Assembly (NCBI GenBank): GCA_964428845.1
Contig: CAYRZH010000001.1
Span: 204,445 to 268,444, forward strand
Direction: 5' to 3'
Length of the DNA: 64,000 nucleotides
Source: an uncultured Candidatus Saccharibacteria bacterium
GTDB taxonomy: Bacteria > Patescibacteriota > Minisyncoccia > Phycocordibacterales > DATGWK01
The notes below the pieces were generated by a model. That model made no database searches. It worked only from the letters and a program-made list of their open reading frames with translations, and was not told where the DNA came from. Numbering within the stretch: position 1 is the stretch's first letter; the number at the start of each line of letters is the position of its first letter. Both the position numbers and the translations under genes were made by a program. Shown piece after piece: positions 1 through 64,000 of the stretch.

Positions 1-523
1 GTCGGGGACATTCTCTCACAGATCAGTCCCTCGACTTCAGCATCAATAAAATCGTTCATCTTAAGTCCGAACTTTGCCAGAATATCAGCGTACACGCCGT
101 GCATGAAAGTGTCCGTACCGAAGCCAAGATGGGCCAGCAGATCGCGCTCAACTTTGCGGAGCTCGTCGATACCGCCTGGGGCCTCGAACTCGAACATGGG
201 GAAGATGAGATCATGCCGACCAGGGATCGGGTTCGGTTCCTGCCGGAAGCTTGTCGAAACACAGAAGACGCCCGGCAGAGTCGGATCCCGAAGAAGTTCT
301 TCCTCCAGATCCATCTGGCCGGTTTGTGGAAGCGACCAGAGACGTCCCGCGTAGCTGAAGGTTCCGATCGTTCTCGGGTCCTCACACGCCGCGAGAATGC
401 TTAGTCGATTCCCGGTGTGGACCTCGACGAAATCACGACCGAGAAAAAACTGCCGGAGACGTTGGACCACAAGGTTGAATTCCCGAGGGTTAATCGGCGC
501 GATGACTGTCATACCAGCTCCTT
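1..523 (-). CDS. Class II aminoacyl-tRNA-synthetase-like catalytic core paralog (EpmA/GenX- or AsnA-like), 5' part only; the gene runs off the left edge. Lies in a G+C-rich region.
   Basis: Reverse-strand translation from the ATG at 523 gives MTVIAPINPREFNLVVQRLRQFFLGRDFVEVHT ... SFRQEPNPIPGRHDLIFPMFEFEAP. This matches class II motif 1/2 architecture (compare EpmA RRFFADRGVLEVETP ... CRSFRNEE.GRYHNPEFTMLEWY). There is no anticodon-binding domain before the core. SD-like GGAGCTGG sits upstream of the ATG. Confidence 0.5.
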
Positions 524-645
524 CTTGTTTGGGGTTTCTGGTTATTCAGTTTTGAGGCACTTTCCTAATGCACGACGAGTGCAACAGTTCTAAAACTTAA
601 GTGTAGCATATGGCTTAGCTGGTACAAGGTGTGGTTTGTTTTGGT

Positions 646-662
646 GCGCGATGAGGGACTCG
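646..662. repeat. Partial copy of the tRNA-Val 3' end (GCGCGATGAGGGACTCG), att-like
   Basis: 16/17 nt identical to the 1747-1763 segment inside tRNA-Val and to the copy at 1596-1612. Confidence 0.5.
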
Positions 663-705
663 GTCATGACTAACTTTATAGCTCAATGTGGGTATTGTTT
701 TTACA

Positions 706-734
706 TTGACAACTTACCTTAAATCTGATACAAT
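706..734 (+). promoter_or_regulatory. Sigma70-type promoter TTGACA-17-TACAAT driving P1, followed by a ~160-nt leader with a 12-bp stem (gtcgccatagcc...ggctgtggcgac)
   Basis: Exact consensus hexamers with 17-nt spacer were read directly from the sequence. Confidence 0.45.
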
Positions 735-892
735 CAAAGGTGGAAAATATGCTCATTTAAAAGAACTACTTCGTTGTCGCCATAGCCTAGAGTGGCTTTA
801 CACAGGCCTTTCCCGGCTGTGGCGACAATGTGTTGCCCAGACTCTCATAATCCGCTGACCCAAATGGGAAAGCAAATCAAAGGAGAAATCCG

Positions 893-1495
893 ATGAATAC
901 GACGATGAGCACCAAGCAACTCCAGTCACTTCTGGACCTCGCTGAACAGAAGGGGCTCACTCCAGAGCGCATGACTGTGATTCTTGCCTCTGGAGTCCTC
1001 GCAGATGTCCTTGATGCCGGTGCGCTTCTTTCGAACCGTGGAGCGGTTCGTCGGGCCCTGGGTCTCGGACCGCTCGAGTTCCAGATCACCGTGGACTACA
1101 CCCTCGACCTCGCTGCGATGATCGCAGCCGGCAAGTACGACTACGTCAACCCCGACATCATGGCCGGCAGTTTCCCGATCAAGGGAGAAGGCAAGCGGGA
1201 ACTGACAGCCCAGCTCGTCCACTTCAACCGTGTCATCTCATCAGATGATGTGGAGAAGGAACTCTCCAAGAAAGGCCTGCGGCCCGCCACGATCGAGGAA
1301 CTCCTTGCCTTCGGGGCGACATTCCCTGAAGTGCAGCGCAGATTCCCGATCATCGCTCTTGGCTCTGTCGCCGAGGTCCGCGGCCGCCGGAGCGTTTCGG
1401 CTCTCGGCGGGGACAGGTCCGGGCGCAACCTCTACCTGTACTGGCGTGTCAGCGATTGGCTTGGGCTCTGCCGTTTCCTCGCCCTCCCCAAGTAG
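893..1495 (+). CDS. Uncharacterized protein, family member P1 (G+C-rich cassette gene)
   Basis: 200-aa ORF with SD AAAGGAG 8 nt upstream. Its core (YDYVNPDIMAGSF...LVHFNRVISSDDVEKEL) aligns with P2 and P3 (NPxIT.ENY ... F.VKVF.I...VSSDD.L). It is followed by a GC-clamp terminator. Confidence 0.5.
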   Translation: MNTTMSTKQLQSLLDLAEQKGLTPERMTVILASGVLADVLDAGALLSNRGAVRRALGLGPLEFQITVDYTLDLAAMIAAGKYDYVNPDIMAGSFPIKGEGKRELTAQLVHFNRVISSDDVEKELSKKGLRPATIEELLAFGATFPEVQRRFPIIALGSVAEVRGRRSVSALGGDRSGRNLYLYWRVSDWLGLCRFLALPK

Positions 1496-1514
1496 TTCTC
1501 TTCTCTGGTTCTCA

Positions 1515-1555
1515 CCCCGCGCGGGCTTAAATGTTCGCGCGGGTTTTCGTTTTAT
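1515..1555 (+). terminator. Rho-independent terminator (CCCGCGCG-loop-CGCGCGGG + T-tract)
   Basis: Perfect 8-bp GC stem followed by TTTTCGTTTT. Confidence 0.6.
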
Positions 1556-1595
1556 TAGCTACTCTCTCTTCACAGAGAAACGATACGTCTTTGTG

Positions 1596-1612
1596 CGCGC
1601 TGAGGGACTCGG
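1596..1612. repeat. Second partial copy of the tRNA-Val 3' end (GCGCGCTGAGGGACTCG), att-like
   Basis: 17/17 nt identical to the 1747-1763 segment of tRNA-Val. Confidence 0.55.
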
Positions 1613-1744
1613 TCACGCGTATTCGCCTGCTGGCGAATCGCGCGACCCCGGCTCGGCGCCGTCGCGCCTGCGCCCTTCTCGTCCCTCATCGCGTCCTAAT
1701 GATGCTTCGTTCGGAAGCCTCCCAGGCTCCCTCACGAATCATTA

Positions 1745-1817
1745 TGCGCGCTGAGGGACTCGAACCCCCGACCCACTGAGTGTAAATCAGTTGCTCTACC
1801 AACTGAGCTAAGCGCGC
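1745..1817 (-). tRNA. tRNA-Val (anticodon TAC)
   Basis: Reverse complement folds as a 73-nt cloverleaf. Acceptor GCGCGCT/AGCGCGC, D-loop AGTTGGTA, anticodon loop TTTACAC, T-loop TTCGAGT. CCA is not encoded. Confidence 0.85.
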
Positions 1818-1885
1818 GTATTTGTCTTGCGAAGTAACAATATTCTATAACCCCAACTTTTTCAACTCTGTGATAGTATCTCGGC

Positions 1886-2668
1886 ATGGATATTCCCATT
1901 CTCTTCGAGGACGAAAACTACATCATCATAAACAAACCAGCCGGTCTCGTGGTGCATCCAGACGGAAAAACCGACGAACCATCTCTTACCGATTGGCTTA
2001 TTAAAAATTACCCAAAAATGAAAGGGGTCGGTGAGCCACTCAAACTTTCAGGCGGCGAGACCATCGATCGTCCAGGAATAGTTCACCGGCTAGACAGAGA
2101 CACCTCTGGCGCTCTTGTGATAGCCAAAACCCAAAAAGCCTTCGAGGATCTCAAGGAAAAATTTCAAAACAGAGAAGTTTCTAAAAAATATCATGCGTTT
2201 GTCTATGGAGAGGTAAAGGAGAGCGAGGGCGTGATCGACCGACCTATCGGCAGGAGCAATAAAGATTTTCGAATGTGGTCAGCCCAGCGTGGTGCAAGGG
2301 GTGAGCTTCGCGAGGCGCTGACTCATTACCGTGTACTCGCGCGGGGGGTCACTGGACAGGTGGGCGAAGAGGGGAGCGCACCCGAGAAATTTACTTTCGT
2401 AGAGATCGAGCCAAAAACCGGCCGCACCCACCAGATACGCGTTCATTTTAAAGCTATAAACCACCCTGTGATTTGCGACCCACTCTACGCTCCAAAAAGG
2501 GAGTCCGCACTTGGTTTTAAAAGGCTCGCGCTGCATTCTCGGTCGATAGGTTTTGTTGGTATTTCAGGGAACGCGATCGAGGCTACCGCACCGTATCCGA
2601 AGGATTTTCAAGATTCTATAGAGGCTGCCGAAGAAGCCGCCGACCTTGAGCGAATTGCGAAAGAGTGA
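1886..2668 (+). CDS. RluA-family pseudouridine synthase
   Basis: HRLDRDTSGALVIAKT catalytic motif; 260 aa. Confidence 0.85.
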   Translation: MDIPILFEDENYIIINKPAGLVVHPDGKTDEPSLTDWLIKNYPKMKGVGEPLKLSGGETIDRPGIVHRLDRDTSGALVIAKTQKAFEDLKEKFQNREVSKKYHAFVYGEVKESEGVIDRPIGRSNKDFRMWSAQRGARGELREALTHYRVLARGVTGQVGEEGSAPEKFTFVEIEPKTGRTHQIRVHFKAINHPVICDPLYAPKRESALGFKRLALHSRSIGFVGISGNAIEATAPYPKDFQDSIEAAEEAADLERIAKE

Positions 2669-2693
2669 GGCCTGTGATACATTGGTGTCCATT

Positions 2694-3131
2694 ATGGAAA
2701 CGCACGGAATCACAATTTCACCGGTAAATATGGGAGAGCGAGCCAAGCTCGATATTCGTGCTGGTGACACTGTGAAAGTGTGGCAGAAGATTCAGGAAAA
2801 AGGCAAAACTCGTCTTCAGGGTTTTGAGGGTCTTGTTTTGGCCGTAAAACATGGCAAGGAAGCAGGGGGAACTTTTACTGTAAGAAAGGTGGCAAGTGGT
2901 GTCGGCGTTGAGAAAATTTTCCCAATCTATTCTCCAGTTATAGATAAAATTGAGATCACGAAGCGTTCAAAGGTTCGACGTGCCAAGCTCTATCATATTC
3001 GCGATAAGGCTGCTAAGGAGGTGAAGCGTCAGATGAGAAATATCAGGGTCAGCCGTGATGAGGAAGTAGCGGAGGCGCCAGCGACTCCAGCTGAAGCTCC
3101 GAAAGGGGAGGGGGAAAAGGTGGGGAAGTAA
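2694..3131 (+). CDS. rplS: 50S ribosomal protein L19 with a short acidic/Ala-Pro C-terminal tail
   Basis: METHGITISPVNMGERAKLDIRAGDTVKV ... FTVRKVASGVGVEKIFPIYSPVIDKIEI ... RRAKLYHIR matches the L19 consensus. Start chosen at the internal ATG that matches the family N-terminus. Confidence 0.85.
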   Translation: METHGITISPVNMGERAKLDIRAGDTVKVWQKIQEKGKTRLQGFEGLVLAVKHGKEAGGTFTVRKVASGVGVEKIFPIYSPVIDKIEITKRSKVRRAKLYHIRDKAAKEVKRQMRNIRVSRDEEVAEAPATPAEAPKGEGEKVGK

Positions 3132-3280
3132 GATCGATCACTGTAGTAGTGGAAGCGATTGTTCTTAGCCCCCAATAAAATGATGGTGGAAATAAAAGAG
3201 ATTTATTTACATTTTTTAAATATATATTGGTATACGCTATATGCTTGAGGGAATCCCCATTATTTGATACAATGCATTAA

Positions 3281-3964
3281 ATGGGGAATAGCGGGCCAAA
3301 ACCAAAAGGCAAAATAAAGATTAAATGGTCCTCAAATTTTGCCTATGCCATTGGGCTTATTGCCACAGACGGAAACCTTTCTCCAAGTGGTCGTCATATA
3401 GTCTTTACATCTAAGGACTTTGAACAAATAAATAATTTCAAGAAGATTCTACGTTTAACAAATAAAATAGGGAAAAAGGGAAATGGTAGTAGTAAGGAGA
3501 AAAAATATTATGTCTTGCAATTTGGAGACGTCCTATTTTATTCATTTCTCGGGAAAATAGGCATATCTCCTGCAAAATCCAAAACCATAGGCCCTATTCA
3601 AGTTCCAGATAAATTCTTTTTTGATTTTCTAAGGGGATGTTTTGATGGCGATGGGTGCAGTTATAGTTATTGGGATAAGCGTTGGAAATCCAGCTTTCTT
3701 TTCTATATTTCCCTAGCTTCCGCGAGCGAACCTTTTATTTCTTGGGTTAGAAAAAAAGTAAAGCAGTTTGTGGGCGTATCTGGCCACGTTAGCAAACTAA
3801 AAAATGCTTCAGGTTTTCAATTGAGATATGCAAAAAACGATGCAAAGAAGATTGTTTATGAAATGTACAGAAAACCTAATAGTGTTTTCTTGAAAAGGAA
3901 AAAGTTGAAAATCAACAGATCTTTGGCTATTATGAGCCAATTCCCCAAAAGACGACTAAAGTGA
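3281..3964 (+). CDS. LAGLIDADG homing endonuclease, free-standing, very AT-rich
   Basis: Two LAGLIDADG motifs: YAIGLIATDGNL and FLRGCFDGDGCS. Own promoter-like TTGAGG-17-TACAAT lies upstream. The gene ends 16 nt before tRNA-Leu. Confidence 0.8.
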   Translation: MGNSGPKPKGKIKIKWSSNFAYAIGLIATDGNLSPSGRHIVFTSKDFEQINNFKKILRLTNKIGKKGNGSSKEKKYYVLQFGDVLFYSFLGKIGISPAKSKTIGPIQVPDKFFFDFLRGCFDGDGCSYSYWDKRWKSSFLFYISLASASEPFISWVRKKVKQFVGVSGHVSKLKNASGFQLRYAKNDAKKIVYEMYRKPNSVFLKRKKLKINRSLAIMSQFPKRRLK

Positions 3965-3979
3965 TTTGGTAGGATAAAT

Positions 3980-4061
3980 GCGCGGGTGTTGTAATTAGTA
4001 GCCAAGCACGCTTGAGGTGCGTGTGCCGTAAGGCGTGGAGGTGCAAGTCCTCTCCCGCGCA
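3980..4061 (+). tRNA. tRNA-Leu (anticodon GAG), type II with long variable arm
   Basis: Acceptor GCGCGGG/CCCGCGC, 3-bp D-stem with 11-nt loop as in E. coli tRNA-Leu, anticodon arm CACGC-TTGAGGT-GCGTG, 13-nt variable arm, T-arm GGAGG-TGCAAGT-CCTCT. Confidence 0.8.
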
Positions 4062-4079
4062 CAGTTCTTGTTTTTATAT

Positions 4080-4154
4080 GGTGCCTATGGTGTAACGGTT
4101 AACACTGGAGCTTGTGGAGCTCTCGATACCGGTTCGATTCCGGTTAGGCACCCA
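4080..4154 (+). tRNA. tRNA-His (anticodon GTG) with G-1
   Basis: G-1 + GTGCCTA acceptor pairing with TAGGCAC, anticodon loop TTGTGGA, T-arm ACCGG-TTCGATT-CCGGT, discriminator C. Confidence 0.8.
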
Positions 4155-4288
4155 CGGTTTGACAGAATGCTTAAAAAGTTATATCGTCTAAGACAGAAAG
4201 GTCCTCTTACTATTTCGGTGTCGTGATAAAAGCATGTCGACACATGCACGACTACGCTCCACACTTGGAGTGTTGAGGGGATTGAAAA

Positions 4289-4676
4289 ATGAAGATCCGC
4301 GTCAATTTCCAGGTTAGATGCAAGAATATGAGATGCATTCCGGGCTATAAGGCCAAAGAGACTGAGGGGGAAGATGTTTGGTGGGGGAAGTGACTTCTCG
4401 GGTATCATCAATTCTCCCGCAATACCGCGTGTGGGGGAGATTATTTTTATCACTGACAAGACCACCTTATGGCCTGGAATCGTTGTTGTTGAAAATGTGC
4501 ATTATTTTCTGGAGGGAGGAATTCTTAAGCCTGAGCTTGAATGCAACGACAGTGTCATCGATCTCAGTCGATATGCCAATATTCCCTGGATGTCATCATG
4601 GTCCGGTGTGGAAAAGTGGTTCCGTGATATCGAAAGGGTACTGGGCGAAGTGGGGTTCAGAGAGGAAGAGGAATAG
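4289..4676 (+). CDS. Hypothetical protein, possibly frameshifted: ORF 4289-4393 continues in +1 frame as 4374-4676; acidic C-terminus
   Basis: Two overlapping ORFs would read as one ~130-aa protein if a +1 shift occurs near 4375. No recognisable motif. Confidence 0.2.
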
Positions 4677-4751
4677 TCATTAGAGAAAACTGTCCTTGTA
4701 TCTGATTCGGCAAGTGCCCAACCAGGTCCATTCAATTGAAAGGAGTAAGCC

Positions 4752-5399
4752 GTGGGTATCGGGACAAATATTTTCGGCTCTTTTCTCACATTGAATTTGG
4801 CAAATCGTCGCCGGCGGGGAATGGCTATGTTCGGACACAAAAAGCCTGATTCAGCCGCACGTATTTTGGGTAGGGGAACGACCGACCGCTTCAAACTCAT
4901 CGACGAGTTCGAGGTCGTCGTGCCGATGGATTATGTTCACGCCACCTGTCTCTCTGATCTTGCGAGGGATTTCGGACACATGATCTCCCCTTTTTACCCT
5001 GTATTGACTGACGACAACTACAGAAACGTGACGACCCGCATGGAGCCAGGGGAAAGATTTGTGGCAAAGATTTTTCACATTGTTGGGCTGGAAACTTCTT
5101 TTGCCTGTCTGGGTTTGCTTGATCGGGAGAGAGCCATTCTGGCCGGGGCCCAGGGGCTGGCTCTCGTTTTTCGGGTGGCGAAGGACAGACTACCTCCCGA
5201 TCTCTGGACAGTTTCTTTCGACAGACCAGACGCATTGTTCTTCGATAGCCACAACGGCTGTCACCGGGTGCCGACCATTGGGCCATCCAGACAAAATCCC
5301 GGCAAGGGAGAGTTCCACTCCGGCTTCTTTGAACCCTTCGAGGGGGATAAGGGTTGGGATGCTCGCTTCTGTCTTCTCTGTCTTGTTCGTCAAGGGTAG
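4752..5399 (+). CDS. Uncharacterized protein, family member P2 (G+C-rich cassette gene)
   Basis: GTG start 6 nt after AAAGGAG. Core FEVVVPMDYVHAT...YPVLTDDNYRNVTTRMEPGERFVAKIFHIVGLETS...AILAGAQGLAL...LWTVSFDRPDAL ... FCLLCL aligns with P3. Confidence 0.5.
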   Translation: MGIGTNIFGSFLTLNLANRRRRGMAMFGHKKPDSAARILGRGTTDRFKLIDEFEVVVPMDYVHATCLSDLARDFGHMISPFYPVLTDDNYRNVTTRMEPGERFVAKIFHIVGLETSFACLGLLDRERAILAGAQGLALVFRVAKDRLPPDLWTVSFDRPDALFFDSHNGCHRVPTIGPSRQNPGKGEFHSGFFEPFEGDKGWDARFCLLCLVRQG

Positions 5400-5417
5400 A
5401 TTTTCTAAGTGTTCCCG

Positions 5418-5452
5418 GCGGCCCCGCGCTCGCGCTCGGGGTCTTTCTTTTA
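5418..5452 (+). terminator. Rho-independent terminator (CCCCGCGC-TCGC-GCTCGGGG + TCTTTCTTTT)
   Basis: GC-clamp hairpin plus T-tract. Shares the GCGCTCGGGG half with the terminator at 19231. Confidence 0.6.
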
Positions 5453-5579
5453 TAAATAATGATTTTAAGGATGGGTAAAACACAAGTATGTAGATGTTGG
5501 TGCGTTTGTCTGTTTAAACTTGGTTTCAACTTCCTGATACTGCGGCACCCACAATTTTTCTTCTGATATACTTTTCCTA

Positions 5580-6209
5580 ATGGTTGAAAGCGCTGAATTT
5601 GGTGTAAAAAAAGATCAACTCCCAGACGACAAATTAAACAGTATTATAGAAAAATACTGCGCCTCCTTGGTGGTTCCAAAAGATAAACCAAAGAAACAAT
5701 TTTTTCTTTGCCCAGTCGGCCTTATTGGGTCTGGCAAGACAACGGTTTTAAAGCCTTTGGCCGAAAAATTGAATCTTGTGCGTATATCTGGAGATGAAAT
5801 TAGGAAGATACTTTATGACCTGGGTTTTGATTATGATCGAACGTGGGAGATAGGGAGTATGGTTGTTGAAAGATATGCCAGAGAAGGATACAGCATTGCT
5901 CACGATACTGATTGTGCTACTCCAAAAACTATTGAGGCGATAAATAAACTCTCTAAGGAATTGGGTGCCCAGGTAGTATGGGTGCACGTCAACCCTCCAG
6001 AAGAATTTATTTTAAATAAGTTAAGGAAATATAAACACACATGGCTATATCGTGACGGTGAACATGCCATATCCAATTATTTAAGCCGAAAAAAAGTGCA
6101 CGAAAATTTACCAATGAATTTTCTTTATTCGTTTGATACATCTAAACCCAATCTCGACGAACAAATAGAACAAGCTTCGGAAGTCATTTTAAACAAGACC
6201 CAATTTTAA
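5580..6209 (+). CDS. P-loop NTPase / small kinase-like protein (Walker A GLIGSGKTT), AT-rich
   Basis: Walker A motif and ~210-aa size typical of AAA_33/zeta-toxin-like or nucleoside-kinase-like proteins. Family not assignable by eye. Confidence 0.55.
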   Translation: MVESAEFGVKKDQLPDDKLNSIIEKYCASLVVPKDKPKKQFFLCPVGLIGSGKTTVLKPLAEKLNLVRISGDEIRKILYDLGFDYDRTWEIGSMVVERYAREGYSIAHDTDCATPKTIEAINKLSKELGAQVVWVHVNPPEEFILNKLRKYKHTWLYRDGEHAISNYLSRKKVHENLPMNFLYSFDTSKPNLDEQIEQASEVILNKTQF

Positions 6210-6365
6210 TGTCTTTAGCCAGCCATAACTCCTCTTTTTATAAAATCAATAGATTCTCTCATAAGAATCTATTGATCATATTCGAGGGATGTGTATGATG
6301 AGAACAGAATTAATTTATGGGCAAATAAGGTTTTAACCCCGACTGAAATCAACAGGAGCATAGAG

Positions 6366-6581
6366 ATGAAAGCCGCAAGCTTGTCCCACCGTCAATGGTT
6401 TACTCGAGAGGGGCCTGATCGTCGCGTTTACGAGAGACTCCCTGGCCTTCCGGAGATTGTAGAGGGGGTCATGGCGATTCCAGTCCGACCGATTACGCCT
6501 ACTGTAAGACAACCAGGCTACTACATTCCAGCGGATGAATCGGTCGAAGTATGTCCTTCGAGATGTGTTCGGGTCGCATAA
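6366..6581 (+). CDS. Small hypothetical protein (72 aa) in a moderately G+C-rich patch
   Basis: CAGGAG SD 8 nt upstream of ATG. No recognisable motif. The opposite-strand ORF 6333-6611 is an alternative. Confidence 0.2.
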   Translation: MKAASLSHRQWFTREGPDRRVYERLPGLPEIVEGVMAIPVRPITPTVRQPGYYIPADESVEVCPSRCVRVA

Positions 6582-6633
6582 GGGCGTCATCGCAGGGGGG
6601 CAGAATGCCACCCTTTTTTCTTAGCCAAAATAG

Positions 6634-6765
6634 TATTTATGGACACGACGGGAGTTGAACCCGCAGTATTTAGTTGGTAAAACAAAATACCTAAACCGTT
6701 AGCGTGCCCATGACGCGATATACCACTCCGCGCCTAGGCAGACTCTAACAAAGACACATTCAAAT
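6634..6765. repeat. 132-bp direct repeat, copy 1 (tRNA/tmRNA-3'-end-like: reverse strand reads GCGGGTTCAACTCCCGTCGTGTCCA)
   Basis: 130/132 identical to 8095-8226. Contains a T-arm-like GGGTTCAACTCCC and a D-arm-like GAGTGGTATAT. Confidence 0.7.
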
Positions 6766-6901
6766 ATTTATTAAGTATACCCACCCCTCATCCCACCGCC
6801 AATCTTTCTGGATTTTTGTGACAGTTTGGTTCTTGTAGTTAGTGTTCGGTAAACAGTTAATGCAGCTTGTACCCCCCATTTTCCTAGGGTATAATTTCCT
6901 T

Positions 6902-7312
6902 ATGAAAAAAATAATCATAATTATTATTGCAATCGTCGTTGTTGTTGGTGGGGTTTGGTTTTATAAAAATAATGTGACAAGAACAAATATGAGCCCAAAA
7001 GAAACATACAAAGTAATTAACGACGAGTTGGCAAGGACGAAGAGTTTTGATGAATATGTTGCCGTCATGCTAAAGTATACCTCCTCAAAAAGCGATAACT
7101 CTGAGTTCAAAGATATGGTTGCAAACATGGACGATACGGAGAAAGAGAATTTTTTTAAATACTTACAAGAAAACAACATTATCCCCACTGACGCTCAATT
7201 ATCAGAGAAACTGACTGATAGCGAGCATGCAACTGTGAGCTGGAATGATTCCGATAACAAGACCAAAAGTATTGATATGGAAATAGACGGCGGTTCTTGG
7301 AAGATTAAGTAA
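6902..7312 (+). CDS. Membrane-anchored hypothetical protein (single N-terminal TM helix, Lys/Asp-rich ectodomain)
   Basis: MKKIIIIIIAIVVVVGGVWFY N-terminus; AT-rich; lies between the 132-bp repeats. Confidence 0.45.
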   Translation: MKKIIIIIIAIVVVVGGVWFYKNNVTRTNMSPKETYKVINDELARTKSFDEYVAVMLKYTSSKSDNSEFKDMVANMDDTEKENFFKYLQENNIIPTDAQLSEKLTDSEHATVSWNDSDNKTKSIDMEIDGGSWKIK

Positions 7313-7583
7313 CTCTAAATACTCCCTTTTTGGGGTCCGGGTAGGGTTAAAAAAGAACCGAATTAAGCTAAAACTGCTATACTTTGCATGTCAGAAGTGT
7401 AGATCGTCGCATCGTTCCTTTTCTTAAATATAGTTCTGATTTCCTCTACGACGGCACCCAAATGATTTTGAATAAACACATATCAACTTGGTCTAGTTTT
7501 GCGTAACTCCTTTTCCAGTTTTGTTTTTGCTTTAAAAAATCTCTAAATCTAAAAAGAATACACCACAAAGAAAGGAGATCGAC

Positions 7584-7973
7584 ATGGATCTTTCGGTGGT
7601 CATGGCTCGCCGAATTGTTACGACAGCTCTTGGTTATGTCGGCACACCTTATAGTTGGGAGGAGTTTAATTGTGTTCACTTTATAAGAAAGGTATATCAG
7701 GATGTTGGAATTGTTTTTCCTCGGCTTGTTAAAGAGATGGATCCTCCTGCAGATTTCCATCTTTCAGAGGAAGAGTTCGAAGAAATGCCGCTTGGTCGGT
7801 CTGTGTTTTTTAAAAGAAAAACTAGCAATCTACCCAGGAGTTGGACTCACATTGCTATTATTGTTTCTCCAAATGAATTAGTTCATTGTGCTCGCCGTCT
7901 GGGGTTTGTAGTTGTGACGCCGAAGTTAGAATTCCTCGAGACATACGCACTCACCCCAAAACCACTCTCATGA
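7584..7973 (+). CDS. NlpC/P60 (C40) family cell-wall peptidase
   Basis: GTPYSWEEFNCVHFIRKVY (Cys of the catalytic dyad) and a downstream His (THIAIIVSPNELVHCARR). Confidence 0.6.
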   Translation: MDLSVVMARRIVTTALGYVGTPYSWEEFNCVHFIRKVYQDVGIVFPRLVKEMDPPADFHLSEEEFEEMPLGRSVFFKRKTSNLPRSWTHIAIIVSPNELVHCARRLGFVVVTPKLEFLETYALTPKPLS

Positions 7974-8094
7974 GGGTGGTTTTTTATAATGTGATAGAAT
8001 TTTTTGCTGGGGCTAGAGCAACAAGATGTGGATTTTTACGCAGAATTGGAGGTTTATTATTCTCGGGTATAGCGACTTTCCTTCTCGTATAGAA

Positions 8095-8226
8095 TATTTA
8101 TGAACACGACGGGAGTTGAACCCGCAGTATTTAGTTGGTAAAACAAAATACCTAAACCGTTAGCGTGCCCATGACGCGATATACCACTCCGCGTCTAGGC
8201 AGACTCTAACAAAGACACATTCAAAT
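8095..8226. repeat. 132-bp direct repeat, copy 2
   Basis: 130/132 identical to 6634-6765. Followed by a bidirectional terminator CCGCCTCGAAAGGCGG at ~8248-8270. Confidence 0.7.
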
Positions 8227-8517
8227 CTTTTTTAAGAAAAGATAAATACAAAAACCGCCTCGAAAGGCGGCTTTTGCGATATTCTGTCTTACCAACCTCT
8301 GAATTATATATAACTCTCTCTCACTGTCAAAAAAAGACCGCCCCTTCCCGACGGTTTTTCTGGGACCCAAACTCACCAATATGAAAAATATGCAAAAATA
8401 TTCTCTTCCGACAATTGGGGGAAGGTAATTTGACAAATCTGTAAAATAGTGTAAACTCCCGTCCAGAACATTCGTGGCTTGTGGCCACAATAGCCGATCT
8501 TTCAATGGAGAACATGG

Positions 8518-9000
8518 ATGAACTCGGGAACAAACCTCGACGATAAGTCATCTTCGACTGATGGTAGTTGGTTCCTTTTCAACTTCGTGATCGTTGCTCT
8601 CATTATTTTGGCATTGGGCATCTCTGTCCCATCCTGCCGTCGGTACGCACAGAATGAGAGTGTCCGTATCCAGACCAAAGAGGTAGCCTTGAGGTTGGAC
8701 ACCCAGACTACCGAGGCCGGTGTCTATGTGAGGGTGCCGGAGGAGGAATTGCCTGACACCGATCTGTGGGGAACCAAACTCCGGGTTCAGTACGCGCAGG
8801 GTGGGGTGGCGGAGACGATCAGAGTCACCAGTGCCGGGCGTGACAAGTTGTTCGGGACCACCGACGACATCTCTTCCTACTGCCTTTCTACCAACCTCAA
8901 GGGGATTGGCACAGGTCTTCGAGACAATGCCGAGGAGGCCTCACGCAATGTCGCCAAGGGTCTCGTCGAGGGGGTCAAGGAAGGTCTCAAGAAGAAGTAA
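8518..9000 (+). CDS. GspG-like pseudopilin / type IV pilin-like protein on a G+C-rich segment; N-terminal prepilin motif degenerate
   Basis: Hydrophobic N-terminal helix (FLFNFVIVALIILALGISVPSCRRYAQNESVRIQTKEVAL) like pilin alpha1. C-terminal DLWGTKLRVQY...IRVTSAGRDKLFGTTDDI resembles the GspG signature (DPWG..Y.Y....SLG.DG..GG..DDI). Confidence 0.45.
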   Translation: MNSGTNLDDKSSSTDGSWFLFNFVIVALIILALGISVPSCRRYAQNESVRIQTKEVALRLDTQTTEAGVYVRVPEEELPDTDLWGTKLRVQYAQGGVAETIRVTSAGRDKLFGTTDDISSYCLSTNLKGIGTGLRDNAEEASRNVAKGLVEGVKEGLKKK

Positions 9001-9084
9001 GTCTTTTGCTTGGTTTTCACCAACTCCGATTTTGTCGATACACCGTCCACCCCCCCGTGGCCGGTTTTTTCTTTTACGGGGAAG

Positions 9085-9129
9085 CTTCGTACGAAGGATT
9101 TGACATATACCCCCTGGGGGGTATATGAT
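9085..9129 (+). promoter_or_regulatory. csoR-copA promoter with embedded candidate CsoR operator. TTGACA(9100-9105)-18-TATGAT(9124-9129); the spacer is the inverted repeat ATATACCCCC-TG-GGGGGTATAT. A perfect 12-nt palindrome CTTCGTACGAAG lies at 9085-9096 just upstream.
   Basis: Read directly from sequence. C5/G5 inverted repeats are typical of CsoR operators. Confidence 0.5.
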
Positions 9130-9135
9130 ACCGAT

Positions 9136-9399
9136 ATGAACACAAATAAAATAAAAATGCTTCGTCGGTTGAAAATTATCGAGGGGCAGGTTCGTGGTCT
9201 GCAGGAAATGGTCGAGAAGGGTACTTATTGTATTGACGTTATTACCCAAGGTTCGGCGATCAAGCAAGGTCTATCAAATGTCGAAGATATGCTCATGGAG
9301 CATCACCTCTCACATTGCGTAGTCAAACAGATAAAAGAGGGGACTCCCGATAAAGCTGTAAATGAGGTTCTTAAAGTTTACAAACTCAAACGTAAATAA
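9136..9399 (+). CDS. csoR: CsoR/RcnR-family copper-sensing repressor
   Basis: [38 protein letters not shown]...HHLSHCVV contains the CsoR C-H-C ligand pattern. Confidence 0.75.
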
Positions 9400-9404
9400 A
9401 AAAT

Positions 9405-11729
9405 ATGAGCCAAATTAAAACTTACAGAATAAAAGGAATGCACTGTGCTTCGTGCGCGGGCATCATCGAAAGGACTTTGAGGAAGATACAAGGGGTCCAG
9501 TCTGCTGAAGTCAATTATGGTACCGAAAAAGCGAAGATAGTTCTTGATGAGTCAAAAACAAGTGTACGAGAACTTTCGGGGAAAATAGAGCCACTCGGCT
9601 ATTCTCTTTCTTTGGATCAAGAAAATCCACATAGTCACAACCCCCAGTCGGCTGACGAAATGGGAATGTCCGCCGATGAGCATAGCGGACATCTCGGAAT
9701 CAGTCAGTCAAAAAAAGAGAAGCTCGCCGAAGTTGCCAGTATGAAGACCAAGGTAATTTCTTCCATTCCTCTTGCCGCCGTCTCAATCTTTGTGATGGTT
9801 TGGGAAATTCTCATCAGGTATGGAGTGGCGACAGAGATGAGTGATATTGCCGAGGAATTTTTTCATCACCTCCTGCCTCTTATGGCGACCTATACACTCT
9901 TTGTGGTGGGTAAGCCCTATCTTCTAGGTTTCTTTAGGTTTCTCCGATACGGCAAGGCAAATATGGATACACTGATCGGTATTGGAACTACCGCCGCCTT
10001 TTTGTACAGCTTCGCAATAACCGCTTTCGAAGAAACACTCCGCCCTTTTATAAACGTCGACTATCAGTACTACGACGTGACGATCGTGGTTGTCACCTTC
10101 ATTGCTCTCGGCAAGTATCTTGAGGCACGCTCAAAGATAAAGACTGGTGATGCTATAGAAAAACTTCTTAATCTTCAAGCCAAAACAGCTTTGGTCGTTC
10201 GAGATGGGAAAGAAGTAGAGATTCCAGTAAATGATGTAAAACACGGAGATTTGATAATCGTAAAACCAGGGGCAAAGATTCCGGTAGACGGTCTCATTGT
10301 GGAGGGAGGCTCTTTTGTCGATGAGTCCATGGTTACTGGGGAGCCAATGCCTGCCCAGAAAAAGGTCGGCGATGGTGTGGTATCCGGAACCATCAATACA
10401 ACCGGCTCGTTTACATTCAAGGCTACAAAAGTCGGGTCCGAGACTTTGCTCGCCCAGATCATAAAGATGGTCGAGGACGCCCAAGGAAGCAAGGCACCTA
10501 TCCAGGCGCTTGCGGATAAGATCTCGGCAGTTTTTGTGCCTATCGTCCTAGTGATCGCATTTCTCACTCTCGGCGCATGGCTCGTTGTCGGCTCGCAGTA
10601 TCTAGGATTCTCTCAAGCCCTTTCATTTGGTCTTGTTTCTTTTGTAGGAATTCTTGTGATCGCATGCCCATGTGCTCTCGGTCTTGCCACACCTACGGCA
10701 ATCATTGTCGGGGTTGGTAAAGGGGCGAAAGAAGGGATTCTTATCAAAGACGCAGCTACACTTGAGAAACTTCATAAGGTAAACACACTCGTCGTCGATA
10801 AGACGGGAACTATTACCAAGGGCAAGCCAACGCTCGTCGATATAGAGAATCTATCAAAATTTAAAGAAGAAGAACTTGTCTCAATACTCACCTCGCTTGA
10901 GAAGAAGTCAGAGCATCCGATCGCACATGCTATTGTCGATTATGCGCGCACAAAGAATATACCGATATCCGACGTTTCGGGTTTCGAAAGTATTCGTGGT
11001 GGGGGACTTAAGGGAACGATCGGCAATACAGAGTACTTTGTCGGTAGTGCGAAGTTTATAACCAACTTAAGAATTCCTTTTGATATTACGAGACTGGAAG
11101 AGTTTACAGCACAAGGCAAGACACCGGTCATTCTTGCTACAAAAGAAAAAGTTCTTGCTTTTGTGATGGTGGCCGACGAGATAAAAAAGGAATCTGTTGC
11201 GGCGATAAAAGATCTAAAGGACCTTGGAATCAATGTAGTCATGCTTACTGGTGATGATGAGAAAGCTGCGAAGTACGTAGCGTCTCTTGTCGGGATAGAT
11301 GATGTGGTCGCCCATGTGCTTCCTGAAGATAAGTTGAAAAAAATTCAGGAACTCCAATCGAGAGGTCGGGTGGTTGCTATGGCTGGTGATGGTGTAAATG
11401 ACGCACCAGCTCTTGCCCAGGCCGATGTGGGTATTGCCATGGGAACTGGAACAGATGTGGCGATCGAGTCAGCCGGCATCACACTTCTTGGTGGTGATAT
11501 TTCAAAACTTGTAAAAGCTATCAGACTTTCGAAGATTACCATGCGAGGGATCAAGCAAAATCTTTTCTGGGCATTTATCTACAACATTGTCGGCATACCA
11601 CTTGCAGCAGGAGCTTTGTATCCGGTCTTCGGATGGCTCTTGAACCCCGTCTTTGCGGGTTTTGCCATGGCGATGTCGTCGGTGTCTGTGGTGTCGAACT
11701 CGCTTCGTATTAAAGCTAAAAAAATATAA
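9405..11729 (+). CDS. copA: Copper-translocating P1B-type ATPase with N-terminal HMA domain
   Basis: [11 protein letters not shown] (CxxC), CPC ([11 protein letters not shown]), [17 protein letters not shown]. Confidence 0.9.
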
Positions 11730-12161
11730 TGACCAAACTCTTCTCATTACTAATTATCACGAGTATCCTAGTAATAGGGGTTTTGGATTTACCTCAATGA
11801 ATCATGGAGCTGATCATACTACCGGTTGCATTGCTTCAGTTGTAAACAATACTCCATGTCCTGAAAACATTGTGGAGATGTCTGTCCATCACATACAGGC
11901 ATTCGTTTCATTCTTCAGTGTGGTTCCGTCAATTCCGTTTATCTTCTTGCTCGCACTTCTGTTCGCAGTATTTCTTGGTACGAGATTTCTTTATATAAAA
12001 CAGCAGAATTTACTTTCGATCAACCTAGGATTATTGCGGGTCCAGCATGGTCCCGAACGCCAACTAAGTCGTCCACGGAAAATTACTCGCTGGCTTTCAT
12101 TATTTGAAAATAGTCCTTCATTGCATAGGATTTCCATTACTATTTCTAATCTCAAAAACCT

Positions 12162-12362
12162 ATGCAAACAAAAAAATCTAAAGGCAGTAAAAAATATAAA
12201 ATTATCGATCCTGCGGTGGCATTCGACCTTGTCTGCGGAATGGAGCTTGATTCAGACAGTATTAAGGCAAGCGCAGACTACAAGGGCAAAACCTACTATT
12301 TTTGTGCCATCCACTGCAAGAATCACTTCGTAGCTGATCCTGTGAAGTATGCAGGAGAGTAA
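12162..12362 (+). CDS. YHS/TRASH-domain small metal-binding protein
   Basis: VCGMELD...GKTYYFCAIHCKNHF matches the YHS-domain cysteine pattern. The overlapping 226-aa ORF 11653-12333 is probably non-coding in the overlap. Confidence 0.6.
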   Translation: MQTKKSKGSKKYKIIDPAVAFDLVCGMELDSDSIKASADYKGKTYYFCAIHCKNHFVADPVKYAGE

Positions 12363-12385
12363 ATTATTAATCTAATAACAAAAAC

Positions 12386-13030
12386 ATGAACAACAATCAA
12401 AACAACAAAATCTTATACGGTATCGGTGGAATCGTAATCGGAATTCTCCTTGTTTCGGTCCTCACTCCAATGTTTCGCTATGGTGGCTATGGAATGATGA
12501 ACTGGGGAAGTAATTCGGCGTACGAGCAAAGAGTGGTTAGAAACAGACAAATTGCCAGCACAATCGATAAGCATTTCATTGAGCAGATGATTCCTCATCA
12601 TGATGGAGCAATTGCTATGGCAAACCTCGCACTCCAAATGGCAAAACGTCCGGAGATTAAAATCTTAGCAACATCCATTATTGCGGCCCAGACGGCAGAG
12701 ATTCAAGACATGAACGGTTGGTATAAGGATTGGTTTGGAGCGACTGTTCCGAGAGTAGGCGCGGGAATGATGAGTGGCGGCATGATGTCGCAGAGTGGTA
12801 TGCATATGGGCGGGCAGGAGGATATGAAAGCCCTAGAAAATGCCGCAGACTTTGATAAGGCATTTATCGAGCAAATGATTCCGCATCATCAGTTGGCAAT
12901 CATGATGGCGAATATGCTTCAGTTCGGAACAAACAGGCCTGAGATGCAGCAGCTCGCGAAGAACATTATCTCTTCTCAGTCAAAAGAAATTCAGCAAATG
13001 CAGACTTGGTATACGCTATGGTATAAATAA
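12386..13030 (+). CDS. DUF305-family protein (ferritin-like, copper-resistance associated), internally duplicated
   Basis: Two repeats of FIEQMIPHH..AI.MAN. Confidence 0.65.
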   Translation: MNNNQNNKILYGIGGIVIGILLVSVLTPMFRYGGYGMMNWGSNSAYEQRVVRNRQIASTIDKHFIEQMIPHHDGAIAMANLALQMAKRPEIKILATSIIAAQTAEIQDMNGWYKDWFGATVPRVGAGMMSGGMMSQSGMHMGGQEDMKALENAADFDKAFIEQMIPHHQLAIMMANMLQFGTNRPEMQQLAKNIISSQSKEIQQMQTWYTLWYK

Positions 13031-13047
13031 ATATTCAATTACTAACT

Positions 13048-14079
13048 ATGACTACACAAACACAAAAATACACCTTCCATGTCCATGGTATGCATTGCAA
13101 TTCCTGTGTTCTCCTGACCGAAAGTGTTCTTGGTGATCTCCCCAATATCACTCATGTCAAATCAAGTCTAAAAAAACATTCGGTAGAGGTTATCGGAGAC
13201 TTTGGCAATAAGACACCGGAGCAGATTGCAGAAGAGCTTACTCTTCCACTAAAGTCTCATGGCTACAGTGTTTCAGTCGAAAGGAAGAGACATGACGCCA
13301 AATGGAGTGATTTTAAGATTGCGGTCCCGGTCGCACTCGGCTTTGCCGCGCTTTTCGTGGTACTGCAGAAAATGGGGATCGTGAATCTAGTCAGTGCCGG
13401 TAGCGTTACCTACGGTACGGCATTTGTTATCGGTATAATCGCCTCGCTTTCAACTTGCATGGCGGTGGTCGGAGGTCTGGTCCTCTCGATGTCTGCCACT
13501 TTCGCCAGAGAAGGGGACAGGGTTCGACCACAACTCATGTTTCATGCGGGACGGATAGCCTCATTCTTTGTACTTGGAGGTGTGATAGGGGCGATAGGAT
13601 CGGCCTTCACGCTCAATACTTCTGCAACGTTCATCTTGAGTTTTTTGGTAGGGATCGTAATGCTCATCCTCGGCATCAATCTTCTGGATATTTTCCACTG
13701 GGCCAAGAAACTTCAACCATCCATGCCGAAGTTTATCGCCAAACATGCCCATGGAGTTTCAAAATTCAACCACACTCTCACACCGGTTCTTGTGGGTATC
13801 GCAACATTTTTCCTGCCATGTGGCTTTACTCAATCAATGCAACTCTATACACTTACGACCGGAAGTTTCTTGCGAGGTGGCTTGACCATGCTAGCTTTTG
13901 CCCTGGGGACACTCCCGGTCCTGGCACTTATTAGTTTCAGTTCATTTAGTATTCAAAAGAGTTCTGGGTCCGGAATATTCTTCAAGACTGCCGGGTTGAT
14001 TGTGATTTTGTTTGCCCTTCTCAACCTTATCAATAGCCTGGTGGTTATCGGGGTCGTGCCACCAGTATTTGATTTCTAG
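13048..14079 (+). CDS. HMA-domain (MHCNSC) protein fused to a polytopic membrane domain (DsbD/CcdA- or TauE-like permease)
   Basis: N-terminal HMA CxxC. At least 6 hydrophobic segments with conserved Cys (STCMAV, FFLPCGF). Confidence 0.55.
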   Translation: MTTQTQKYTFHVHGMHCNSCVLLTESVLGDLPNITHVKSSLKKHSVEVIGDFGNKTPEQIAEELTLPLKSHGYSVSVERKRHDAKWSDFKIAVPVALGFAALFVVLQKMGIVNLVSAGSVTYGTAFVIGIIASLSTCMAVVGGLVLSMSATFAREGDRVRPQLMFHAGRIASFFVLGGVIGAIGSAFTLNTSATFILSFLVGIVMLILGINLLDIFHWAKKLQPSMPKFIAKHAHGVSKFNHTLTPVLVGIATFFLPCGFTQSMQLYTLTTGSFLRGGLTMLAFALGTLPVLALISFSSFSIQKSSGSGIFFKTAGLIVILFALLNLINSLVVIGVVPPVFDF

Positions 14080-14095
14080 TATAATAATTCAATTT

Positions 14096-14482
14096 ATGAA
14101 GACAACCGTTATTTCTTTGGTCATAGCCGCAATACTTATCGTCGGGGCTTTCATGATTGCCCGAGGAGATTTTTCAAGAACTGGCCAGCCGGCAAACAAC
14201 ATCAGTGTTGTCGATGGGAAACAAATCATAGTGATCACGGCTAAAGGGGGGTACAAGCCACGACAAAGCGTGGCCAAAGCGGGGATTCCTACGATCATTC
14301 GTTTTAATACTAATGGCACTTTTGATTGCTCTTCTTCAGTTCGTATTCCAAGTATGAATATTAGTCAGATTTTGCCACGTTCTGGATCTACGGACATAGA
14401 TATCGGTAGTGGCACACTCGGAGTACTCAAAGGGTCGTGCGGTATGGGGATGTATCCGTTTGAAATTGTATTTGAGGGGTAA
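14096..14482 (+). CDS. Membrane-anchored cupredoxin-like protein (putative copper-binding)
   Basis: Single TM, then a beta-rich domain with Cys/Met/His candidates (FDCSSSVRIP ... GSCGMGMYPFE). Confidence 0.35.
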   Translation: MKTTVISLVIAAILIVGAFMIARGDFSRTGQPANNISVVDGKQIIVITAKGGYKPRQSVAKAGIPTIIRFNTNGTFDCSSSVRIPSMNISQILPRSGSTDIDIGSGTLGVLKGSCGMGMYPFEIVFEG

Positions 14483-14528
14483 AAAGGGGGTAGTTTTTTC
14501 AAAGATAGATTCCCAGCGGGTCGAGATA

Positions 14529-15050
14529 TCAATACTCGATATTTCTTGCTCCAATCAACCCTCTAGAAAAGGGGTGCTTAACCTCCATCATTTCTGTTAC
14601 CAAATCCGCTCTTTCCAAAAATTCTCTCGGGCAATAACGGCCCGTCATGATCAAATGATCAAGCTTGGGAAGATATTTGCAGATAAAATCACTGACAGAT
14701 TCTTTAGTGAGGAGCCCGAGTGAAAGGGCAACCCATATCTCATCAAGGATCAAAATATTCCATACCTTTCTTTCAACCTCTTTTGCGGAATATGCTAAGG
14801 CATCTTTGGCTGCCTTCACGTGATCTTCGAAAGGTATTTTATCGTTTTCTTTAAAAACAAAACCTTTTCCTTTTTTTGCAATCTTAAAATCCGGTGTGAT
14901 TTTTTTTGCGAGCTTATCTTCACCAGATTTCCAAGGTCCTTTTATAAACTGCACCATTAGGACTCTACTTCCATTTCCAACCGCCCTCATCGCCTGACCG
15001 ATAGCAGCTGTCGTTTTCCCTTTTCCGTTACCCGTAAAGATAATAAACAT
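14529..15050 (-). CDS. Cob(I)yrinic acid a,c-diamide / cob(I)alamin adenosyltransferase (CobA/BtuR family)
   Basis: MFIIFTGNGKGKTTAAIGQAMRAVG P-loop and ILILDEI. Sits 5 nt downstream of nrdJ. Confidence 0.8.
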   Translation of the reverse strand: MFIIFTGNGKGKTTAAIGQAMRAVGNGSRVLMVQFIKGPWKSGEDKLAKKITPDFKIAKKGKGFVFKENDKIPFEDHVKAAKDALAYSAKEVERKVWNILILDEIWVALSLGLLTKESVSDFICKYLPKLDHLIMTGRYCPREFLERADLVTEMMEVKHPFSRGLIGARNIEY

Positions 15051-15055
15051 GGTAG

Positions 15056-17371
15056 TTATATTGCTATTTCGCAGACACCACCCACACACGCAAGTTCTTT
15101 CTTGAGATCAAGCTCGTCAGTTTTTTCGTAAGTCACTATCTTCGAGTAGTCGATATGTTTCATACGTTCCGACAGTTCCAGATATTTTTTTTCATCGATA
15201 GCTTCATAGGGCGCCAGCTGATAGACGTGGTTGTCTCGCGGCAGGAAAGAGAGGCCGCCCACGATATCCCAATTTTTATAAATCCAGTTTGCCACCTCGA
15301 TCCATTCGTCATCTCCCACCGAGACAGTTACGGAAGGGTTGTGTTCGGTGTAGTTCGTCTTTACAATCTTCCAATATTCGAGCTGGTCTAGCGCGCTTAG
15401 ATCATCTTTAAAAATCGATCCTTCTGGGGCTTTGACTGGGAATTCGAGTACATAGGTGGTTGCCGATTCTTTGGGTTGGCCGATCTCTGGATGAAAGGGT
15501 ATTCCTTGATCCTTGAGCATCTTGAAAAGACCATCAGTCGCTGATATTCGAATTCTCCTTATATAGTATTGAGAGTGTCTTGGATGCATGCCAGAAGAGC
15601 AGTCGACCATCTGCGACAATGTCCCCGATGGTTTAACGCAGGTGATACACGTCGAAGGATTCACCCCGAATCTTTTAGAGTAAACTCGATTTATTTTTAA
15701 GGTCTCATCTTTTAGTTTTCTTAATACTTTTGGATTTCTTAAAATCTTTGAATCCCACTGGCCAGTTATCGAGACTCCGAGCAGGCGCTCGTTTTCACAT
15801 CTTTCCCTCCATTCCTTTGAGAGATAGGGGAAATTGGTTAGAGTGGCTTGATATGTGCCAAGTATTGTTGCCAGCCGAATCTTTTTCAAGAGGGAAGCTT
15901 CATCATCTTCGTCACGAGCGACGACTTCTGATAAATTACAAAATTGTTTCGATTGTAAAATAATCTCACCGCAAGGGTTTGTACCGATAGGACCGATGAT
16001 CGATGTTCCGGAAGAATCAAAATATCCTTCATATTTTTTTAAAGTCTCCAATCTTCTTTCTGGAAGGGTTTTGGCCAATGATCCGCGGTTGAAAATGCCT
16101 CTTTCGCCCGACCCAGACTTCATGAGCGCTGCCCACTCTTCAACAAACTCCGTATTTGATGGTTTTTGTATATAGACCGCAGAGTTGTTGGCGAGCATTC
16201 TTTGTGGCTCATTTACGTAAAAAGCACCCTTTTTTGCGTCTCGAATATCCACATCATCTAGATCTGACAAAGAAATCATAGCGCTACGTCTCACGCCTCC
16301 GGAGACAACACAATCGCCGATCATACAGATGATGTCGTGCACATCTATATTTCGCAATCTCTTCCCTTGGCGAGCAAGCATTTTTTCTCTGGTGAAGTCT
16401 AGCAATCTCTTCAAAGGTTCTGGTCCAGACGCCTTGCCTCCCATCGTTTTCAGGCGGGATCCGGCTGGGCGAAGTTCTGACAAATCAAAATCTATATCTT
16501 TACCTTCTGCCCAGGTCTTCATGCCTAGGGCTAGAGCGTCGGCCCAACCCTCTTTGTTGTCAGGAACTATATGTGTTGGAAGTTTTTTGCCGGTCTGAAG
16601 ATTTATCTGTGGGAACTTTTGAACATTTTGACTTTCCACAGACCAACCGGCGCCTGTGCCGCACATGGAGATATACATGATCTCGGCTAGATCCTGGAAG
16701 TTGGTCGGTGCAACATATGAACAATTGTACGCACAGACATTTGTTTTTTTTGCCGCGATCCCGGCAAACTGCAAGAGTCGCATTGAGGGCATGGCTCTCT
16801 GTTCAAGAATTCCTTCTCGGATTTCTTTATATTCAGATTCTTTTAGTTTTGTTCCAAGGTTTTCTTTCATGAAGCCCATATAACGGTCGACTGTCTCTAT
16901 CCAGGTCTCTCTGCGTTTCTCCTCATCGATCCAGCGAGAATAGCTGCGATAGTAAACAAATTCTCCAAGTGGATTTCTGAAATATTTTTTGCTGTCTTCG
17001 GAAAGTTTTCTTACTTTTGGAGGAACTTTTGTACCTTGAGCCCTAAGGCGGGCGCGTTTTTCGCGGTATAAAATATAGGCTTTTGCGGTTTTTACGTATT
17101 CGCTCAAGATGAGCTCTTTTTCTACCGTATCCTGTATACCTTCGACCGTCGGAACAAAGTTCTTGTATTTTTTTGTGATACGAAGTGCGTCCGCATAAAC
17201 CTTATTTGCCACCAGTTCGGCCTCCTTAAGCGAGCCTTCAGCCGAAGCGATCATCGCTTTGCGTATCGCGTTGACGATCTTCTGAATATCGAAAGGGACG
17301 ACCGACCCATCTCTTTTTTGAATACTTTTTACCACTGGCTCGACCATTAAGTTTCTTTTTTTTGGTGACAT
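15056..17371 (-). CDS. nrdJ: Class II (adenosylcobalamin-dependent) ribonucleotide reductase
   Basis: 771 aa; NPCGEI active-site motif; N-terminal ATP-cone-like region. Confidence 0.85.
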   Translation of the reverse strand: MSPKKRNLMVEPVVKSIQKRDGSVVPFDIQKIVNAIRKAMIASAEGSLKEAELVANKVYADALRITKKYKNFVPTVEGIQDTVEKELILSEYVKTAKAYILYREKRARLRAQGTKVPPKVRKLSEDSKKYFRNPLGEFVYYRSYSRWIDEEKRRETWIETVDRYMGFMKENLGTKLKESEYKEIREGILEQRAMPSMRLLQFAGIAAKKTNVCAYNCSYVAPTNFQDLAEIMYISMCGTGAGWSVESQNVQKFPQINLQTGKKLPTHIVPDNKEGWADALALGMKTWAEGKDIDFDLSELRPAGSRLKTMGGKASGPEPLKRLLDFTREKMLARQGKRLRNIDVHDIICMIGDCVVSGGVRRSAMISLSDLDDVDIRDAKKGAFYVNEPQRMLANNSAVYIQKPSNTEFVEEWAALMKSGSGERGIFNRGSLAKTLPERRLETLKKYEGYFDSSGTSIIGPIGTNPCGEIILQSKQFCNLSEVVARDEDDEASLLKKIRLATILGTYQATLTNFPYLSKEWRERCENERLLGVSITGQWDSKILRNPKVLRKLKDETLKINRVYSKRFGVNPSTCITCVKPSGTLSQMVDCSSGMHPRHSQYYIRRIRISATDGLFKMLKDQGIPFHPEIGQPKESATTYVLEFPVKAPEGSIFKDDLSALDQLEYWKIVKTNYTEHNPSVTVSVGDDEWIEVANWIYKNWDIVGGLSFLPRDNHVYQLAPYEAIDEKKYLELSERMKHIDYSKIVTYEKTDELDLKKELACVGGVCEIAI

Positions 17372-17540
17372 ATTTTATTTAGTTAATAAGTTAATTGATT
17401 ATGAAACTAGTATATCAAACGAATATAGTGAATTTCAAAAAAATAGGGGATAAAAATTTTCTGCGCGCCAAAGTGTTTGGTCTGTCAATTTGAGTTGCTC
17501 TGGAAGCTTGGTATACTACTATCAATAAATATCGAAATTA

Positions 17541-17845
17541 TGAAATCACCACTGCCACAAGAGGCGTATCATAGAAATGCTCATATCTATAAAATTCTTG
17601 CCAACTCAAAACGGCTTGAAATCCTAAATCTTCTGAAAAAGGGGGAACTTGGTGTCGAGCAACTGCTGAAAGTCACTAGATTATCCAAGGCAAATCTCTC
17701 CCAACACCTTGCGCTGTTGCGACACAATGGGCTGGTTCAAACAAGACGCGACGGTCTAAATATTTTTTACCGCATAGTTGACCCAAGAATTGTCGAACCT
17801 TGCAAAATTCTTCACAATTTGCGTCACAGACAGCTCGTGGTTTAG
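17541..17845 (+). CDS. ArsR/SmtB-family transcriptional regulator
   Basis: AHIYKILANSKRLEILNLLKKGELGVEQLLKVTRLSKANLSQHLALLRHNGLV wHTH. Promoter-like TTGAGT-16-TATACT upstream. Confidence 0.7.
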
Positions 17846-17857
17846 CCCCAACCCCTT

Positions 17858-18832
17858 ATGTCTAAAAATATTTTTATCACAAGGAAAATTCCCGAGGTTG
17901 CTGAAAAGATGCTTACCGGAAAAGGTTATGTGGTAGATGTAAATCCTCATGACCGAAGCTTGAGCCAGCGAGAACTTGTTCGTTTTCTGCGTAAAAAGCC
18001 CTATGATGCTGTGCTTTCTTTGCTTACCGACCATCTTGATGCCTATGTGTTTGATGCGGCGCCAAGTATAAAAATTTTTGCTAACTACGCTACCGGTTTT
18101 GACAATATCGATATCGCCGAAGCCAAGAAGCGTGGTGTTACGATCACAAATACGCCAGCACCACTTTTATCAGAGTCTGTGGCCGAACACACCATTGCTA
18201 TGATCTTGGCTTTAGCGACCCGAATCGTTGAAGCAGACAGATTTACTCGTCGTGGGAGATACAAAGGCTGGGAGCCTATGGGTTTTGTTGGGGTCGGAGT
18301 TGCAGGCAAGACCGTTGGTCTTGTGGGTGCTGGCCGGATAGGCGAGCGTGTGGCGATCTGTCTAAAGTCTTTTGGTTTGAAGATTATTTACCACGATGTT
18401 TCTCACAATGAAAGAATAGAAAAAGAATGCGGGGCGCAGTATATAAATACGATTGAGGAACTTTTGGCGCAGGCAGACTTTGTTACTTTACATGTTCCAC
18501 TTCTTGACTCTACTAGACACCTTATAAACGAAACACGTCTGCGTATTATGAAACCGACTGCGTTTATAATAAACACTGCCAGAGGGGCGGTTATTGACGA
18601 GTCGGCTCTCGAGAGGGCTTTGAAACAAAAAATCATTTCGGGTGCCGCGCTCGATGTTTTTGAATTCGAGCCGAAAATCACTCCAGGTCTTACTAAGTTG
18701 GATAATGTTATCCTCACACCGCATATTGGCTCGGCCAGTGCTGAAGCAAGGAATCAAATGGCAGAAATGGCTGCGCAGAATATTATAGATTTTTTAGAAG
18801 GGAAAACTCCGCCGAACATTGTGAGTTCTTAG
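17858..18832 (+). CDS. D-isomer-specific 2-hydroxyacid dehydrogenase (glyoxylate/hydroxypyruvate reductase or PGDH-like)
   Basis: GKTVGLVGAGRIGERVA NAD-binding site; catalytic R/E/H pattern (TARGAVID...HIGSA). Confidence 0.75.
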   Translation: MSKNIFITRKIPEVAEKMLTGKGYVVDVNPHDRSLSQRELVRFLRKKPYDAVLSLLTDHLDAYVFDAAPSIKIFANYATGFDNIDIAEAKKRGVTITNTPAPLLSESVAEHTIAMILALATRIVEADRFTRRGRYKGWEPMGFVGVGVAGKTVGLVGAGRIGERVAICLKSFGLKIIYHDVSHNERIEKECGAQYINTIEELLAQADFVTLHVPLLDSTRHLINETRLRIMKPTAFIINTARGAVIDESALERALKQKIISGAALDVFEFEPKITPGLTKLDNVILTPHIGSASAEARNQMAEMAAQNIIDFLEGKTPPNIVSS

Positions 18833-18876
18833 TCCAGATTTCCGAGTTTGTAGATATACACATCGTCGGTCGACAA

Positions 18877-18910
18877 CTGTTTGACAGTATATTTTGTGGA
18901 GCTATACTGC
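18877..18910 (+). promoter_or_regulatory. Promoter TTGACA-16-TATACT of mini-module 1
   Basis: Consensus-like hexamers, preceded by the repeated motif TAGATATACACA. Confidence 0.35.
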
Positions 18911-19009
18911 TCACAGATCAGTACCTGCTGGGCCGTTTTGTTCAGGGGTGTAGCCTCCTGATTGGAAGGATGTTACTTCTCAAAACGATTCAGCGAAAGG
19001 AGGTGATCC

Positions 19010-19162
19010 GTGTTCGACTCGATCGGATGGCCCGCCAAGGTCCCGAAGAGGCGTCATAGGCTCTGTGCGAGTGTCGCCGGCCACGCGATGCCGCGCCGGC
19101 ACGCTCGCCGCCGGAACGCGAACCCCGACACCCTCAACCCTGTGGCCACAACCACGTCCTGA
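19010..19162 (+). CDS. Small Arg-rich ORF 1 (50 aa, GTG start) with KVPKRR motif
   Basis: AAAGGAGG SD 6 nt upstream. Followed by the terminator at 19231. The motif is conserved with ORF 2 despite compensating indels. Confidence 0.3.
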   Translation: MFDSIGWPAKVPKRRHRLCASVAGHAMPRRHARRRNANPDTLNPVATTTS

Positions 19163-19230
19163 CACCGAACAACGCCCAACCAAAAAGAAAGGACCCTCTC
19201 TGCCGCCGATCTCGTGTCGGCGCGCCTTCT

Positions 19231-19265
19231 CCCCCGAGCGCTATCGCGCTCGGGGGATTTTCTTG
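19231..19265 (+). terminator. Rho-independent terminator CCCCCGAGCGC-TATC-GCGCTCGGGGG + ATTTTCTTG
   Basis: Perfect 11-bp GC stem. Confidence 0.65.
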
Positions 19266-19289
19266 TCGAAAAATCTAGATATACACAGC

Positions 19290-19320
19290 AGGGAATTGAC
19301 GCCTTTCTGCAGGAGCGCTA
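19290..19320 (+). promoter_or_regulatory. Promoter TTGACG-17-TACTCT of mini-module 2
   Basis: Preceded by the same TAGATATACACA motif as module 1. Confidence 0.3.
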
Positions 19321-19422
19321 CTCTCTCATGTAGAGAACGTATCGTGTAGGCGAGCGACGCCTAGTACGTTTCGGCCAAGACTGCACGCTTCGGCGTAAAG
19401 TCTAGTAAAAGGAGGATGAGCA

Positions 19423-19500
19423 TTGCAGATCACCCTGCAGATCGCGGCCTCTCTGCCGGACAAGGTTCCCCGAAGACGTCAGATCAGGATGACGGAGTAA
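19423..19500 (+). CDS. Small Arg-rich ORF 2 (25 aa, TTG start) with KVPRRR motif
   Basis: AAAGGAGG SD 7 nt upstream. The alternative ATG at 19416 gives a 43-aa ORF in another frame. Confidence 0.25.
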   Translation: MQITLQIAASLPDKVPRRRQIRMTE

Positions 19501-19609
19501 GCGGTGGACGCGTGGACACAACCTGTGTCCGTGTGGTTCTCGCGTGACCTTCGGTGACTCCTGGTCTCCCCGGTATCAACCGGTTCACACAACGGATGTG
19601 TAACGGCGT

Positions 19610-19655
19610 ACTCACCCCCCTAATGCCTATCGGCTCTTAGGGGGGTTTCATTTTT
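19610..19655 (+). terminator. Rho-independent terminator CCCCCCTA-loop-TAGGGGGG + TTTCATTTTTT
   Basis: GC stem plus T-tract. Confidence 0.55.
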
Positions 19656-19703
19656 TATATATCCAATATAATCTTTATGCAGAACCATGAAAGGAGATGA
19701 AGA

Positions 19704-20291
19704 ATGGCACGAGCGCGAGAAAGTGTGTTGAGGGTCTATGTGGTTCCGGGTGGCAAAATGCCAGAAAGGAAGACCCCCGGAGCAATCGGTTTTGATGCGT
19801 ATCTTCGAGCCGTTGTTTCGCCTACGGAACTCGATCCCGATAACCCAAACCTACGAAAAACTCTTTTTGATTTCAGAGAAAGACCCAAAGAAAAGAAGGT
19901 TAGTCAGCGGGTAAAGAGGGTGGGTGGTGAGCTTGTCTATCGGATGAGGCCGGGTGAATCTGTTCTTGTTGCTATTGGTTTCGTATGTGAAATGCCATTC
20001 CCGATGTTTTATTGGGTGGCCCCAAGAAGTGGTCTTGCCTCGAAGTGGGGTATCACAGTTACAAATGCTCCTGGTACTGTCGACCCCGACTATCGAGGTG
20101 AAGCCGGTGTTCTAGTCTACAACAGGAACAGAACCACTTTCGATCTGAAGCATAGAATGAGAATTGCCCAGGTCATTTTTCAGGAAGCACTTATCCCTAG
20201 GTTGAGTCGGGTAATGAAGTTCGGTGCCCTTTCTGGCACAGAGCGTGGTGTCGGGGGCTTCGGTTCCACAGGTTTGCGTGATAACAGGTAA
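19704..20291 (+). CDS. dUTPase/dCTP-deaminase-family protein (second dUTPase homolog in window), intermediate G+C
   Basis: GTVDPDYRGE and RGVGGFGSTG motifs. Terminator CCGGC-TCTAT-GCCGG-T5 at ~20289-20316. Confidence 0.65.
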   Translation: MARARESVLRVYVVPGGKMPERKTPGAIGFDAYLRAVVSPTELDPDNPNLRKTLFDFRERPKEKKVSQRVKRVGGELVYRMRPGESVLVAIGFVCEMPFPMFYWVAPRSGLASKWGITVTNAPGTVDPDYRGEAGVLVYNRNRTTFDLKHRMRIAQVIFQEALIPRLSRVMKFGALSGTERGVGGFGSTGLRDNR

Positions 20292-20445
20292 AAACCGTCC
20301 GGCTCTATGCCGGCGTTTTTCTTTTATTTTGAGCCATATTATCTACAGACTTTTATTGACAATGATTTTCCAGGGGATACACTTTTTAACAGATAGACTG
20401 GAGAGTGCGGACCAATTTTATCAATATGGTGGATTGGGTAAAAAT

Positions 20446-22128
20446 ATGAAATATTCCAAGAACTTGTCGACGTTTGTTGTTATTGCCGGGATTTTTGCGA
20501 TTCTTTTTGTTGCGGGAGGTCTTCAGGGGCAGATTTCGTATGGAGAATTCGCGGCTGTTGTAAGCAGGGAAGAATCTGGGGAGGACGATGATTTGGAGCA
20601 AGATTTTGAGGAGATGATTCAGTACCAGGCCGAGATAGCAAAGGAAGAGGCTCTTGAAGCCCAGGGTGTGCCATCTGCCGCAACCACCATGGCTTTACCA
20701 GAGAGTCCCCAGACTCCAGAAAATATTGTCGTAGATAACGAAACTCCGAATATTGTTGTCATTGTCAATGACGACCTTCCCGCCCTCGACGGTAGGCTTT
20801 TCAACTTTATGCCGATTACTAAAGATATTTTTGTAAATCACGGCATAACCTTCTCGGATTTTCATTCCTCAAACCCGGTTTGTTGTCCCGGTCGAGCCAG
20901 TCTCTTGAGTGGTCAGCATTCTCACAACCACGGCCAGACTAGTAACACAGGAATGAAATTTGACGCAACCATCGCTCTCCCTAAACGGTTGGATGATATC
21001 GGGTACCACACTATTCTTGTTGGAAAATATCTGAACCCATATGGTTCTAAATGCTCCGGTCCGTTCAAGATCTATTGTTGGCCGAATAAACCCACTGGGT
21101 ATGATGAATGGGCTGCGGTAAAAGAAAGGGAATATTATACGTACGATATGGTTGTATGGAATGAATCTCTCGCTTCCACGACGATAGAGCACTACGGCTC
21201 TGCACCGGAAGACTACTCAACGGATGTCTTTGCCCAAAAAGCAGTAAATTATATCCAGAACGCACCAACAAGCACACCTCTCTTTTTGTGGGTTGCGCCG
21301 TACGCACCTCATGCTCCTACGCTTGCCGCACCCAGATATACTGGGACCAACTGTAAACCGACGAAATGGAAGCCGGCTAGCTGGCACGAAGCTGATGTGA
21401 GCGATAAGCCGTTATGGATCAGACTTAAGGCCAATACAAGCACGGGCAACGGCAAGGATCTTGCTAAGATATGTAAAAGCATGCTTGCCGTGGATGACCT
21501 TGTGGGAAATGTTCGGGACGCCCTGATCCAGACTGGACGGCTAGACAACACAATCTTTATTTTCACGAGCGACAACTCTATGTTGAATGGTGAACATGGT
21601 CTAGAGCAGAAGGGAATTCCACACAACACACTCGTTCCGTTCATCATTTCTTGGCCACAACAGTATGGCACTGTGGCAAGAACTATTACCGAAAGGGTAC
21701 AAAACTACGACCTTGCCCCAACCCTCTGTGAGATAGTGGGATGTACCATGCCTGATCCCGATGGACTAAGCTTTAAAGCTCTTCTTGACGGCACGGCTAC
21801 TAGCTTAGGCAGGGATGTGGTCTTGGACGAAGCTCCAAAGAAAAATAGCTACATACCGATCTGGTACGCCGTAACCACCACATCTGTCTCACCTCTGGCG
21901 TCAGAAGGATGTGCAGCAGCTTCCACCGGAGGATGCAAATGGCACTACATAGAGTATCCAACTACAGGAGAAAAGGAACTCTACGATATCTCAAATGGTC
22001 CATGTTGGGCGTGGTCAGTAGGACAACCAGGAGACCCTTGCGAGCTCGATAACCAGATAAACAATCCTGCCTATGCTTCTATCATAAGTACTCTACATAC
22101 GCGACTTGAGCAGCTAAAGGCGGAGTAG
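20446..22128 (+). CDS. Cys-type sulfatase (formylglycine-dependent), secreted
   Basis: Signal peptide MKYSKNLSTFVVIAGIFAILFVAGG. Sulfatase signature NPVCCPGRASLLSGQHSHNHG (C-x-P-x-R). Confidence 0.75.
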   Translation: MKYSKNLSTFVVIAGIFAILFVAGGLQGQISYGEFAAVVSREESGEDDDLEQDFEEMIQYQAEIAKEEALEAQGVPSAATTMALPESPQTPENIVVDNETPNIVVIVNDDLPALDGRLFNFMPITKDIFVNHGITFSDFHSSNPVCCPGRASLLSGQHSHNHGQTSNTGMKFDATIALPKRLDDIGYHTILVGKYLNPYGSKCSGPFKIYCWPNKPTGYDEWAAVKEREYYTYDMVVWNESLASTTIEHYGSAPEDYSTDVFAQKAVNYIQNAPTSTPLFLWVAPYAPHAPTLAAPRYTGTNCKPTKWKPASWHEADVSDKPLWIRLKANTSTGNGKDLAKICKSMLAVDDLVGNVRDALIQTGRLDNTIFIFTSDNSMLNGEHGLEQKGIPHNTLVPFIISWPQQYGTVARTITERVQNYDLAPTLCEIVGCTMPDPDGLSFKALLDGTATSLGRDVVLDEAPKKNSYIPIWYAVTTTSVSPLASEGCAAASTGGCKWHYIEYPTTGEKELYDISNGPCWAWSVGQPGDPCELDNQINNPAYASIISTLHTRLEQLKAE

Positions 22129-22253
22129 CGTTTTCTTGTCCACTTTTTTTCGAGATAAATTAATCTACTTTATTAGAATAGAGATATAATGGGGGTGGAA
22201 AGTAAGAGTTCTTTTCTGGTTTGAGCGTACTCGAACAAACAAGAGGAGAGCAC

Positions 22254-22901
22254 ATGTTGGCAGCCCTACCCCCCGTCCCAGCTAGAAGCAATGGACTCCT
22301 GGCGCACACCACAGATGGGAAAGGAGAAATTCAGACAGTTGCGGTAGACATCGAGGGGAAAAATCATCGTGGACAGGTCGACCCTCTTGGTATCCGAGAG
22401 CGGTTTCCGATCCGAGCGAGTGTAAGGCTCGGGGCTACTACGTGTGGAGTTGGCAGTTTCTGCCAGGCTTTGTCACGAGACCCATTCGACATAAGCATTG
22501 GCGCTAACCGACTTCTTAGCCATCCCGGCTTCCAAGTCACCAGGCACGCACTGTCACTTGATTTGGCGATGCCCACCCCAAGAGAGCTTGGGTTTGGGAG
22601 CCCCGTCTGTTGCGAGAGGATCATTGTCAAGGCTTTCGATCATGGCTTGTTGCCGTGTCCTCATGATCTCGGTCCTGAAACGGTTCTCCAATGCAAAGCC
22701 CTACCAAACTGTGTTTGTATGGGTATGTGGCCACTGTACACAAAAGAAGGGGGCTTTATCTTTTGTGTCAGAAGCGTGACCGTGGAGACTGCTTCGCGCA
22801 TCAAGGTACTGCGTGAACTCTGCTGTGGCAATGCCAACCCAGACTCTCTCTGGCCTCTCGATCAGCCCTTTGCTTTCGCTCTTCCGCATCTTCCGACATA
22901 A
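22254..22901 (+). CDS. Cys-rich hypothetical protein on a G+C-rich segment
   Basis: AAGAGGAG SD. CC, CxxxC and CVC clusters. No recognisable family. Confidence 0.3.
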   Translation: MLAALPPVPARSNGLLAHTTDGKGEIQTVAVDIEGKNHRGQVDPLGIRERFPIRASVRLGATTCGVGSFCQALSRDPFDISIGANRLLSHPGFQVTRHALSLDLAMPTPRELGFGSPVCCERIIVKAFDHGLLPCPHDLGPETVLQCKALPNCVCMGMWPLYTKEGGFIFCVRSVTVETASRIKVLRELCCGNANPDSLWPLDQPFAFALPHLPT

Positions 22902-22925
22902 CTAGTTTCCAGTTGTGCTCTGCTA

Positions 22926-22960
22926 CCCCGCACGATCAGTGCGGGGCTTTCTTTTTGGTA
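22926..22960 (+). terminator. Rho-independent terminator CCCCGCAC-GATCA-GTGCGGGG + CTTTCTTTTT
   Basis: Perfect 8-bp GC stem plus T-tract. Confidence 0.65.
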
Positions 22961-22981
22961 AATGTCTTGTAGGATAGGATC

Positions 22982-23902
22982 ATGTCTGATCTCAAGATCC
23001 TCATAACCAAACCCACCAAAGACTACGAGCTCTTGGACAGCGGAGAAGGTGAGAAGCTCGAGCGTTTTGGGAAAATTGTGCTATCCCGGCCAGACCCCCA
23101 GGCCCTGTGGTCCAAAAAACTTCCTGATTCGGAGTGGCAAAATACCAACGCTGTTTTCGTCCATGCTGGGAAAGCAGGCCGTTGGCAGATCAGAGGAGAG
23201 ACACCAAAATCCTGGAATATAGAGTTGGGCGGATTAAATTTTCTTATTAAACTTTCTTCTTTTAAGCATACTGGTGTTTTCCCGGAGCAGCAGGGAAACT
23301 GGGATTGGATAAGAGAAACTATCAAAAAAGCCAGTGGTGCCAGTCCTCGCGAGGAGGCGACTGGTGTCGGTAATTCGCGCGAAATATCTGTTCTAAATTT
23401 ATTCGGTTATACCGGCGGCGCCACACTTGCCGCAGCTCGTGCCGGAGCCAAAGTTTGTCATGTCGATGGTTCAAAGATTTCTATAGATTGGGCGTGTGAA
23501 AACGCTAAGCTCTCAAATCTAGAAGCGAAACCTATCCGCTGGATACTCGATGATGCGATGGCCTTTGTGAAGAGGGAAGTAAGGCGCGGCAATCTCTACG
23601 ATGGCATCATTATGGACCCGCCTACTTATGGTCATGGGCCAAAGAAAGAGTTGTGGCAAATAGAGAAGAATCTTCCAGAACTCATAAGAGAATGCAAAAA
23701 AATCCTTTCACCTCGCCCACTCTTTGTCCTCATAAATGGCTATGCCTCGGGCTTTTCTGGTACAGCTTATAGAAACAACTTGGCCGAACTTGTCTCGGGC
23801 CGCGAGGGAGAGATAGAAGCAGGAGAGCTTGCGATAGAAGAGGCAAAAAGTGGTCGACTTCTTCCCGCCGGTATTTTTGCTAGATGGAGGAGTGTTGGGT
23901 AA
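22982..23902 (+). CDS. Class I SAM-dependent rRNA methyltransferase (RlmI/RlmK-like)
   Basis: LNLFGYTGGATLAAARAGA ... DGIIMDPPTYGHG SAM-MTase motifs I and IV. Confidence 0.7.
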   Translation: MSDLKILITKPTKDYELLDSGEGEKLERFGKIVLSRPDPQALWSKKLPDSEWQNTNAVFVHAGKAGRWQIRGETPKSWNIELGGLNFLIKLSSFKHTGVFPEQQGNWDWIRETIKKASGASPREEATGVGNSREISVLNLFGYTGGATLAAARAGAKVCHVDGSKISIDWACENAKLSNLEAKPIRWILDDAMAFVKREVRRGNLYDGIIMDPPTYGHGPKKELWQIEKNLPELIRECKKILSPRPLFVLINGYASGFSGTAYRNNLAELVSGREGEIEAGELAIEEAKSGRLLPAGIFARWRSVG

Positions 23903-23983
23903 TAGTTGTGAGATTGTAATAGAAATGATATTTTGACGTCGAAGTAAGCACTGTATTAATTTAATTATAATTAGAATAAAAAC

Positions 23984-24784
23984 ATGATTGAATCTGTTGA
24001 AATCAAAAGACTTTTGAAAATTGGCCAAGTTTTTTTAATCATCTTGACTATATTTGTTCTTGCGGGCGTTTTCTATGTTTTCCGACTCTTCGGCAACGTC
24101 GAGCGCAATACTCCGATCAGTAATCTTGTCACCGTAAACGGGCAAGGGGAAGTGTTTGCTCTACCAGACATTGCCACTTTCTCGTTTGGTGCTACCGCCA
24201 ACGCAAAGACAGTTACGGAAGCTCAAGCTCAAGTGACAAAAAAGATCAACAAGGCCCTCGACCTCATGAAAGCAGCGGGAGTTGAGGAGAAAGATATAAA
24301 AACAACTGATTATAGCGTCTATCCGAAGTACGAATATTCAAATTATATCTGTACTCAAGCTTACTGTCCTTCACCAAACCAGAGACTGGTTGGCTATGAA
24401 GTAAGTCAGAATATCTCTGTGAAGATAAGGAAAATAGAGGATTCCGGAAAAATTCTAGAGTCTCTCGGTTCGACCGAAGTTACAAATATCAGTGGTTTGC
24501 AGTTCACTATTGATGATGAAGACAAGCTTATGGCTGAAGCTCGGGCTTTGGCTATCGCAGACGCTAAAGAAAAGGGAAAGATTTTGGCGCGAGATCTGGA
24601 TGTGAAGCTTGTTAAGATTGTAAACTTCTATGAGTCCGGCAATCAGCCAATCCCTTATTATCGAGATGGTATGGAGTTTGGGATGGGTGGAGACAATCCA
24701 TTACCAACAATTGCTAAAGCCGAAATCCCTACTGGCCAGAGCAAGATCGTCTCAAACGTTTCTATCACCTACGAGATAAGGTAA
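23984..24784 (+). CDS. SIMPL-domain (DUF541) protein, membrane-anchored
   Basis: N-terminal TM. Beta-rich domain with layout typical of SIMPL/oxidative-stress-defence proteins. Judged by eye only. Confidence 0.45.
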   Translation: MIESVEIKRLLKIGQVFLIILTIFVLAGVFYVFRLFGNVERNTPISNLVTVNGQGEVFALPDIATFSFGATANAKTVTEAQAQVTKKINKALDLMKAAGVEEKDIKTTDYSVYPKYEYSNYICTQAYCPSPNQRLVGYEVSQNISVKIRKIEDSGKILESLGSTEVTNISGLQFTIDDEDKLMAEARALAIADAKEKGKILARDLDVKLVKIVNFYESGNQPIPYYRDGMEFGMGGDNPLPTIAKAEIPTGQSKIVSNVSITYEIR

Positions 24785-24865
24785 CCCAGGTTTCCAAGTT
24801 GACTTTCTATTCCAAAGGCGTAATATACCTTTACGCCTGCGGGCGTTTTTTAATACAATAAAAAG

Positions 24866-25045
24866 ATGAAAATCGTTGATTACGTCAAAGAAACAAGGAA
24901 TGAATTGCGGCACGTAAGCTGGCCTACAAGGAAGCAGGCTTTTGTTTTCACTGCGATTGTTATTGCTATCTCTCTAGCCGTGGCGGGGTTCTTGGGCCTT
25001 TTCGACTTCATTCTATCGCTCGTTTTGAGTAAGTTTGTGATTTAG
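24866..25045 (+). CDS. secE: Preprotein translocase subunit SecE (59 aa; below the ORF-track length cutoff)
   Basis: MKIVDYVKETRNELRHVSWPTRKQAFVFTAIVIAISLAVAGFLGLFDF. Position immediately upstream of nusG is conserved. Confidence 0.65.
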   Translation: MKIVDYVKETRNELRHVSWPTRKQAFVFTAIVIAISLAVAGFLGLFDFILSLVLSKFVI

Positions 25046-25082
25046 GATTATCGGCATTTAGAGTTCTTTTGTTTAATTCAAT

Positions 25083-25628
25083 ATGTCAAAGCAAAAAATA
25101 GAAGAAGGGCGAAATTGGTATGCTATCCATACATACGCTGGTTATGAAAACGCTGTGATGAGAAATCTCAAACAGCGAATAGAGTCGCTTGGTATGGAAG
25201 GTAAAATTTTCAATGTCATAGTTCCAACCGAAAAGAAGATCAAGATAAAAGCAGGGAAGAGAGTCGAAGAAGAGGAAAAAATATATCCAGGATATATTTT
25301 GGTGGACATGATCGTTACTGATGATTCTTGGTACGTAGTGAGGAATACTCCTCGCGTGACAGGCTTCGTAGGATCTGGGGTCTATCCTGTGCCTATTAGT
25401 AAAAGTGAGGTGGAGAACCTATTTTCTCGTATGAATGCTGATACTGCCAAGCACAATATTGATCTTGTCTTGGGAGACGCCATAAAGATTGTCGATGGGC
25501 CGTTTAAAGATCTTGAAGGTAAAGTAAGTGAGATAGATACAGAACGCGGGAAAGTGAAGGTTTTGGTGGCGATGTTTGGTCGCGAGACGCCCGTAGAACT
25601 CGACTTCTTGCAAGTAAAAAAGATATAA
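25083..25628 (+). CDS. nusG: Transcription termination/antitermination factor NusG
   Basis: NGN and KOW (GDAIKIVDGPFKDLEGKV) domains. Confidence 0.9.
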   Translation: MSKQKIEEGRNWYAIHTYAGYENAVMRNLKQRIESLGMEGKIFNVIVPTEKKIKIKAGKRVEEEEKIYPGYILVDMIVTDDSWYVVRNTPRVTGFVGSGVYPVPISKSEVENLFSRMNADTAKHNIDLVLGDAIKIVDGPFKDLEGKVSEIDTERGKVKVLVAMFGRETPVELDFLQVKKI

Positions 25629-25659
25629 GGTATCTTTTAGTTTCTAAAGGAAAACAAAT

Positions 25660-26085
25660 ATGGCCAAAAAGGTAGTTAAAAAAGTAAAAATCCTAGCGCC
25701 TGCGGGTAAGGCAACCCCCGCACCGCCAATCGGCCCGACACTCGGTCAGGCTGGTATCAACATTGGCGACTTCGTGACGAAGTTCAATGCGGCCACTTCC
25801 AAAATGGCTGGAGACATGATTCCGGTAGAAATCTCTGTCTACGAGGATCGAACATATTCTTTTGTTTTAAAAACTCCACCTGCTTCGAGCCTCATTCTCA
25901 AAGCGATCAAGGCTCCAAAAGGGTCGGGGACCAATCTAACCGTGAAGGCTGGCAAAATTACTAAGGCTCAAATCCGCGAGATCGCTGAAAAGAAGATGCC
26001 AGATCTAAATGCCCATGACGTGGAGGCGGCTATGAAGATCATCGAAGGATCTGCCCGATCCATGGGGGTTGAGGTGAAGGGATAG
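25660..26085 (+). CDS. rplK: 50S ribosomal protein L11
   Basis: [14 protein letters not shown]...; terminator AACTCGC-TGGCAC-TGCGAGTT-T4 downstream. Confidence 0.9.
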
Positions 26086-26169
26086 AGACAAACAAAAACT
26101 CGCTGGCACTGCGAGTTTTTGTTTGTAGCCCGTGGTACTTTTTGGTATTCTTTAAACAAATAAACAGTC

Positions 26170-26772
26170 ATGAAACATAAAGAAATCACTTTAAGCAAGG
26201 GTATTTTTGGTCTAGAATCGAATTTTAAGGACAGGTTTTTTAATGATTATGAGAGAATGCACCATCTTGTAAGCCACTTTCGTGGTTTAGGTTGCAAGAT
26301 CGTTCTAACCCAGGGCAGTTATGACATGGTTCATATCGGGCATGCTCGTTATCTCGAAGAGGCAAAACGACACGGAGATTTTTTGATTGTTGGTGTTGAT
26401 AGTGATGAAAAGATAAAACACCGAAAGGGACCAGATAGGCCGGTGGTTCCGCAGGAGGAGAGACTGGAAATGCTCACACATTTGAGATGTGTTGATGTTG
26501 TTATGTTGAAAGAGCTCAAAGATAAAAAGTGGCAACTTATAAAAACAGTCCGCCCTGATGTGCTTGTAGCCACGAAAGAAACCTACAACAAGTCCCAATT
26601 AAAAGAGTTGAAAAAATATTGTGGGAAGGTAGTAGTTTTAGATCCTATGGCGACGACGACTACAAGTGCAAAGATCAGACTTTTGCAGATAAAAACTGCA
26701 AAAAAATTGGAGAATTCTCTCACACCAAAACTGATCGAAACCATTCAGCAGGTCCTTAGTGGAGTTAAATAA
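26170..26772 (+). CDS. Cytidylyl/adenylyltransferase-like nucleotidyltransferase (HldE domain II / TagD-like)
   Basis: KIVLTQGSYDMVHIGHARYLEEAKRHGDFLIVGVDSDEKIK HxGH motif. Confidence 0.6.
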   Translation: MKHKEITLSKGIFGLESNFKDRFFNDYERMHHLVSHFRGLGCKIVLTQGSYDMVHIGHARYLEEAKRHGDFLIVGVDSDEKIKHRKGPDRPVVPQEERLEMLTHLRCVDVVMLKELKDKKWQLIKTVRPDVLVATKETYNKSQLKELKKYCGKVVVLDPMATTTTSAKIRLLQIKTAKKLENSLTPKLIETIQQVLSGVK

Positions 26773-26774
26773 AA

Positions 26775-27608
26775 ATGGAGACGATTTGCATTGCCTATGT
26801 CCCGGTATTACACGACGGATATAGAAAATTTTTTGAAAAATACAAAGGATCTACGCTCTATGTCTTTGGGCCAGAAATTATCTCTGAATTTACCCATCTT
26901 TCAAAAGAGATACGGCAGTTGGACCCCGCTCTTATCAAAAAGGCGATTGAAAGCTGGGGTATTTTTGAGGTCGTAAAGGTTTTGGGTAAGGAAGATCTGA
27001 AGACAATCGCGGAAACTACTGCACTACTCGTATTCCCTGACGAAGACGTGTCGAGAGATCTGGCCGCGAAATATTTTCCTGATAAGAAAACTGTATTTGA
27101 GCGTATTTTCCTGCGCTTAGACAAACACAGATCAATGGAAGAAAAGCCGGTCGAAGCAGACCAAAAAATATCTTCAGAACAATTTGATAGGGAAATTATC
27201 TCCAAACTGAAAGATGAAGCAAAAAAAAGTTCCGACTGGTGGAGAGGGATCGGAGCCGCCATTATAAAAAATGGGGAAATTATACTCATGACCCACAATA
27301 AGCATGTGCCATCGGAACATACCCCGTATGCTATGGGTGATCCAAGGAACAATTTTCATAAAGGAATAGGTATTGAATACTCATCTGTTCTTCATGCTGA
27401 AGCCGGACTTATTGCCGAGGCGGCGAGAAAGGGGATCTCTCTTGAGGGCGCCACCATGTATGCGACCACATTCCCTTGTCCTCCTTGTGCAAAACAGGTC
27501 GCTTATTCAGGTATAAAGAAACTTTATTATGCCGGTGGGTACGCTATTTTAGACCAGGAAGTAATTCTCAAAAGTCAGGGTGTGGAAATAATTTTTGTGC
27601 AGATGTAA
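26775..27608 (+). CDS. dCMP/cytidine deaminase-family protein with an N-terminal extra domain
   Basis: HAEAGLIAEAARKG ... PCPPCAKQV zinc-binding motifs. Confidence 0.7.
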   Translation: METICIAYVPVLHDGYRKFFEKYKGSTLYVFGPEIISEFTHLSKEIRQLDPALIKKAIESWGIFEVVKVLGKEDLKTIAETTALLVFPDEDVSRDLAAKYFPDKKTVFERIFLRLDKHRSMEEKPVEADQKISSEQFDREIISKLKDEAKKSSDWWRGIGAAIIKNGEIILMTHNKHVPSEHTPYAMGDPRNNFHKGIGIEYSSVLHAEAGLIAEAARKGISLEGATMYATTFPCPPCAKQVAYSGIKKLYYAGGYAILDQEVILKSQGVEIIFVQM

Positions 27609-27653
27609 AAGAAAACCCGTTCCTGTTGGAACGAGTTGTTATCAAGAATGGTG

Positions 27654-28232
27654 TCAGGTTCTGCCTGCTACAAGTGCTCGTTCTTCTGGGCTCAGGTCGC
27701 TTTCTTGGGTTCCCGTGCGGAGCTTCTCGAAGACTATTGCTCTGGCGAGACTCTCGGCCTCGGACTCGGCGCCCTTGAAGAATGGGGGTGCTACACGTCC
27801 ACTTCCGTCAGGTACCATCATGTGTACATGAAGATGCTCGATGCTGCCCGCGGATAGTGTCGCATCTCCATCTCGGATCAGAACTCCACAACTCTTGATC
27901 CCGTATTTGGTCAGGATTGTGAGGTAGGCCGTGATAGCGGACGACATTTCGTCTTGCCGAAGTTGCTGTATGCCAGTCACATGTCGTCTTGGTACAATCA
28001 AGAAATGTTTCGCCGTGTGGTCCTCGGGGGGTCTACAGGGCCAGGCCATGCAGTTAGGATCTTCAAAAATTATCTGATTGTAGTCTCTGTCGATTTGACA
28101 GAAAGGACAGCGTCCCGCCAACATCTCTTCGACCCCTCGACAATACTGTGCATATCTACGAGCTCGCGAAAGGCAAGCGAGCTTGTTTCGGTCTGTGATC
28201 CCCGAGATTACCAGGGCTGTTTGTCCATCCAC
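27654..28232 (-). CDS. HIT-family hydrolase/nucleotidyltransferase, G+C-rich xenolog
   Basis: GRCPFCQI and HLHVHMMVPDG histidine triad. Aligns with the adjacent AT-rich HIT gene. Confidence 0.7.
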   Translation of the reverse strand: MDGQTALVISGITDRNKLACLSRARRYAQYCRGVEEMLAGRCPFCQIDRDYNQIIFEDPNCMAWPCRPPEDHTAKHFLIVPRRHVTGIQQLRQDEMSSAITAYLTILTKYGIKSCGVLIRDGDATLSAGSIEHLHVHMMVPDGSGRVAPPFFKGAESEAESLARAIVFEKLRTGTQESDLSPEERALVAGRT

Positions 28233-28289
28233 CTCAAATCTCCTTTGTTAATGGTTCCGGGACCAATCTAGTCTATTATTAAAGAATTA

Positions 28290-28751
28290 TCAAGTCGTTA
28301 ATTTCTTGTAATTCTTCGGCTGGCCAAATTTAAATTTCCAGGCTTCACTTTCGCCAAGCGCCTTGAGGTCCGGCTCTATCAGATGGGCATGAATATGAAG
28401 GACACTACTGCCATAGTTTCCGTTTTCTGGGTCACTACCAAATCGGATTGCAATCCCGCCGCCCGGGATTTTTCTTTTTTTAGTCTGCTTAGCAAACATC
28501 TCTATTAGTTCTTTACCGGACTCTGGATCCATCTCCTCTATGTGCTCGATATGCGTCTTATAAATCGCCAGCAACTGGTGCTTTATTTTCTCATAAGGCC
28601 ACTGGTTGTCTGTAAGCAACCAAAATTTCCCCTCGTCGATGATTGGGTTTTTGTGATATTTGTCCAAGTTTTCGATACAAAATGGACAGTGGCCCTGTTT
28701 TTTTATTTCTTCCATTACTGCTTTCTGATCTTCACGCCTCACCGAATCCAT
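28290..28751 (-). CDS. HIT-family hydrolase/nucleotidyltransferase, native AT-rich copy
   Basis: GHCPFCIENL and HIHAHLIEP. Start set after the folA stop; the upstream ATG at 28799 would overlap folA. Confidence 0.6.
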   Translation of the reverse strand: MDSVRREDQKAVMEEIKKQGHCPFCIENLDKYHKNPIIDEGKFWLLTDNQWPYEKIKHQLLAIYKTHIEHIEEMDPESGKELIEMFAKQTKKRKIPGGGIAIRFGSDPENGNYGSSVLHIHAHLIEPDLKALGESEAWKFKFGQPKNYKKLTT

Positions 28752-28761
28752 ATTTATGTAT

Positions 28762-29253
28762 CTATTTTTTTCGTTCATATGTATAGAATGTACAGTCAAA
28801 CTTATTTTTCTCGTCTTTCTGGTGAAATTCCTCTGAAATTAAATTCCACTCATCTTTGTCGAATGTGAAGTAGACATCTCCGTCGGCAACTGTGTCGATA
28901 ACAGTAAGCATCAACCTATCCGTGAAAGGTAGAGCGAGCTTATATACTTCCGCTCCTCCGATTACGAAGACATCCTCTCCTTCTGCTATTTTTGCCGCTT
29001 CGTCCCACGAATGGATGACGACACAACCAGACGCCTGGAAGTCTTTTTGTGTTGTAAGGATTATATTTTTTCGCTCGGGGAGTGGCTTGCCAAGACTTTT
29101 TAGTATAGATTCGTAAGTCTTTCTTCCCATCAAAACAGTGTGCCCCTTTGTGGTTGAAGAAAAATGTTTTAAGTCCCTCGGTAAATGCCAAGGGATTTCA
29201 TTGGCGTGACCGATAACACCATTTTTGGAAGTGGCGACAATGATAGAAATCAT
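28762..29253 (-). CDS. folA: Dihydrofolate reductase
   Basis: MISIIVATSKNGVIGHANEIPWHLPRDLKHFSSTTKGHTVLMGRKTYESI. Confidence 0.85.
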   Translation of the reverse strand: MISIIVATSKNGVIGHANEIPWHLPRDLKHFSSTTKGHTVLMGRKTYESILKSLGKPLPERKNIILTTQKDFQASGCVVIHSWDEAAKIAEGEDVFVIGGAEVYKLALPFTDRLMLTVIDTVADGDVYFTFDKDEWNLISEEFHQKDEKNKFDCTFYTYERKK

Positions 29254-30161
29254 ATTGCGACAGGAATGGCTTTTATGCCCGGGTGAGGGTTGTAGTCGGA
29301 AAGTTCAAAGTCTTCTCTTCTGAAATCAAAAAGATTATTTTTGTTTGTATTTAGGGTAATGGTCGGCAGAGCTCTAGGTTCGCGCCCGAGCATCGTTTCT
29401 ACGGCGGGAATCTGGTCTACATAGATGTGAGCATCAGAAAAACTGTGAACATATTCGTAAGGAATCGTCTTGGTAATGTGGGCGATCATCAAGAGAAGAG
29501 ACGCATATTGGATCATGTTGGAGGGCACTCCCACCGGCACGTCTGCCGACCTCTGAATCATGTGGAGGGTTAATTTTCCATCAATAATTCTTAAATGAAC
29601 CCAGCCATGACATGGGCACACGACCACCTTTTGCTGCTTGCCTTTTCCTCTGCCCATATATTGGGGGATCCACGGCGTGACGAAATGTGTTCGAAGTTGG
29701 GGTTCTTCGATCATCTGTTCGATTATGTGCTTCCACTGGTTGAAAGAGGTTCCTTCGGAAGTCGGAAAATCATGAAATGCCGGACCGTAGGATCCCGGAC
29801 CAAGATCACCAGTCTCAAGGCCGCGTTTGGCACATTTTTCTGGAGTTGCCCAAGACTTCCACCAAAAGCACCCAAATTTTTCCAGCTCGTCGAGGGTTCG
29901 AGCTCCGTTTATGAAGCCGCATATTTCAGCAATGGCTTGCTGCCAGACAGTTACAGCCAAAGTCTCTGAAACTTTTGGATTCATATTCCGCTCCGTGATC
30001 ATCGGGAAACCGTTTTCAATCTTGAATCGCATCGGTTCTGGCCCGATAAGAGTGACGGCGTCGACGCCTTGCTGGCTAGGAGAACGGACACCTTTTGTAA
30101 GTATATCTCTAAGCAATCTCTGGTATTGACCGTCTGGTTGTCGTTCCGAATATGGTTTCAT
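29250..30161 (-). CDS. thyA: Thymidylate synthase (ThyA)
   Basis: CPCHGWVHL nucleophile region; 4-nt overlap with folA. Confidence 0.9.
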   Translation of the reverse strand: MKPYSERQPDGQYQRLLRDILTKGVRSPSQQGVDAVTLIGPEPMRFKIENGFPMITERNMNPKVSETLAVTVWQQAIAEICGFINGARTLDELEKFGCFWWKSWATPEKCAKRGLETGDLGPGSYGPAFHDFPTSEGTSFNQWKHIIEQMIEEPQLRTHFVTPWIPQYMGRGKGKQQKVVVCPCHGWVHLRIIDGKLTLHMIQRSADVPVGVPSNMIQYASLLLMIAHITKTIPYEYVHSFSDAHIYVDQIPAVETMLGREPRALPTITLNTNKNNLFDFRREDFELSDYNPHPGIKAIPVAI

Positions 30162-30252
30162 GGTCGCTAAATTCTAGCACTTTTATTTTATTTACGGCAG
30201 TAGTACCACCGACTTTTTTCTGATATCCTGAACTCAACTTAAATAAACATGA

Positions 30253-31428
30253 ATGAAAGACAAACAAATTGAAAAACTCATTCAGTCCGAGAAAAAGCGC
30301 CAGAAATCGGTAATAAACCTGATAGCTTCAGAGAATTATGTTTCGGATGATGTTCTGGAAGCACTTGGTTCTGAACTTACAAATAAATATGCTGAAGGAT
30401 ATTCGAGCCTCCGCTACTATGGGGGGAATGAGTTTTCGGACAAAATCGAGACTCTCTGCAAAGACCGGGCCCTAAAACTTTTTGGACTTTCAGAAAAAAA
30501 ATGGCACGTAAATGTCCAGCCGCTCTCCGGTTCACCGGCCAATCTCGCTGTCTACGCCGCCCTTGTTTCGCCCCATGGAAAAATAATGGGGATGAGCTTG
30601 GATCATGGTGGTCATCTGACGCATGGCCACAAAGTTTCTATTACTGGGAAATTTTGGAATCAGATTCCCTATGGAGTAGATAGGAGTAGTGAGATTATAA
30701 ACTATAAAGATCTTAAAAAAATAGCTGTAGAACACAAGCCAGATATTATTGTGGCTGGTTTTACTGCCTACCCGCGCACTATAGATTTCGATAAGTTTCG
30801 AGAGATAGCCGATGCTTGTGGCGCGTATCTTCTAGTAGATATGTCTCATATTGCTGGTCTCATTGCTGGAGGTGCGTACCCGAGTCCATTTCCATACGCT
30901 GATATTGTCACCACCACAGTACACAAGACCCTGCGCGGACCGCGAAGTGCCATGATTTTTGTCAGAAAGGATGAGCGAAACCTAGACAAACTTATCGACA
31001 AAGCAGTTTTCCCCGGTCTCCAAGGTGGGCCGCATTTGAATCAGATCGCCGCAGTCGCCGTGGCACTTAAAGAAGCAGATTCTCCAGCCTTTAAAAAATA
31101 CATCTCACAAGTTGTTAAAAATGCCAAAGTTCTTGCTAACGAGCTTATGCGCCTAGACTGGCGCGTGGTTTCTGGTGGTACGGACAGCCATCTTGTCTTG
31201 GTGGATACATGGATGGGAGGGAAGGGGATCCCGGGTAAAGAGGCTAGTAGTCGACTAGAGAAAGAGGGGATCATTGTAAACAAGAATACTATTCCTTTCG
31301 ACAGCCGTTCCCCGTTTGATCCTTCCGGGATTCGCTTGGGTACAGCTGCAGAAACTACCCGCGGGAAAAAAGAAAAAGATATGCTTGAGATTGCACGAAA
31401 GATCAATAAAATTTTGAGAAAGAAGTAA
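30253..31428 (+). CDS. glyA: Serine hydroxymethyltransferase
   Basis: ASENYVSDDVLEA...VTTTVHKTLRGPR PLP-Lys region. Confidence 0.9.
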   Translation: MKDKQIEKLIQSEKKRQKSVINLIASENYVSDDVLEALGSELTNKYAEGYSSLRYYGGNEFSDKIETLCKDRALKLFGLSEKKWHVNVQPLSGSPANLAVYAALVSPHGKIMGMSLDHGGHLTHGHKVSITGKFWNQIPYGVDRSSEIINYKDLKKIAVEHKPDIIVAGFTAYPRTIDFDKFREIADACGAYLLVDMSHIAGLIAGGAYPSPFPYADIVTTTVHKTLRGPRSAMIFVRKDERNLDKLIDKAVFPGLQGGPHLNQIAAVAVALKEADSPAFKKYISQVVKNAKVLANELMRLDWRVVSGGTDSHLVLVDTWMGGKGIPGKEASSRLEKEGIIVNKNTIPFDSRSPFDPSGIRLGTAAETTRGKKEKDMLEIARKINKILRKK

Positions 31429-31857
31429 ATGTCGACTATCCTAAAAATCATCCGGCTCGACAAAAGCATGAAAATGCCAGCTTACGCCTATCAGGATGAC
31501 GGAGCCTTCGATCTGTACTCGAGAGAGAGGATAACGATAAAACCTGGCGAACGTCTTTCTATCCCCACTGGTCTTAAAATGGAAATTCCTCCAGGATACG
31601 TTGGTTTTATTTGGGATAAAAGTGGGCTCTCACATAAGTTTGGTCTCAAAACTTTTGGTGGCGTGGCTGATGCCGGTTATCGCGGAGAGATTTTGGTTGG
31701 TATGATGAATTTGGGTACCGAACCATACACATTCGAGAAAAACCATAAGTTAGCGCAAATGACTATCCAACTCCGCGAGAAAGTGGACATCGTCGAGGTA
31801 GAGGAGCTCGGGGAATCTACTCGCGGTGAAGCTGGTTTTGGCAGTACGGGAAAGTAA
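31429..31857 (+). CDS. dut: dUTP diphosphatase (canonical, AT-rich)
   Basis: AGYRGEILV and RGEAGFGSTGK motifs. Confidence 0.85.
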   Translation: MSTILKIIRLDKSMKMPAYAYQDDGAFDLYSRERITIKPGERLSIPTGLKMEIPPGYVGFIWDKSGLSHKFGLKTFGGVADAGYRGEILVGMMNLGTEPYTFEKNHKLAQMTIQLREKVDIVEVEELGESTRGEAGFGSTGK

Positions 31858-31872
31858 CGGGGCACTGCAATT

Positions 31873-33600
31873 ATGTTCAATATTCAAGAGATAATTAAAA
31901 AAGAATTAGAGAAACTGGGACTCGATCTAGGGTCCGGCGTCCCTACCAGCGCCGAGACTTCTTCAAGTCTACTTGAACATCCAAAAACGCTTGAGCATGG
32001 CGACTATTCTTTTTTTATAAAAGACAAGGCGATAGATGTTTCGAAACTTCCAATCGACAAAATCAAACATAAATATATAGAAAAGGTAGTGGTGGTCGGA
32101 AAATTTATAAATTTCTATCTGTCGAAGCAGTTTTTTACCGATTCTCTTGAGGAAATTCTAGAAAAAAGCGATCAATTTGGGAGAAATAAAAATCTGGATG
32201 GAGAAAAAATAATTATAGAGTACACTGACCCCAATCCATTTAAAGAGTTCCACATCGGCCACCTCATGAGTAATGCCATTGGGGAGTCTCTTTCTCGTCT
32301 TCTCGAGTGGGGTGGGGCAAATGTAAAAAGAGCTTGTTACCAAGGAGATGTCGGACTCCATGTGGCCAAAGCTATTTGGGCCATGAAAAAACTCACTCTC
32401 GAAATGCCGGACATATCGGCGAACCTCTCCCAAAAGGTAGAATTTCTCGGCAAAGCCTATGTCTATGGGGCACGATCATATGAAGAAGACCAAAACTTTA
32501 AAAAAGAAATCGATGAGCTCAATAAGATTATCTACGAGAAGAGTAGTCTGGAAATAAACAAACTCTACGAATGGGGGAGAGAGGCCAGTCTCAAACATCT
32601 CGACTCTATATATAAAAAACTTGGAACTACTTTCGACTACTTTTTCTACGAGAGTGAGGCAGGCAAGGTCGGAATGTTTCTTGTTGAGGAACTTTTAAAA
32701 AAGGGAATACTAGCGAAGAGTGATGGGGCCGTGATATTTAAGGGTGAAGAGTATGGCTTGCACACCAGGGTTTTTGTTACATCTCAAGGCCTTCCGACAT
32801 ACGAGACAAAAGAGCTTGGTCTCGCCAAGATGAAATCTGATCGCGAGGACTTCGATCGTTCTATCGTTGTCACAGCAAGTGAGCAGGGCGACTATTTCAG
32901 AGTGGCTCTCAAAGTTCTTGGATTTGTCGATTCGACTGCTGAAAACAAAACTCGTCATGTTTCTCATGGGATGCTCCGGTTTGCCGAAGGCAAGATGTCT
33001 TCGAGGAAGGGCAATATTATTACTGGGGAATCTCTTGTCACTGACGTCGAGGAGCTTGTTTTAGAAAAAGTCCGAGACCGAGAACTTGGTGCTGAAGAAA
33101 AAGAAGAAATAAAAGAAGCGGTAGCGGTCGGAGCCATAAAATACTCTATTTTAAAACAGTCGCCAGGGCACGATATCATTTTCGATTTCAACAGATCTCT
33201 CTCGTTTGAAGGTGACTCGGGGCCATATTTGCAATACACCTACGCTCGAGCCAATTCTGTTTTGGAAAAAGCTAAAAAAGAAAATATAGAAGTGATTGGG
33301 GAAAGTGGTGCTGTGAGCAAGACTGCCCCTGAGGCGGCCGCCAAAACTACCGAAATCGAAAAATTACTTTATCGTTTCCCAGAAATAGTCTCGCGTGCTT
33401 TAAATGAGCAAGCTCCACAGTATATAACCACGTACTTGACCCAGATCGCTTCAGCATTCAACAACTTTTACGCCAACAACCAAATAGTCAATGTAAAAGA
33501 TGAAGAGTCTCCGCACAAAATCCTCCTGACAGAAGCTTTTAGGATTGTTATGAAGAATGGGCTCTATTTACTCGGCATTAGGGCACTAGATAAAATGTAG
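31873..33600 (+). CDS. argS: Arginyl-tRNA synthetase
   Basis: FKEFHIGHLMSNAIGESL HIGH region; 575 aa. Confidence 0.9.
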   Translation: MFNIQEIIKKELEKLGLDLGSGVPTSAETSSSLLEHPKTLEHGDYSFFIKDKAIDVSKLPIDKIKHKYIEKVVVVGKFINFYLSKQFFTDSLEEILEKSDQFGRNKNLDGEKIIIEYTDPNPFKEFHIGHLMSNAIGESLSRLLEWGGANVKRACYQGDVGLHVAKAIWAMKKLTLEMPDISANLSQKVEFLGKAYVYGARSYEEDQNFKKEIDELNKIIYEKSSLEINKLYEWGREASLKHLDSIYKKLGTTFDYFFYESEAGKVGMFLVEELLKKGILAKSDGAVIFKGEEYGLHTRVFVTSQGLPTYETKELGLAKMKSDREDFDRSIVVTASEQGDYFRVALKVLGFVDSTAENKTRHVSHGMLRFAEGKMSSRKGNIITGESLVTDVEELVLEKVRDRELGAEEKEEIKEAVAVGAIKYSILKQSPGHDIIFDFNRSLSFEGDSGPYLQYTYARANSVLEKAKKENIEVIGESGAVSKTAPEAAAKTTEIEKLLYRFPEIVSRALNEQAPQYITTYLTQIASAFNNFYANNQIVNVKDEESPHKILLTEAFRIVMKNGLYLLGIRALDKM

Positions 33601-33672
33601 TTCTAAAGGTGAGTTATCGAGAGCCTCTCTTTTTGCATAAATGTCTAAAAATGCTAGTATTTTCCTTATATT

Positions 33673-36600
33673 ATGGCCGAAGAGACTAAAAAAAATGTGG
33701 GGAAAAGTGAAGTTGCGCTTGCGGAAGAAAAAATTCTAAGGTTTTGGAAAGAGAACAAAATTTTTGAGAAAACTCTAGCGAAAAAATCGCCTGGCGGTGA
33801 GTATGTCTTCTACGATGGCCCACCATTTGCCACTGGTCTTCCTCATTATGGTCATATTTTGGTGAGTGCTATCAAAGATACGGTGCCGAGGTACTGGACC
33901 ATGAAAGGCAAACATGTAGGGCGACGTTGGGGTTGGGATTGTCATGGTCTGCCTATCGAGAATATTGTCGAAAAGGATTTAAAAATTTCTGGGAAAAAGG
34001 AAATAGAAGCTCTCGGTGTAGAAAAATTTAACGAATACGCTAAAAGTAAAGTGCTTGATTATGTGAACCAATGGAAAGAAACGGTCGAGCGTATCGGCCG
34101 TTGGGTGGATTTTGATGGTTCATACAAGACGATGGACAACACCTTCATCGAGTCTGTCTGGTGGGCACTCAAAGAGATTTGGGATAAAGATTTAATTTAT
34201 GAAGGTACCCGAGTATTGCCATACTGCCCGCGCTGCGAGACTCCTATCGCCAACTCCGAGATCGCCATGGACAACAGCTATAAAGATATCACCGACATTT
34301 CGGTGTATGTGAAGCTCGAGCTCGTGCCTGAAGAAAAAACGGGTCAAGAAAGTGAACTTAAAACATATCTCCTGGCCTGGACGACTACTCCCTGGACCTT
34401 GCCAGGCAATACTGCCGCGGCAGTAAACAAAGACTTAATGTATGTAAAAGCAAAAGTCACGCCCGCTGCTGGTGGTGGAGCCACTCCATACTTCCTAATT
34501 TTTGCTAAAGAAAAGCTCGCCGCTATTTCTAGCCTGGCAAAGGACGCGAAGCTTGAGGTTGTTTCCGAGATTAAGGGCAGTGATATCGTCGGCAAACCCT
34601 ACAAACCACTTCTAGAATATTTTTCTGGAAAAAATATTAAGAATAAAGAAAATGGCTGGAAGGTTTATGCGGCGCCATATGTCACAGCCGAGACCGGAAC
34701 AGGCATCGTGCATCTCGCGCCTGGATACGGCGAAGAGGATATGGAGTTGGCAAAAGATAATAACATTCCATTTGTGATGCATGTTGGTGCCGATGGTAAA
34801 TTTGTTTCTGAAGTGGGAGATGGCCTCGCTGGGCTCAAGGTAAAACCGAAACCGACTCCAGAAGATCCACAAGGACACCAGTCTTCAGATATCTTGATTA
34901 TCAAAATTTTAGCCGCTCGTGGTGCGCTCTTTGCCAAAGAAAAGATTGTTCATTCGTACCCACACTGTCACCGTTGCGAAACCCCCCTCTACTATTTTGC
35001 TATTCCAGCTTGGTTTATAAAAATCAGCGAAGTAAAAAAACGCATGATTGCCTTAAACGAGAAGATAAACTGGGTTCCCGAACACTTGAAACACGGCAGA
35101 TTTCTCAAGGGACTTGAGGGTGCGCCCGATTGGAATATTTCTAGAAACCGTTATTGGGCTTCGCCTCTGCCTATTTGGAAATGTGACAAATGTCCAGAAA
35201 CTACTTTCCTCGGTTCACTCGAGGATATAAAAAAACATGCTCCAGCCAAAAACAAATACTTCGTGATGCGTCATGGAGAGGCGGAGAACAATCTTCTTAA
35301 GGTTTTATCTTCTGACCCAAAGAACAATCATCGACTTACTGATAAAGGAAGAAACGATGTGGCTGTGTCGGCTCGGCTTTTAAGAAAGAAAAAAATCGAT
35401 GTTATCTACGCATCATCTTTTATCCGTGCCAAAGAGACCGCACAGATCGTGGCCGAGGCACTCGGTCTTTCTAGCGACAAAATCGTCGTTGACGATCGAT
35501 TGGTAGAAATAAACTTCGGTGAGCTTAGTGGTAAGCCGATCAAAGCCTATCCAGAGTTTTACGGCTACTCATATAAAGAGGCTTTTGAAAAGTCGATGCC
35601 TGGCGGTGAGAATCTTTCTCTCGTGAAAAAGAGAGCGGGTGATTTTATTTCCGAAATTGAGGAGAAGGAGAATGGTAAAAATATTCTCATCGTCAGTCAC
35701 GAAACTCCGATCTGGATGCTCGAGGCGGCTGCCGCGGGTGCCACCATAGCCCTGTCCGTAAAGATCCGCGAAGCGAAAGATGATGTCATCGGAACCGCCG
35801 AGTTGCGCACGCTCGATTTTTCACCTATCCCTCACAATAAAGATTACGAGCTTGATTTCCATCGGCCATATATCGATAAGATTATTTTCCCTTGCGTTTG
35901 CGGAGAGGGACAGATGCGGCGTATTCCCGAAGTGATCGACTGCTGGTTCGAATCTGGTTCTATGCCGTTTGCCCAAAGCCACTATCCCTTCGAAAATAAA
36001 AGAAATTTCGATAAGAATTTCCCGGCGCAGTTTATCGTCGAATATATTGCCCAAACGCGAACCTGGTTTTACTATACCCACGTTTTGTCGGCAATTCTTT
36101 TTAAAGATATTTCATTTGAAAACGTCATTGCTCATGGGACGGTGCTTGCGGAAGATGGACAGAAAATGTCTAAATCTAAGGGAAATTTCCCAGACCCATC
36201 TCATGTTTTCGACAAATACGGTGTGGACGCATTGCGATTCTATCTTCTGTCATCGCCCCTGATGAAATCCGAAGATCTTAGTTTTTCTGAAAAGGGAGTC
36301 GATGAGGTATACAAGAAAATAATTTTGCGTCTGCGAAACACCCTATCTTTCTATGAGATGTATAAAGGGAACCACACTCCGACGCATTCTCCAAGAGCCG
36401 AGACCATCCTTGATCGATGGATTCTCTCGCGTCTAGCCGAGGTCAATCAACAAGTCGGGCGGGCCATGGATTCATACGAGATCGACCAGGCCCTGCGCCC
36501 AATCGATGGATTTATCGAGGATCTGTCGGTCTGGTTTTTGAGACGCTCGCGTGAAAGGCTAAAAAGCGATGATGCCACAGAAAAAAATTCTGCACTTGAT

Positions 36601-37227
36601 ATCTTCCACTCCGTTCTACTAGAACTCTCAAAAATTATCGCACCATTCACTCCTTTTATTTCCGAAGATTTGTACAAGAGACTTGGCGGGGCCTTAGAAA
36701 GTGTTCACCTCGAAAGCTGGCCAAAGGCAGGGCATACAGATCAGGGTGTCATCGAGGAAATGGCAGAGGTTCGGAGAATAGTAGGCTTCGGACTCGAAGC
36801 ACGCGCCAAGGCGGGCATAAAGGTGCGTCAGCCGCTCTCGGAGCTTAAAGTTAGAAACTCCAAAATTAGAGACAAAGAAGAACTTCTAGGTCTTCTCAAA
36901 GATGAAATAAACGTTAAACAAATTTCTTTTGACGAGAAAATTGCAGACGAAGTTTCTTTAGATACAAATATTACCGAGACTCTCAAGGAAGAAGGGGATT
37001 TGCGAGAGTTTATTCGATTTGTACAAGATCTTAGAAAAAAGAAAGGCCTCAAGGCAGGAGAAGGGGCTACACTAGAGATGCATACCGACGAGTCAGGAAA
37101 AAGATTTGTTACTAAATTTGAAAAGGAAATATTAGGAAGTGCCTTTATAAAAAATATTTCTCACTTAGAAAGTTTGGAGGGCGAAACTTTCGAAATGAAT
37201 GGTACTAAATTTGTACTCTCTTTTTAG
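33673..37227 (+). CDS. ileS: Isoleucyl-tRNA synthetase with an in-frame ~200-aa histidine-phosphatase (phosphoglycerate-mutase-like) domain inserted in the zinc-knuckle loop
   Basis: HYGH and KMSKSKGN class I motifs. Insert YFVMRHGEAENN ... LTDKGRNDVAVSARLL ... ILIVSHETPI lies between IWKCDKCPETTF and FPCVCGEGQMRRIPEVIDCWFESGSMP. Confidence 0.9.
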   Translation: MAEETKKNVGKSEVALAEEKILRFWKENKIFEKTLAKKSPGGEYVFYDGPPFATGLPHYGHILVSAIKDTVPRYWTMKGKHVGRRWGWDCHGLPIENIVEKDLKISGKKEIEALGVEKFNEYAKSKVLDYVNQWKETVERIGRWVDFDGSYKTMDNTFIESVWWALKEIWDKDLIYEGTRVLPYCPRCETPIANSEIAMDNSYKDITDISVYVKLELVPEEKTGQESELKTYLLAWTTTPWTLPGNTAAAVNKDLMYVKAKVTPAAGGGATPYFLIFAKEKLAAISSLAKDAKLEVVSEIKGSDIVGKPYKPLLEYFSGKNIKNKENGWKVYAAPYVTAETGTGIVHLAPGYGEEDMELAKDNNIPFVMHVGADGKFVSEVGDGLAGLKVKPKPTPEDPQGHQSSDILIIKILAARGALFAKEKIVHSYPHCHRCETPLYYFAIPAWFIKISEVKKRMIALNEKINWVPEHLKHGRFLKGLEGAPDWNISRNRYWASPLPIWKCDKCPETTFLGSLEDIKKHAPAKNKYFVMRHGEAENNLLKVLSSDPKNNHRLTDKGRNDVAVSARLLRKKKIDVIYASSFIRAKETAQIVAEALGLSSDKIVVDDRLVEINFGELSGKPIKAYPEFYGYSYKEAFEKSMPGGENLSLVKKRAGDFISEIEEKENGKNILIVSHETPIWMLEAAAAGATIALSVKIREAKDDVIGTAELRTLDFSPIPHNKDYELDFHRPYIDKIIFPCVCGEGQMRRIPEVIDCWFESGSMPFAQSHYPFENKRNFDKNFPAQFIVEYIAQTRTWFYYTHVLSAILFKDISFENVIAHGTVLAEDGQKMSKSKGNFPDPSHVFDKYGVDALRFYLLSSPLMKSEDLSFSEKGVDEVYKKIILRLRNTLSFYEMYKGNHTPTHSPRAETILDRWILSRLAEVNQQVGRAMDSYEIDQALRPIDGFIEDLSVWFLRRSRERLKSDDATEKNSALDIFHSVLLELSKIIAPFTPFISEDLYKRLGGALESVHLESWPKAGHTDQGVIEEMAEVRRIVGFGLEARAKAGIKVRQPLSELKVRNSKIRDKEELLGLLKDEINVKQISFDEKIADEVSLDTNITETLKEEGDLREFIRFVQDLRKKKGLKAGEGATLEMHTDESGKRFVTKFEKEILGSAFIKNISHLESLEGETFEMNGTKFVLSF

Positions 37228-37228
37228 T

Positions 37229-37825
37229 ATGTTCTATCATACCCACAATACAGAAGCTTTCGTTCTGACTGCATTGCCTTCAGGAGAATCTAGCAAATAC
37301 GTATATCTATTTACAAAAGACCTCGGCCTGGTCGGAGCGCATGCTCAAGGAGTGAGAGATGTGAAGTCGAAGTTGCGTTATGCCCTCGACAACCTATCTT
37401 ACTCGAGAGTTTCTTTGGTGAGAGGTAAAAACTCCTGGAGACTCACCAACGCTGTGCCCCATAAGAATTTCTTTCTCGAGTTTCGCGATGACCAACCCAA
37501 GCTCATCTTATGTGCCAATACTCTTGCCCTTATAAAAAAGCTTGTTGCCGGCGAAGAAAAAAACCACAAACTTTTCGAAATTCTCGACAGTGGCTTTTCT
37601 TTCTTAGAGAGAGAAAGGCTTTCGTCTGACAACATAAAAAACGTCGAGGCGATCTTTATGTTGAGAATTCTAGATAACCTCGGCTATCTAGGTGACGAGG
37701 CCGTGCTCGAGCAGTTTGTCTTGGGCGACGCTTGGAGCCATGAAATGCTCGTAGAGATGGAGAGGGAACGACGAAATGCCGTTTTTGCTATAAATAAATC
37801 TCTCGAAGCGAGCCATATGATATAA
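37229..37825 (+). CDS. recO: DNA repair protein RecO-like (short form)
   Basis: N-terminal OB fold: EAFVLTALPSGESSKYVYLFTKDLGLVGAHAQGVRDVKSK...YSRVSLV. Confidence 0.55.
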   Translation: MFYHTHNTEAFVLTALPSGESSKYVYLFTKDLGLVGAHAQGVRDVKSKLRYALDNLSYSRVSLVRGKNSWRLTNAVPHKNFFLEFRDDQPKLILCANTLALIKKLVAGEEKNHKLFEILDSGFSFLERERLSSDNIKNVEAIFMLRILDNLGYLGDEAVLEQFVLGDAWSHEMLVEMERERRNAVFAINKSLEASHMI

Positions 37826-37833
37826 TTTTTGTC

Positions 37834-39771
37834 ATGGCGTTAAACTCTAAAGGCGGAAAGATAGAAAAGCTTGAAAAAGATCTTTATTCACGAGAGGCCC
37901 CACAAATAAGCGGTTTTGAGCGTGAACCTCTCAAGCCTCAAAGGAAAGGTAACAGTGCTGGTTGGAGTGAAAACGAGGACTTGGCCAAGGAACTTGCCAC
38001 CGAATACAGCGAGCCAAAGAAAACCTCTTTTTTCACAAAAGTTTTCATTGCTTCCATAATATTTTTCGTGGTGGCTGCGGGTATCGCCGCCTATATCCTT
38101 CTCGGTGGTTTCAACGTAATTTCTTCAAAAAATGTAGATATTCTCGTCGAAGGACCGATCGCCGCGGCGGCAGGGGAAGAGTTGGTCCTCGATATAACTG
38201 TCTCCAACAACAATAACGTCCTTCTCGAGCAAGTGGAACTTTTTGTAGAGTACCCCGAAGGTACCAGGATGTCGGAAGATCTAACAAAAGAACTTGTCCG
38301 AGACAAGATATTGTTTGACGATATACCATCAGGGAAGACGGGAACAAAAACGATCAAAGCTGTTCTTTTTGGCGAAAAAGATAGCGCCAAAGATATAAAG
38401 ATGACTCTTGACTATAAAGCTCGTGGAGCCAACGCCTCATTTTCTAAACAAAAAACCTATAGCATTGTTATAAAGTCGTCACCGATTCTTATGGAAGTGG
38501 CGTACCCCAAGGAAGTCAACGCTGGCCAGGAGATAACCTTCACCCTAAACATAACCTCAAATTCTGCGGCTCTTGTCCGTAATCTTATCCTCCGAGCAGA
38601 GTATCCGTTTGGCTTTAGTTTTACGGGTTCAGTTCCAAAGACGAGCTCTGATAATAATGTCTGGCGTGTTGGCGATCTCAATCCCAAAGAGAAACGAACA
38701 ATAGTCATAAAGGGAAAAATAGAGGGGCAAAATGAGGAAGAGAGGACTTTTAGATTCAACACCGGGATTGCCAAAGAGAATGACGAAAACCAAATTGGGG
38801 TTGATTTCATCTCTCTTTCCCAATCAATTTTAATTAAAAAACCATTCATCGATCTTGCTGTAAAGCTAAATCAAAGCAACGAAAAAGAATACTTCACCAA
38901 GATAGGTGAGCACGTGAGAGGGGAAATTTCTTGGTCCAACAGCTTACCGATTACGATCAACGACATCGAAGTTTTGGTCAAACTTTCTGGAAGTGCCTTG
39001 GACCGCAATACAGTAAGGCCGAGCCGCGGAGGTTTTTACCGATCGGCAGACAACACTATCACCTGGGACAAAAACAGTCTTCCAGAGCTTCGCTCTATCG
39101 GTCCAAACGATACAAATTCTGTCGGTTTCGAATTTAGTTCTATTCCGAGTTCACAGAATCTCATTGCCACTGGCAGGAATCTAGAAATGAATGCAAATAT
39201 TTCTGTCAAAGGAACTCGCATAACCGAAGATGGTGTCTCGCAGACAGTGACCACTTCATTTGATAGGAAGGTCAAGATACTAACCAATCTCTCGCTCAAT
39301 GGCCGCACTCTTTATTCGACAGGACCGTTTAGAAATACGGGGCCTGTGCCGCCCAAGGCTGAAGTTCCAACCTCGTATACTATCGTCTGGACGCTCTCCA
39401 ACACTTTCAATGATGTCACCGGGGCATCCGTCAGTGCGACACTGCCGCCATACGTCAAGTGGCTAAACGTCTTTAGTCCTACGAATTCGAACATTGTTTA
39501 TAACGCAGAGAATCGCACTATTGTTTGGAACAGTGGGGAAGTGAAGGCCGGTAGTGGTTTTAGTTCGCCTGCACAGGAAGTTTCTTTCCAGATTTCTCTT
39601 GAGCCGAGCTTAAGCCAAGTCGGAACAGTGCCGGCTTTGGTAGAAAATATTCAGTTTACAGGCACAGATCGATTTACTGGTAAAGTTATCGGTGAGTCGA
39701 AGTTGCCTCTCACGACCAGAGCAAGTACGGACCCTACCTACAATATCGGCAATGAGACGGTTGTGAGATAG
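37834..39771 (+). CDS. Large membrane-anchored extracellular protein with repeated beta-sandwich (CARDB/DUF11-like) modules
   Basis: N-terminal TM (FFTKVFIASIIFFVVAAGIAAYILL) then repeated ~100-aa beta-rich units. Typical CPR surface protein. Confidence 0.45.
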   Translation: MALNSKGGKIEKLEKDLYSREAPQISGFEREPLKPQRKGNSAGWSENEDLAKELATEYSEPKKTSFFTKVFIASIIFFVVAAGIAAYILLGGFNVISSKNVDILVEGPIAAAAGEELVLDITVSNNNNVLLEQVELFVEYPEGTRMSEDLTKELVRDKILFDDIPSGKTGTKTIKAVLFGEKDSAKDIKMTLDYKARGANASFSKQKTYSIVIKSSPILMEVAYPKEVNAGQEITFTLNITSNSAALVRNLILRAEYPFGFSFTGSVPKTSSDNNVWRVGDLNPKEKRTIVIKGKIEGQNEEERTFRFNTGIAKENDENQIGVDFISLSQSILIKKPFIDLAVKLNQSNEKEYFTKIGEHVRGEISWSNSLPITINDIEVLVKLSGSALDRNTVRPSRGGFYRSADNTITWDKNSLPELRSIGPNDTNSVGFEFSSIPSSQNLIATGRNLEMNANISVKGTRITEDGVSQTVTTSFDRKVKILTNLSLNGRTLYSTGPFRNTGPVPPKAEVPTSYTIVWTLSNTFNDVTGASVSATLPPYVKWLNVFSPTNSNIVYNAENRTIVWNSGEVKAGSGFSSPAQEVSFQISLEPSLSQVGTVPALVENIQFTGTDRFTGKVIGESKLPLTTRASTDPTYNIGNETVVR

Positions 39772-39816
39772 GGCAGCGAGCGGTATAGTAGACACCATTA
39801 AACATTCTAAATATCC

Positions 39817-41226
39817 ATGGAAGACAAGAAGAAAAAGGGAAAGGCTGGCAGCGTCAGTGAAGGAAGACCAGACTCCGGCGGCGAAAATAGCGGAAAAATG
39901 GAAAAAATAATCTCTCTTGCTAAAAGGCGCGGCTTTATCTACCAAGGTTCGGAAATATACGGTGGCTTGGCCGGTACCTGGGACTACGGACCACTGGGCG
40001 TGGCACTCAAGAATAATATAAAGAATTTGTGGTGGAAAAGGTTCGTGAGCGACCGGGAGGATATGTATGGAGTGGATACCGCTATCCTCATGAACCAGAA
40101 AGTTTGGAAGGCTACCAAGCATACAGAGGTTTTCGCAGATCCGATGGTGGAGTGTAAGAAATGCAAGCACCAGTTCAGGGGTGATCAGGTAGAAGGGAAT
40201 AAGTGTCAGGACTGCGGTGGGATGCTCGGAGAAGTGAAGACGTTTAACACAATGTTCAAAACCCACGTCGGCGCGTCAGAAGATGCTGCCGCCACTTCCT
40301 ACCTTCGCCCCGAGACCGCACAGGGCATGTTTGTAAATTTTAAAAATGTCGTCGACTCATTTCACCCGAAGCTTCCGTTTGGCCTCGCACAAACAGGGAA
40401 GGCTTTTAGGAACGAAATAGCTCCACGCGACTTTCTCTTTCGAGCCCGCGAGTTTGAGCAAATGGAAATAGAATATTTTATCCGAGCGGGCGAATGGGAA
40501 AAATATTTTGAGTACTGGAAAACTGAAATGATCTCATGGTTTGAGCAACTTGGAGTCGCTCGTGGCACTGTGCACGAGCTTGAGGTGCCAGCAGAAGATC
40601 GGGCGCACTACTCGGAACGCACTATTGATTTTGAATTCGACTTCCCGTTTGGAAAAAAAGAACTAGCCGGCCTTGCCTACAGGACCGACTTCGATCTTAA
40701 AAACCATGCTTCGGCTAGTGGTGTGGACCTGTCGTATTTTGATGAGGAGACGAAGGAGAGATTTACTCCTCATGTTATTGAACCTACATTTGGTCTCGAC
40801 AGACTTATTCTTGCCATTTTCTCGAGTGCTTACAGTGAAGATGACTTGGGTGGAGAAAAAGCAGATATGAAGGAAGAAGTGGCCGACAAAATTGAGAAAG
40901 CCGAGAAACGTGTTTTTCTGAAACTCGCACCCGCAGTCGCCCCTGTGCGTGTTGCAGTTTTTCCTTTACTTAAAAATAAGCCGCAACTAGTCGAGAAGGC
41001 TCGCGAAGTTTACGGTATGCTCAAAAAAGAAATTTCAGGAGCCGTAGTTTTTGACGACAACGGCAACATCGGCAAGCGCTACAGAAGGCAGGATGAGATC
41101 GGCACGCCGCATTGTGTCACTATAGATTTTGATACTTTAGAAAATGACACGGTCACACTCCGCGATCGTGATACGGGGAAGCAGGAGAGGGTGGAGGTAA
41201 AAGAGCTCAAAAAAGCTTTACTTTAG
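39817..41226 (+). CDS. glyQS: Glycyl-tRNA synthetase (class II, dimeric alpha2 type)
   Basis: FRNEIAPRDFLFRAREFEQMEIEYF motif 2; 469 aa. Confidence 0.9.
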   Translation: MEDKKKKGKAGSVSEGRPDSGGENSGKMEKIISLAKRRGFIYQGSEIYGGLAGTWDYGPLGVALKNNIKNLWWKRFVSDREDMYGVDTAILMNQKVWKATKHTEVFADPMVECKKCKHQFRGDQVEGNKCQDCGGMLGEVKTFNTMFKTHVGASEDAAATSYLRPETAQGMFVNFKNVVDSFHPKLPFGLAQTGKAFRNEIAPRDFLFRAREFEQMEIEYFIRAGEWEKYFEYWKTEMISWFEQLGVARGTVHELEVPAEDRAHYSERTIDFEFDFPFGKKELAGLAYRTDFDLKNHASASGVDLSYFDEETKERFTPHVIEPTFGLDRLILAIFSSAYSEDDLGGEKADMKEEVADKIEKAEKRVFLKLAPAVAPVRVAVFPLLKNKPQLVEKAREVYGMLKKEISGAVVFDDNGNIGKRYRRQDEIGTPHCVTIDFDTLENDTVTLRDRDTGKQERVEVKELKKALL

Positions 41227-41252
41227 GGCATATTTCTTCTGCAGCGCTACTA

Positions 41253-41282
41253 TTGACTCGAGCACCGTTTGTATGATATAAT
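41253..41282 (+). promoter_or_regulatory. Promoter TTGACT-18-(TG)TATAAT of P3, followed by a conserved structured leader (stem GCACAG..CTGTGC, then GCTTC-TTCG-GAAGC just upstream of the SD)
   Basis: Promoter plus leader are ~85% identical to 42880-42990 upstream of P4. Confidence 0.45.
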
Positions 41283-41366
41283 TTCGCACAGAAAGAGTAT
41301 GGCACTGTGCTGTATTCTAGTTCTCTGAACCGCTTCTTCGGAAGCACAGCAAGAAAGGAAAATGTC

Positions 41367-42071
41367 ATGAGCGCGAAACGCGTGTGTGACATGAGCCCAA
41401 GAAACGTGTGTGACATGAGCTGTGGGGCGATGCATGAGTTTGCATTGGCCCTCGACAAGGCCGGTTTTACCGCTAGTCTTGTACAACAGGTCATCAACTC
41501 GGGTGGCAACAAGCTCGCGAGAGCAATGCGTGCTGCTCTCACAACAGGAGTCGTGGTGGATGACCGGTTCGAACTGGTCGACTCCTTCGATGTCGTTGTG
41601 CCCGACGGCTACGACCACGCAACCCGTTTGGGGACGTTCTGGAGAGAACACGGCGAAGAGTTCGATTGCTACAACCCCTCCATCACCGACGAGAACTACA
41701 GCGGAGCGACAAACAAACTCGTCCCTGGTCGGGGGTTCAGGGTGAAGGTTTTCCAGATCAGGGGGGTCGTGTCATCCGACGATTGCCTGGCTCACCTGCG
41801 TTCGCAGAAGGCTGTACTTGTTGGCGCCCAAGGTGCGAGTCTTGCCTACGAACAGGGCAAGAACATGCTACCAGTCAACCGGTGGTCAGTCTCCTTCGAT
41901 GATAAGGATGCGCTTTTGGAAGACCCCAGTGGCTGGCATTGGGTGCCGGACGTGCTCCGCCACTCGGACGGTAGCTTCAGGTTCAATCTTGGTCAGTTCG
42001 AGTTAAACTGGAACGACGGCTTCTGCCTTCTCTGCTTCTGCGGCTTTGAGCCCGAGTCCTCTGGCGCCTAG
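41367..42071 (+). CDS. Uncharacterized protein, family member P3 (G+C-rich cassette gene)
   Basis: FDVVVPDGYDHAT...YNPSITDENYSGATNKLVPGRGFRVKVFQIRGVVSSDDCLAHL...AVLVGAQGASL...RWSVSFDDKDAL...FCLLCF. Tandem 16-nt duplication near the N-terminus (VCDMS x2). Confidence 0.5.
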   Translation: MSAKRVCDMSPRNVCDMSCGAMHEFALALDKAGFTASLVQQVINSGGNKLARAMRAALTTGVVVDDRFELVDSFDVVVPDGYDHATRLGTFWREHGEEFDCYNPSITDENYSGATNKLVPGRGFRVKVFQIRGVVSSDDCLAHLRSQKAVLVGAQGASLAYEQGKNMLPVNRWSVSFDDKDALLEDPSGWHWVPDVLRHSDGSFRFNLGQFELNWNDGFCLLCFCGFEPESSGA

Positions 42072-42086
42072 GCCGCTCGAAGCCTT

Positions 42087-42800
42087 CTTCGAACCCATAA
42101 CCCTTAGACCCTCAATCCCCAGTTTGCCAAACGGCAGGCTGGGGATTTTCTTTTACGGGAAACCAACATTATCTGTAAAACCTATAAGCCCTTGACTTTT
42201 TATATAATTATGCTAAGATCCAGGCAGAAATCAGCGGCGAAATGGTGTTCAGAGTAGCCACATAAACAAGATCTTTCAAGGGAGAAGTGTCATGAATAGC
42301 CTCTCGTGTCGTCGGGGTTTCTCGTTTGTCGAGCGTGTGATCGTGATCATCATTGCTTGCATCCTGGTATCGATCGTCATTTCGCGCTTCGGGCCCAACG
42401 GCCCGGCGCCGCAGGTGATGGTTACCACCCCGAGCGGTGAGGAGGCGGAAGTCAAGGTCGGCGAGATCATTATGGTGACCTTGAGGAGAGGCAAAGGCCT
42501 CAGCTATCACCTCGAAGAGGGGACCTACCTGATCAGTGCGATCGAGTACAATGGAGTGAACTGGGAAGTTGGTCTCCGCAAACTCGGGAAACCCGGATTC
42601 CCCAGACTCACTTACTTTCTGAGTGACTATGTGTTCAAGAAGGAGACGAGTACCTATATCTGGGTTCAGGTGATCGAACCCACTGATCCGCAGTACAAAG
42701 ATCTCATGGTCGAGTTCGCCAAGGGGGGTGGTAAGTAGGAAGAAGGGAGTGTGACACAAGTCGCCGACCATGGGGTTGGCGATTTTCTTTATCCATCCAT
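42087..42800. repeat. Copy A of a ~715-bp 100%-identical direct repeat (terminator + prepilin-like gene); part of a 1.6-kb tandem duplication
   Basis: Identical to 43684-44398 at an offset of ~1598 bp. Begins with a strong terminator (12-bp stem CCCCAGTTTGCC-AAAC-GGCAGGCTGGGG + ATTTTCTTTT). Confidence 0.85.
42292..42738 (+). CDS. Prepilin-type N-terminal cleavage/methylation-domain protein (pseudopilin-like), copy A
   Basis: RRG|FSFVERVIVIIIACILVSIV matches G-F-x-x-x-E with hydrophobic helix; 148 aa. Confidence 0.5.
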   Translation: MNSLSCRRGFSFVERVIVIIIACILVSIVISRFGPNGPAPQVMVTTPSGEEAEVKVGEIIMVTLRRGKGLSYHLEEGTYLISAIEYNGVNWEVGLRKLGKPGFPRLTYFLSDYVFKKETSTYIWVQVIEPTDPQYKDLMVEFAKGGGK

Positions 42801-42822
42801 TTCTTTATGCCGCACTCTCTTC

Positions 42823-42870
42823 ATGAAATTTAATAAAAAGATACTAAAGAGTGGTTTGCGTCTCATTACT
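42823..42870 (+). pseudogene. Duplicated 5' fragment of the M16 peptidase gene (MKFNKKILKSGLRLIT) left at the duplication junction. It runs in-frame through the P4 promoter/leader.
   Basis: Near-identical to the N-terminus of the intact gene at 44421. Confidence 0.55.
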
Positions 42871-42879
42871 GCGCTACTA

Positions 42880-42909
42880 TTGACTTGTGTACCATTCGTA
42901 TTATATAAT
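42880..42909 (+). promoter_or_regulatory. Promoter TTGACT-18-TATAAT of P4 plus the conserved structured leader
   Basis: Paralogous to 41253-41366. Confidence 0.45.
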
Positions 42910-42990
42910 CTCGCGCAGAAAGAGTATGGCACTGTGCTGTATTCTAGTTCCCTCAAACCGCTTCTTCGGAAGCAAAGGAAGGAAATGCCC

Positions 42991-43698
42991 ATGAGTAGTG
43001 GGAATGTCCGACTGATCACGTCTGGTCAAAAGTTCGAATTAGCGGCGGCGCTCGTCAAGGCGGTTCCGGAATTAGATTCGATGCCATTTGAGACTGCCCG
43101 GCGATGGATCGGCGATCAGAAGGCTATTGCCTGCGCCCTGTCGCAGGCTCTCATGCCGGCCGAGGTCGTTGGGGCACAGAAGACTATCCTCCGTCTGATT
43201 CCCGGTGCCGAGGCTCTCACCCTCGGACCCACCGACGGCCAGGCAACGATCGCAGAGTCAAGGGGCGTCTTCAACAACGTCGACCCCGGCTTCACGACCT
43301 GGGGAACAAACGTCCCCGGAGTCGCCACCGGGGAGATCGCTGTCTCTGTCTACGAATTGGTTGCAGACGCTTCCTTCGAGCAGATGTTCGGGTCGCTCCC
43401 CGCACGCCTCGGCGCGCTCTGTCTCACACAGGCTCAAATCATCAAGTTCGTACTAACACGCCAGCGTCACCTCCGCACCGACGGCTACGCCACGTTCTTC
43501 CTTTTCGAAGTGGGAAGCGAGTTTTTCGTCGCGCACGTGTACCTGCCCGCCGGTGGCGACCCCCATGTGCACTTCTACCGCCTCTCGGGCGCCTTCGGCT
43601 GGCACCGCGAGCACCGCCATCGCATCGTGGTTCCGCAACTCACCCCTGCCCGTCCCGGAATCCTGCCCCCAGCTCGATTCTCTGCTTCGAACCCATAA
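42991..43698 (+). CDS. Uncharacterized protein, divergent family member P4 (G+C-rich cassette gene)
   Basis: SD AAAGGAAGGAA 8 nt upstream. Retains only parts of the family core (FNNVDPGFTTWGTNVPGVATGEIAVSVYEL vs YNPSITDENY...LVPGRGFRVKVFQI). The C-terminus runs into repeat B. Confidence 0.4.
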   Translation: MSSGNVRLITSGQKFELAAALVKAVPELDSMPFETARRWIGDQKAIACALSQALMPAEVVGAQKTILRLIPGAEALTLGPTDGQATIAESRGVFNNVDPGFTTWGTNVPGVATGEIAVSVYELVADASFEQMFGSLPARLGALCLTQAQIIKFVLTRQRHLRTDGYATFFLFEVGSEFFVAHVYLPAGGDPHVHFYRLSGAFGWHREHRHRIVVPQLTPARPGILPPARFSASNP

Positions 43699-44398
43699 CC
43701 TTTAGACCCTCAATCCCCAGTTTGCCAAACGGCAGGCTGGGGATTTTCTTTTACGGGAAACCAACATTATCTGTAAAACCTATAAGCCCTTGACTTTTTA
43801 TATAATTATGCTAAGATCCAGGCAGAAATCAGCGGCGAAATGGTGTTCAGAGTAGCCACATAAACAAGATCTTTCAAGGGAGAAGTGTCATGAATAGCCT
43901 CTCGTGTCGTCGGGGTTTCTCGTTTGTCGAGCGTGTGATCGTGATCATCATTGCTTGCATCCTGGTATCGATCGTCATTTCGCGCTTCGGGCCCAACGGC
44001 CCGGCGCCGCAGGTGATGGTTACCACCCCGAGCGGTGAGGAGGCGGAAGTCAAGGTCGGCGAGATCATTATGGTGACCTTGAGGAGAGGCAAAGGCCTCA
44101 GCTATCACCTCGAAGAGGGGACCTACCTGATCAGTGCGATCGAGTACAATGGAGTGAACTGGGAAGTTGGTCTCCGCAAACTCGGGAAACCCGGATTCCC
44201 CAGACTCACTTACTTTCTGAGTGACTATGTGTTCAAGAAGGAGACGAGTACCTATATCTGGGTTCAGGTGATCGAACCCACTGATCCGCAGTACAAAGAT
44301 CTCATGGTCGAGTTCGCCAAGGGGGGTGGTAAGTAGGAAGAAGGGAGTGTGACACAAGTCGCCGACCATGGGGTTGGCGATTTTCTTTCTCCCTATCT
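43684..44398. repeat. Copy B of the ~715-bp identical direct repeat
   Basis: See copy A. Confidence 0.85.
43890..44336 (+). CDS. Prepilin-like protein, copy B (identical to copy A)
   Basis: Identical ORF translation. Confidence 0.5.
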   Translation: MNSLSCRRGFSFVERVIVIIIACILVSIVISRFGPNGPAPQVMVTTPSGEEAEVKVGEIIMVTLRRGKGLSYHLEEGTYLISAIEYNGVNWEVGLRKLGKPGFPRLTYFLSDYVFKKETSTYIWVQVIEPTDPQYKDLMVEFAKGGGK

Positions 44399-44420
44399 CC
44401 CTTTATGCTACACTCCCTTC

Positions 44421-45689
44421 ATGAAATTTAATAAAAAAACTTTGAAAAGTGGCCTGCGTCTCATTACTGTGCCACTCAAAGACAGTCCTGCTGTCACAGT
44501 ATTGGTGATGGTTGAGGCCGGTTCAAAATATGAGACCAAGGAGATAAATGGACTTTCACATTTCCTCGAGCACATGTGCTTCAAGGGGACAAAGAAACGC
44601 CCCAACTCCATAGACATAAGTCGCGAGCTCGACTCTATCGGTGCCCAATATAATGCATTTACTTCTCAAGAGTACACTGGCTACTATGCGAAGGCTCATC
44701 CCAAGCATTTAGCAAAAATCCTCGACGTTATCTCCGATATGTATCTCGATCCTGTTTTCGATAGTCGTGAGATAGAAAAAGAAAAAGGAGTAATCGTGGA
44801 AGAGATAAATATGTATGAGGATATGCCCCAGCGCCACGTCCACGACATTTTTATGGAGCTTCTGTACGGCGACACTCCTGCTGGTTGGAACATTGCCGGG
44901 ACTCGCCAGCGGGTCAAAGCTATGACCCAGAAACATTTTATTGACTATCGCTCCAAACACTATGTGGGGAAGGGAACTGCGGTGATCGTTGCCGGAAGCT
45001 TCGATGAAAAAAAACTTGCAAAAGATGTCGAAAAAGCTTTTGAGAAAATCAGCACAGCAAAAAAGCATTCGAAGATAAAAGTTGCAGAGAAGCAAAAAGA
45101 ACCGAAAGTATTTATAAAAGACAAAAAGACAGACCAGACCCATCTAGTTCTCGGCGTGCGGGCTTTCGATATTTTCAATAAAGATATTGCCAAGCTGAAG
45201 GTTTTAAGTGCCGTGCTTGGTAGTGGCATGAGCTCGAGGCTATTTCAGAAACTGCGCGACGAAATGGGTGTCGGATATTATGTGAGATCTGGTAGCGACG
45301 AATACACCGACCACGGCTATCTAGCTGTCTCTACGGGCGTCGACAAGTCACGTGTTGTGGAAGTTATTAAAGCTATTCTAGAAGAATTTAGGAGACTCAC
45401 CCGCGAGACCGTTCCACCAGCCGAGCTTGCGAAAGCCAAAGAATATCTTGTCGGTAACATGTATTTGGGCTTGGAATCTTCTGATGCACTCGCCGAATTT
45501 TATGGTTTTCAAGAAATTTTAAAACATAAAAATGAAACTCCCGCCGAAATTGCAAAGCAGATCGAGAAAGTGACAGCACAAGATGTGAAAAATATAGCAA
45601 AAAAAATATTCAAAAATCAGTCTCTAAATCTTGCACTTATCGGTGAGATAAAGGATAAAAAAGATCTTTCCAGATCATTTCGTCTTTAA
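44421..45689 (+). CDS. M16-family zinc metallopeptidase (insulinase/pitrilysin-like)
   Basis: HFLEHMCFKGT inverted zinc-binding motif HxxEH. Confidence 0.8.
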   Translation: MKFNKKTLKSGLRLITVPLKDSPAVTVLVMVEAGSKYETKEINGLSHFLEHMCFKGTKKRPNSIDISRELDSIGAQYNAFTSQEYTGYYAKAHPKHLAKILDVISDMYLDPVFDSREIEKEKGVIVEEINMYEDMPQRHVHDIFMELLYGDTPAGWNIAGTRQRVKAMTQKHFIDYRSKHYVGKGTAVIVAGSFDEKKLAKDVEKAFEKISTAKKHSKIKVAEKQKEPKVFIKDKKTDQTHLVLGVRAFDIFNKDIAKLKVLSAVLGSGMSSRLFQKLRDEMGVGYYVRSGSDEYTDHGYLAVSTGVDKSRVVEVIKAILEEFRRLTRETVPPAELAKAKEYLVGNMYLGLESSDALAEFYGFQEILKHKNETPAEIAKQIEKVTAQDVKNIAKKIFKNQSLNLALIGEIKDKKDLSRSFRL

Positions 45690-45791
45690 TTGTTTACAAT
45701 CTCATCGTCTTTCTTTCGTCTTCTGATTCAGTTTTGCCAACCCACTTTACAGGGTTTTTAAAAATTAGCTCTGGTGCTATGATATTCGTAT

Positions 45792-46886
45792 ATGGATTCT
45801 GACAAAAACGGTCTTCTTTTCCGAGTCAGTAGTGGTACGATCGCCAAAATTATCCTCATCGGTATCATTTTTTGGTTAGCATTTTTCCTGCGAGACATGG
45901 TCTTTGTTGTTCTTATGGCGGTGGTCGTAGCTTCTTCGATGGAGCCCTCGGTAAGATGGTTTATTGAAAGGAGGATCCCACGTCTCCTCGCTGTGCTCAT
46001 TATATATTTTTCCCTAGCCATTCTTCTCATCGGGATGTTCTATTTCCTCATCATTCCGCTTCTTGGCGATCTTCAGGGTTTCCTTAGCGCTCTGCCCGGC
46101 TACCTCGGATCGTTTAGCTCTTCCTACACTGCCACATCGAACATTCTAGATGGATCAGCGCTCGGACCAAGCTCTCGTAGCACGGTAGAAAATCTGATCG
46201 GCAATCTCCCTATCTCGGAAATTGTTTTGAAAGCCAATGCGACCATCTCGGCCCTTTCCAAAAATTTCTTCGGGGCCGCGAGTGCCGTCTTTGGTGGTGT
46301 TTTGAGTTTCGTTCTTATCATCGTCCTATCTTTTTATCTCTCTGTTCAACAAGACGGTATTACAAATTTCCTCAAGACAGTAACCCCATCCAAACATCGA
46401 AAATATGTCATAAACCTCTGGAGTAGGGCAGAGAAGAAGATCGGTCTTTGGATGCAGGGCCAGCTACTCCTCGGTGTGATTGTTGCCGTTCTTGTGTATC
46501 TCGGCCTAACTCTCCTTGGAGTAAAACACGCTCTACTTCTAGGCTTTCTTGCTGGTGTCTTCGAACTCATCCCTCTTTTTGGTCCGATTCTTTCAGCCAT
46601 TCCTGCTGTCGCTGTGGCTTTCGTAGACAGTGGTTTTACCATCGCTCTCGTGGTTGTCGGTCTTTATCTTATAATCCAGCAATTTGAAAGTCAGCTTATC
46701 TACCCACTTGTCGTAAAGAAAGTCGTGGGAGTTCCGCCCATTATCTCTATCGTTGCCTTGGTAGTCGGAGCCAAGCTCGCCGGTTTCATCGGTCTTCTCC
46801 TTTCTGTGCCGCTCGCGGCCATTCTTATGGAATTTTTCAATGACCTTGAAAAAGATCGTATCTTGGAAGAGAGCAAAGGTAAATGA
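45792..46886 (+). CDS. AI-2E family transporter (PerM/YhhT, UPF0118)
   Basis: 8 TM segments; conserved FELIPLFGPILSAIPAV region. Confidence 0.7.
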   Translation: MDSDKNGLLFRVSSGTIAKIILIGIIFWLAFFLRDMVFVVLMAVVVASSMEPSVRWFIERRIPRLLAVLIIYFSLAILLIGMFYFLIIPLLGDLQGFLSALPGYLGSFSSSYTATSNILDGSALGPSSRSTVENLIGNLPISEIVLKANATISALSKNFFGAASAVFGGVLSFVLIIVLSFYLSVQQDGITNFLKTVTPSKHRKYVINLWSRAEKKIGLWMQGQLLLGVIVAVLVYLGLTLLGVKHALLLGFLAGVFELIPLFGPILSAIPAVAVAFVDSGFTIALVVVGLYLIIQQFESQLIYPLVVKKVVGVPPIISIVALVVGAKLAGFIGLLLSVPLAAILMEFFNDLEKDRILEESKGK

Positions 46887-48331
46887 AGTCTAAAAAATTT
46901 TATATAACTACCACGCTGCCGTACGTGAATGCCGACCCGCATATCGGATTTGCTTTGGAAATTGTTCAGGCCGATGTTCTGGCACGTTACCACGCACTTA
47001 TGGGAGAAGAAGTTTTTTTCAATACTGGTACGGACGAGCACGGTTTAAAGATTTATCGCAAAGCTATAGAAACAGGCAAAGATCCCCAAAGTTACACAGA
47101 CGAGTATGCAGAGAAATTCAGATCGCTTAAAGAAAAATTGAATCTGTATCCTGGTTTGCACTTTATTCGCACGACAGACCCACACCACAAGAGTGCCGCC
47201 GCAGAGTTTTGGAGGCGCTGTAAGAACAACGGAGACATTTACAAGAAGAATTATAAAATAAAATACTGTGTTGGTTGCGAGCTAGAAAAAACAGAATCGG
47301 ATCTTCTGGAAGGCAAATGTCCAATCCATCCGAGCCTAAAGATTGAAATTATTGAAGAGGAAAATTATTTTTTCCGCTGGTCGAAGTATCGTGACGCTCT
47401 CTTGAAAATGTATGCCGATAGACCAGATTTTGTAGTGCCGCACTTTCGGTTCAATGAGATCAAAGCTTTCATCGAACGTGGTCTTGAAGATTTCAGCATC
47501 TCTCGCCTGAAAGAGAAAATGCCTTGGGGTGTCTCTGTGCCCGATGATCCTGATCACGTTATGTACGTATGGTTCGACGCCCTCGTGAACTATATTTCCG
47601 TGCTCGGCTGGCCAGAGGACGAAGTAAATTTTGAAAAGTTTTGGGGGACGATCAAGTCGCCTGTGGCTCTTCAGGTGGCCGGCAAAGACAACCTCCGCCA
47701 GCAGTCAGCCATGTGGCAAGCCATGCTTATGTCTGCTGGGTTACCGACATCTCGACAGATTGTCATCCATGGCTTCATCACGAGCGGGGGACAGAAGATG
47801 AGCAAATCCCTAGGCAATGTCATCGACCCATACGAGATCGTAGATGAGTACGGCATCGACGCTCTGCGATATTTTCTGATGCGTCATGTCCACCCTTTCG
47901 AGGATAGCGATTTTACTATCGCTCGCTTTAGAGAGGCATATAATGCCGATTTGGCCAACGGGCTAGGGAATCTTGTGGCTCGTATTACCACCCTTGCCGA
48001 AACCAATCTACCGAAGCCGATCAAACCGCCGAAGGAGGGTAAATTTGAGAAAGAATACACAATGGCTTTGGAGTCATATAAATACGACCAGGCTCTCGAT
48101 TTTGTTTGGAGGAAAATCCAGGCTCTAGATCAGAAAATAAATGAAACGGAACCTTTTAAACTTGTAAAAAGAGATTTGGAGGCTGGCCGCAAGTTGATTA
48201 TCGAGCTTGCAGAAGAACTCTATGGGGTAGCCTGTATCTTGATGCCATTTATTCCGGCCACGGGGGAGATTATAAAGAAAACAATATTAGAAAACAAAAA
48301 ACCGGGAACTCTTTTCCCTCGCAAGGATTAA
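46883..48331 (+). CDS. metG: Methionyl-tRNA synthetase (short form)
   Basis: PYVNADPHIGF (HIGH) and KMSKSLGN motifs; CxxC-x-CxxC knuckle. Confidence 0.9.
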   Translation: MKSKKFYITTTLPYVNADPHIGFALEIVQADVLARYHALMGEEVFFNTGTDEHGLKIYRKAIETGKDPQSYTDEYAEKFRSLKEKLNLYPGLHFIRTTDPHHKSAAAEFWRRCKNNGDIYKKNYKIKYCVGCELEKTESDLLEGKCPIHPSLKIEIIEEENYFFRWSKYRDALLKMYADRPDFVVPHFRFNEIKAFIERGLEDFSISRLKEKMPWGVSVPDDPDHVMYVWFDALVNYISVLGWPEDEVNFEKFWGTIKSPVALQVAGKDNLRQQSAMWQAMLMSAGLPTSRQIVIHGFITSGGQKMSKSLGNVIDPYEIVDEYGIDALRYFLMRHVHPFEDSDFTIARFREAYNADLANGLGNLVARITTLAETNLPKPIKPPKEGKFEKEYTMALESYKYDQALDFVWRKIQALDQKINETEPFKLVKRDLEAGRKLIIELAEELYGVACILMPFIPATGEIIKKTILENKKPGTLFPRKD

Positions 48332-48400
48332 GTTTTTCGATTGCCTGGTTTTGTCCACTGCCCCGCCTCGTTGGCGCCAAAAAATTATCAAATAAAAACC

Positions 48401-49246
48401 ATGCCAGATTTCATTGATATCCACTCCCATCTGAACTTCGATAACTATGCCGCCGACTATGATGCCGTGGTGGCACGCCTCAAGGCGACAAACACCTGGA
48501 CTATCACGGTAGGTACGGACTACGAGAGTTCTCTTCGTGCCTGTGAAATCTCCGAAAAATTACCAGAATCATTTGCCTCTGTTGGTCTCCACCCCAACGA
48601 TACAGGGTCGGCCGAAACAACCTCCAACGACGCAACTTCCAGTAACACAGCTTCTAACCCTGAATCCCACCAAACTTTTGACGAAGAGAAATTCGCCACT
48701 CTTCTGTCTCGACCCAAGGTCGTGGCAGTGGGGGAGTGTGGGCTCGATTATTCTCGTATAGAAGGTGCCGATACTTCAATAAAAAACCAACAAAAAGAAA
48801 TCTTTGAAAAGCATATTGATCTTGCCTTGAGGCACGACAAGCCACTTATGATTCATTGCCGCGACGCTTACGATGATCTTCTAGAAATAATTTCCTATCA
48901 CAGAAGATCGGCGGGCGACAAACTTCGCGGCAACGTTCACTTTTTTGCTGGCACAGTAGAGATTGCTGAAAAATTTCTTGATCTTGGATTTACACTTTCT
49001 TTTACCGGCGTTGTTACCTTTGCTAGAAATTACGATGAGGTAATCCGCTTCGCCCCTCTGGAGATGATAATGTCTGAAACAGACGCCCCATTTGTTTCTC
49101 CGGTACCGTACCGTGGTAAAAGAAATGAACCTTCTTATGTTATTGAGATTGTAAAAGCCATCGCAGACATAAGAAACGAACCATTAGAAAAAGTAAAAAA
49201 AGCCTTTGTTTCTAATGCTTTTAGGGTTTTTGGTCTAAAAAAATGA
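48401..49246 (+). CDS. tatD: TatD-family metal-dependent hydrolase with a Ser/Thr-rich insert
   Basis: IDIHSHL, GECGLDY, HCRDAY motifs. Confidence 0.8.
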   Translation: MPDFIDIHSHLNFDNYAADYDAVVARLKATNTWTITVGTDYESSLRACEISEKLPESFASVGLHPNDTGSAETTSNDATSSNTASNPESHQTFDEEKFATLLSRPKVVAVGECGLDYSRIEGADTSIKNQQKEIFEKHIDLALRHDKPLMIHCRDAYDDLLEIISYHRRSAGDKLRGNVHFFAGTVEIAEKFLDLGFTLSFTGVVTFARNYDEVIRFAPLEMIMSETDAPFVSPVPYRGKRNEPSYVIEIVKAIADIRNEPLEKVKKAFVSNAFRVFGLKK

Positions 49247-49404
49247 AGCGGACGCAATCTGTTGCAAAGGGCTTTTATATGTGATAGTCTTTCAAAACTC
49301 GGGTTTAGTAATTCTTAATTTATTTTTTAACACCGACAAGTATATTGGTTTAGGATTTGATCAAACAAATGAAGGCAACCGAACACAAAGACACAGGAGA
49401 AAAA

Positions 49405-49875
49405 ATGCATGTATACGAAGTGGGTTATCTTGTGGTACCCAATCTCACCGAAGAGAAGGCTACTTCAGAAGCTTCCGCTATCCGTTCACTTGTTGAGGGG
49501 AATGGTGGTGTTGTCATCTCCGAAGAATTTCCTAAAATAAGGGATCTTGCATATTCCATGTCTAAAGTCGTCGAATCGGTAAAAACAAACTACAACCAAG
49601 CCTACTTTGGTTGGATCAAATTCGATTTGCCAGTTCTTAACTTGGCTAAAATTGAGTCACAGTTGCGAGAAAGCAAAAATATCCTTCGTCATCTCATTAT
49701 AAAGACTATCCGCGAAAACACTATTTTTTCTCCTCGCGTAGGGGAGTTGACGGTAAAAAGGCCAGACGAAGAAGCTCCAAAAGAGGGTCCAATTTCTCCA
49801 CCTGTGACTGAAGACAAGAAACCTGTCTCTCAAGATGAAATAGATAAAAGTATCGACGCATTAGTTATAAGTTAA
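49405..49875 (+). CDS. rpsF: 30S ribosomal protein S6 with C-terminal extension
   Basis: MHVYEVGYLVVPNLTEE matches the S6 N-terminus. AGGAGAAAAA SD. Confidence 0.8.
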   Translation: MHVYEVGYLVVPNLTEEKATSEASAIRSLVEGNGGVVISEEFPKIRDLAYSMSKVVESVKTNYNQAYFGWIKFDLPVLNLAKIESQLRESKNILRHLIIKTIRENTIFSPRVGELTVKRPDEEAPKEGPISPPVTEDKKPVSQDEIDKSIDALVIS

Positions 49876-49888
49876 ATCTCAAATAAAC

Positions 49889-50359
49889 ATGTATCTAAAC
49901 AAAGCTCTTATTATAGGAAATCTTACAAGAGATCCTGAAGTTAAATCGCTACCATCAGGGATTCAAGTTGCGACCTTCTCGGTTGCCACAAACCGTGTCT
50001 GGAAAGACAAAGCTGGGGCTAAACAAGAGAATACAGATTTTCATAACGTCGTAGTTTTCGGCCGCCAAGCAGAGATTGTTGGTCAGTATCTAAGAAAAGG
50101 GGCATCAGTGTTGGTCGAAGGTAGAATGCAGACGCGAAGTTGGGACGGACAGGATGGTGTCAAAAAGTATAGGACAGAGATTGTCGCCGATCGAGTCCAG
50201 TTTGGCCCTAGGCGCGATGGTGCCGCGGGAGGAGTAGGAGAAAGCGGCGCAGGAAAGTCTCCTTCCAAGAAAGGAAAGGAAAAAGTTGACAGTGCTGATA
50301 CGATTGATACTATAGAGTATCCTTCAGAAGAAATTAAGCCGGAAGACATCCCATTTTAA
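49889..50359 (+). CDS. ssb: Single-stranded DNA-binding protein
   Basis: OB fold plus acidic C-terminal tail ...EDIPF. Confidence 0.9.
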   Translation: MYLNKALIIGNLTRDPEVKSLPSGIQVATFSVATNRVWKDKAGAKQENTDFHNVVVFGRQAEIVGQYLRKGASVLVEGRMQTRSWDGQDGVKKYRTEIVADRVQFGPRRDGAAGGVGESGAGKSPSKKGKEKVDSADTIDTIEYPSEEIKPEDIPF

Positions 50360-50376
50360 GTTCAATTTCAAAAAGT

Positions 50377-50583
50377 ATGGAAAAAAAGCAGTGCTTCTTC
50401 ACCCAAAATAATATAAAACACATCGACTATAAGGATGTCGAAATTCTAAAGAAGTTTCTAAATCCTCACGGCCGAATGATCTCCCGAAAGAAAACGGGAG
50501 TGTGTTCCAAATCCCAGCGCCAGTTGGCTGTTGCTGTTAAACAAGCAAGGTTTCTAGGCCTTCTTCCATACGTCGCGAGGTAG
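50377..50583 (+). CDS. rpsR: 30S ribosomal protein S18
   Basis: CFFTQNNIKHIDYKDVEILKKFLNPHGRMISRKKTG. Confidence 0.85.
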   Translation: MEKKQCFFTQNNIKHIDYKDVEILKKFLNPHGRMISRKKTGVCSKSQRQLAVAVKQARFLGLLPYVAR

Positions 50584-50802
50584 GGTTTGTATATCTAACT
50601 TTGAGCTTGTAGGTCTTCGAATAGACACCGAGATGAAGTAGAGGAAGGTGTCGTCGGAGGGGGCTCTCGGAGGCCGCGTAGGCGGCCGAGAGGGAGCAAA
50701 AAGCCAGTAGGCTTTTATACGTACCCCGAAGATGATACCTTCCTCTATTTCGTTTAAAATATCCGTGCGAGGTGAGGTGGCCTATTCGAGTTCGAGGGTC
50801 TC

Positions 50803-51366
50803 TTAGCTAACTCTGTCAGTATACTCGCCGGTTTCTGTATTTATTCTTACTACGTCGCCTTCCTCTACGAACATCGGTACTAGGAGTGTCGCTCCCGTTT
50901 CAAGCTTTACTTGCTTATTGCCACCCTTAACGGTGTCACCACGGACAGCTGGATTGGCCTCGGTCACTTTCAAATCCACTTTTATCGGTAGTTTTACCCC
51001 AATAATTTTTTCATCAAATACCAGTGCCGGTATTACAGAGTTTGCTTTCACGAAACGCATCTGTTCGCCGAGCACGCTTTCTGCAAGCATGAACCGTTTA
51101 CTTGGATCTGAAGTCTCGCAAAACCAGAACTCGCCACGGTTTGTGTAGAGATATTTTATTTCCTTTGTGGAGATGTCGGCTTCTTCTACTTTATCGGACA
51201 CGTGAAACGAGATTTCAGATACTTTTCCTGTCACCAAATTCTTCAGCTTTACAGCATTAACAGGTTTCCGCTGTTGTTTTCTAAAAACGTGTGAGCTTAG
51301 AACCTCGTAAGGTTCTTTTTCGACGACAATATATTTCCGTTCTACAACTTCGTTATATTCGAGCAT
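50803..51366 (-). CDS. efp: Elongation factor P, with the modification loop KPGKG replaced by RKQQRKP
   Basis: Three-domain EF-P. Loop VFRKQQRKPVNAVKLKNLVTG versus E. coli [21 protein letters not shown]. Confidence 0.85.
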   Translation of the reverse strand: MLEYNEVVERKYIVVEKEPYEVLSSHVFRKQQRKPVNAVKLKNLVTGKVSEISFHVSDKVEEADISTKEIKYLYTNRGEFWFCETSDPSKRFMLAESVLGEQMRFVKANSVIPALVFDEKIIGVKLPIKVDLKVTEANPAVRGDTVKGGNKQVKLETGATLLVPMFVEEGDVVRINTETGEYTDRVS

Positions 51367-51390
51367 AGTAGGGATATACTAACCGAAGTC

Positions 51391-52407
51391 CTATATTTCA
51401 ACAAGTCTCTTTCGGATTTCTTTTAGTATGTCGTCGGCAACCTTCTTGTTTTCGTGTAAGTACTGTCGAGTGGCATCATAACCCCTGCCGAGCTTTGTCT
51501 CTCCGTGCGCGTACGAGGTTCCAGTCTTAGTTATAATCCCCATTTTTTCACCAAGGGCAATTATCTCACCCTCTTTCGAAATTCCTTCGTTGTACATGAG
51601 GTCAAACTCCGTTTGTCTGAAAGGCGCTGCTACCTTATTTTTTACAACTTTGGCTCTAATACGTGAACCCATAACCTCTTCACCTTTCTTTATTTGAGCA
51701 ATGCGGCGAATATCGATACGGACTGAAGTATAGAACTTCAGGGCTTTCCCGCCCGGGGTCGTTTCTGGATTACCAAACATCACCCCGATCTGCATGCGTA
51801 TCTGGTTTATGAAGATAATTATAGTTTTAGACTTGGCAACTATTCCAGTAAGCTTCCTTAGCGCTTGAGACATGAGTCGCGCTTGTTTGCCTACATGTTG
51901 AGCTCCCATATCGCCTTCTATCTCGTCCTTTGGTGTTAGGGCCGCTACCGAGTCGATAACAATGACGTCGATCTTGCCAGAACGAACCAGACTCTCAGTT
52001 ATCTCAAGAGCCTGTTCTCCAGTATCGGGTTGAGAGATAAGCAATTCTTCAATTTTTACCCCGAGTTTCTTGGAGTATTCTGGGTCCATGGCATGCTCTG
52101 CATCTATGTAGGCGCAGATGCCACCCTTTTTTTGAGCTTCAGCTACGACGTGGAGTGCTAACGTAGTTTTTCCAGAAGACTCCGGCCCAAATATTTCTAT
52201 AATTCTGCCGCGCGGCAAGCCACCGACCCCTAGGGCGGCATCAAGCCCAATCGATCCAGTCGGGATTACATCTACTCCCACCCGCGCCTTTTCACCCAGC
52301 TTCATGATGGCGTCTTCACCAAATTTCGTCTTTATCTGATCAATCGTGTCTTTTATATTTGCTCCCACTACTTTCGGCTCTTTCGGTTCTTTTGTTTTTT
52401 TATACAT
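51391..52407 (-). CDS. recA: Recombinase RecA
   Basis: GPESSGKTT Walker A; full-length conservation. Confidence 0.95.
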
Positions 52408-52408
52408 T

Positions 52409-52774
52409 TTATTTTCTTACCAATTCATTCGGTTCTTTAAGGATTAATTCAACCAATCTTTCTTTTTCTCTGCCGAACTTGTCGTGAACTGAAATCTTAA
52501 ATATGTTGTAGCCAGAGGAAAGTATCACTTTTTCTTTAAACCACCCGGCTTCATCGACTGTGATTTGCCGGTCGTTCAGACTGATAAAAGAAATATTTTT
52601 GACTTTTCCCACTATTTCTACGACAGAGTTTTCGGTGGTAAAACCGCTTGTTGGCTCTTTGATCTCAAGCCCAGGACCATTTATAAGATTTCTGGACTCG
52701 TAAGCGGCATATCCACCGATTATAAAAAGCACCAGTGTCACTGTTATCGACCTTAGGACAATGCTACGTTTCAT
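52409..52774 (-). CDS. Small secreted/membrane-anchored hypothetical protein
   Basis: N-terminal TM/signal sequence; no recognisable motif. Confidence 0.35.
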
Positions 52775-52799
52775 GGATAAATTATCTTTAAATTATATA

Positions 52800-55037
52800 T
52801 CAATTTTGGGTGTCTTGATCTTCACTCGTTGGAGCTTCCGTTGCGTAACCTTCACTGCCGATAACATCACGTGGTTTTGCCCCAGAACCGCCGCTTATCA
52901 CTCCACGTTCTTCGAGCATATCGATGAGTCGAGCCGCCCTGGCATATCCGATCCGAAGTTTTCTCTGCAGATATGAAGTAGATGCTTTTCCGGCTTTCAT
53001 TATTATTTCTCTGGCTTCTTCGTATAATTCATCATCAGCATCGTCGCCACCGTCCGCGCTGTCAAAGAACGAATCAGAACCAGCACTTTTGGATTCGGCT
53101 GTAACATCGATCTCTTGGGGTATCTCGTCCTTATAGCTATCCTTTAGAAACTTAACAACATTTTTTACTTCATTTTCTCCGATAAAGGCCGATTGGACTC
53201 GCTGTGGATTCGACATATCACCCGAGATATACAACATATCGCCGGCTCCGAGTAGTTTTTCTGCTCCTCCAGCATCTAAGATCGTTCTCGAGTCGATCTG
53301 GGATGCCACCTGGAAGGCAATTCTTGTTGGGATATTGGCCTTGATGATTCCTGTAATGACGTTTACCGATGGACGTTGGGTCGAAAGAACAAGGTGTATG
53401 CCGACAGCCCGGCTCATCTGGGCAAGTCTAATGATTCCAGCTTCTAGTTCGCGTGGATAGACCTGCATAATGTCAGCCAATTCATCAATAATGATTACGA
53501 TGTAGGGCATATTTTCGGGAGTGTTTTCGTCTTGTTCTGCATTCCTGGAGCCTTGTTTTTGGACTTTTGAAAGGGCCGGCTCGAGAATATTCTTGTGATA
53601 AGACTCGATATCTCTGACATGAGCCGCCTCTAGGATATCAAAGCGACGATCCATTTCCTTTGCCGCCCACTTCAAGGAAAGGATAGTCTTTTTAGGGTCA
53701 GTTATGACAGGAGTGAGAAGATGTGGAATCTGATTGTAGAGAGTTAGTTCCACTCTCTTTGGATCGATCATTATGAACTTAAGATTTTCGGGGGAGTTTC
53801 TGTACAAGAGTGAAGTAATGAGCGAGTGGATCGCCACCGATTTTCCGGAGCCAGTTGCTCCAGCGAGAAGGACATGAGGCATTTTGGCTATGTTTCCGAA
53901 ATGGGATTTACCAGAAACACCCTTCCCAAGCGTAATTAGAAGTGGCTTTTCTGATCTTGTGTATTCTTCGCTACTCAAGAGACTCCCGAGACCAACGACA
54001 GTCTTTACACTATTTGGAATTTCAATACCAACAAGTGATTTCCCTGGTATCGGAGCTTCAATGCGTATAGGATGAGCCGCGAGTGCCAACGACAAATCGT
54101 TTTGAAGCCCGACTATTCGAGAGAGTTTGACTCCCTCGGCTGGTTTGAGTGCATATCTGGTTACGGATGGCCCGATAGAAATTTCATCCATCTCGACATT
54201 GATACCGAAGTTCTGAAGTGTCCTTTTTATTATGTTCGAGTTGGCTTTTATGTCACCGACACCAGGTTTCCCTCTATCGAATTCCAGGAGGCTCAACGGC
54301 GGTGGAGTATAGGGCTTTTGGCTCGAAAATCTGAACAATGCACCCTTAGTCGATTTGCCTCTTTCTGTAGCGTCCATAGATGGATTCTCAACCACCCTTC
54401 GGTCGAAACTTTTAGCCGTGGCCTCCTCTGTAGTGGCTCCATTGTACGAGACGTCTGCACCAATGATCTTGCCGAGGTTGGTATTTTCAGTTCCCATGGC
54501 TCCCGCCTCGGCTACCAGTTTCTCCTTCTTTTTGAAAATCCTGGATACTGGTTTTAAGATGAATTGCAATCTAAGGGCCGAATCAAAAATCAAAAGAAAG
54601 GAAATTATGACGAGCCCGATTAAGATGATCACCGTGACTGGGGTATCAAATAGTTTTACAAGAGGAGCCGAGACGAAGGAGCCGACTATTCCACCCGCCT
54701 TTAGACTTATGTTGATAAGGCCCAACCCGGAAAAGAAAAAGATCAAGGCTCCAATTATCTGGGTCGCTGCCATACTCCTTTCTCTTGGTTTTAGAAATGA
54801 AATTCCTAAGACTATGAGAACCACTGGAAGTAGGAAGTAGCCCGTACCAACTAGATGCGAAAAGAAAGAGTAAAATTTCTCTCCAGCCCACCCAGCCTTC
54901 TTAAATGAGGCCAGAAATAGGAAGATTGCGATAATAAAAAACGCGATAGCCAAGACTCCTTCTCCAGTCTCGCGTTTTACACTTTTGAATACGTTTAGTT
55001 TTGAGGGTGGTTTATTCTTTCCGTTCTTGCGTGCCAT
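52800..55037 (-). CDS. ftsK: DNA translocase FtsK/SpoIIIE
   Basis: N-terminal TM domain, Walker A LLAGATGSGKSV, IIIDELADIM, C-terminal gamma (wHTH) domain. Confidence 0.9.
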   Translation of the reverse strand: MARKNGKNKPPSKLNVFKSVKRETGEGVLAIAFFIIAIFLFLASFKKAGWAGEKFYSFFSHLVGTGYFLLPVVLIVLGISFLKPRERSMAATQIIGALIFFFSGLGLINISLKAGGIVGSFVSAPLVKLFDTPVTVIILIGLVIISFLLIFDSALRLQFILKPVSRIFKKKEKLVAEAGAMGTENTNLGKIIGADVSYNGATTEEATAKSFDRRVVENPSMDATERGKSTKGALFRFSSQKPYTPPPLSLLEFDRGKPGVGDIKANSNIIKRTLQNFGINVEMDEISIGPSVTRYALKPAEGVKLSRIVGLQNDLSLALAAHPIRIEAPIPGKSLVGIEIPNSVKTVVGLGSLLSSEEYTRSEKPLLITLGKGVSGKSHFGNIAKMPHVLLAGATGSGKSVAIHSLITSLLYRNSPENLKFIMIDPKRVELTLYNQIPHLLTPVITDPKKTILSLKWAAKEMDRRFDILEAAHVRDIESYHKNILEPALSKVQKQGSRNAEQDENTPENMPYIVIIIDELADIMQVYPRELEAGIIRLAQMSRAVGIHLVLSTQRPSVNVITGIIKANIPTRIAFQVASQIDSRTILDAGGAEKLLGAGDMLYISGDMSNPQRVQSAFIGENEVKNVVKFLKDSYKDEIPQEIDVTAESKSAGSDSFFDSADGGDDADDELYEEAREIIMKAGKASTSYLQRKLRIGYARAARLIDMLEERGVISGGSGAKPRDVIGSEGYATEAPTSEDQDTQN

Positions 55038-55248
55038 ACGAAGAATAATAACACACAGGTTTTGCTGCCAGATTTGTTGATTATTCAAGGGTCCGAGGTA
55101 GGAGATACATGAAAACGAAAAAAGAATAAAGAAAGCAAAAAGAGAAGGTCTAAAAGGACACTTGATTTTTTGTCCTAAAAGGCATACACTTCCATAAAAG
55201 ACACATAAAGGACACTGTTTTGTCTTTAATTATAAAGGACAAAAAATC

Positions 55249-56061
55249 ATGAATGAATTTTCTCAAGGTGATTTGGATAATAGCAAGAATATCCTTAATA
55301 TAGAACATAAAAGTGCAGGTATGAATAATACAGAATCGCTAAAATTGTCCTATAAAAGAATCCGCGGGATAGTAACTGCGATCTACATGGTGACCAATTT
55401 CTTGCCAGAAAATGACCCTCTTCGCAAGTCGTTGAGAGGCCAGGCACTAAAGCTTTTGTCTTTTATAAACCTCTCGATATTTTCATCTCAAGCAAGTATT
55501 AGAGACGTCGTCCAAAACATTTATTCTTGCTCAAATGAGATTGTCTCGCTTCTAGAAATTGCTTTTTACTCTGGGTATATCTCCGAGATGAACTATCAAA
55601 TATTGCGAAGAGAGATGGATGCCTATACTGACGAATCAGGGCTATTTTATAAAACTGTAAAAAACAATCCGAGTTTGCCGGATCATCTAAAGGACATTTT
55701 TCGAGATCAGCAGGGGAATCAGTCCGGGGTTGATATAAAAGACAAAATCGACAAATATAAAGGACAAAAAAAGTCTCTGGCTAAACAGGTAGTTGGCTTG
55801 TCGAGCAGTGGACTGAAGGACAATATAAAAACTCTCCCAAGTCTCAATAAATCAAGCCCTGTATATGCAAAAAAGCAAAGCAGAAAGGACCAGATAATAT
55901 CAGTTCTGCAGAAAAAGGGTGAGATAACCATAAAGGACATATCTAGCAATATAGTTGATTGTAGCGAGAAAACGATTCAGCGTGAGCTCATTTCGATGGT
56001 GAAATCCGGTATTCTAAAAAGGAATGGGGAAAGGAGATGGAGCACATATTTGTTGGCCTAA
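55249..56061 (+). CDS. Hypothetical protein with C-terminal winged-helix (DeoR/HTH_11-like) domain
   Basis: ISVLQKKGEITIKDISSNIVDCSEKTIQRELISMVKSGILKR. Confidence 0.35.
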   Translation: MNEFSQGDLDNSKNILNIEHKSAGMNNTESLKLSYKRIRGIVTAIYMVTNFLPENDPLRKSLRGQALKLLSFINLSIFSSQASIRDVVQNIYSCSNEIVSLLEIAFYSGYISEMNYQILRREMDAYTDESGLFYKTVKNNPSLPDHLKDIFRDQQGNQSGVDIKDKIDKYKGQKKSLAKQVVGLSSSGLKDNIKTLPSLNKSSPVYAKKQSRKDQIISVLQKKGEITIKDISSNIVDCSEKTIQRELISMVKSGILKRNGERRWSTYLLA

Positions 56062-56545
56062 TCGTTAGCAAAGGTCTATACAACCAGATCAATTTGATCG
56101 AAAACTTACCGAAAAGTCTAATTTTTCAAAAAGCCAAAAAAAGCCAGGGTTATCCACAGATTTTCTTTGCGTCTAGATCTTGTAAGGGCTAGTATATACC
56201 CTAGGCACGGAGTGTTTTGCAATGCTTTTGCCTTGTGATATACTCTCGCCTATACCAGAGATTCTGGGTGTAAGAATATGGCCCTTTTGGCGTCATCATT
56301 CTTAGACCACTGTCCGAACTCAAGGACTTTGAAAATTAAATAGAGTTCAATTGTTTACTCTACTGTAACTCCTATTTCCTCAATTCATGTCAAGACTGAA
56401 TTCCATTAGTATTTGTCCTCTAGACTCACACATCTTGTGTCGATGAAAAAATATGAGGTGTGTGGGATTTAGGAAACGTCTGGAGAAATCCAGGCGATTG
56501 AAATTTATTATTAGTTTATTTATTAGAATAGAAATTTACCAATTT

Positions 56546-58606
56546 ATGAATTTAACTAAGTCAACAAGTGCGAAAGTTATCGCTGGTCTTGTTGGTTTGG
56601 CTCTTGCGATAGTTTTTGTTGTAACACCAGTTACTACAAAGGCTCAAACAATTGCTGAACTACAGGCGCAAATCAATGCGCTTCTAGCAACAATCGCATC
56701 ATTACAAGGATCAGTTGGCGGTACAAGTGGCAGCATGTCATATACCTTCAATTCTGATTTAACTGTTGGTAGCACAGGATCTGATGTCGTTGCCCTTCAA
56801 ACTTATTTGGAGGAACGCGCTTTCCTAACCATGCCATCTGGTGTTGCTAAGGGATATTTCGGTCCTCTTACACAGGCAGCTACCAAGTCTTGGCAAGCTA
56901 GCGTAGGACTTCCGTCAACAGGTTACTTTGGCCCTCTTTCGAGAGCTAAAATCAACGCTGTTGCTCCGGTAGTTCCACCGGCAACCAGCGGCTGTCCAGC
57001 AGGCGCAATGTACAATTCAGTAACGGGCGCACCATGTACAACAACCCCAGCTCCAACAGCAGGCTGTCCAACAGGTGCACTCTTCAATTCACAGACAGGC
57101 GCACCATGTACGACAGTTCCACCAACGGGCGCCACTGAAGGTTCAATCACAACAAGATTGGCCGCTACACCTCCAGACAATGCCAACGTTCGCCAAACAA
57201 CGGACGTTCTTGTTTATGGAATCGAGGTGGAAGCTGTAGGTTCAGATATGCTAACTGACCGTGTAGATTTGCAGGTTTCTGTTACGCCAACGGGCGGTTC
57301 AGCTTCAAATCCTGGAATCTTCATCAATAAAATTGCAGCTTGGCAAGGAAGCACGATGTTGAAGTCGTGGCCTATTAGTTCAACAAGTTTCTCTAAGGAT
57401 TCTGCAGATCGTTATCACATAATCCTTAGCGGTCTTGGTGTGAATGTTCCTAGGGGAACAAAGAAGGATATAACCTTCAGTTTCAGTGTTAACGCTCTCA
57501 ACTCTACAGATGCTAACCGCGCTGTTACTGTCCAGGGTTATGCTGGAAACACACAGAACGTTCGTGCAATGGATACCGCTGGATTCGCTTCTTACGCTGA
57601 TATGTCTGGTTCGGCCAATACCCGATCTCACACATTCAAGCCAGCAGGTTCCTCTACACTTACGGTTTCTTTGAACAACACCTTGACACCAAAGGCGGCA
57701 AATCACAAACTAAGTACGACAAACGGAATCACAAAGTTGATTATGCAAGGATTCTCGGCTAAGTCTGAATCTGGTGATTCTAAAATCACTAAGGTTATCG
57801 TAGCTTCAAACGCTACAGCTACAGCCGGTATGCCTTCAACACTTTATCTTTGTGATGGTGCTGATACTGCCTGCGCAAGTCCTCTTGGCAGTGTTACTGC
57901 CGGAAATGCAGATGGAGTTCAGTCACTATTCAGTAGTTTGAGCCTTTCGGTTCCACAGGACACAACTAGGAATTTCTTGATTGCTGCTGATTTCCCAACA
58001 ACAGGTGGAGGTCAACAGGCAAGTACATCCCTTATGACAAACAGCGTCCAGTGGGAACAACCTGATGGTTCAACGTCAAGTACTACCCCTTCAAGTGAAA
58101 TTGCTGGTAATGACCACTATAACGCCGCTGAAGTACCAATCTGGACACTTATCAGTGCTCCAACACCAGTTATTTCAGAGCCTGGTTTTGCTACTGCCGC
58201 TTCAAGCTCGATCTCTGCAACCTTGACGTTTACAGTTAAGGGAGAAGGAGGCGCTTTGACAAAGCCTGTTATTGGAGACTTCGGTCTATGTTTTGCTTCT
58301 AGTACCCAGACTACTTACACCGCTGGTGGTGTAAATTGTATTGGTGCTGGCGCTTCAGGATTCACTTCAGTAATTGAAGGCATCTCTCCATCGGACAGCG
58401 AAGTTGGCGATGGTGGAATGTACACGGTAACTGTTAAAGCAACCTTGAGTACAACCGGTGCAGCAGGGGCAAACGTTCCTCCTGCTTCGGCCAACTACAT
58501 GCTCGTGGCCACATCGACCCGTGCAACAGTTGGAAGCAACAACTTAAGGCAGACTTGGAACGTATCGGATTGGCACACACCATTCGCTTACCTAACAAGA
58601 AACTAA
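56546..58606 (+). CDS. Secreted cell-surface protein: signal peptide, peptidoglycan-binding domain, Cys-containing GCP.GA.(Y/F)NS.TGAPCTT repeats, long Ser/Thr/Gly-rich region
   Basis: GSTGSDVVALQTYLEERAFL...GYFGPLTQAATKSWQASVGLPSTGYFGP matches the PG_binding_1 pattern. Confidence 0.55.
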   Translation: MNLTKSTSAKVIAGLVGLALAIVFVVTPVTTKAQTIAELQAQINALLATIASLQGSVGGTSGSMSYTFNSDLTVGSTGSDVVALQTYLEERAFLTMPSGVAKGYFGPLTQAATKSWQASVGLPSTGYFGPLSRAKINAVAPVVPPATSGCPAGAMYNSVTGAPCTTTPAPTAGCPTGALFNSQTGAPCTTVPPTGATEGSITTRLAATPPDNANVRQTTDVLVYGIEVEAVGSDMLTDRVDLQVSVTPTGGSASNPGIFINKIAAWQGSTMLKSWPISSTSFSKDSADRYHIILSGLGVNVPRGTKKDITFSFSVNALNSTDANRAVTVQGYAGNTQNVRAMDTAGFASYADMSGSANTRSHTFKPAGSSTLTVSLNNTLTPKAANHKLSTTNGITKLIMQGFSAKSESGDSKITKVIVASNATATAGMPSTLYLCDGADTACASPLGSVTAGNADGVQSLFSSLSLSVPQDTTRNFLIAADFPTTGGGQQASTSLMTNSVQWEQPDGSTSSTTPSSEIAGNDHYNAAEVPIWTLISAPTPVISEPGFATAASSSISATLTFTVKGEGGALTKPVIGDFGLCFASSTQTTYTAGGVNCIGAGASGFTSVIEGISPSDSEVGDGGMYTVTVKATLSTTGAAGANVPPASANYMLVATSTRATVGSNNLRQTWNVSDWHTPFAYLTRN

Positions 58607-58654
58607 GCTTCTTGTGGTCTTCTGGTAAACTTAGGTTTATCACTAGATTAGCTT

Positions 58655-58690
58655 AACAAAACCGCCCCCTCGTGGGGCGGTTTTGTTTTG
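58655..58690. terminator. Bidirectional rho-independent terminator AAAACCGCCCC-CTCGT-GGGGCGGTTTT
   Basis: Perfect GC stem flanked by A/T tracts. Confidence 0.7.
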
Positions 58691-59019
58691 TCTGGAAAGT
58701 TCAATCGGAGAGATTTTTGGGCACTTTTTTTGTATAATAGTTGGTATGGAGAAGTATTTTAATAAGACCTTTTTTAAATTCCTAACAACTTTTTTGGTAA
58801 TCCTCTTTTGTAGTCTTATTGTTTTCTATATAGCATCTATGGCTTGACTTCGACATAGGTTTCGTTATAGTTCTATCTGTTGAGGCCGAAGACAATAGGC
58901 AGCTCGAAGGCTTAGTGACAAGACGGAGAATAAGCTAGAGCAGAGGTCCTATCGAGGTTTACCACCCTAGTCTTTTGTGTGGCCTTTATAAAGGTCGTTT
59001 TGTTTATTAGAAAAAAATT

Positions 59020-59508
59020 ATGGCAGTATCAAAATCTAAGAAAAAAGAAGTGCTCGAAAGTTTAAGCCCAGTTCTTAAGAATTCAGAGTCTGTGGTCTTT
59101 ATAAATTTTCATGGCCTTTCTTCTAACGATGCAAATTCATTCAGAAAAGCACTGAAGAATAAAGAAGTTAGACTAACAGTTGCCAAGAAGACCTTGGTGA
59201 AGAAAGCTCTTGAGGAAGCCAAGATCCCCGGCACCATGCCAGAACTCAATGGAGAACTTGCCTTGGCCTACGGCGCTGACGCCATTTTGCCGGCAAGCGA
59301 AGTGTATTCATTCCAAAGGAAACTAGATAATAAGATATCTATTTTGGGGGGAATTTTCGGGGGAAAGTTTGCTGGTAAGGACGAGATGGTGACGATCGCC
59401 CAGATTCCACCACTCCCTGTGCTGTATGGGCAGTTTGTAAATCTTATAAATTCTCCAATTCAAGGGTTTGTGATGGCACTAAGTGAGATAGCTAAAAAGA
59501 AAGCTTAA
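59020..59508 (+). CDS. rplJ: 50S ribosomal protein L10
   Basis: Family-typical length and composition. Upstream 300 nt may be the L10 leader. Confidence 0.85.
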   Translation: MAVSKSKKKEVLESLSPVLKNSESVVFINFHGLSSNDANSFRKALKNKEVRLTVAKKTLVKKALEEAKIPGTMPELNGELALAYGADAILPASEVYSFQRKLDNKISILGGIFGGKFAGKDEMVTIAQIPPLPVLYGQFVNLINSPIQGFVMALSEIAKKKA

Positions 59509-59529
59509 TAATTAACTAAAAGAAAAAAT

Positions 59530-59952
59530 ATGGAAGAAACAAAGGTAACTGATGGTGGAGCTAGCGCAGAAACGGCAGAGACCCCCTCAAAGTTCAAATC
59601 AATAGTCGAAAGCATAGAAAAGATGTCAGTTCTAGACTTACACGAACTCGTCAAGTTTCTAGAGAAGAAATTTGGAGTTTCTGCGGCTGCGGTAGCTGTG
59701 GCTGCCGCACCAGGTGCCGCTGGTGCCCCAGCTGAAGAGAAATCAACATTTAACGTCAATCTAACTGACGGTGGTGCCCAGAAGATTGCTGTTATTAAGG
59801 TTGTCAAAGAGTTGCTTGGTTTGGGCCTTAAGGAAGCAAAAGATCTTGTTGACGCCGCTCCTTCTAAACTTAAGGATGGTATGAAAAAGGAAGAGGCAGA
59901 AGCCCTCAAGAAAAAGATCGAAGAAGCCGGTGGAAAGGTAGAATTGAAGTAA
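59530..59952 (+). CDS. rplL: 50S ribosomal protein L7/L12
   Basis: Ala-rich hinge and [11 protein letters not shown]...KVELK C-terminal domain. Confidence 0.9.
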
Positions 59953-60015
59953 CAAAAGGTTTCAGAAGGGTGGTCTTCTAAGACGGGTGTTTGTGCTATA
60001 CTGTCGCCAATAATT

Positions 60016-60636
60016 ATGGACATCTTGGAGAAAATCTTTGGAAGTAACGCTAAGGTTAAAATAATGAGGATTTTCTTGTTTAATCCTTCTGTTCCTTATG
60101 ACTTGATGTCCGTTTCCTCGAGAGCCAAGGTTACGAAAGAAACAGCCCGCAAAGAGCTTAAACTTCTACAGGAAATTTGTCTTATTAAACCAAGATCTTT
60201 CTTCAAAGATTTTGTGGTCAAAGATGGGAAGAGGCGCTTGGTAAAGAGGAAAAAAGTTAGGGGGTGGATATTGAATGAAGAATTTTCGTATCTTATCCCT
60301 CTTCAGAATCTTTTAATCCACACCAGTCTTCTTGGGGATAGAGAAATAATCAATAAATTCAGTAAAGTTGGCCGTGTTCGATTGTTGATAATTTCTGGTA
60401 TTTTCATCCAAGAGCGAGAAAGTCGGGTGGATTTGCTCATTGTTGGAGACAGTCTAAAAAAACCCGCCATAGACTCGGTTATTAAACGTATTGAGTCTGA
60501 AGTTGGGAAAGAGCTCGCCTACGCGGCTTTTGAGACCACGGACTTTCAGTATAGGCTCGGCATGTACGACAAGCTCATACGCGATATCCTCGATTATCCT
60601 CATAGAAAAGTCATAAATAAACTAGGTATTGCCTAA
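60016..60636 (+). CDS. Hypothetical protein with N-terminal winged-helix-like region
   Basis: No recognisable catalytic motif. Confidence 0.35.
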   Translation: MDILEKIFGSNAKVKIMRIFLFNPSVPYDLMSVSSRAKVTKETARKELKLLQEICLIKPRSFFKDFVVKDGKRRLVKRKKVRGWILNEEFSYLIPLQNLLIHTSLLGDREIINKFSKVGRVRLLIISGIFIQERESRVDLLIVGDSLKKPAIDSVIKRIESEVGKELAYAAFETTDFQYRLGMYDKLIRDILDYPHRKVINKLGIA

Positions 60637-60766
60637 AACGCGCCATAAACCCGTTATCCACAAGTATTTTTTACTGACTTGGGAGCCTTTTAGGTAGTGA
60701 TATAATAAGTACGTAGGTTATTAATTAATTTATTAGTATTAATGAGCATATTGGCGTGATTGTCAT

Positions 60767-61474
60767 ATGTCTCACCAAACGCGTATGATAGTAGAAACAT
60801 GGGGGAATGTGCTAACTGCTACATTCCAGAATCTTTGGGGGGGTATTGCAAATTTTGTCCCAAACTTGATTATTGCCATCCTTATAGTTGTTGTCGGTTG
60901 GCTAATCGGAGCACTCCTCGGAAGAGTTATTTCTCAAGTTATAAGATCACTTAAGATCGATGAGGCTTTGAGAAAAGCTGGTGTTGAGGACGCTCTTGCT
61001 AAGGGCGGGATGATGCTAAACTCGGGCAATTTTGTCGGAGGACTTGTAAAATGGTTTGTCATTGTTGTATTTCTTGTCGCTGCCTTTGATGTTTTGCAAC
61101 TCACACAGGTGAATGCTTTCCTACAGGAAGTAGTTCTTGGCTACCTACCACGAGTAATAGTTGCCGTATTAGTTCTTCTAGTGGCTGCTGTAATCGGTGA
61201 CATTATGCAGAAAGTTGTCACCACGTCAGCAAAGACTGCAGAAATAAGATCAGCTCGCTTCCTTGGCGTTGTAACAAAGTGGGCAATCTGGATCTTCGCG
61301 ATTCTTGTGGCGATGGTTCACCTCGGAATCGCTTCTGTGTTTATCCAAACACTCTTTACTGGTGTTGTTGTGGCTTTGTCACTTGCACTCGGCCTTGCTT
61401 TTGGACTTGGAGGACAGGATTCAGCTTCAAGGTTTCTTGAAAAAGTTAAACACGACATTTCTCACAAAGAATAG
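60767..61474 (+). CDS. Polytopic membrane protein (MscS-TM-like / CPR-conserved hypothetical)
   Basis: Six hydrophobic helices; terminator AAAACCCCG-TTTCTTA-CGGGGTTTTTT at 61497-61530. Confidence 0.45.
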   Translation: MSHQTRMIVETWGNVLTATFQNLWGGIANFVPNLIIAILIVVVGWLIGALLGRVISQVIRSLKIDEALRKAGVEDALAKGGMMLNSGNFVGGLVKWFVIVVFLVAAFDVLQLTQVNAFLQEVVLGYLPRVIVAVLVLLVAAVIGDIMQKVVTTSAKTAEIRSARFLGVVTKWAIWIFAILVAMVHLGIASVFIQTLFTGVVVALSLALGLAFGLGGQDSASRFLEKVKHDISHKE

Positions 61475-62004
61475 TAGTTTTTAAAGTTTTCGATCAAAAA
61501 ACCCCGTTTCTTACGGGGTTTTTTGATTTATTAGATGTTTACCCTCCAAAATTTGACAGTTAAAATACAATGGCTATACTATCCCTACAGCTTTATGAGT
61601 AATTACTTCAGAACTTTAACAAAGCGGAAAAGATAACGCGTGTCATTTTGTTGTTATCTTCGGCCGCTTCGAGCGGTTTTTTTGTTTCTTGTCGTCGTGA
61701 GAGTTGAGGTTTGCGAGACCCCTGGTACACTCGCGGTCTGAAAGCTTACGACGGTACGAAACGGTTTCCACGATTGAACTGATTGAATTTTGAAAATTGA
61801 ATTCTGTCGCACATCTTGTTTTCTGAGGTCTTATAGATGTGCAGACAGACGCTCCGGCATGAGTAATGCTGGAGCATGCCGAGCTATCCGCGAGCAAGCG
61901 GGTGGTTCGGCAACAGGTGAAAAATAAGTATCGTGTTGTGTCGGGTTGATAAAAATGATTCTACACAACAGGTTACAATGGAAAATTGTGGTTTTTACAT
62001 TTCC

Positions 62005-64000
<1,996 letters not shown>

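Follow-up and report, generated by a model that had tools for sequence, protein, structure and literature searches.

What is the origin of the two additional copies of a tRNA-Val 3' end that lie beside this tRNA gene, and what kind of DNA do they enclose? The original prediction, made for the whole 64-kb stretch of DNA (hereafter the window), was that they mark tandem site-specific integration into the end of the tRNA gene. Patescibacteria have tiny genomes with few recognised mobile elements, and gene exchange among them is poorly understood.

The sequence GCGCGMTGAGGGACTCG is present in the window in three exact copies, all on the plus strand (646–662, 1595–1611 and 1746–1762), and no fourth copy occurs in the 64 kb even at up to two mismatches. 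With 0.02 copies expected by chance, and with three or more copies reached in none of 100 dinucleotide shuffles, the predicted repeats are real, the second and the third having been placed 1 nt too high. The tRNA-Val(TAC) gene sits at 1745–1817 on the minus strand, so that the 17-mer is the complement of positions 56–72 of tRNA-Val(UAC). It spans the 3' half of the T loop, the 3' strand of the T stem and the 3' strand of the acceptor stem. Both extra copies are located 3' of the gene in the orientation of the gene's own copy, and the exact-match scan bore out this part of the prediction. A scan of 47 tRNAs showed same-orientation tail copies for tRNA-Val(TAC) and one tRNA-Leu only, and inverted copies for none. 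The block common to copies 1 and 2 is larger than the 17-mer: it comprises 29 nt (638–666 and 1587–1615), 26 of them identical, and takes in the non-tRNA sequence GGTCA. An inverted repeat copy, GTCCCTCATCGCG, is found at 1681–1693 within a 135-bp segment. In front of copy 1 stands TGG, which complements CCA; after the present tRNA-Val gene comes TAAT.

The two objections named in the original prediction, that the repeat is a chance or common motif or that the contig is chimeric near 1740, have a practically negligible probability. Three copies in 64 kb stand against 0.02 expected. The gene order aaRS-like gene ... tRNA-Val (minus), RluD (plus), L19 (plus), tRNA-Leu, tRNA-His recurs in four independent assemblies (L092, L095, L059 and L043), and synteny extends over position 1740 in all of them.

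The features of the region are the following (window coordinates):

3–512, minus strand: aaRS-like gene, N-terminal 170 codons; class-II aaRS catalytic core only, AsnRS/AspRS-like, ~290-aa family
513–634, minus strand: upstream region of the aaRS-like gene, probably the ancestral tRNA-Val trailer and intergenic flank; aligns with 987–1166 of L095
635–666, plus strand: copy 1, putative displaced ancestral tRNA-Val 3' end, from the repeat scan; its nucleotides 635–660 are identical in L095
646–662, 645 and 642–644: within copy 1, tRNA positions 72–56, the discriminator and the encoded CCA (as TGG), respectively
663–666/667: X-type GGTCA junction of copy 1
667–1586, plus strand: P1 cassette, apparently a self-contained transcription unit; homology to DGR loci, 29-nt repeats at both ends
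706–734, plus strand: promoter-like site of P1, TTGACA-17-TACAAT with TG extension; 11 of 12 consensus positions
774–828, plus strand: P1-family 5'-UTR hairpin, TCGCCATAGC ... GCTATGGCGAC (inverted repeat I2); stem invariant in five loci
893–1495, plus strand: P1, 200-aa protein with a predicted C-type-lectin fold; VR-equivalent region at ~1361–1489
1516–1553, plus strand: P1 terminator, GC-rich hairpin and T-run, at the site of the post-VR hairpin in DGR targets
1587–1615, plus strand: copy 2, the 3' end of X; 18 nt identical to the tRNA-Val 3' end
1591–1695, minus strand: X, ~105-nt three-way-junction element; covariance model 101 bits, fold z = -9.8
1681–1693, plus strand: inverted repeat copy, the 5' strand of the X closing helix (inverted repeats I12 and I17)
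1696–1744, minus strand: P0 hairpin between tRNA-Val and X, here without U-run
1745–1817, minus strand: tRNA-Val(UAC) gene with copy 3 at 1746–1762; CCA not encoded; Rfam tRNA 73 bits
1837–1865, minus strand: promoter-like site upstream of tRNA-Val, TTGAAA-17-TATTGT

The slot beside tRNA-Val and its P1 cassette

As judged by comparison with related loci, copy 1 behaves as the displaced ancestral tail of tRNA-Val, marking the distal border of an insertion slot with variable content. The 26 nt at 635–660 are identical to the distal tRNA fragment with its trailer in L095, the flanking proteins being only 50% identical. Further outward, the region 513–634 and L095 987–1166 have the blocks ATGCTACA and TTTTAGAACTGT(T/C)GCA in common, and the latter motif is also found in L092 and L088. 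An encoded CCA and the U67 allele are retained in copy 1, as in the tRNA-Val genes of the relatives; the present gene of the window has G67 and no CCA.

The content of the slot varies among the relatives. In the window it is P1 and X. In L095 it is a single gene, uppS, enclosed between an exact 23-nt copy of that genome's own tRNA-Val tail and tRNA-Val, beside the same aaRS-like gene. In L092 the same frame is filled by a 121-aa ORF, and the tail fragment is degenerate. The gene uppS is normally an essential housekeeping gene. Of the empty tRNA-Val site that the original prediction proposed to look for, no true example, in which the aaRS-like gene would come right after tRNA-Val, was found among the relatives compared; the slots of L095 and L092 are differently occupied.

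It had also been suggested that G+C-rich island DNA runs leftward through the aaRS-like gene. This reading, with the gene as island cargo, was rejected, since a homologue adjoins tRNA-Val in both L095 and L092. High G+C is a family trait of the aaRS-like gene as well as of the P1 family, even in hosts with 36–42% G+C, and the spacers between the aaRS-like gene and P1 have ~42% G+C. The aaRS-like family includes more than 7,900 homologues with PF00152 (64% identity to a Parcubacteria protein), and the protein shows weak similarity to AsnRS in the PDB. By its gene order, the aaRS-like gene is a syntenic host gene that bounds the slot, not island DNA.

For the protein P1, 174 homologues were found, every one of them in Patescibacteria or another uncultured lineage, and in the C-terminal part of their alignment invariant columns alternate with hypervariable ones. 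TR/VR pairs were found at 13 of 40 homologue loci, e.g. with 14 of 14 and 19 of 19 mismatches located at TR adenines. In the AlphaFold model of P1 (pLDDT 91.7) the top ~30 PDB fold matches are C-type lectin-like domains; their E-values are weak, starting from 0.01, with probabilities of up to 0.99. Together, the predicted structure and the alignment show P1 to be a C-type-lectin-fold protein of a variable-protein family of diversity-generating retroelements (DGRs), hypermutation systems that vary proteins of this type. The homology of the cassette to full DGR loci extends from ~683 to just past the terminator, and the cassette is cut exactly where the TR-RT module starts in complete loci. Its promoter-like site is conserved in L001, L002 and L045, and its 5'-UTR hairpin matches no Rfam family. 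No second copy of 1340–1500 (which would be the TR) is present in the 64-kb window, and the RT of L001 gave by tblastn no match in the window better than E = 1.

Two further ideas on P1 were discarded. P1-homologue contigs of ~900–1000 bp resembled a circular 0.95-kb mini-element, and they proved to be assembly breaks at VR/TR (in L046 the contig ends 800 bp after the P1-homologue gene). P1 and the ORF at 4752–5399 were considered as paralogues, and they have no similarity.

The TGG before copy 1, found although the present gene does not encode CCA, and the RT-associated family of P1 would both fit a retro-product, in which the mature 3' end of tRNA-Val with its CCA was joined to the antisense of P1 mRNA by a tRNA-primed RT or by template switching of a DGR-like RT. 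We regard such an origin as highly improbable. The tRNA-Val genes of the relatives encode C, CC or CCA and the distal fragment of L095 has the same CACCAAAACAAA, so that the TGG is explained as inherited genomic sequence. For this reason, and because the cassette includes a promoter, which an mRNA copy would lack, priming by tRNA and template switching were dropped. Moreover, the inner unit X is a conserved family unrelated to P1, the window is devoid of RT, and junctions of a tRNA tail plus CCA are seen at the 3' ends of P1-family cassettes in 0 of 40 loci.

The structured element X

The 135-bp segment consists of the hairpin P0 and of X. In X, the closing helix P1 (not to be confused with the protein) is formed by CGCGAUGAGGGAC at the 5' side (1694–1682) and GUCCCUCAGCGCG at the 3' side (1609–1597), P2 consists of GGC/GCC plus GGCGC-GACG-GCGCC, and P3 is a 16-bp stem with the loop AGCA and an invariant G.U pair. 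The 5' strand of the closing helix (1681–1693) pairs with copy 1 at 13 of 13 positions and with copy 2 at 12 of 13. This better pairing with copy 1 agrees with copy 2 having been brought in by a later insertion.

Members of the X family follow tRNA-Val genes, in one case tRNA-Leu, across diverse Patescibacteria, and every known copy is adjacent to a tRNA gene. Each ends in a copy of the tail of the preceding tRNA (Val or Leu), and its start complements this copy. The Leu case is the second X of L057, which follows tRNA-Leu(GAG), ends in 21 nt of that tRNA and has its 5' strand altered to match. In metagenomes, seven of eight matches to the non-tRNA form of the repeat lie 90–340 nt after tRNA-Val(TAC) on the same strand; the search pattern contained Val-specific sequence, so this association with Val is biased by design. 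Some units depart from the rule: the X-like unit of L043 has a closing helix made of unrelated sequence, and the tRNA-derived ends of L061b, L057a and L056b are weak at best, and thus a tRNA tail is not obligatory for the family. Plain alignment to the 135-bp segment missed the divergent L043 unit, which the covariance model later picked up.

In the alignment of 13 X sequences 86.6% of cells pair, and 19 of the 30 pairs are changed on both sides. This level of pairing was reached in 0 of 500 shuffles, and the slid controls are ~40% paired. Searches against Rfam 15 (tmRNA, Y RNA/YrlA, SRP, ribozymes and others) with the window and four X-bearing loci gave no match to X at E ≤ 10, and the gathering-threshold scan of the window yielded tRNAs and 23S rRNA only. 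By eye, the hammerhead, K-turn/box C/D and RNase P CR-I-like readings were tried and none fitted. Literature searches turned up nothing relevant on a tRNA-adjacent Patescibacteria RNA of this kind. No X was found on phages, either among the IMG/VR hits of the covariance-model search or by BLAST in GenBank phages; the one related find was a phage tRNA(CUA) whose tail is the same. X is a conserved, covarying, tRNA-adjacent structured family without an Rfam entry.

This changes the predicted picture in part. The displaced tail in copy 1 and the variable slot agree with tandem integration at the tRNA 3' end. The 135-bp segment is not a scar or decayed element and belongs to the covarying X family found after tRNA genes in many Patescibacteria; the repeat on the tRNA side of the P1 cassette, formerly read as a simple tRNA fragment, is the 3' end of X.

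It is possible, although rather unlikely, that X is a vertically inherited small RNA gene residing in tRNA transcription units, similar to functional tRNA spacer RNAs, and that only the P1 cassette was inserted. The closing helix would then come from a duplicated tRNA tail, which would let tRNA-processing enzymes mature or stabilise X, and the tandem units and repeats would result from unequal crossing-over and gene conversion with the tRNA. The strong covariation and the invariant G.U pair speak for an RNA, as does the strand asymmetry of P2 and P3, where 19 G.U stand against 2 A.C on the tRNA-sense strand. X is always on the same strand as its tRNA, and its junction sequences are conserved across genomes of 35–56% G+C. 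In the window no terminator is present between tRNA-Val and X, and in L056 X is located between tRNA-Val and tRNA-Arg, 9–12 nt from the latter, inside a tRNA cluster; X could therefore be made as RNA. However, in most other genomes the P0-equivalent hairpin that separates X from the tRNA has a U-run after it. Such a terminator-like structure argues against X as a simply co-transcribed RNA gene, and its position right upstream of X leaves no room for a promoter. The distribution of X is patchy, which vertical inheritance would not suggest: it is absent in the two closest relatives (RluD identity 72% and 67%) and present in remoter ones (49–61%), and L092, L095 and L006 do not have it. In several genomes the pairing of the 5' strand is limited to the T-stem/T-loop part, so that mimicry of an acceptor/T minihelix is not conserved. 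Tandem X units occur, and the repeats in L055, L059 and L062 run 14–40 nt or more beyond the tRNA end, into non-functional trailer. Finally, the Leu-associated X would need some mechanism to gain both the tail and its complement. Taken together, X is most likely a non-coding mini-element or an att-carrying module of the insertion system considered below.

Proposed entry of the units into the slot

The predicted layout, two tandem units without an integrase that would have been mobilised in trans or decayed, was found as described. No integrase or recombinase ORF lies within the bracketed DNA, motif scans and tblastn detected no integrase, resolvase or RT motifs in the 64-kb window, and a tyrosine recombinase motif (IntI with attI) was not found there. 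Motif scans of the X-bearing loci found no recombinase either. The summary of the Pfam screen of the window is not decisive on this point, because it lists 25 of 74 families.

We favour, with a little more confidence than doubt, the view that we are dealing with an insertion slot linked to tRNA-Val(UAC), with two tandem units which entered by site-specific recombination in trans, X being a mini-element. The order away from the tRNA would be tRNA-Val, P0 and X, copy 2 (the 3' end of X), the 920-bp P1 cassette on the opposite strand and copy 1, each unit being closed by a copy of the tRNA 3' segment that starts in the T loop at C56. Copy 1 would still be joined to its original trailer and to the aaRS-like host gene. 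The entry may have proceeded by conservative site-specific recombination between a circular intermediate carrying a tRNA-tail core and a chromosomal copy, initially that of the tRNA itself and subsequently the one in which X ends. The crossover would fall within the 15-nt block UGACCGAGUCCCUCA common to copies 1 and 2. The incoming DNA would have regenerated the tRNA 3' end, leaving G67 without CCA in the present gene and U67 with CCA in the displaced piece, and the recombinase would be supplied in trans from outside the window. As a single strand, X would fold so that the tRNA-tail core turns duplex. The uppS gene in the slot of L095 is an odd cargo for a mobile cassette and counts against this explanation. 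An excised form was not seen, which, like the missing empty site, also counts against it.

The same uppS, which looks like shuffled host DNA, may instead point to a rearrangement-prone slot without any site-specific system, where the repeats are leftovers of RecA-mediated recombination or of decay between two tRNA-Val paralogues with their tail duplicates. RecA is encoded in the window, an integrase motif was not found, and the fragment in L092 is degenerate. Nevertheless, we consider this origin quite improbable: the fragments of the window and of L095, like those of all X units and of the Leu case, have T-loop boundaries within ~3 nt of one another, all copies are direct with 0 inverted, and exact repeats of 20–32 nt surround single-gene or sub-gene units.

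What emerges here is a conserved folded element, absent from Rfam, which copies and complements the tail of the tRNA ahead of it. As a mobile att module, X would represent a minimal protein-free vehicle for gene-cassette traffic and a handle toward the recombinase; as an RNA, it would be a widespread small RNA linked to tRNA genes. The locus also shows DGR variable-protein genes in circulation as stand-alone cassettes without their retroelement, which bears on the origin of "remote" DGR targets.

Comparison with known systems

CIMEs are decayed derivatives of larger ICEs. As in CIMEs and satellites mobilised in trans, att-like direct repeats flank the units of the slot, which are in tandem at one site and have no recombinase gene. 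In contrast to CIMEs, X is compact and conserved over genomes of very different G+C content, with compensatory changes. Functional RNAs can also be released from tRNA precursors, for example from the 3' external transcribed spacer of leuZ. Like this spacer RNA, X directly follows a tRNA on the same strand and may be transcribed with it; unlike it, X carries both a copy and the complement of the tRNA tail, forms tandem units, often has a terminator before it and is patchily distributed. Elements of the MITE/REP type are marked by inverted repeats at their termini, a short duplication of the target and numerous copies dispersed over the genome. X has complementary ends of 10–13 nt, a "duplication" consisting of 18–32 nt of the tRNA tail and a single, tRNA-adjacent copy in the 64-kb window.

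X also resembles integron gene cassettes and their attC sites. It begins with the inverse complement and ends with the direct copy of the platform core (the tRNA tail), as R'' and R' do in attC; like attC, it is conserved in structure and not in arm sequence, and its foldability is strand-specific. Single-gene cassettes without integrase in tandem are a further likeness. X could be a new class of self-folding non-coding integrative mini-element of Patescibacteria, with the tRNA segment from T loop to 3' end as att core and tRNA genes as integron-like platforms, a proposal that we judge unlikely. Carrying both core and complement, single-stranded X would fold into a duplex att site like attC, and integrase-less single-gene cassettes (the orphan DGR target here, uppS in L095) would be stacked and exchanged by a recombinase acting in trans. 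Unlike in integrons, the X system includes neither IntI nor the GTTRRRY core and RYYYAAC inverse core, the P1 and uppS cassettes have no X of their own, and the P1 cassette has its own promoter. X is a three-way junction with conserved junction sequences; attC is a bulged hairpin.

TIGR arrays (PMC12045711) are built of 36-nt repeat units with box C/D-like repeats and lie beside the Nop-domain Tas gene. X was rejected as such an array: its units are of 100–230 nt and one to three in number, and no Nop-domain (Tas) gene was seen beside them. With the targets of DGRs (DGR ecology: PMC8144416), remote or orphan ones included, P1 shares a C-terminal region of ~43 codons corresponding to the VR of homologues, whose adjacent TR differs only at adenines, and a GC-rich hairpin after the gene. 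Unlike a full DGR, it has no TR and RT within 64 kb.

The closest parallel is offered by genomic islands in tRNA and tmRNA genes, as defined for Islander (PMC4383910), and by tycheposon arrays with partial-tRNA remnants (bioRxiv 10.1101/2020.12.28.424599). The slot differs from tRNA islands in that its units measure just 0.13 and 0.95 kb, one of them is purely non-coding, conserved and folded, the second has as its target not the tRNA but the copy that terminates the first, and the scans found an integrase neither within the elements nor in the rest of the 64 kb. Neither an excised form nor an empty site was observed for the slot. As in such islands, an intact regenerated tRNA stands at one end and a displaced direct 3' fragment at the far end. 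Units are stacked at one tRNA and the content of the slot varies between relatives, as in islands and tycheposons. The slot repeat starts in the T loop, again as in tRNA islands, and the T loop was reportedly recognised by Williams in 2002 as a classical crossover sublocation.

Tail copies of tRNA-Val and the slot beside it

Three copies of the 17-mer GCGCGMTGAGGGACTCG are present in the window, all on the + strand (copies 1, 2 and 3 at 646-662, 1595-1611 and 1746-1762); no further copy occurs there at up to two mismatches, and the copy number expected from shuffles is 0.02. The observation of the original prediction is confirmed, with its second and third coordinates each 1 nt too high, and its interpretation is partly supported. 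The placement of the tRNA gene makes GCGCGMTGAGGGACTCG the complement of tRNA positions 56-72.

Features around the tRNA-Val gene
1681-1693: inverted copy of the repeat
1696-1744 (-): trailer hairpin P0 (predicted fold), followed by the three-way junction X
1745-1817 (-): tRNA-Val(TAC), from ARAGORN and Rfam

Copies 1 and 2 both lie 3' of the tRNA-Val gene in direct orientation and have 29 nt in common (638-666 and 1587-1615; 26/29 positions agree), among them a non-tRNA GGTCA. TGG precedes copy 1, whereas TAAT follows the tRNA-Val gene. Among the 47 tRNAs of all fetched loci, tail copies are found only at tRNA-Val(TAC) (window and eight loci) and one tRNA-Leu, always direct. Contig chimerism was rejected, as was tRNA-primed cDNA as the origin of the tail copies.

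The slot between tRNA-Val and the left-hand gene varies among relatives. The left-hand gene encodes a core-only class-II aaRS protein of a very large family. A larger G+C-rich island reaching through it, suggested initially, is rejected, since the gene is syntenic in the relative L095 and its family is G+C-rich in low-G+C hosts too. The order in L095 is aaRS-like homologue (50% identity, same strand), a 23-nt exact copy of its own tRNA-Val tail, an oppositely oriented uppS (Pfam E = 2e-74), tRNA-Val and RluD; this is the layout of the window with another gene in the slot. The alignment of window 470-700 with L095 spans the fragment: 26 nt (AGUCCCUCAUCGCGCACCAAAACAAA) are identical, and the flank is recognisably homologous down to the start of the aaRS-like gene. 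The same frame in the relative L092 holds a 121-aa ORF, and the fragment remains there only in degenerate form. Copy 1 carries an encoded CCA and the U67 allele, as do the relatives' genes; the present tRNA-Val gene has G67 and lacks CCA. Judged from these sequences, copy 1, the outermost, is the displaced ancestral tRNA-Val tail. In L095 (1167-1225) the tRNA fragment gives a TTGAAA hexamer at suitable spacing from TATAGG upstream of uppS, so that the displaced fragment may serve as the uppS -35 element.

Elsewhere in the window, only 18,980-19,600 (without a convincing ORF) and 42,750-43,700 (a 315-aa ORF without Pfam match) also reach at least 58% G+C. The ORF at 3281-3964, free-standing and of LAGLIDADG type, occupies a stretch of 33-38% G+C between rplS and tRNA-Leu; the syntenic loci L043, L059, L092 and L095 lack it. 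A 215-aa ORF about 600 bp past tRNA-His (4752-5399, ~54% G+C) resembles neither P1 nor any Pfam or NCBIfam family. At its right edge the window breaks off inside a 23S rRNA gene (62005-64000), of which it contains the 5' 1.6 kb.

The structured element X

A metagenome scan with the non-tRNA repeat form GCGCGMTGAGGGACTCGGTCA gave eight loci, seven of them Patescibacteria-like contigs (35-56% G+C) with the motif 90-340 nt downstream of tRNA-Val(TAC) on the same strand; the eighth is a chance match in 67% G+C coding DNA. The sequence between tRNA-Val and the motif is homologous among those loci, and its hairpins stay paired through complete sequence replacement. Window 1590-1745 (-) folds at -91.8 kcal/mol (z = -9.8). 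X (1591-1695, -) is closed by a helix, also named P1, of CGCGAUGAGGGAC (the inverted copy) with GUCCCUCAGCGCG (copy 2). Helix P2 has a 3-bp outer stem flipping between GCC/GGC and GGC/GCC among genomes, and the long hairpin P3 carries an invariant G.U close to its base. According to RNAalifold, 10/21 pairs show compensatory changes. With a covariance model from eight sequences, 13 units were aligned; pairing holds in 86.6% of the cells, and 19/30 pairs have both partners changed. No measure is reached by any of 500 shuffles, and in slid controls the paired share is 32-46%. The excess of G.U over A.C in P2 and P3 (19 vs 2) identifies the tRNA-sense strand as the folding strand. X has no Rfam match even at E <= 10. 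The inner "135-bp cassette", initially taken for an integration scar, is thus a conserved structured element with homologues after tRNA-Val.

X copies the tRNA after which it sits, Val or Leu. In the locus L057 another X (76 bits) follows tRNA-Leu(GAG). The tail of that tRNA (CGAGUCUCCCCCUGCGCACCC) makes up the final 21 nt of this X, and its 5' strand carries GAGACUCG in place of GGACUCG, matching the Leu tail. The copied segment starts at T-loop position 56 in every case, and in L055, L059 and L062 the repeat extends 14-40 nt or more past the tRNA end, into the trailer. X units stand in tandem in four loci (L059, L060, L061 and L062). Some weaker units are without tRNA-derived ends, and helix P1 in L043 is built from GUUUUGUG/CACAAAAC.

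X was not found in the two closest relatives fetched, L092 (RluD 72% identical) and L095 (67%), nor in L006; more distant genomes (49-61% identity) do have it. Phage carriage was rejected, with no X among the IMG/VR or GenBank phage sequences searched, and so was a TIGR array. An 89-kb IMG/VR viral contig (L053, 46% G+C) encodes at 5758-5831 a tRNA with anticodon CUA (amber suppressor), whose acceptor and T arms, including the encoded CCA, are identical to those of the Patescibacteria tRNA-Val A6:U67 variant; L053 may come from a TAG-recoding phage of these bacteria.

A hairpin with a U-run separates tRNA and X in most genomes. X most likely represents a non-coding mini-element or att module, because of its inverse-core/core layout, structure-level conservation, strand-specific folding, patchy distribution and position behind terminators. 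A serious rival is a tRNA-linked small RNA gene: in the window, transcription would run from tRNA-Val to X without a terminator, and the full tRNA-Val-P0-X precursor is predicted to swap partners. In the predicted fold of this transcript (1588-1817, -; -127.9 kcal/mol) the tRNA 3' end pairs with the X 5' strand and the tRNA 5' end with the X 3' end, an alternative that would compete with the cloverleaf.

The P1 cassette

The P1 product (893-1495, +) has no Pfam or NCBIfam match. Its 174 homologues, nearly all from Patescibacteria, alternate invariant and hypervariable columns over the C-terminal ~43 residues. In the homologous locus L001 the last 130 nt of the gene recur 350 bp downstream, and an RVT_1 gene follows; all 14 mismatches sit where the downstream copy has an adenine. 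Such a template repeat (TR) is present in 13/40 P1-homologue loci and a reverse transcriptase (RT) in 11/40; neither was found in the window (RT by tblastn). The best PDB fold matches to the AlphaFold model (pLDDT 91.7) are C-type lectin-like domains. Homology to complete loci of diversity-generating retroelements (DGRs) runs from ~683, ~25 nt upstream of the -35 element, to just past the terminator.

Signals of the P1 unit
706-734 (+): promoter, near-consensus
1516-1553 (+): terminator

The outer cassette is an orphan gene for a DGR variable protein. Members of the P1 family exceed their hosts in G+C in every case (e.g. 0.62 vs 0.39), and because this trait is family-wide the excess is no evidence of recent import. 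950-bp circles were rejected for this cassette.

P1-family genes have a conserved 5'-UTR hairpin, TCGCCATAGC ... GCTATGGCGAC, without Rfam match. The 10-nt GAACTACTTG upstream of it is complementary to the stop-codon-spanning CAAGTAGTTC, by which the 5' and 3' ends of the whole mRNA might pair; this is kept in the window (759-828 with 1490-1502), L001 (5881-5940 with 6600-6612), L002 and L045. In L001 (5080-8500) the S10 ribosomal-protein operon is interrupted between rplB and rpsS by a complete DGR (target, TR, RT) and by a Y1 (IS200/IS605-type) transposase gene with identical hairpin repeats on either side. The syntenic Nomurabacteria contig L043 holds a degenerate A+T-rich P1-like gene (5929-6429; 33% identity, 34% G+C, without TR or RT) between RluD and rplS, which makes a DGR-target relative a recurrent neighbour of this tRNA cluster; in L056 a P1-like pair and a full RT adjoin RluD.

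Proposed integration at the tRNA 3' end

The layout matches tRNA-targeted site-specific integration (PMC4383910; tycheposon arrays, bioRxiv 10.1101/2020.12.28.424599), the crossover lying between the T loop and the 3' end. The integration proposed originally at the tRNA-Val 3' end gains from the displaced direct tail copy and the varying slot content in L095 and L092, and loses its inner cassette, which is X. An incoming unit may have regenerated the tRNA-Val tail, which fits CCA and U67 in copy 1 against the present gene. The P1 cassette would have been inserted later into the end of X, by crossover inside the 15-nt block common to copies 1 and 2; this fits the pairing of the X 5' strand, 13/13 with copy 1 and 12/13 with copy 2.

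Motif scans found no recombinase in the 64-kb window, none is among the Pfam families listed, and none was seen by motif in the X loci; no empty slot site was found among relatives, and no excised form was seen. Large serine recombinase genes (Resolvase, Recombinase and Zn_ribbon_recom) abut the 3' ends of tRNA-Leu(GAG) in L059 (2892-4415, -) and of tRNA-His in L092 (10285-11901, -), which in relatives puts an integrated element at the adjacent tRNA cluster.

What the analysis mainly adds is the X family, together with comparative evidence that the cassette slot varies. Although X does not show the features that define the integron attC family, attC is its analogue.

Follow-up and report, generated by a model that had tools for sequence, protein, structure and literature searches.

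Genes P1-P4 beside tRNA genes and glyS are probable stand-alone DGR target genes of a Patescibacteria-specific kind

The C-type-lectin/FGE fold is the usual scaffold of the variable proteins of diversity-generating retroelements (DGRs), and Mtd from a Bordetella phage, TvpA from Treponema, and TaqVP from Thermus are structurally solved DGR variable proteins with a C-type-lectin (CLec) fold (see PMC6328139). [quoted passage not shown] 2021; PMC8144416) and in a CPR DGR set whose unassigned variable-region (VR) classes are UVR1-6 (Wu et al. 2018; PMC5758913). Furthermore, non-adjacent, remote targets have been documented for other DGRs (PMC5758913; PMC8144416), e.g., in Treponema denticola and Legionella (PMC5758913).

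The DNA analyzed here, 64 kb of a 269,714-bp contig (hereafter, the window), contains four + strand open reading frames, P1 (893-1495), P2 (4752-5399), P3 (41367-42071), and P4 (42991-43698), which had been listed in an earlier note and are real, conserved, and protein-coding. Very probably (roughly 0.9), P1-P4 are variable-protein (target) genes of DGRs of a Patescibacteria-specific kind, and thus represent a known kind of gene and no new system. They share with the CPR DGR variable proteins (PMC8144416, PMC5758913) the host group, size, C-terminal VR, and the lack of a transmembrane segment or recognized domain, while the cassettes of their homologs and CPR DGRs have in common the gene order (target, template repeat (TR), bAvd on the opposite strand, and reverse transcriptase (RT)), adenine-specific TR/VR changes, and modular N-termini. 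Unlike CPR DGR targets, those of the window are not accompanied by a TR, Avd, or RT anywhere in its 64 kb, and the four target-type genes belong to three VR classes within 43 kb. As in Treponema denticola and Legionella, target-type genes lie away from any RT. The encoded proteins (~200-235 aa) would combine an N-terminal helical module that is exchangeable, a scaffold for ligand binding, and a VR in the last ~40 residues.

This assignment is based on homologs of P1-P4, which fall into three families (A3, P1; A2, P2 and P3; A4, P4), each with more than 160 homologs in Patescibacteria (174 for A3 and 162 for A4) and each homologous to VR-bearing genes in canonical DGR cassettes. In about half of the homolog loci with enough flanking sequence, the target gene is followed by a ~120-nt copy of its 3' end, a bAvd gene, and an RVT_1 reverse transcriptase gene, and this copy differs from the 3' end of the target gene almost only at the adenines of the copy. 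The TR/VR repeats span 119-137 nt and are 81-86% identical (e.g., TR NGNHRVPNVNRNSDGDFKFNLGNFENDWNDDNCLLCFCN and VR HGYRRVPRVSRRSDGDFRFDLGFFGLGWRDVDCLLCFCDE in L006), with mismatches located at TR adenines in 16/16 (L005), 15/15 (L020), 17/17 (L048), 11/11 (L053), and 20/21 (L063) cases. Both bAvd and RVT_1 were identified by Pfam in L023, L043, and L044; in L043, they follow a P1 homolog and its TR (81% identical, 137 nt). The RT motif IRYADDF was found 1.5-2 kb downstream of P3-family genes, and 80 metagenome loci of the P4 family revealed a downstream TR in ~45 and an RT in ~25 cases. Since TR, bAvd, and RT adjoin homologs of all three families, these families represent DGR target genes, which contradicts the earlier proposal of a candidate novel system tied to the translation apparatus. 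Within complete cassettes, arranged as target gene, TR, bAvd, and RT, TR RNA is copied by the RT with misincorporation at template adenines and the resulting cDNA replaces the VR, so that about a dozen AAC-type codons together specify a combinatorial surface for binding. In line with this, near-identical loci of different samples (L096/L098/L102 and L061/L104) differ almost only within the VR. While DGR-linked homologs show such VR turnover, orphan homolog genes without a DGR are identical across samples; stand-alone homologs account for ~45% of those with at least 3 kb of flanking sequence. Coding on the opposite strand was ruled out by 40-70% identity at the protein level across hundreds of homologs as well as by confident models.

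The relationships among P1-P4 are looser than the single paralogous family with a ~110-aa core in all four members that had been suggested previously. P2 and P3 are clear paralogs (41% identity, BLASTP E 5e-40; P2 against the A2 profile, E 9e-62), and the motifs noted before (F[ED]VVVP..Y.HAT, YNPSITDENY, LVPG..F.VKVF.I, VSSDD.L, AVLVGAQG, WSVSFD..DAL, and FCLLC) are present in P3 and diverged in P2. P1, however, is a remote homolog, whose kinship with P3 (BLASTP E 0.09) becomes visible only at the profile level (hhalign 97.2%, E 3.5e-11), and P4, in which no core similarity was detectable, has only N-terminal helical modules in common. These modules are common to all three families, with E-values down to 1e-13. 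A fusion to an HNH_3 domain occurs in one P4 homolog. In the collection searched, the P1-P4 proteins occur on a single contig, and a search of IMG/VR for P1-family loci returned none.

That P1-P4 lie outside known families by sequence was borne out: neither they nor homologs of the three families matched Pfam, and the alignments of all three families, run as profiles against the PDB, yielded no meaningful match. Structure, however, allows a placement that sequence does not, as the AlphaFold model of P3, a check proposed in the earlier note, adopts a C-type-lectin/FGE fold with a structural match to CLec-fold domains. The predicted fold resembles that of Mtd, TvpA, and TaqVP, and, as in these proteins, variable residues are located in C-terminal strands and loops, with a conserved C-terminal scaffold motif past the VR. 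The P4 model (pLDDT 84) retrieved nothing from the PDB in a Foldseek search. The P1-P4 proteins, in which no signal peptide or membrane segment was found, would bind a ligand.

P1 is located next to a tRNA-Val gene, with the following features:

645..662, + strand: tRNA-Val 3'-end copy, 94% over 18 nt, bounding the P1 cassette upstream (blastn-short, alignment)
706..734, + strand: P1 promoter-like site TTGACA-17-TACAAT, then a 157-nt leader with a long hairpin at ~772-830 (promoter scan; z = -4.4)
893..1495, + strand: P1, probable stand-alone DGR-type variable-protein gene of family A3, 200 aa, N-terminal helical module and CLec-type core inferred by homology (homologs, hhalign, L043 cassette)
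1355..1492, + strand: P1 variable region, VR-like C-terminal segment (L043 TR comparison, alignment A3)
1516..1543, + strand: terminator-like hairpin after P1 (scan)
1594..1611, + strand: second tRNA-Val 3'-end copy, 100% over 18 nt, 134 nt from the tRNA and bounding the P1 cassette downstream (blastn-short)
1745..1817, - strand: tRNA-Val(TAC), where the P1 cassette likely inserted (tRNA search, Rfam)

The second gene follows tRNA-His:

4081..4153, + strand: tRNA-His(GTG), directly after which the P2 unit begins (tRNA search, synteny)
4159-4187: P2 promoter-like site, 565 nt upstream of P2 (promoter scan)
4752..5399, + strand: P2, stand-alone gene of the P3 family, decayed in part and without the N-terminal helical module of that family (BLASTP against P3, A2 profile)
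5247..5390, + strand: P2 VR-like segment, containing insertions and changed at many non-adenine positions (TR comparison)

The locus L023 is syntenic with the window and contains a full DGR after the same tRNA-His where the window has P2 alone; P2 would be already decaying where a related genome keeps the full DGR. The remaining two genes are found downstream of glyS:

39817-41226: class II GlyRS gene, directly upstream of P3
41244..41366, + strand: P3 promoter TTGACT-18-TATAAT (promoter-like site 41253-41282) and leader, 88% identical to those of P4 (comparison of copies)
41367..42071, + strand: P3, probable stand-alone DGR-type variable-protein gene of family A2, N-terminal three-helix module and C-type-lectin/FGE-fold domain
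41922..42045, + strand: P3 variable region (collinear TRs, footprint)
42104..42790, + strand: module M copy 1, with the P3 terminator (42114-42147), a gene for a pilin-like protein of 148 aa (42292-42738) that has a promoter of its own, and another terminator
42824..42870, + strand: pseudo-copy of codons 1-16 of the M16 peptidase gene, tandem-duplication junction
42871..42990, + strand: P4 promoter (promoter-like site 42880-42909) and leader
42991..43698, + strand: P4, probable stand-alone DGR-type variable-protein gene of family A4, frame extending ~12 codons beyond the family's usual end into the shared flank
43525..43645, + strand: P4 variable region (consensus of 39 TRs)
43702..44388, + strand: module M copy 2, with the P4 terminator (43712-43745) and the second copy of the pilin-like gene (43890-44336)

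The ORFs of P3 and P4, unrelated to each other, occupy the two copies of a ~1.6-kb tandem duplication, in which the 687 nt of module M are identical. Therefore, their promoters, leaders, and terminators do not represent independent observations. While P1 and P2 cassettes would have arrived by insertion adjoining tRNA genes, those of P3 and P4 may have arisen by tandem duplication with ORF replacement.

The expression signals attributed to the four cassettes were confirmed in part. Promoter-like sites were found for all of them, with 10-11 of 12 consensus positions matched. GC-rich hairpins with T-runs, resembling ordinary intrinsic terminators, lie 20-45 nt past the stops of P1, P3, and P4, there being no cognate TR to define an IMH, but the scan called no terminator for P2, where a GC hairpin and then a T-run are visible at ~5413-5450. 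The AAAGGAG Shine-Dalgarno sequence is present at P1 and P2, but reads AAAGGAA at P3 and AAGGAAGGAA at P4, and the long structured leader is strong only for P1 (z = -4.4), compared to z = -2.7 for P4 and z = -1.4 for P3. Rfam identified only tRNAs and 23S rRNA in the window and no leader RNA family. Furthermore, neither the leaders and downstream sequences of the four cassettes nor the pilin-like gene or a 100-aa ORF upstream of P2 had a counterpart among 126 loci, and therefore no conserved cis element or partner gene is indicated.

Comparison with TRs of other genomes points to adenine mutagenesis in the window. Mismatches to the heterologous L043 TR affect 27/37 TR-adenine columns of the P1 VR (73%) but 21/100 others (21%; p = 3e-8); for P3, whose VR is collinear with TRs of other genomes, the numbers are 15/28 (54%) and 11/77 (14%; p = 1e-4), and for P4, against the consensus of 39 TRs, 16/27 (59%) and 9/63 (14%; p = 3e-5). 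The signal is weaker for P2, with 18/29 (62%) and 28/75 (37%; p = 0.02). In each case, the reference TRs or TR consensus stem from other genomes, and ordinary third-codon-position divergence is a confounder of the footprint. Within the families, residues of hypervariable columns belong to the AAC->NNC set in 91-96% of cases; in alignment A3, to which P1 belongs, hypervariable and conserved columns alternate, and this proportion is 93%. The C-terminal ~40 residues of P1, P3, and P4, the VRs of which have intact reading frames, thus appear to carry an indirect signature of adenine mutagenesis. As the four genes have neither cognate TR nor RT, DGR action on these copies is inferred from this heterologous footprint.

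An A-as-wildcard sliding search for a TR returned only A-rich noise and was dropped for profile and blastn-short searches, neither of which matched anywhere in the 64-kb window. Likewise, the window contains no RT motif and no tblastn match to the RT of L043 or the Avd of L044. P1-P4 are therefore orphan targets, although this absence covers 64 kb of the 269,714-bp contig and "orphan" may mean only "remote." They may be fossils, or else a DGR in another part of the ~270-kb contig may serve them. Most likely, P1-P4 would be fixed variants, left over as orphans after DGR-driven diversification and expressed from their own strong promoters, and they would less likely be remote targets of DGRs elsewhere on the contig. 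It is improbable that the VRs are still diversifying with cDNA provided in trans by one or more DGRs from another part of the chromosome, even though there is precedent in other DGRs (PMC5758913; PMC8144416), ~205 kb of the contig lies beyond the sequence read, and the VRs of P1, P3, and P4 combine intact frames and a strong adenine-biased footprint with GC-rich hairpins just downstream. Since the four VRs fall into three DNA classes without relation to one another, supply in trans would require at least three different TRs, and orphans are invariant across samples. Moreover, accepted remote targets match a TR of the same genome with adenine-only differences, whereas in the sole in-genome test of trans-targeting, the orphan L001 showed 16 non-adenine differences from the resident TR of L020. 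This mismatch, a single case from another genome, favors fossils over remote targets.

Slightly less probable still is the possibility that small integrative mobile elements carry the cassettes as cargo, with a purely historical link to DGRs. Binding proteins would then spread horizontally in ready-made form, each unit of promoter, ORF, and terminator inserting at tRNA 3' ends and being exchanged through recombination. The two 18-nt tRNA-Val 3'-end copies bracketing the P1 unit, the duplicated ychF 3' end flanking the DGR cassette of L006, the unrelated P3 and P4 ORFs inside otherwise duplicated flanks, the HNH_3 fusion, and a target-gene G+C content unlike that of the flanks are consistent with it, as is a ~five-fold enrichment of tRNA adjacency across homolog loci (a tRNA within 300 nt in 8/58 loci versus 1.6 expected). 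However, no integrase, transposase, or other mobility gene was found in or beside the cassettes, whose leaders and downstream flanks are conserved in no other locus and therefore indicate no common element end; a tRNA directly adjoins only 14-22% of loci, and short tRNA-end duplicates occur by tRNAs also without bracketing a target (L019, L112). Hardly credible, finally, is a new DGR-independent family acting in translation or tRNA biology. The lack of a Pfam match would suit it, and the translation-gene neighbors described for the window do exist (tRNA-Val by P1, tRNA-Leu/His by P2, and the GlyRS gene by P3), but homologs of all three families are targets in canonical DGR cassettes, the P3 model has a CLec fold, and neighbors elsewhere are unrelated to translation (e.g., dnaE, murC, proteases, and DsbA). 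The proposed co-occurrence with tRNA genes across genomes is thus enriched but a minority trait, and the glyS neighborhood of P3/P4 found no support in other genomes. Rather, the tRNA neighborhood of these DGR-type targets reflects where cassettes insert and no functional tie to translation.

On a speculative note, and we regard this as doubtful, DGR targets in Patescibacteria may be self-contained, exchangeable expression cassettes of strong promoter, ORF, and terminator that outlive their retroelement, insert by tRNAs, and are swapped ORF for ORF within flanks that stay conserved, the P3/P4 pair and the tRNA-Val fragments bracketing P1 being traces of an "archive" of fixed binders. If so, the genome would keep several once-hypermutated binding proteins of different VR classes. 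As about half of these genes lack a retroelement, the result is relevant to surveys in which a DGR target is counted only beside an RT, and stand-alone targets also bear on what CPR DGR targets bind.

The assignment also removes a false lead, as the G+C-rich islands by tRNA genes are targets of a known hypermutation system. Islands of 55-62% G+C in a ~40% genome had been described; P1 (60.7%), P3 (57.0%), and P4 (61.4%) are indeed rich, but P2 reaches only 52.9%, the rest of the window has 44.5%, and the genome background is closer to 44-45% than to 40%. High G+C is a trait of the target genes themselves: in 27 complete cassettes, it amounts to 54% in the target, whereas the RT of the same cassette has 37% and the flanks have 42.5%. 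An "actinobacterial host-derived" origin, as previously considered, is therefore not needed. For CPR genomes, where Pfam is blind, the three alignable families and the CLec-type model for one of them can serve as annotation markers, together with a G+C excess limited to the target gene and the alternation of conserved and NNC-type hypervariable C-terminal codons.

All four plus-strand ORFs to which an earlier note on this DNA had drawn attention (P1 to P4) were found at the positions claimed for them. We conclude that they are orphan members of variable-protein families of diversity-generating retroelements (DGRs) from CPR bacteria, a known kind of protein, though unnamed and structurally uncharacterised.

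The four genes and the family alignments to which they belong.
893-1495, + strand: P1 (family A3)
4752-5399, + strand: P2 (family A2)
41367-42071, + strand: P3 (family A2)
42991-43698, + strand: P4 (family A4)

The description of the units in the earlier note proved largely accurate: upstream of each lies a promoter-like site matching the sigma70 consensus at 10-11 of 12 positions; tRNA-Val, tRNA-Leu and tRNA-His adjoin P1 and P2; and the proposed glyQS neighbour is present, the GlyRS gene ending 18 nt upstream of the P3 unit. Terminator-like hairpins, claimed for every unit, were called after P1, P3 and P4, and the genes are indeed G+C-rich (53-61%), although the rest of the window has 44.5% G+C rather than ~40%. 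The idea of one shared family held only in part: P2 and P3 are paralogs carrying the listed motifs (BLASTP, 41% identity over 177 residues, E = 5e-40), but P1 resembles P3 faintly (E = 0.09), and BLASTP gave no resemblance between P4 and P3. No Pfam family matches P1, P2, P3 or P4, and the leaders of the four units have no Rfam match. Strong, monocistronic transcription is predicted, starting near 741, 41289 and 42916. The P1 leader contains a near-perfect hairpin of at least 16 bp (772-830; fold z = -4.4), which has neither an Rfam match nor a counterpart 5' of the homologs.

Searches with P3, P1 and P4 returned more than 160 homologs each, none of them annotated and every one from Patescibacteria or an unclassified metagenome. 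Families A2, A3 and A4 have a common layout, comprising an N-terminal helical part with little conservation, a core of ~100 well conserved residues and a variable C-terminus; in the last ~40 residues, hypervariable positions alternate with invariant ones. Profile comparison joined A2 to A3 (hhalign, 97.2%, E = 3.5e-11) and did not join A4 to A2 or A3 (E = 0.013 and 0.28). N-terminal modules are, however, common to A2, A3 and A4 (BLASTP E down to 1e-13), and the N-terminus of P4 matches a P1-family member (BLASTP, E = 5e-6). One P4 homolog (P0346, 341 aa) includes an HNH_3 endonuclease domain (PF13392).

The decisive evidence for the DGR identity of these families is their genomic context in other genomes. 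The defining parts of a DGR are a target gene with a variable region (VR), a template repeat (TR), Avd and an RT. Of the 34 genome loci with P3-family genes, many encode, 1.5-2 kb downstream and in the same orientation, an RT containing the motif IRYADDF; the 3' end of the target gene is repeated 250-550 nt downstream, in a copy of 119-133 nt. In locus L006, this copy translates to NGNHRVPNVNRNSDGDFKFNLGNFENDWNDDNCLLCFCN and the segment of the gene itself to HGYRRVPRVSRRSDGDFRFDLGFFGLGWRDVDCLLCFCDE, with the varied gene residues corresponding to Asn (AAC) codons of the copy. Downstream of a P1-family member (L043) come a 137-nt repeat (81% identical), then a bAvd gene and then an RVT_1 gene; of 80 P4-family loci from metagenomes, ~45 contain the repeat and ~25 an RT, and Pfam confirmed bAvd and RVT_1 in L023. 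Within tightly aligned pairs, mismatches fall on adenines of the downstream copy (16/16 in L005, 15/15 in L020, 17/17 in L048, 11/11 in L053 and 20/21 in L063). Furthermore, 14-18 of ~20 differences between near-identical loci from different samples (L096 vs L098 and L102; L061 vs L104) lie within ~100 nt of the VR segment. Since the homologs show TR, Avd, RT and adenine-specific VR change, A2, A3 and A4 are DGR variable-protein families, and the novel translation-linked system proposed in the earlier note is unsupported, although the observation behind it was largely real. The C-type-lectin/FGE (CLec) fold is the classical DGR scaffold, and P3 is predicted to adopt it, which would provide an assignment for one CPR VR class previously without one. 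This picture agrees with published accounts of CPR DGR targets, in which most VR classes were left unassigned as UVR1-6 (Wu et al. 2018, PMC5758913) and a Patescibacteria-restricted DGR clade had targets without recognisable domains, with new C-Lec variants predicted there (Roux et al. 2021, PMC8144416).

Within the 64-kb window, the RT motif is absent, blastn-short found no TR-like sequence, tblastn found no RT or Avd, and no ORF fragment besides P1-P4 matches the family profiles; over this distance, all four genes are orphan targets. Their VR segments, which span 1355-1492 in P1, 41922-42045 in P3 and 43525-43645 in P4, were aligned to TRs of other genomes, and mismatches at TR-consensus-A columns were compared with those at all other columns.

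Mismatch of the VR segments in the window to TRs from other genomes.
P1: TR-adenine columns 73%, other columns 21%, p = 3e-8
P2: TR-adenine columns 62%, other columns 37%, p = 0.02
P3: TR-adenine columns 54%, other columns 14%, p = 1e-4
P4: TR-adenine columns 59%, other columns 14%, p = 3e-5

These values suggest that the C-terminal segments of P1-P4 carry a DGR footprint. In the hypervariable columns of the three families, the 15 amino acids obtainable from AAC via changes at its two adenines account for 91-96% of residues, compared with 61-79% in variable core columns. P2 looks partly decayed, because its VR-like segment contains insertions and it lacks the N-terminal module of its family. 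Given this missing module, a 100-aa ORF between the tRNA-His-proximal promoter and P2 (4374-4676), which has no Pfam match and no homolog among the fetched loci, may be its remnant or replacement.

Orphans are common among A2 and A4 members: where both flanks extend for 3 kb or more, neither TR nor RT was found near 10 of 22 and 7 of 15, respectively. Such genes, P1-P4 included, could be active remote targets that are still mutated in trans, or fixed, retired variants. Trans-mutation was tested in one case, in which an orphan (L001) and a complete TR/VR pair (L020) lie 150 kb apart on one contig. The L020 VR differs from its own TR at 15 positions, all of them adenines, whereas the L001 orphan differs from that TR at 36 positions, 16 of which are non-adenine; thus, the L020 TR does not serve L001. 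Moreover, the orphan gene shows 0 differences between L039 and L040, which come from different samples and differ at 17 positions elsewhere. Both results speak against remote targets. Fixed, retired variants are thus the preferred reading; for P1-P4, targeting by a DGR elsewhere on the 269,714-bp contig, of which the window covers 64 kb, is less likely. Part of the interest of these genes lies in how frequent, and apparently how static, orphan targets are.

The earlier note had also raised, as a point to check, an origin of the family from an actinobacterial host. Across 27 complete cassettes drawn from L005-L126, median G+C is 54% in the target (62% in the VR), 37% in its own RT and 42.5% in the flanks, and the target is richer in G+C than its surroundings at 73 of 76 loci. 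Only the target gene shows the excess, which is a trait of this target class and not evidence for a foreign, actinobacterial source.

These cassettes do tend to lie next to tRNA genes: at 8 of 58 non-redundant loci, no more than 300 nt separate a tRNA from the target or cassette, against 1.6 loci expected at random placement (Poisson p = 3e-4). The suggested link to aminoacyl-tRNA synthetases finds no support in other genomes, where the neighbours include dnaE, thrS, murC, proteases and DsbA. The gene order at the left end of the window (tRNA-Val(TAC), RluA-type synthase, L19, tRNA-Leu(GAG), tRNA-His(GTG)) recurs in the syntenic locus L023, whose complete DGR begins 6 nt past tRNA-His; at this very position the window contains only P2. 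Two 18-nt copies of the tRNA-Val 3' end (645-662 and 1594-1611; three copies in all, including the tRNA gene itself at 1745-1817) flank the P1 unit, a pattern typical of insertion at a tRNA end; no integrase is present with the unit. Single extra tRNA 3'-end copies were also seen 60-140 nt from minus-strand tRNAs beside DGR targets in L019 (12376-12393) and L112 (7089-7107).

In a ~1.6-kb tandem duplication, one half is the P3 unit and the other the P4 unit, so their regulatory parts count as one observation.

Duplicated parts of the P3 and P4 units.
41244-41366 and 42871-42990: promoter-leader, 88% identical
42104-42790 and 43702-44388: downstream module, 100% identity over 687 nt
42292-42738 and 43890-44336: pilin-like gene, 148 aa, type IV prepilin-like N-terminus RRGFS/FVERVIVIIIACILV
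42791-42870 and 44389-44468: M16 peptidase 5' fragment, about 75% identical

From ATG to stop, the two ORFs belong to different families. The 687-nt module contains a terminator and the pilin-like gene with its G/FSFVE prepilin motif; this gene has its own promoter and terminator, a G+C content of 54%, no Pfam match and no counterpart among the fetched DGR loci, and the flanks of the P3/P4 units were found in no other fetched locus. The arrangement looks like an ORF-precise swap with later homogenisation (gene conversion) of the downstream module; an assembly artefact is a possible alternative source of the uneven divergence. Such cassette-like behaviour of target genes is a further point of interest.

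In L006, a complete cassette (target, TR, Avd, RT) lies between copies of the ychF 3' end and its downstream sequence (85-90% identical; 9682-9760 / 12532-12610 and 9843-9895 / 12631-12683), an arrangement suggestive of insertion of the entire cassette together with a long target duplication. Some cassettes (L111 at 3-671, 925-1122, about 2151 and 2517-3158; also L048, L114 and L123) have a second target on the other side of the RT; the two targets of L111 are of different families, P4-type and P1-type, raising the question whether a single TR can serve two VR classes. A free-standing LAGLIDADG_3 homing-endonuclease gene lies between rplS and tRNA-Leu in the window (3281-3964); in L043/L044 such a gene directly follows the DGR RT, and in L003 the target is followed by GIY-YIG genes. 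Finally, between the copies of a 160-nt direct repeat (6616-6775 and 8077-8236, 93% identical, 1461-nt spacing) lie ORFs for a small membrane protein (6842-7312) and an NlpC/P60-like protein (7584-7973), so the genome that carries P1-P4 has a further segment flanked by a duplication.

Follow-up and report, generated by a model that had tools for sequence, protein, structure and literature searches.

A probable orphan homologue of CPR DGR target proteins in a compact unit within the variable 3' flank of a tRNA-His gene

The variable (target) proteins of CPR DGRs were reportedly first described by Paul et al. in Nat Microbiol in 2017. The DGRs of the CPR are cellular, fall into a clade of their own and act on targets that lack recognisable domains (PMC5758913, PMC8144416); they constitute the "CPR set" of Wu et al. 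2018 (PMC5758913) and the DGR clade 2 of Roux et al. 2021 (PMC8144416). For other DGRs, targets that lie remote from the rest of the system are also known (PMC5758913). In the complete systems of the family considered here, transcription of a template repeat downstream of the target gene gives an RNA that the DGR reverse transcriptase (RT) together with Avd copies with errors at adenines, and this cDNA replaces the final ~120 nt of the target, thereby re-randomising its ligand-binding surface. The window analysed here, a 64-kb stretch of DNA from a 269.7-kb contig of an ultra-small CPR (Patescibacteria) bacterium, contains a gene, P2 (4752..5399, + strand), which is probably an orphan or fossil DGR-target gene lying in a compact unit within the variable flank of tRNA-His. 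A sequence-only reading of the window had taken P2 for an anonymous "P" protein and thereby missed its identity: profile searches reveal it to be a homologue of the DGR variable proteins. What had been an anonymous "P cassette" hence becomes a recognisable orphan member of the CPR DGR-target family.

A profile built from P2 and its paralogue P-A matches 1022 representative proteins or clusters, 136 of them at E <= 1e-30, and none of the family representatives contains any Pfam model. The family was revealed by this profile search of representatives; word-indexed protein searches with P2 or with a 54-member alignment returned almost only the query. Likewise, searches of Pfam, NCBIfam and the PDB sequences gave no match for P2, the small ORF preceding it, or P1 and P-B, two other "P" genes. 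The homologous loci recovered come without exception from CPR MAGs (19/19), and in at least eight of the 19 the region downstream of the gene holds a template repeat, briefly duplicating the gene's C-terminus, together with ORFs for an Avd-like protein and an RT. Mismatches between the variable region and the template repeat occur exclusively at template adenines in three loci (L002, 16/16; L014, 15/15; L015, 12/12) and mostly so in two others (L009, 21/23; L005, 18/20), with adenine being the commonest mismatched template base in L007, L006 and L004. The presence of a template repeat, Avd-like gene and RT downstream, combined with the adenine-biased mismatches, identifies the family as DGR variable (target) proteins, the adenine-specific differences being established for the homologues and not for P2 itself. 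In the family alignment, the residues that vary are precisely those encoded by Asn (AAC) codons in the template repeats, and the length is otherwise fixed. We assign P2 to this CPR family of C-type-lectin-fold DGR variable proteins. The AF2 model of P2 (pLDDT 91.2) retrieves with Foldseek nearly exclusively CTLDs, albeit weakly, and displays a predicted C-type-lectin-like fold with the variable region at its C-terminus; P2 would be a ligand-binding protein. No family member was found in the IMG/VR contigs, leaving a viral origin unsupported.

P2 thus resembles the described CPR DGR variable proteins in belonging to the same sequence family, in being short (~200 aa) and lacking any recognisable N-terminal domain or Pfam match, in a C-terminus that aligns to variable regions which, in homologues, differ from their templates at adenines only, and in the cellular rather than viral location of the family. 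It differs from them in having no template repeat, Avd or RT within the 64 kb, in the atypical length of its variable region, and in standing alone behind a tRNA gene, with an unrelated small ORF before it. Mtd (Bordetella phage BPP-1) and TvpA are likewise DGR variable proteins of C-type-lectin fold, and the idea of a target far from its RT has a counterpart in the remote or orphan targets of Treponema denticola; P2 shows no detectable sequence similarity to solved structures, and it is much smaller than Mtd. The searches for the DGR machinery, which covered the 64 kb of the 269.7-kb contig, comprised tblastn in which two RTs and one Avd, all taken from homologous loci, served as queries, with no match at E < 0.2, and, for the template repeat, tblastn with a template-repeat peptide and blastn with both 3' ends (5151-5420 for P2), with none found in the 64 kb. 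The lack of an RT, Avd and template repeat in the window makes P2 either an orphan or a remote target, and its occurrence here without such machinery would be that of an orphan copy.

The P2 unit follows a conserved block with the order tRNA-Val / RluD / L19 / tRNA-Leu / tRNA-His. The tRNA-Leu(GAG) gene (3980..4062, + strand) is recognised by ARAGORN and by Rfam (38.5 bits) and is syntenic in L023, L026, L030 and L031; the tRNA-His(GTG) gene (4081..4154 with its CCA, otherwise ending at 4153, + strand) has an encoded G-1 and CCA, and its final 8 nt are GGCACCCA (4147-4154). A candidate sigma-70-like promoter, TTGACA-17-TATCGT (4159..4187, + strand), begins just 5 nt 3' of tRNA-His, and transcription of the small-ORF/P2 unit presumably starts from it; it matches the consensus at 10/12 positions in a scan of a kind that is no proof of function. 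Downstream of it the ORF list gives two overlapping small ORFs on the + strand (4290-4394, 34 aa; 4374-4676, 100 aa), each preceded by a plausible ribosome-binding site, which would fuse through a 1-nt shift in the run GGTGGGGGAAG and represent either two genes or a single gene with a 1-nt frameshift at that run. These ORFs have no homologues in Pfam or NCBIfam, or by tblastn against all fetched loci. P2 itself encodes 215 aa from a GTG start with AAGGAG upstream, while the NCBI annotation has a 190-aa form starting at the ATG at 4827. It is trailed by a GC-rich hairpin (5420-5443; -17 kcal/mol by RNA folding) and a T-tract reaching ~5454 (5420..5454, + strand), which look like an intrinsic terminator closing the unit. 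This hairpin may also correspond to the one that trails DGR variable regions, and similar hairpins follow P-A, P1 and the cassette shared by L014 and L018. The block 4155-5455 would form a self-contained transcription unit of promoter, small ORF(s), P2 and terminator hairpin, the promoter and terminator functions being predicted from their sequence patterns. The order of a possibly frameshifted small gene, P2 and a terminator had been proposed from the sequence alone; the order and the hairpin with its T-tract are indeed there, the frameshift being possible.

Relatives were collected with a tRNA-Leu/tRNA-His DNA pattern, which gave distant ones (L020-L022), and as RluD homologues, which gave closer ones (L023-L032), the nearest having 72% identity in RluD. 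In all relatives found (L020, L023, L026, L030 and L031) synteny breaks at the 3' end of tRNA-His, and the alignments lose all similarity right after the tRNA. In L023 the gene for a large serine recombinase overlaps the 3' end of tRNA-His, and with L026 and L031 synteny resumes only at 22973. The flank 3' of tRNA-His is, by these comparisons, variable across relatives. As the ~19-kb segment 4155-22970 replaces differing gene sets that lie 3' of tRNA-His in relatives, P2, within the first 1.3 kb of this segment, would sit in a recombination hot spot. A position of the block directly 3' of tRNA-His, as the sequence-only reading had it, is upheld both by the promoter-like site 5 nt beyond the tRNA and by the synteny with five relatives that ends there. 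A comparison with relatives in search of an empty site had also been suggested: the flank differs in all of them, no empty site was recovered, and no relative shares the right-hand flank within 19 kb. Tblastn with one serine and one tyrosine recombinase found no match in the window, and no integrase or recombinase ORF occurs within 4155-7460.

Islands that target tRNA genes are well known, as are integrase-less derivatives that are mobilised in trans (cis-mobilisable elements; e.g., Williams 2002 NAR). The P2 block is like them in lying immediately 3' of a tRNA, with a suggestive short repeat of its terminus at the presumed far end, in the hypervariability of this flank in relatives, and in having neighbouring or homologous cassettes with clear repeats of a tRNA 3' end around them; it is unlike them in that its repeat measures only 9 nt, no integrase was found, the unit is only 1.4 kb long and no empty site came to light, which makes it a candidate member at most. 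The octamer GGCACCCA occurs in the window on the + strand at 4147, 5544 and 7453 and on the - strand at 5962 and 41940. The copies at 4147 and 5544 are identical over 9 nt, GGCACCCAC, so that the word at 5544..5552 (+ strand) directly repeats the tRNA-His terminus and one further base; it is intergenic, lies ~90 nt past the terminator and is a candidate for a distal att core. The second downstream copy (7453..7460, + strand) is likewise intergenic, and that at 5962-5969 on the - strand lies inside an AAA_33 kinase gene. The sequence continues from 5553 as AATTTTTCTTCTG and from 7461 as AATGATTTTG.

Five copies of GGCACCCA compare with 1.19 +/- 1.22 expected, a number that 1/100 shuffles reached. 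Just 0.12% of the G+C-rich 8-mers of the window have three or more further copies within 3.4 kb, and 1.05% of its G+C-rich 9-mers have another copy on their own strand no more than 1.5 kb away. The matches of 8-9 nt are hence nominally unusual (p about 0.001-0.01, and about 0.01 for the 9-nt repeat), and since the word, span and strand of the test were freely picked after viewing the sequence, so that the p values are nominal, they are no more than suggestive. Searches for longer degenerate att copies, with 22-nt and 13-nt patterns of the tRNA end allowing mismatches, found nothing beyond the 8-9-mer, and aligning the sequence ahead of each 8-mer, locally as well as anchored, revealed no extended tRNA similarity (anchored p = 0.27-0.51). 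A T-arm-like similarity that appeared in a MAFFT alignment was not significant and was rejected. The copies of the tRNA terminus that had been noted downstream are therefore real at 5544 and 7453; as att cores they are suggestive, on nominal p values of 0.001-0.01 and with no extension past 8-9 nt. The clustering of GGCACCCA downstream of the tRNA (nominally 0.1-1%) speaks against a hot spot alone and for a more specific history of insertion.

Arrival of P2 as a small cassette, through recombination at the tRNA terminus, is plausible. In its most explicit form, which we regard as a serious possibility while holding it to be short of probable, 4155-5543, with the small ORFs, P2, the terminator and a tail of ~90 nt, would be a small integrase-less cassette inserted site-specifically into the 3' end of tRNA-His, with the core GGCACCCAC left at both ends and a recombinase encoded elsewhere acting in trans; the copy at 7453 would then mark a second, tandem island (5553-7452), and an empty site would read tRNA-His-GGCACCCAC-AATTTTTC. 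The 9-nt direct repeat at the tRNA terminus and past the terminator, the intergenic position of both downstream + strand copies and the nominal repeat probabilities of 0.1-1% are in its favour, as is the serine-recombinase element in the tRNA-His of L023. Further cases come from other cassettes. L018 shares this architecture: a 1147-bp P cassette, made up of flank, promoter, gene, hairpin and a ~115-nt tail and 100% identical to one in L014, begins inside the 3' end of tRNA-Ser, with a second CCGCAGT 4 nt past the cassette end. In L013 tRNA-Gln and, on the other side, a 21-nt repeat of the tRNA-Gln 3' end enclose an entire DGR cassette, and in the present window the P1 cassette is bordered by 18-29-nt repeats of the tRNA-Val 3' end. 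At least three P-type or DGR cassettes (L013, L018 and P1) have a tRNA 3' end as one boundary and its short repeat as the other, the tRNA-end repeats at homologous cassettes measuring 7-21 nt. A same-strand tRNA ending no more than 1.2 kb upstream of the P gene is present in 3/19 loci and at P2, against an estimated ~0.6 of 21 expected. T-arm-like relics precede the P promoters of L001 and L014/L018; in L001, Rfam gave no match in the DNA ahead of the P gene.

Against this stand the shortness of the repeat and its failure to extend, the post hoc choice of word, span and strand, the fact that, of the three nearby copies, one falls within an opposite-strand coding gene, the two recombinase queries without a match in the window, and the lack of an empty site among the relatives examined. 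Moreover, 15/19 family loci, and P-A as well, lie away from any tRNA, and in L004/L005 the cassette moved, or its flanks changed, with neither tRNA nor repeat. The generalisation that P cassettes target tRNA loci finds partial support. No mention of tRNAs was found in the DGR surveys consulted. As a broader and rather speculative conjecture, CPR DGR target genes might travel as integrase-less promoter-to-terminator cassettes, with or without RT and template repeat, into the extreme 3' ends of tRNA or tRNA-like genes via cores of 7-21 nt, seeding orphan or remote targets like P2, with a G+C-rich third-position composition unlike that of the host and of RT/Avd pointing to a separate mutational or selective regime. 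If general, the observations on bounding tRNA ends and on composition would tell how genes for hypervariable surface proteins spread and increase in number in organisms reliant on host attachment.

The orphan reading of P2 favoured here also has to be set against P2 being an active remote DGR target, with 5250-5384 rewritten in trans by a DGR elsewhere in the genome and the hairpin at 5420-5443 acting as the target-recognition structure. The segment in question (5250..5384, + strand, ending in HNGCHRVPTIGPSRQNPGKGEFHSGFFEPFEGDKGWDARFCLLCL) is the part of P2 that the family alignment equates with the variable region. Several family members have no nearby template repeat (L003, L010, L016-L019), and L018, which duplicates the L014 target exactly, variable region included, within the same MAG, is itself a plausible remote target; remote targets at distances of over 100 kb are on record (PMC5758913). 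P2 also retains the scaffold residues HRVP and CLLC and its model folds confidently. Set against this, the variable region, fixed in length in the family, has two insertions in P2, one of 5 aa in none of the other 53 members of the 54-member alignment and a second shared with 2 of those 53, so that a canonical template repeat could not serve P2. Further, of eight codons at former AAC positions only five still end in C, as read from the sequence, the remainder having drifted at the third position, and P2 matches any known template repeat over one 27-nt stretch only. We consider service from elsewhere in the genome less likely; given the insertions and the drift at former AAC codons, P2 is most likely a fossil or a paralogue of fixed specificity.

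The unit had further been described as a G+C-rich cassette. The rise itself is measurable: G+C increases from 0.35-0.39 in the flanks to 0.45-0.48 (4200-4800) and 0.50-0.57 (4800-5450) and falls steeply after ~5455, with the P2 gene alone clearly exceeding the window mean (~0.45). This high G+C is concentrated at third codon positions (GC3) and is common to most family members in CPR hosts. The P genes have a GC3 of 0.53-0.81 in 8/10 loci examined, the RT and Avd genes of the same loci 0.22-0.47 and host genes 0.22-0.50; in most loci examined the target gene exceeds its own RT/Avd and the host genes by 0.2-0.5. With high GC3 common to most of the family, and RT/Avd host-like or lower, G+C richness is no evidence of recent insertion and is removed as an argument for it. 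If general, the GC3 contrast would provide a simple compositional flag for finding hypervariable target genes, and both it and the bounding by tRNA ends could merit a systematic survey. That P2 was never inserted at all, being long-resident, with its composition a family constraint, GGCACCCA a coincidence and the differences among relatives general CPR genome shuffling, would agree with the family-wide G+C richness, the negative extended repeat test, the distance of the nearest relatives (RluD <= 72% identity), and their rearrangements well beyond the site, as with the RNR block, which is elsewhere in L028, but is rendered improbable by a breakpoint that coincides exactly with the tRNA 3' end in each of five independent relatives, the nominal 0.1-1% probability of the 8-mer cluster and the clear precedents for cassette mobility in L018 and L013.

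The P2 unit had been paired with P1 (893-1495, beside tRNA-Val) as the second cassette of a single P family, a grouping that finds no support. P1 has no significant similarity to P2 (BLASTP E = 0.41) and does not match the family profile (hhalign E = 0.17, probability 0.4%), and its single-sequence AF2 model (pLDDT 39) is too poor for fold comparison; P1 and P-B were both rejected as family members on negative BLASTP and hhalign results. The true and only demonstrable paralogue of P2 in the window is P-A (41367..42071, + strand; tblastn, 41% identity, E = 1.45e-35), which is flanked by glyS and an M16 peptidase gene, with no tRNA adjoining and no template repeat or RT nearby. Its variable region is of canonical length and, compared with the heterologous template repeat of L009, shows 18/30 mismatches at template adenines.

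P2, the G+C-rich ORF 3' of tRNA-His, has no match in Pfam or NCBIfam, and a word-indexed search with it recovers only itself. Its sole clear paralogue within the window is P-A (41367-42071; 41% identity, tblastn 1.45e-35). A P2 + P-A profile run against 1.8 billion representative proteins recovered 1022 relatives (E <= 1e-30 for 136), and none of 54 sampled family members has a meaningful Pfam hit. Scanning species-representative genomes yielded 19 family loci, all from CPR/Patescibacteria MAGs, where ORF listing reveals a recurring order: downstream of the P gene come, in turn, a short copy of the gene's C-terminus (e.g. ADGNHRVPNVNRNSDGDFKFNLGNFENDWNDDNCLLCFC), an opposite-strand Avd-like ORF of four-helix type and a reverse transcriptase (RT). 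When the 3' end of each P gene, the variable region (VR), is aligned with its downstream copy, the template repeat (TR), the mismatches fall exclusively at adenines of the copy in loci L002 (16/16), L014 (15/15) and L015 (12/12), nearly all do so in L009 (21/23) and L005 (18/20), and adenine is the most frequently mismatched base of the copy in L007, L006 and L004. Such adenine-specific mismatches are the hallmark that defines diversity-generating retroelements (DGRs); hence, it is the P family that supplies CPR DGRs with their variable (target) protein. AlphaFold, given the family alignment, models P2 with confidence (pLDDT 91.2). The identity of P2 as a member of a DGR-target, lectin-fold family, orphaned within these 64 kb, is settled, and it is a new member of an already known class. 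CPR DGRs form a separate cellular clade, with targets that lack recognisable domains (PMC5758913, PMC8144416); in agreement with a cellular location, we found no P2-family members in IMG/VR viral contigs.

The window itself contains no RT, Avd or TR: tblastn with two RTs, one Avd and a TR peptide gave a sole match, to P-A's own VR, and the P2 and P-A 3' ends, used as blastn queries, had no further match in the window. Across a 54-member alignment the VR is fixed in length and varies at Asn (AAC) positions. The P2 VR carries a 5-aa insertion without counterpart in any other member of this alignment and a second insertion common to only two others. Length differences of this sort are neither created nor tolerated by template-driven rewriting. 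Further, in our reading of the sequence, the P2 codons at former AAC positions end in C in only five of eight cases. Because of these insertions, the eroded codon pattern and the lack of an RT, Avd or TR in the window, the likeliest status of P2 is that of a fossil or a fixed-specificity orphan. A private template repeat may instead serve it from elsewhere in the genome, the search having covered 64 kb of the 269.7-kb contig. The P-A VR, unlike that of P2, looks like the normal, diversified type, with 75% identity to the heterologous TR of L009 and 18 of 30 mismatches at template adenines.

The G+C content of P2 is accounted for as a trait of its family. P genes lie 5-25 points above the rest of their own locus in 16 of the 19 loci, and in eight of the ten examined by codon position the excess is at third positions: GC3 is 0.53-0.81 in those P genes versus 0.22-0.47 in the RT and Avd partners from the same cassettes and 0.22-0.50 in host genes, with L004 and L005 as the exceptions. 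Since high G+C is common across the family, composition is no argument for a recent arrival of P2. GC3-rich DGR targets present the reverse of the A+T bias usual in acquired DNA, and we found no mention of this contrast with RT/Avd and host genes in DGR surveys (PMC5758913, PMC8144416). The GC3-rich class in the window also takes in P1 (the ORF of the cassette beside tRNA-Val), the unrelated P-B, a prepilin-like ORF (42292-42738) and an ORF at 8518-9000. Besides DGR targets, high GC3 is also seen in several pilin-like or unknown accessory genes.

The sequence-only reading of the tRNA-His locus was largely correct. Both ARAGORN and Rfam call tRNA-Leu(GAG) at 3980-4062 and tRNA-His(GTG) at 4081-4153 (4154 with the encoded CCA), the latter with the exact 3' terminus GGCACCCA, CCA included. 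A promoter-like site, TTGACA-17-TATCGT (4159-4187), starts 5 nt 3' of tRNA-His, and the order claimed beyond it is borne out together with its coordinates: two overlapping small ORFs (4290-4394 and 4374-4676), P2 (4752-5399; GTG start with AAGGAG ahead, given by NCBI as a 190-aa form from 4827) and a GC hairpin with T-tract downstream of it (5420-5443). The small ORFs had been taken as one possibly frameshifted gene, and a 1-nt shift in GGTGGGGGAAG could join them; however, each has a plausible ribosome-binding site and no homologues of either were found. The island had also been described as G+C-rich: G+C is 0.35-0.39 in the flanks, 0.45-0.48 in the small ORFs and 0.50-0.57 in P2, with a sharp drop at ~5455, and since the window mean is ~0.45, P2 alone is really G+C-rich.

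Relatives located via RluD homologues and the DNA pattern of the tRNA pair place P2 in a variable flank anchored on tRNA-His. The block tRNA-Val(-)/RluD/L19/tRNA-Leu/tRNA-His is conserved in L023, L026, L030 and L031, and its L19/tRNA-Leu/tRNA-His part in the more distant L020 and L021. In each, similarity to the window ends at the last base of tRNA-His, which is followed by a cupin gene in L020, UCP032817-like genes in L026, a folate operon in L031 and PRiA4 and Fic genes in L030; in L023 a large serine recombinase gene (13244-14901) lies over the 3' part of the tRNA. Synteny with L026 and L031 first resumes at 22973, and P2 therefore opens a ~19-kb tRNA-anchored variable segment, as expected for an integration hot spot. 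The proposed insertion at tRNA-His accords with a variable flank that begins at the tRNA end, but none of the relatives, with RluD at <= 72% identity, is near enough to supply an empty site for the 1.4-kb cassette. L023, with the closest RluD (72%), encodes Resolvase, Recombinase and Zn-ribbon domains in its recombinase, with HTH and DUF5659 genes thereafter, and this region looks like an integrated element that would use tRNA-His as well.

Whether short copies of the tRNA terminus mark att cores is less clear-cut. The window holds five copies of GGCACCCA where 1.19 +/- 1.22 would be expected. Of the four copies outside the tRNA, three sit in the first 3.4 kb 3' of tRNA-His, and the copy at 5544 has 9 nt in common with the tRNA end. 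Empirically, 0.12% of the G+C-rich 8-mers of the window have at least three further copies within 3.4 kb, and 1.05% of its G+C-rich 9-mers recur within 1.5 kb on the same strand. However, chance recurrences in other parts of the window are also seen for further tRNA stretches of 9-11 nt, longer tRNA-end patterns give no match there even with mismatches allowed, and the sequence upstream of the GGCACCCA copies is no more tRNA-like than at random positions. Allowing for post-hoc choices, the clustering is suggestive of an insertion scar, and a cassette at tRNA-His with att boundaries and GGCACCCA(C) as their core is a possible but rather doubtful reading.

Cassettes elsewhere bear on the wider claim that P cassettes target tRNA loci. 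Two contigs of one long-read MAG carry, at 100% identity, a 1147-bp cassette made up of flank, promoter, gene, hairpin and ~115-nt tail (5592-6738 in both L014 and L018); in L018 it starts inside the 3' end of tRNA-Ser (..TCCTCCGCAGT|CAGTC), with a second CCGCAGT 4 nt beyond its end, and in L014 CCGCAGT precedes it. In L013 an entire DGR cassette (5469-8760) sits between tRNA-Gln and a 21-nt repeat of the tRNA-Gln 3' end, with further 5' and 3' tRNA fragments nearby. These sites offer direct evidence that DGR or DGR-target cassettes can duplicate or integrate at tRNA 3' ends. Within the window, stretches of 18-29 nt at 638-666 and 1587-1615 repeat the end of tRNA-Val (1745-1817, - strand) on its 3' side and enclose the ~920-bp P1 cassette (TTGACA-17-TACAAT promoter, ORF P1 with GC3 0.73, strong terminator); a ~130-bp G+C-rich remnant also lies between tRNA-Val repeats, and the closest relatives, L028 and L030, have at this position an UppS gene, which the window lacks. 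Ahead of their P promoters, L001 and L014/L018 carry T-arm-like relics; the one in L001 goes unrecognised in an Rfam search. In 3 of 19 loci, and for P2, a tRNA on the same strand ends no more than 1.2 kb ahead of the P gene, against a chance estimate of ~0.6 in 21. Set against the tRNA-end repeats bounding L013, L018 and P1, 15 of the 19 loci and P-A have no nearby tRNA, which speaks against a strict rule. The DGR cassettes of L004 (5806-8382) and L005 (5768-8329), which begin at the -10 box and end at the RT stop codon, are 87% identical, with unrelated flanking genes and no visible tRNA or terminal repeat. The tRNA-Val and tRNA-His cassettes had been assigned to one P family, which fails in that sequence and profile comparison could not demonstrate P1 as a P2 homologue; the single-sequence fold model of P1 was unusable for comparison. 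What deserves follow-up is the wider pattern of cassettes at tRNAs, together with the GC3 anomaly.

The tRNA cluster of the window and its relatives is also crowded with homing-endonuclease-type ORFs. The window has a LAGLIDADG ORF between L19 and tRNA-Leu (3281-3964) that is missing in L020, L026 and L031; between tRNA-Leu and tRNA-His, L030 has two HNH-like ORFs (3441-4542) and L023 a 1.8-kb insert (11424-13243); and in L001 a LAGLIDADG-like ORF directly follows tRNA-Glu (4825-5577). A CobA-like/ribonucleotide reductase (RNR)/HTH block follows tRNA-His at a distance of ~10 kb in the window (14532-17842) but lies upstream of AsnA-like/UppS/tRNA-Val in L028 (2814-6116; RNR 84% identical), which indicates rearrangement between close relatives.

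A 73-nt cloverleaf-like gene occurs at 6637-6709 (-) and 8098-8170 (-), neither copy being called by ARAGORN. It scores 30.5 bits against the Rfam tmRNA model, under the gathering score, matching only at both ends (the tRNA-like domain), with 13 nt in place of the ~310-nt mRNA part. The gene is duplicated with ~65 nt of upstream sequence (6632-6780 versus 8093-8240), the copies enclose two A+T-rich genes, and a G+C-rich ORF (6291-6581) with a hairpin lies directly 3' of the first copy. P-A belongs to a two-unit tandem array (41244-44468) whose units have a common promoter/leader (88% identical) and differ in their ORF, P-A in one and P-B (42985-43698) in the other. Each unit ends in a ~790-bp block, 99% identical, comprising a strong hairpin, a prepilin-like ORF of 148 aa and the initial ~45 nt of an M16 peptidase gene. 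The junction sequence is CTG(C/T)GC(T/C)ACT. The array resembles the product of a cassette exchange or duplication at a protein-coding gene's 5' end.
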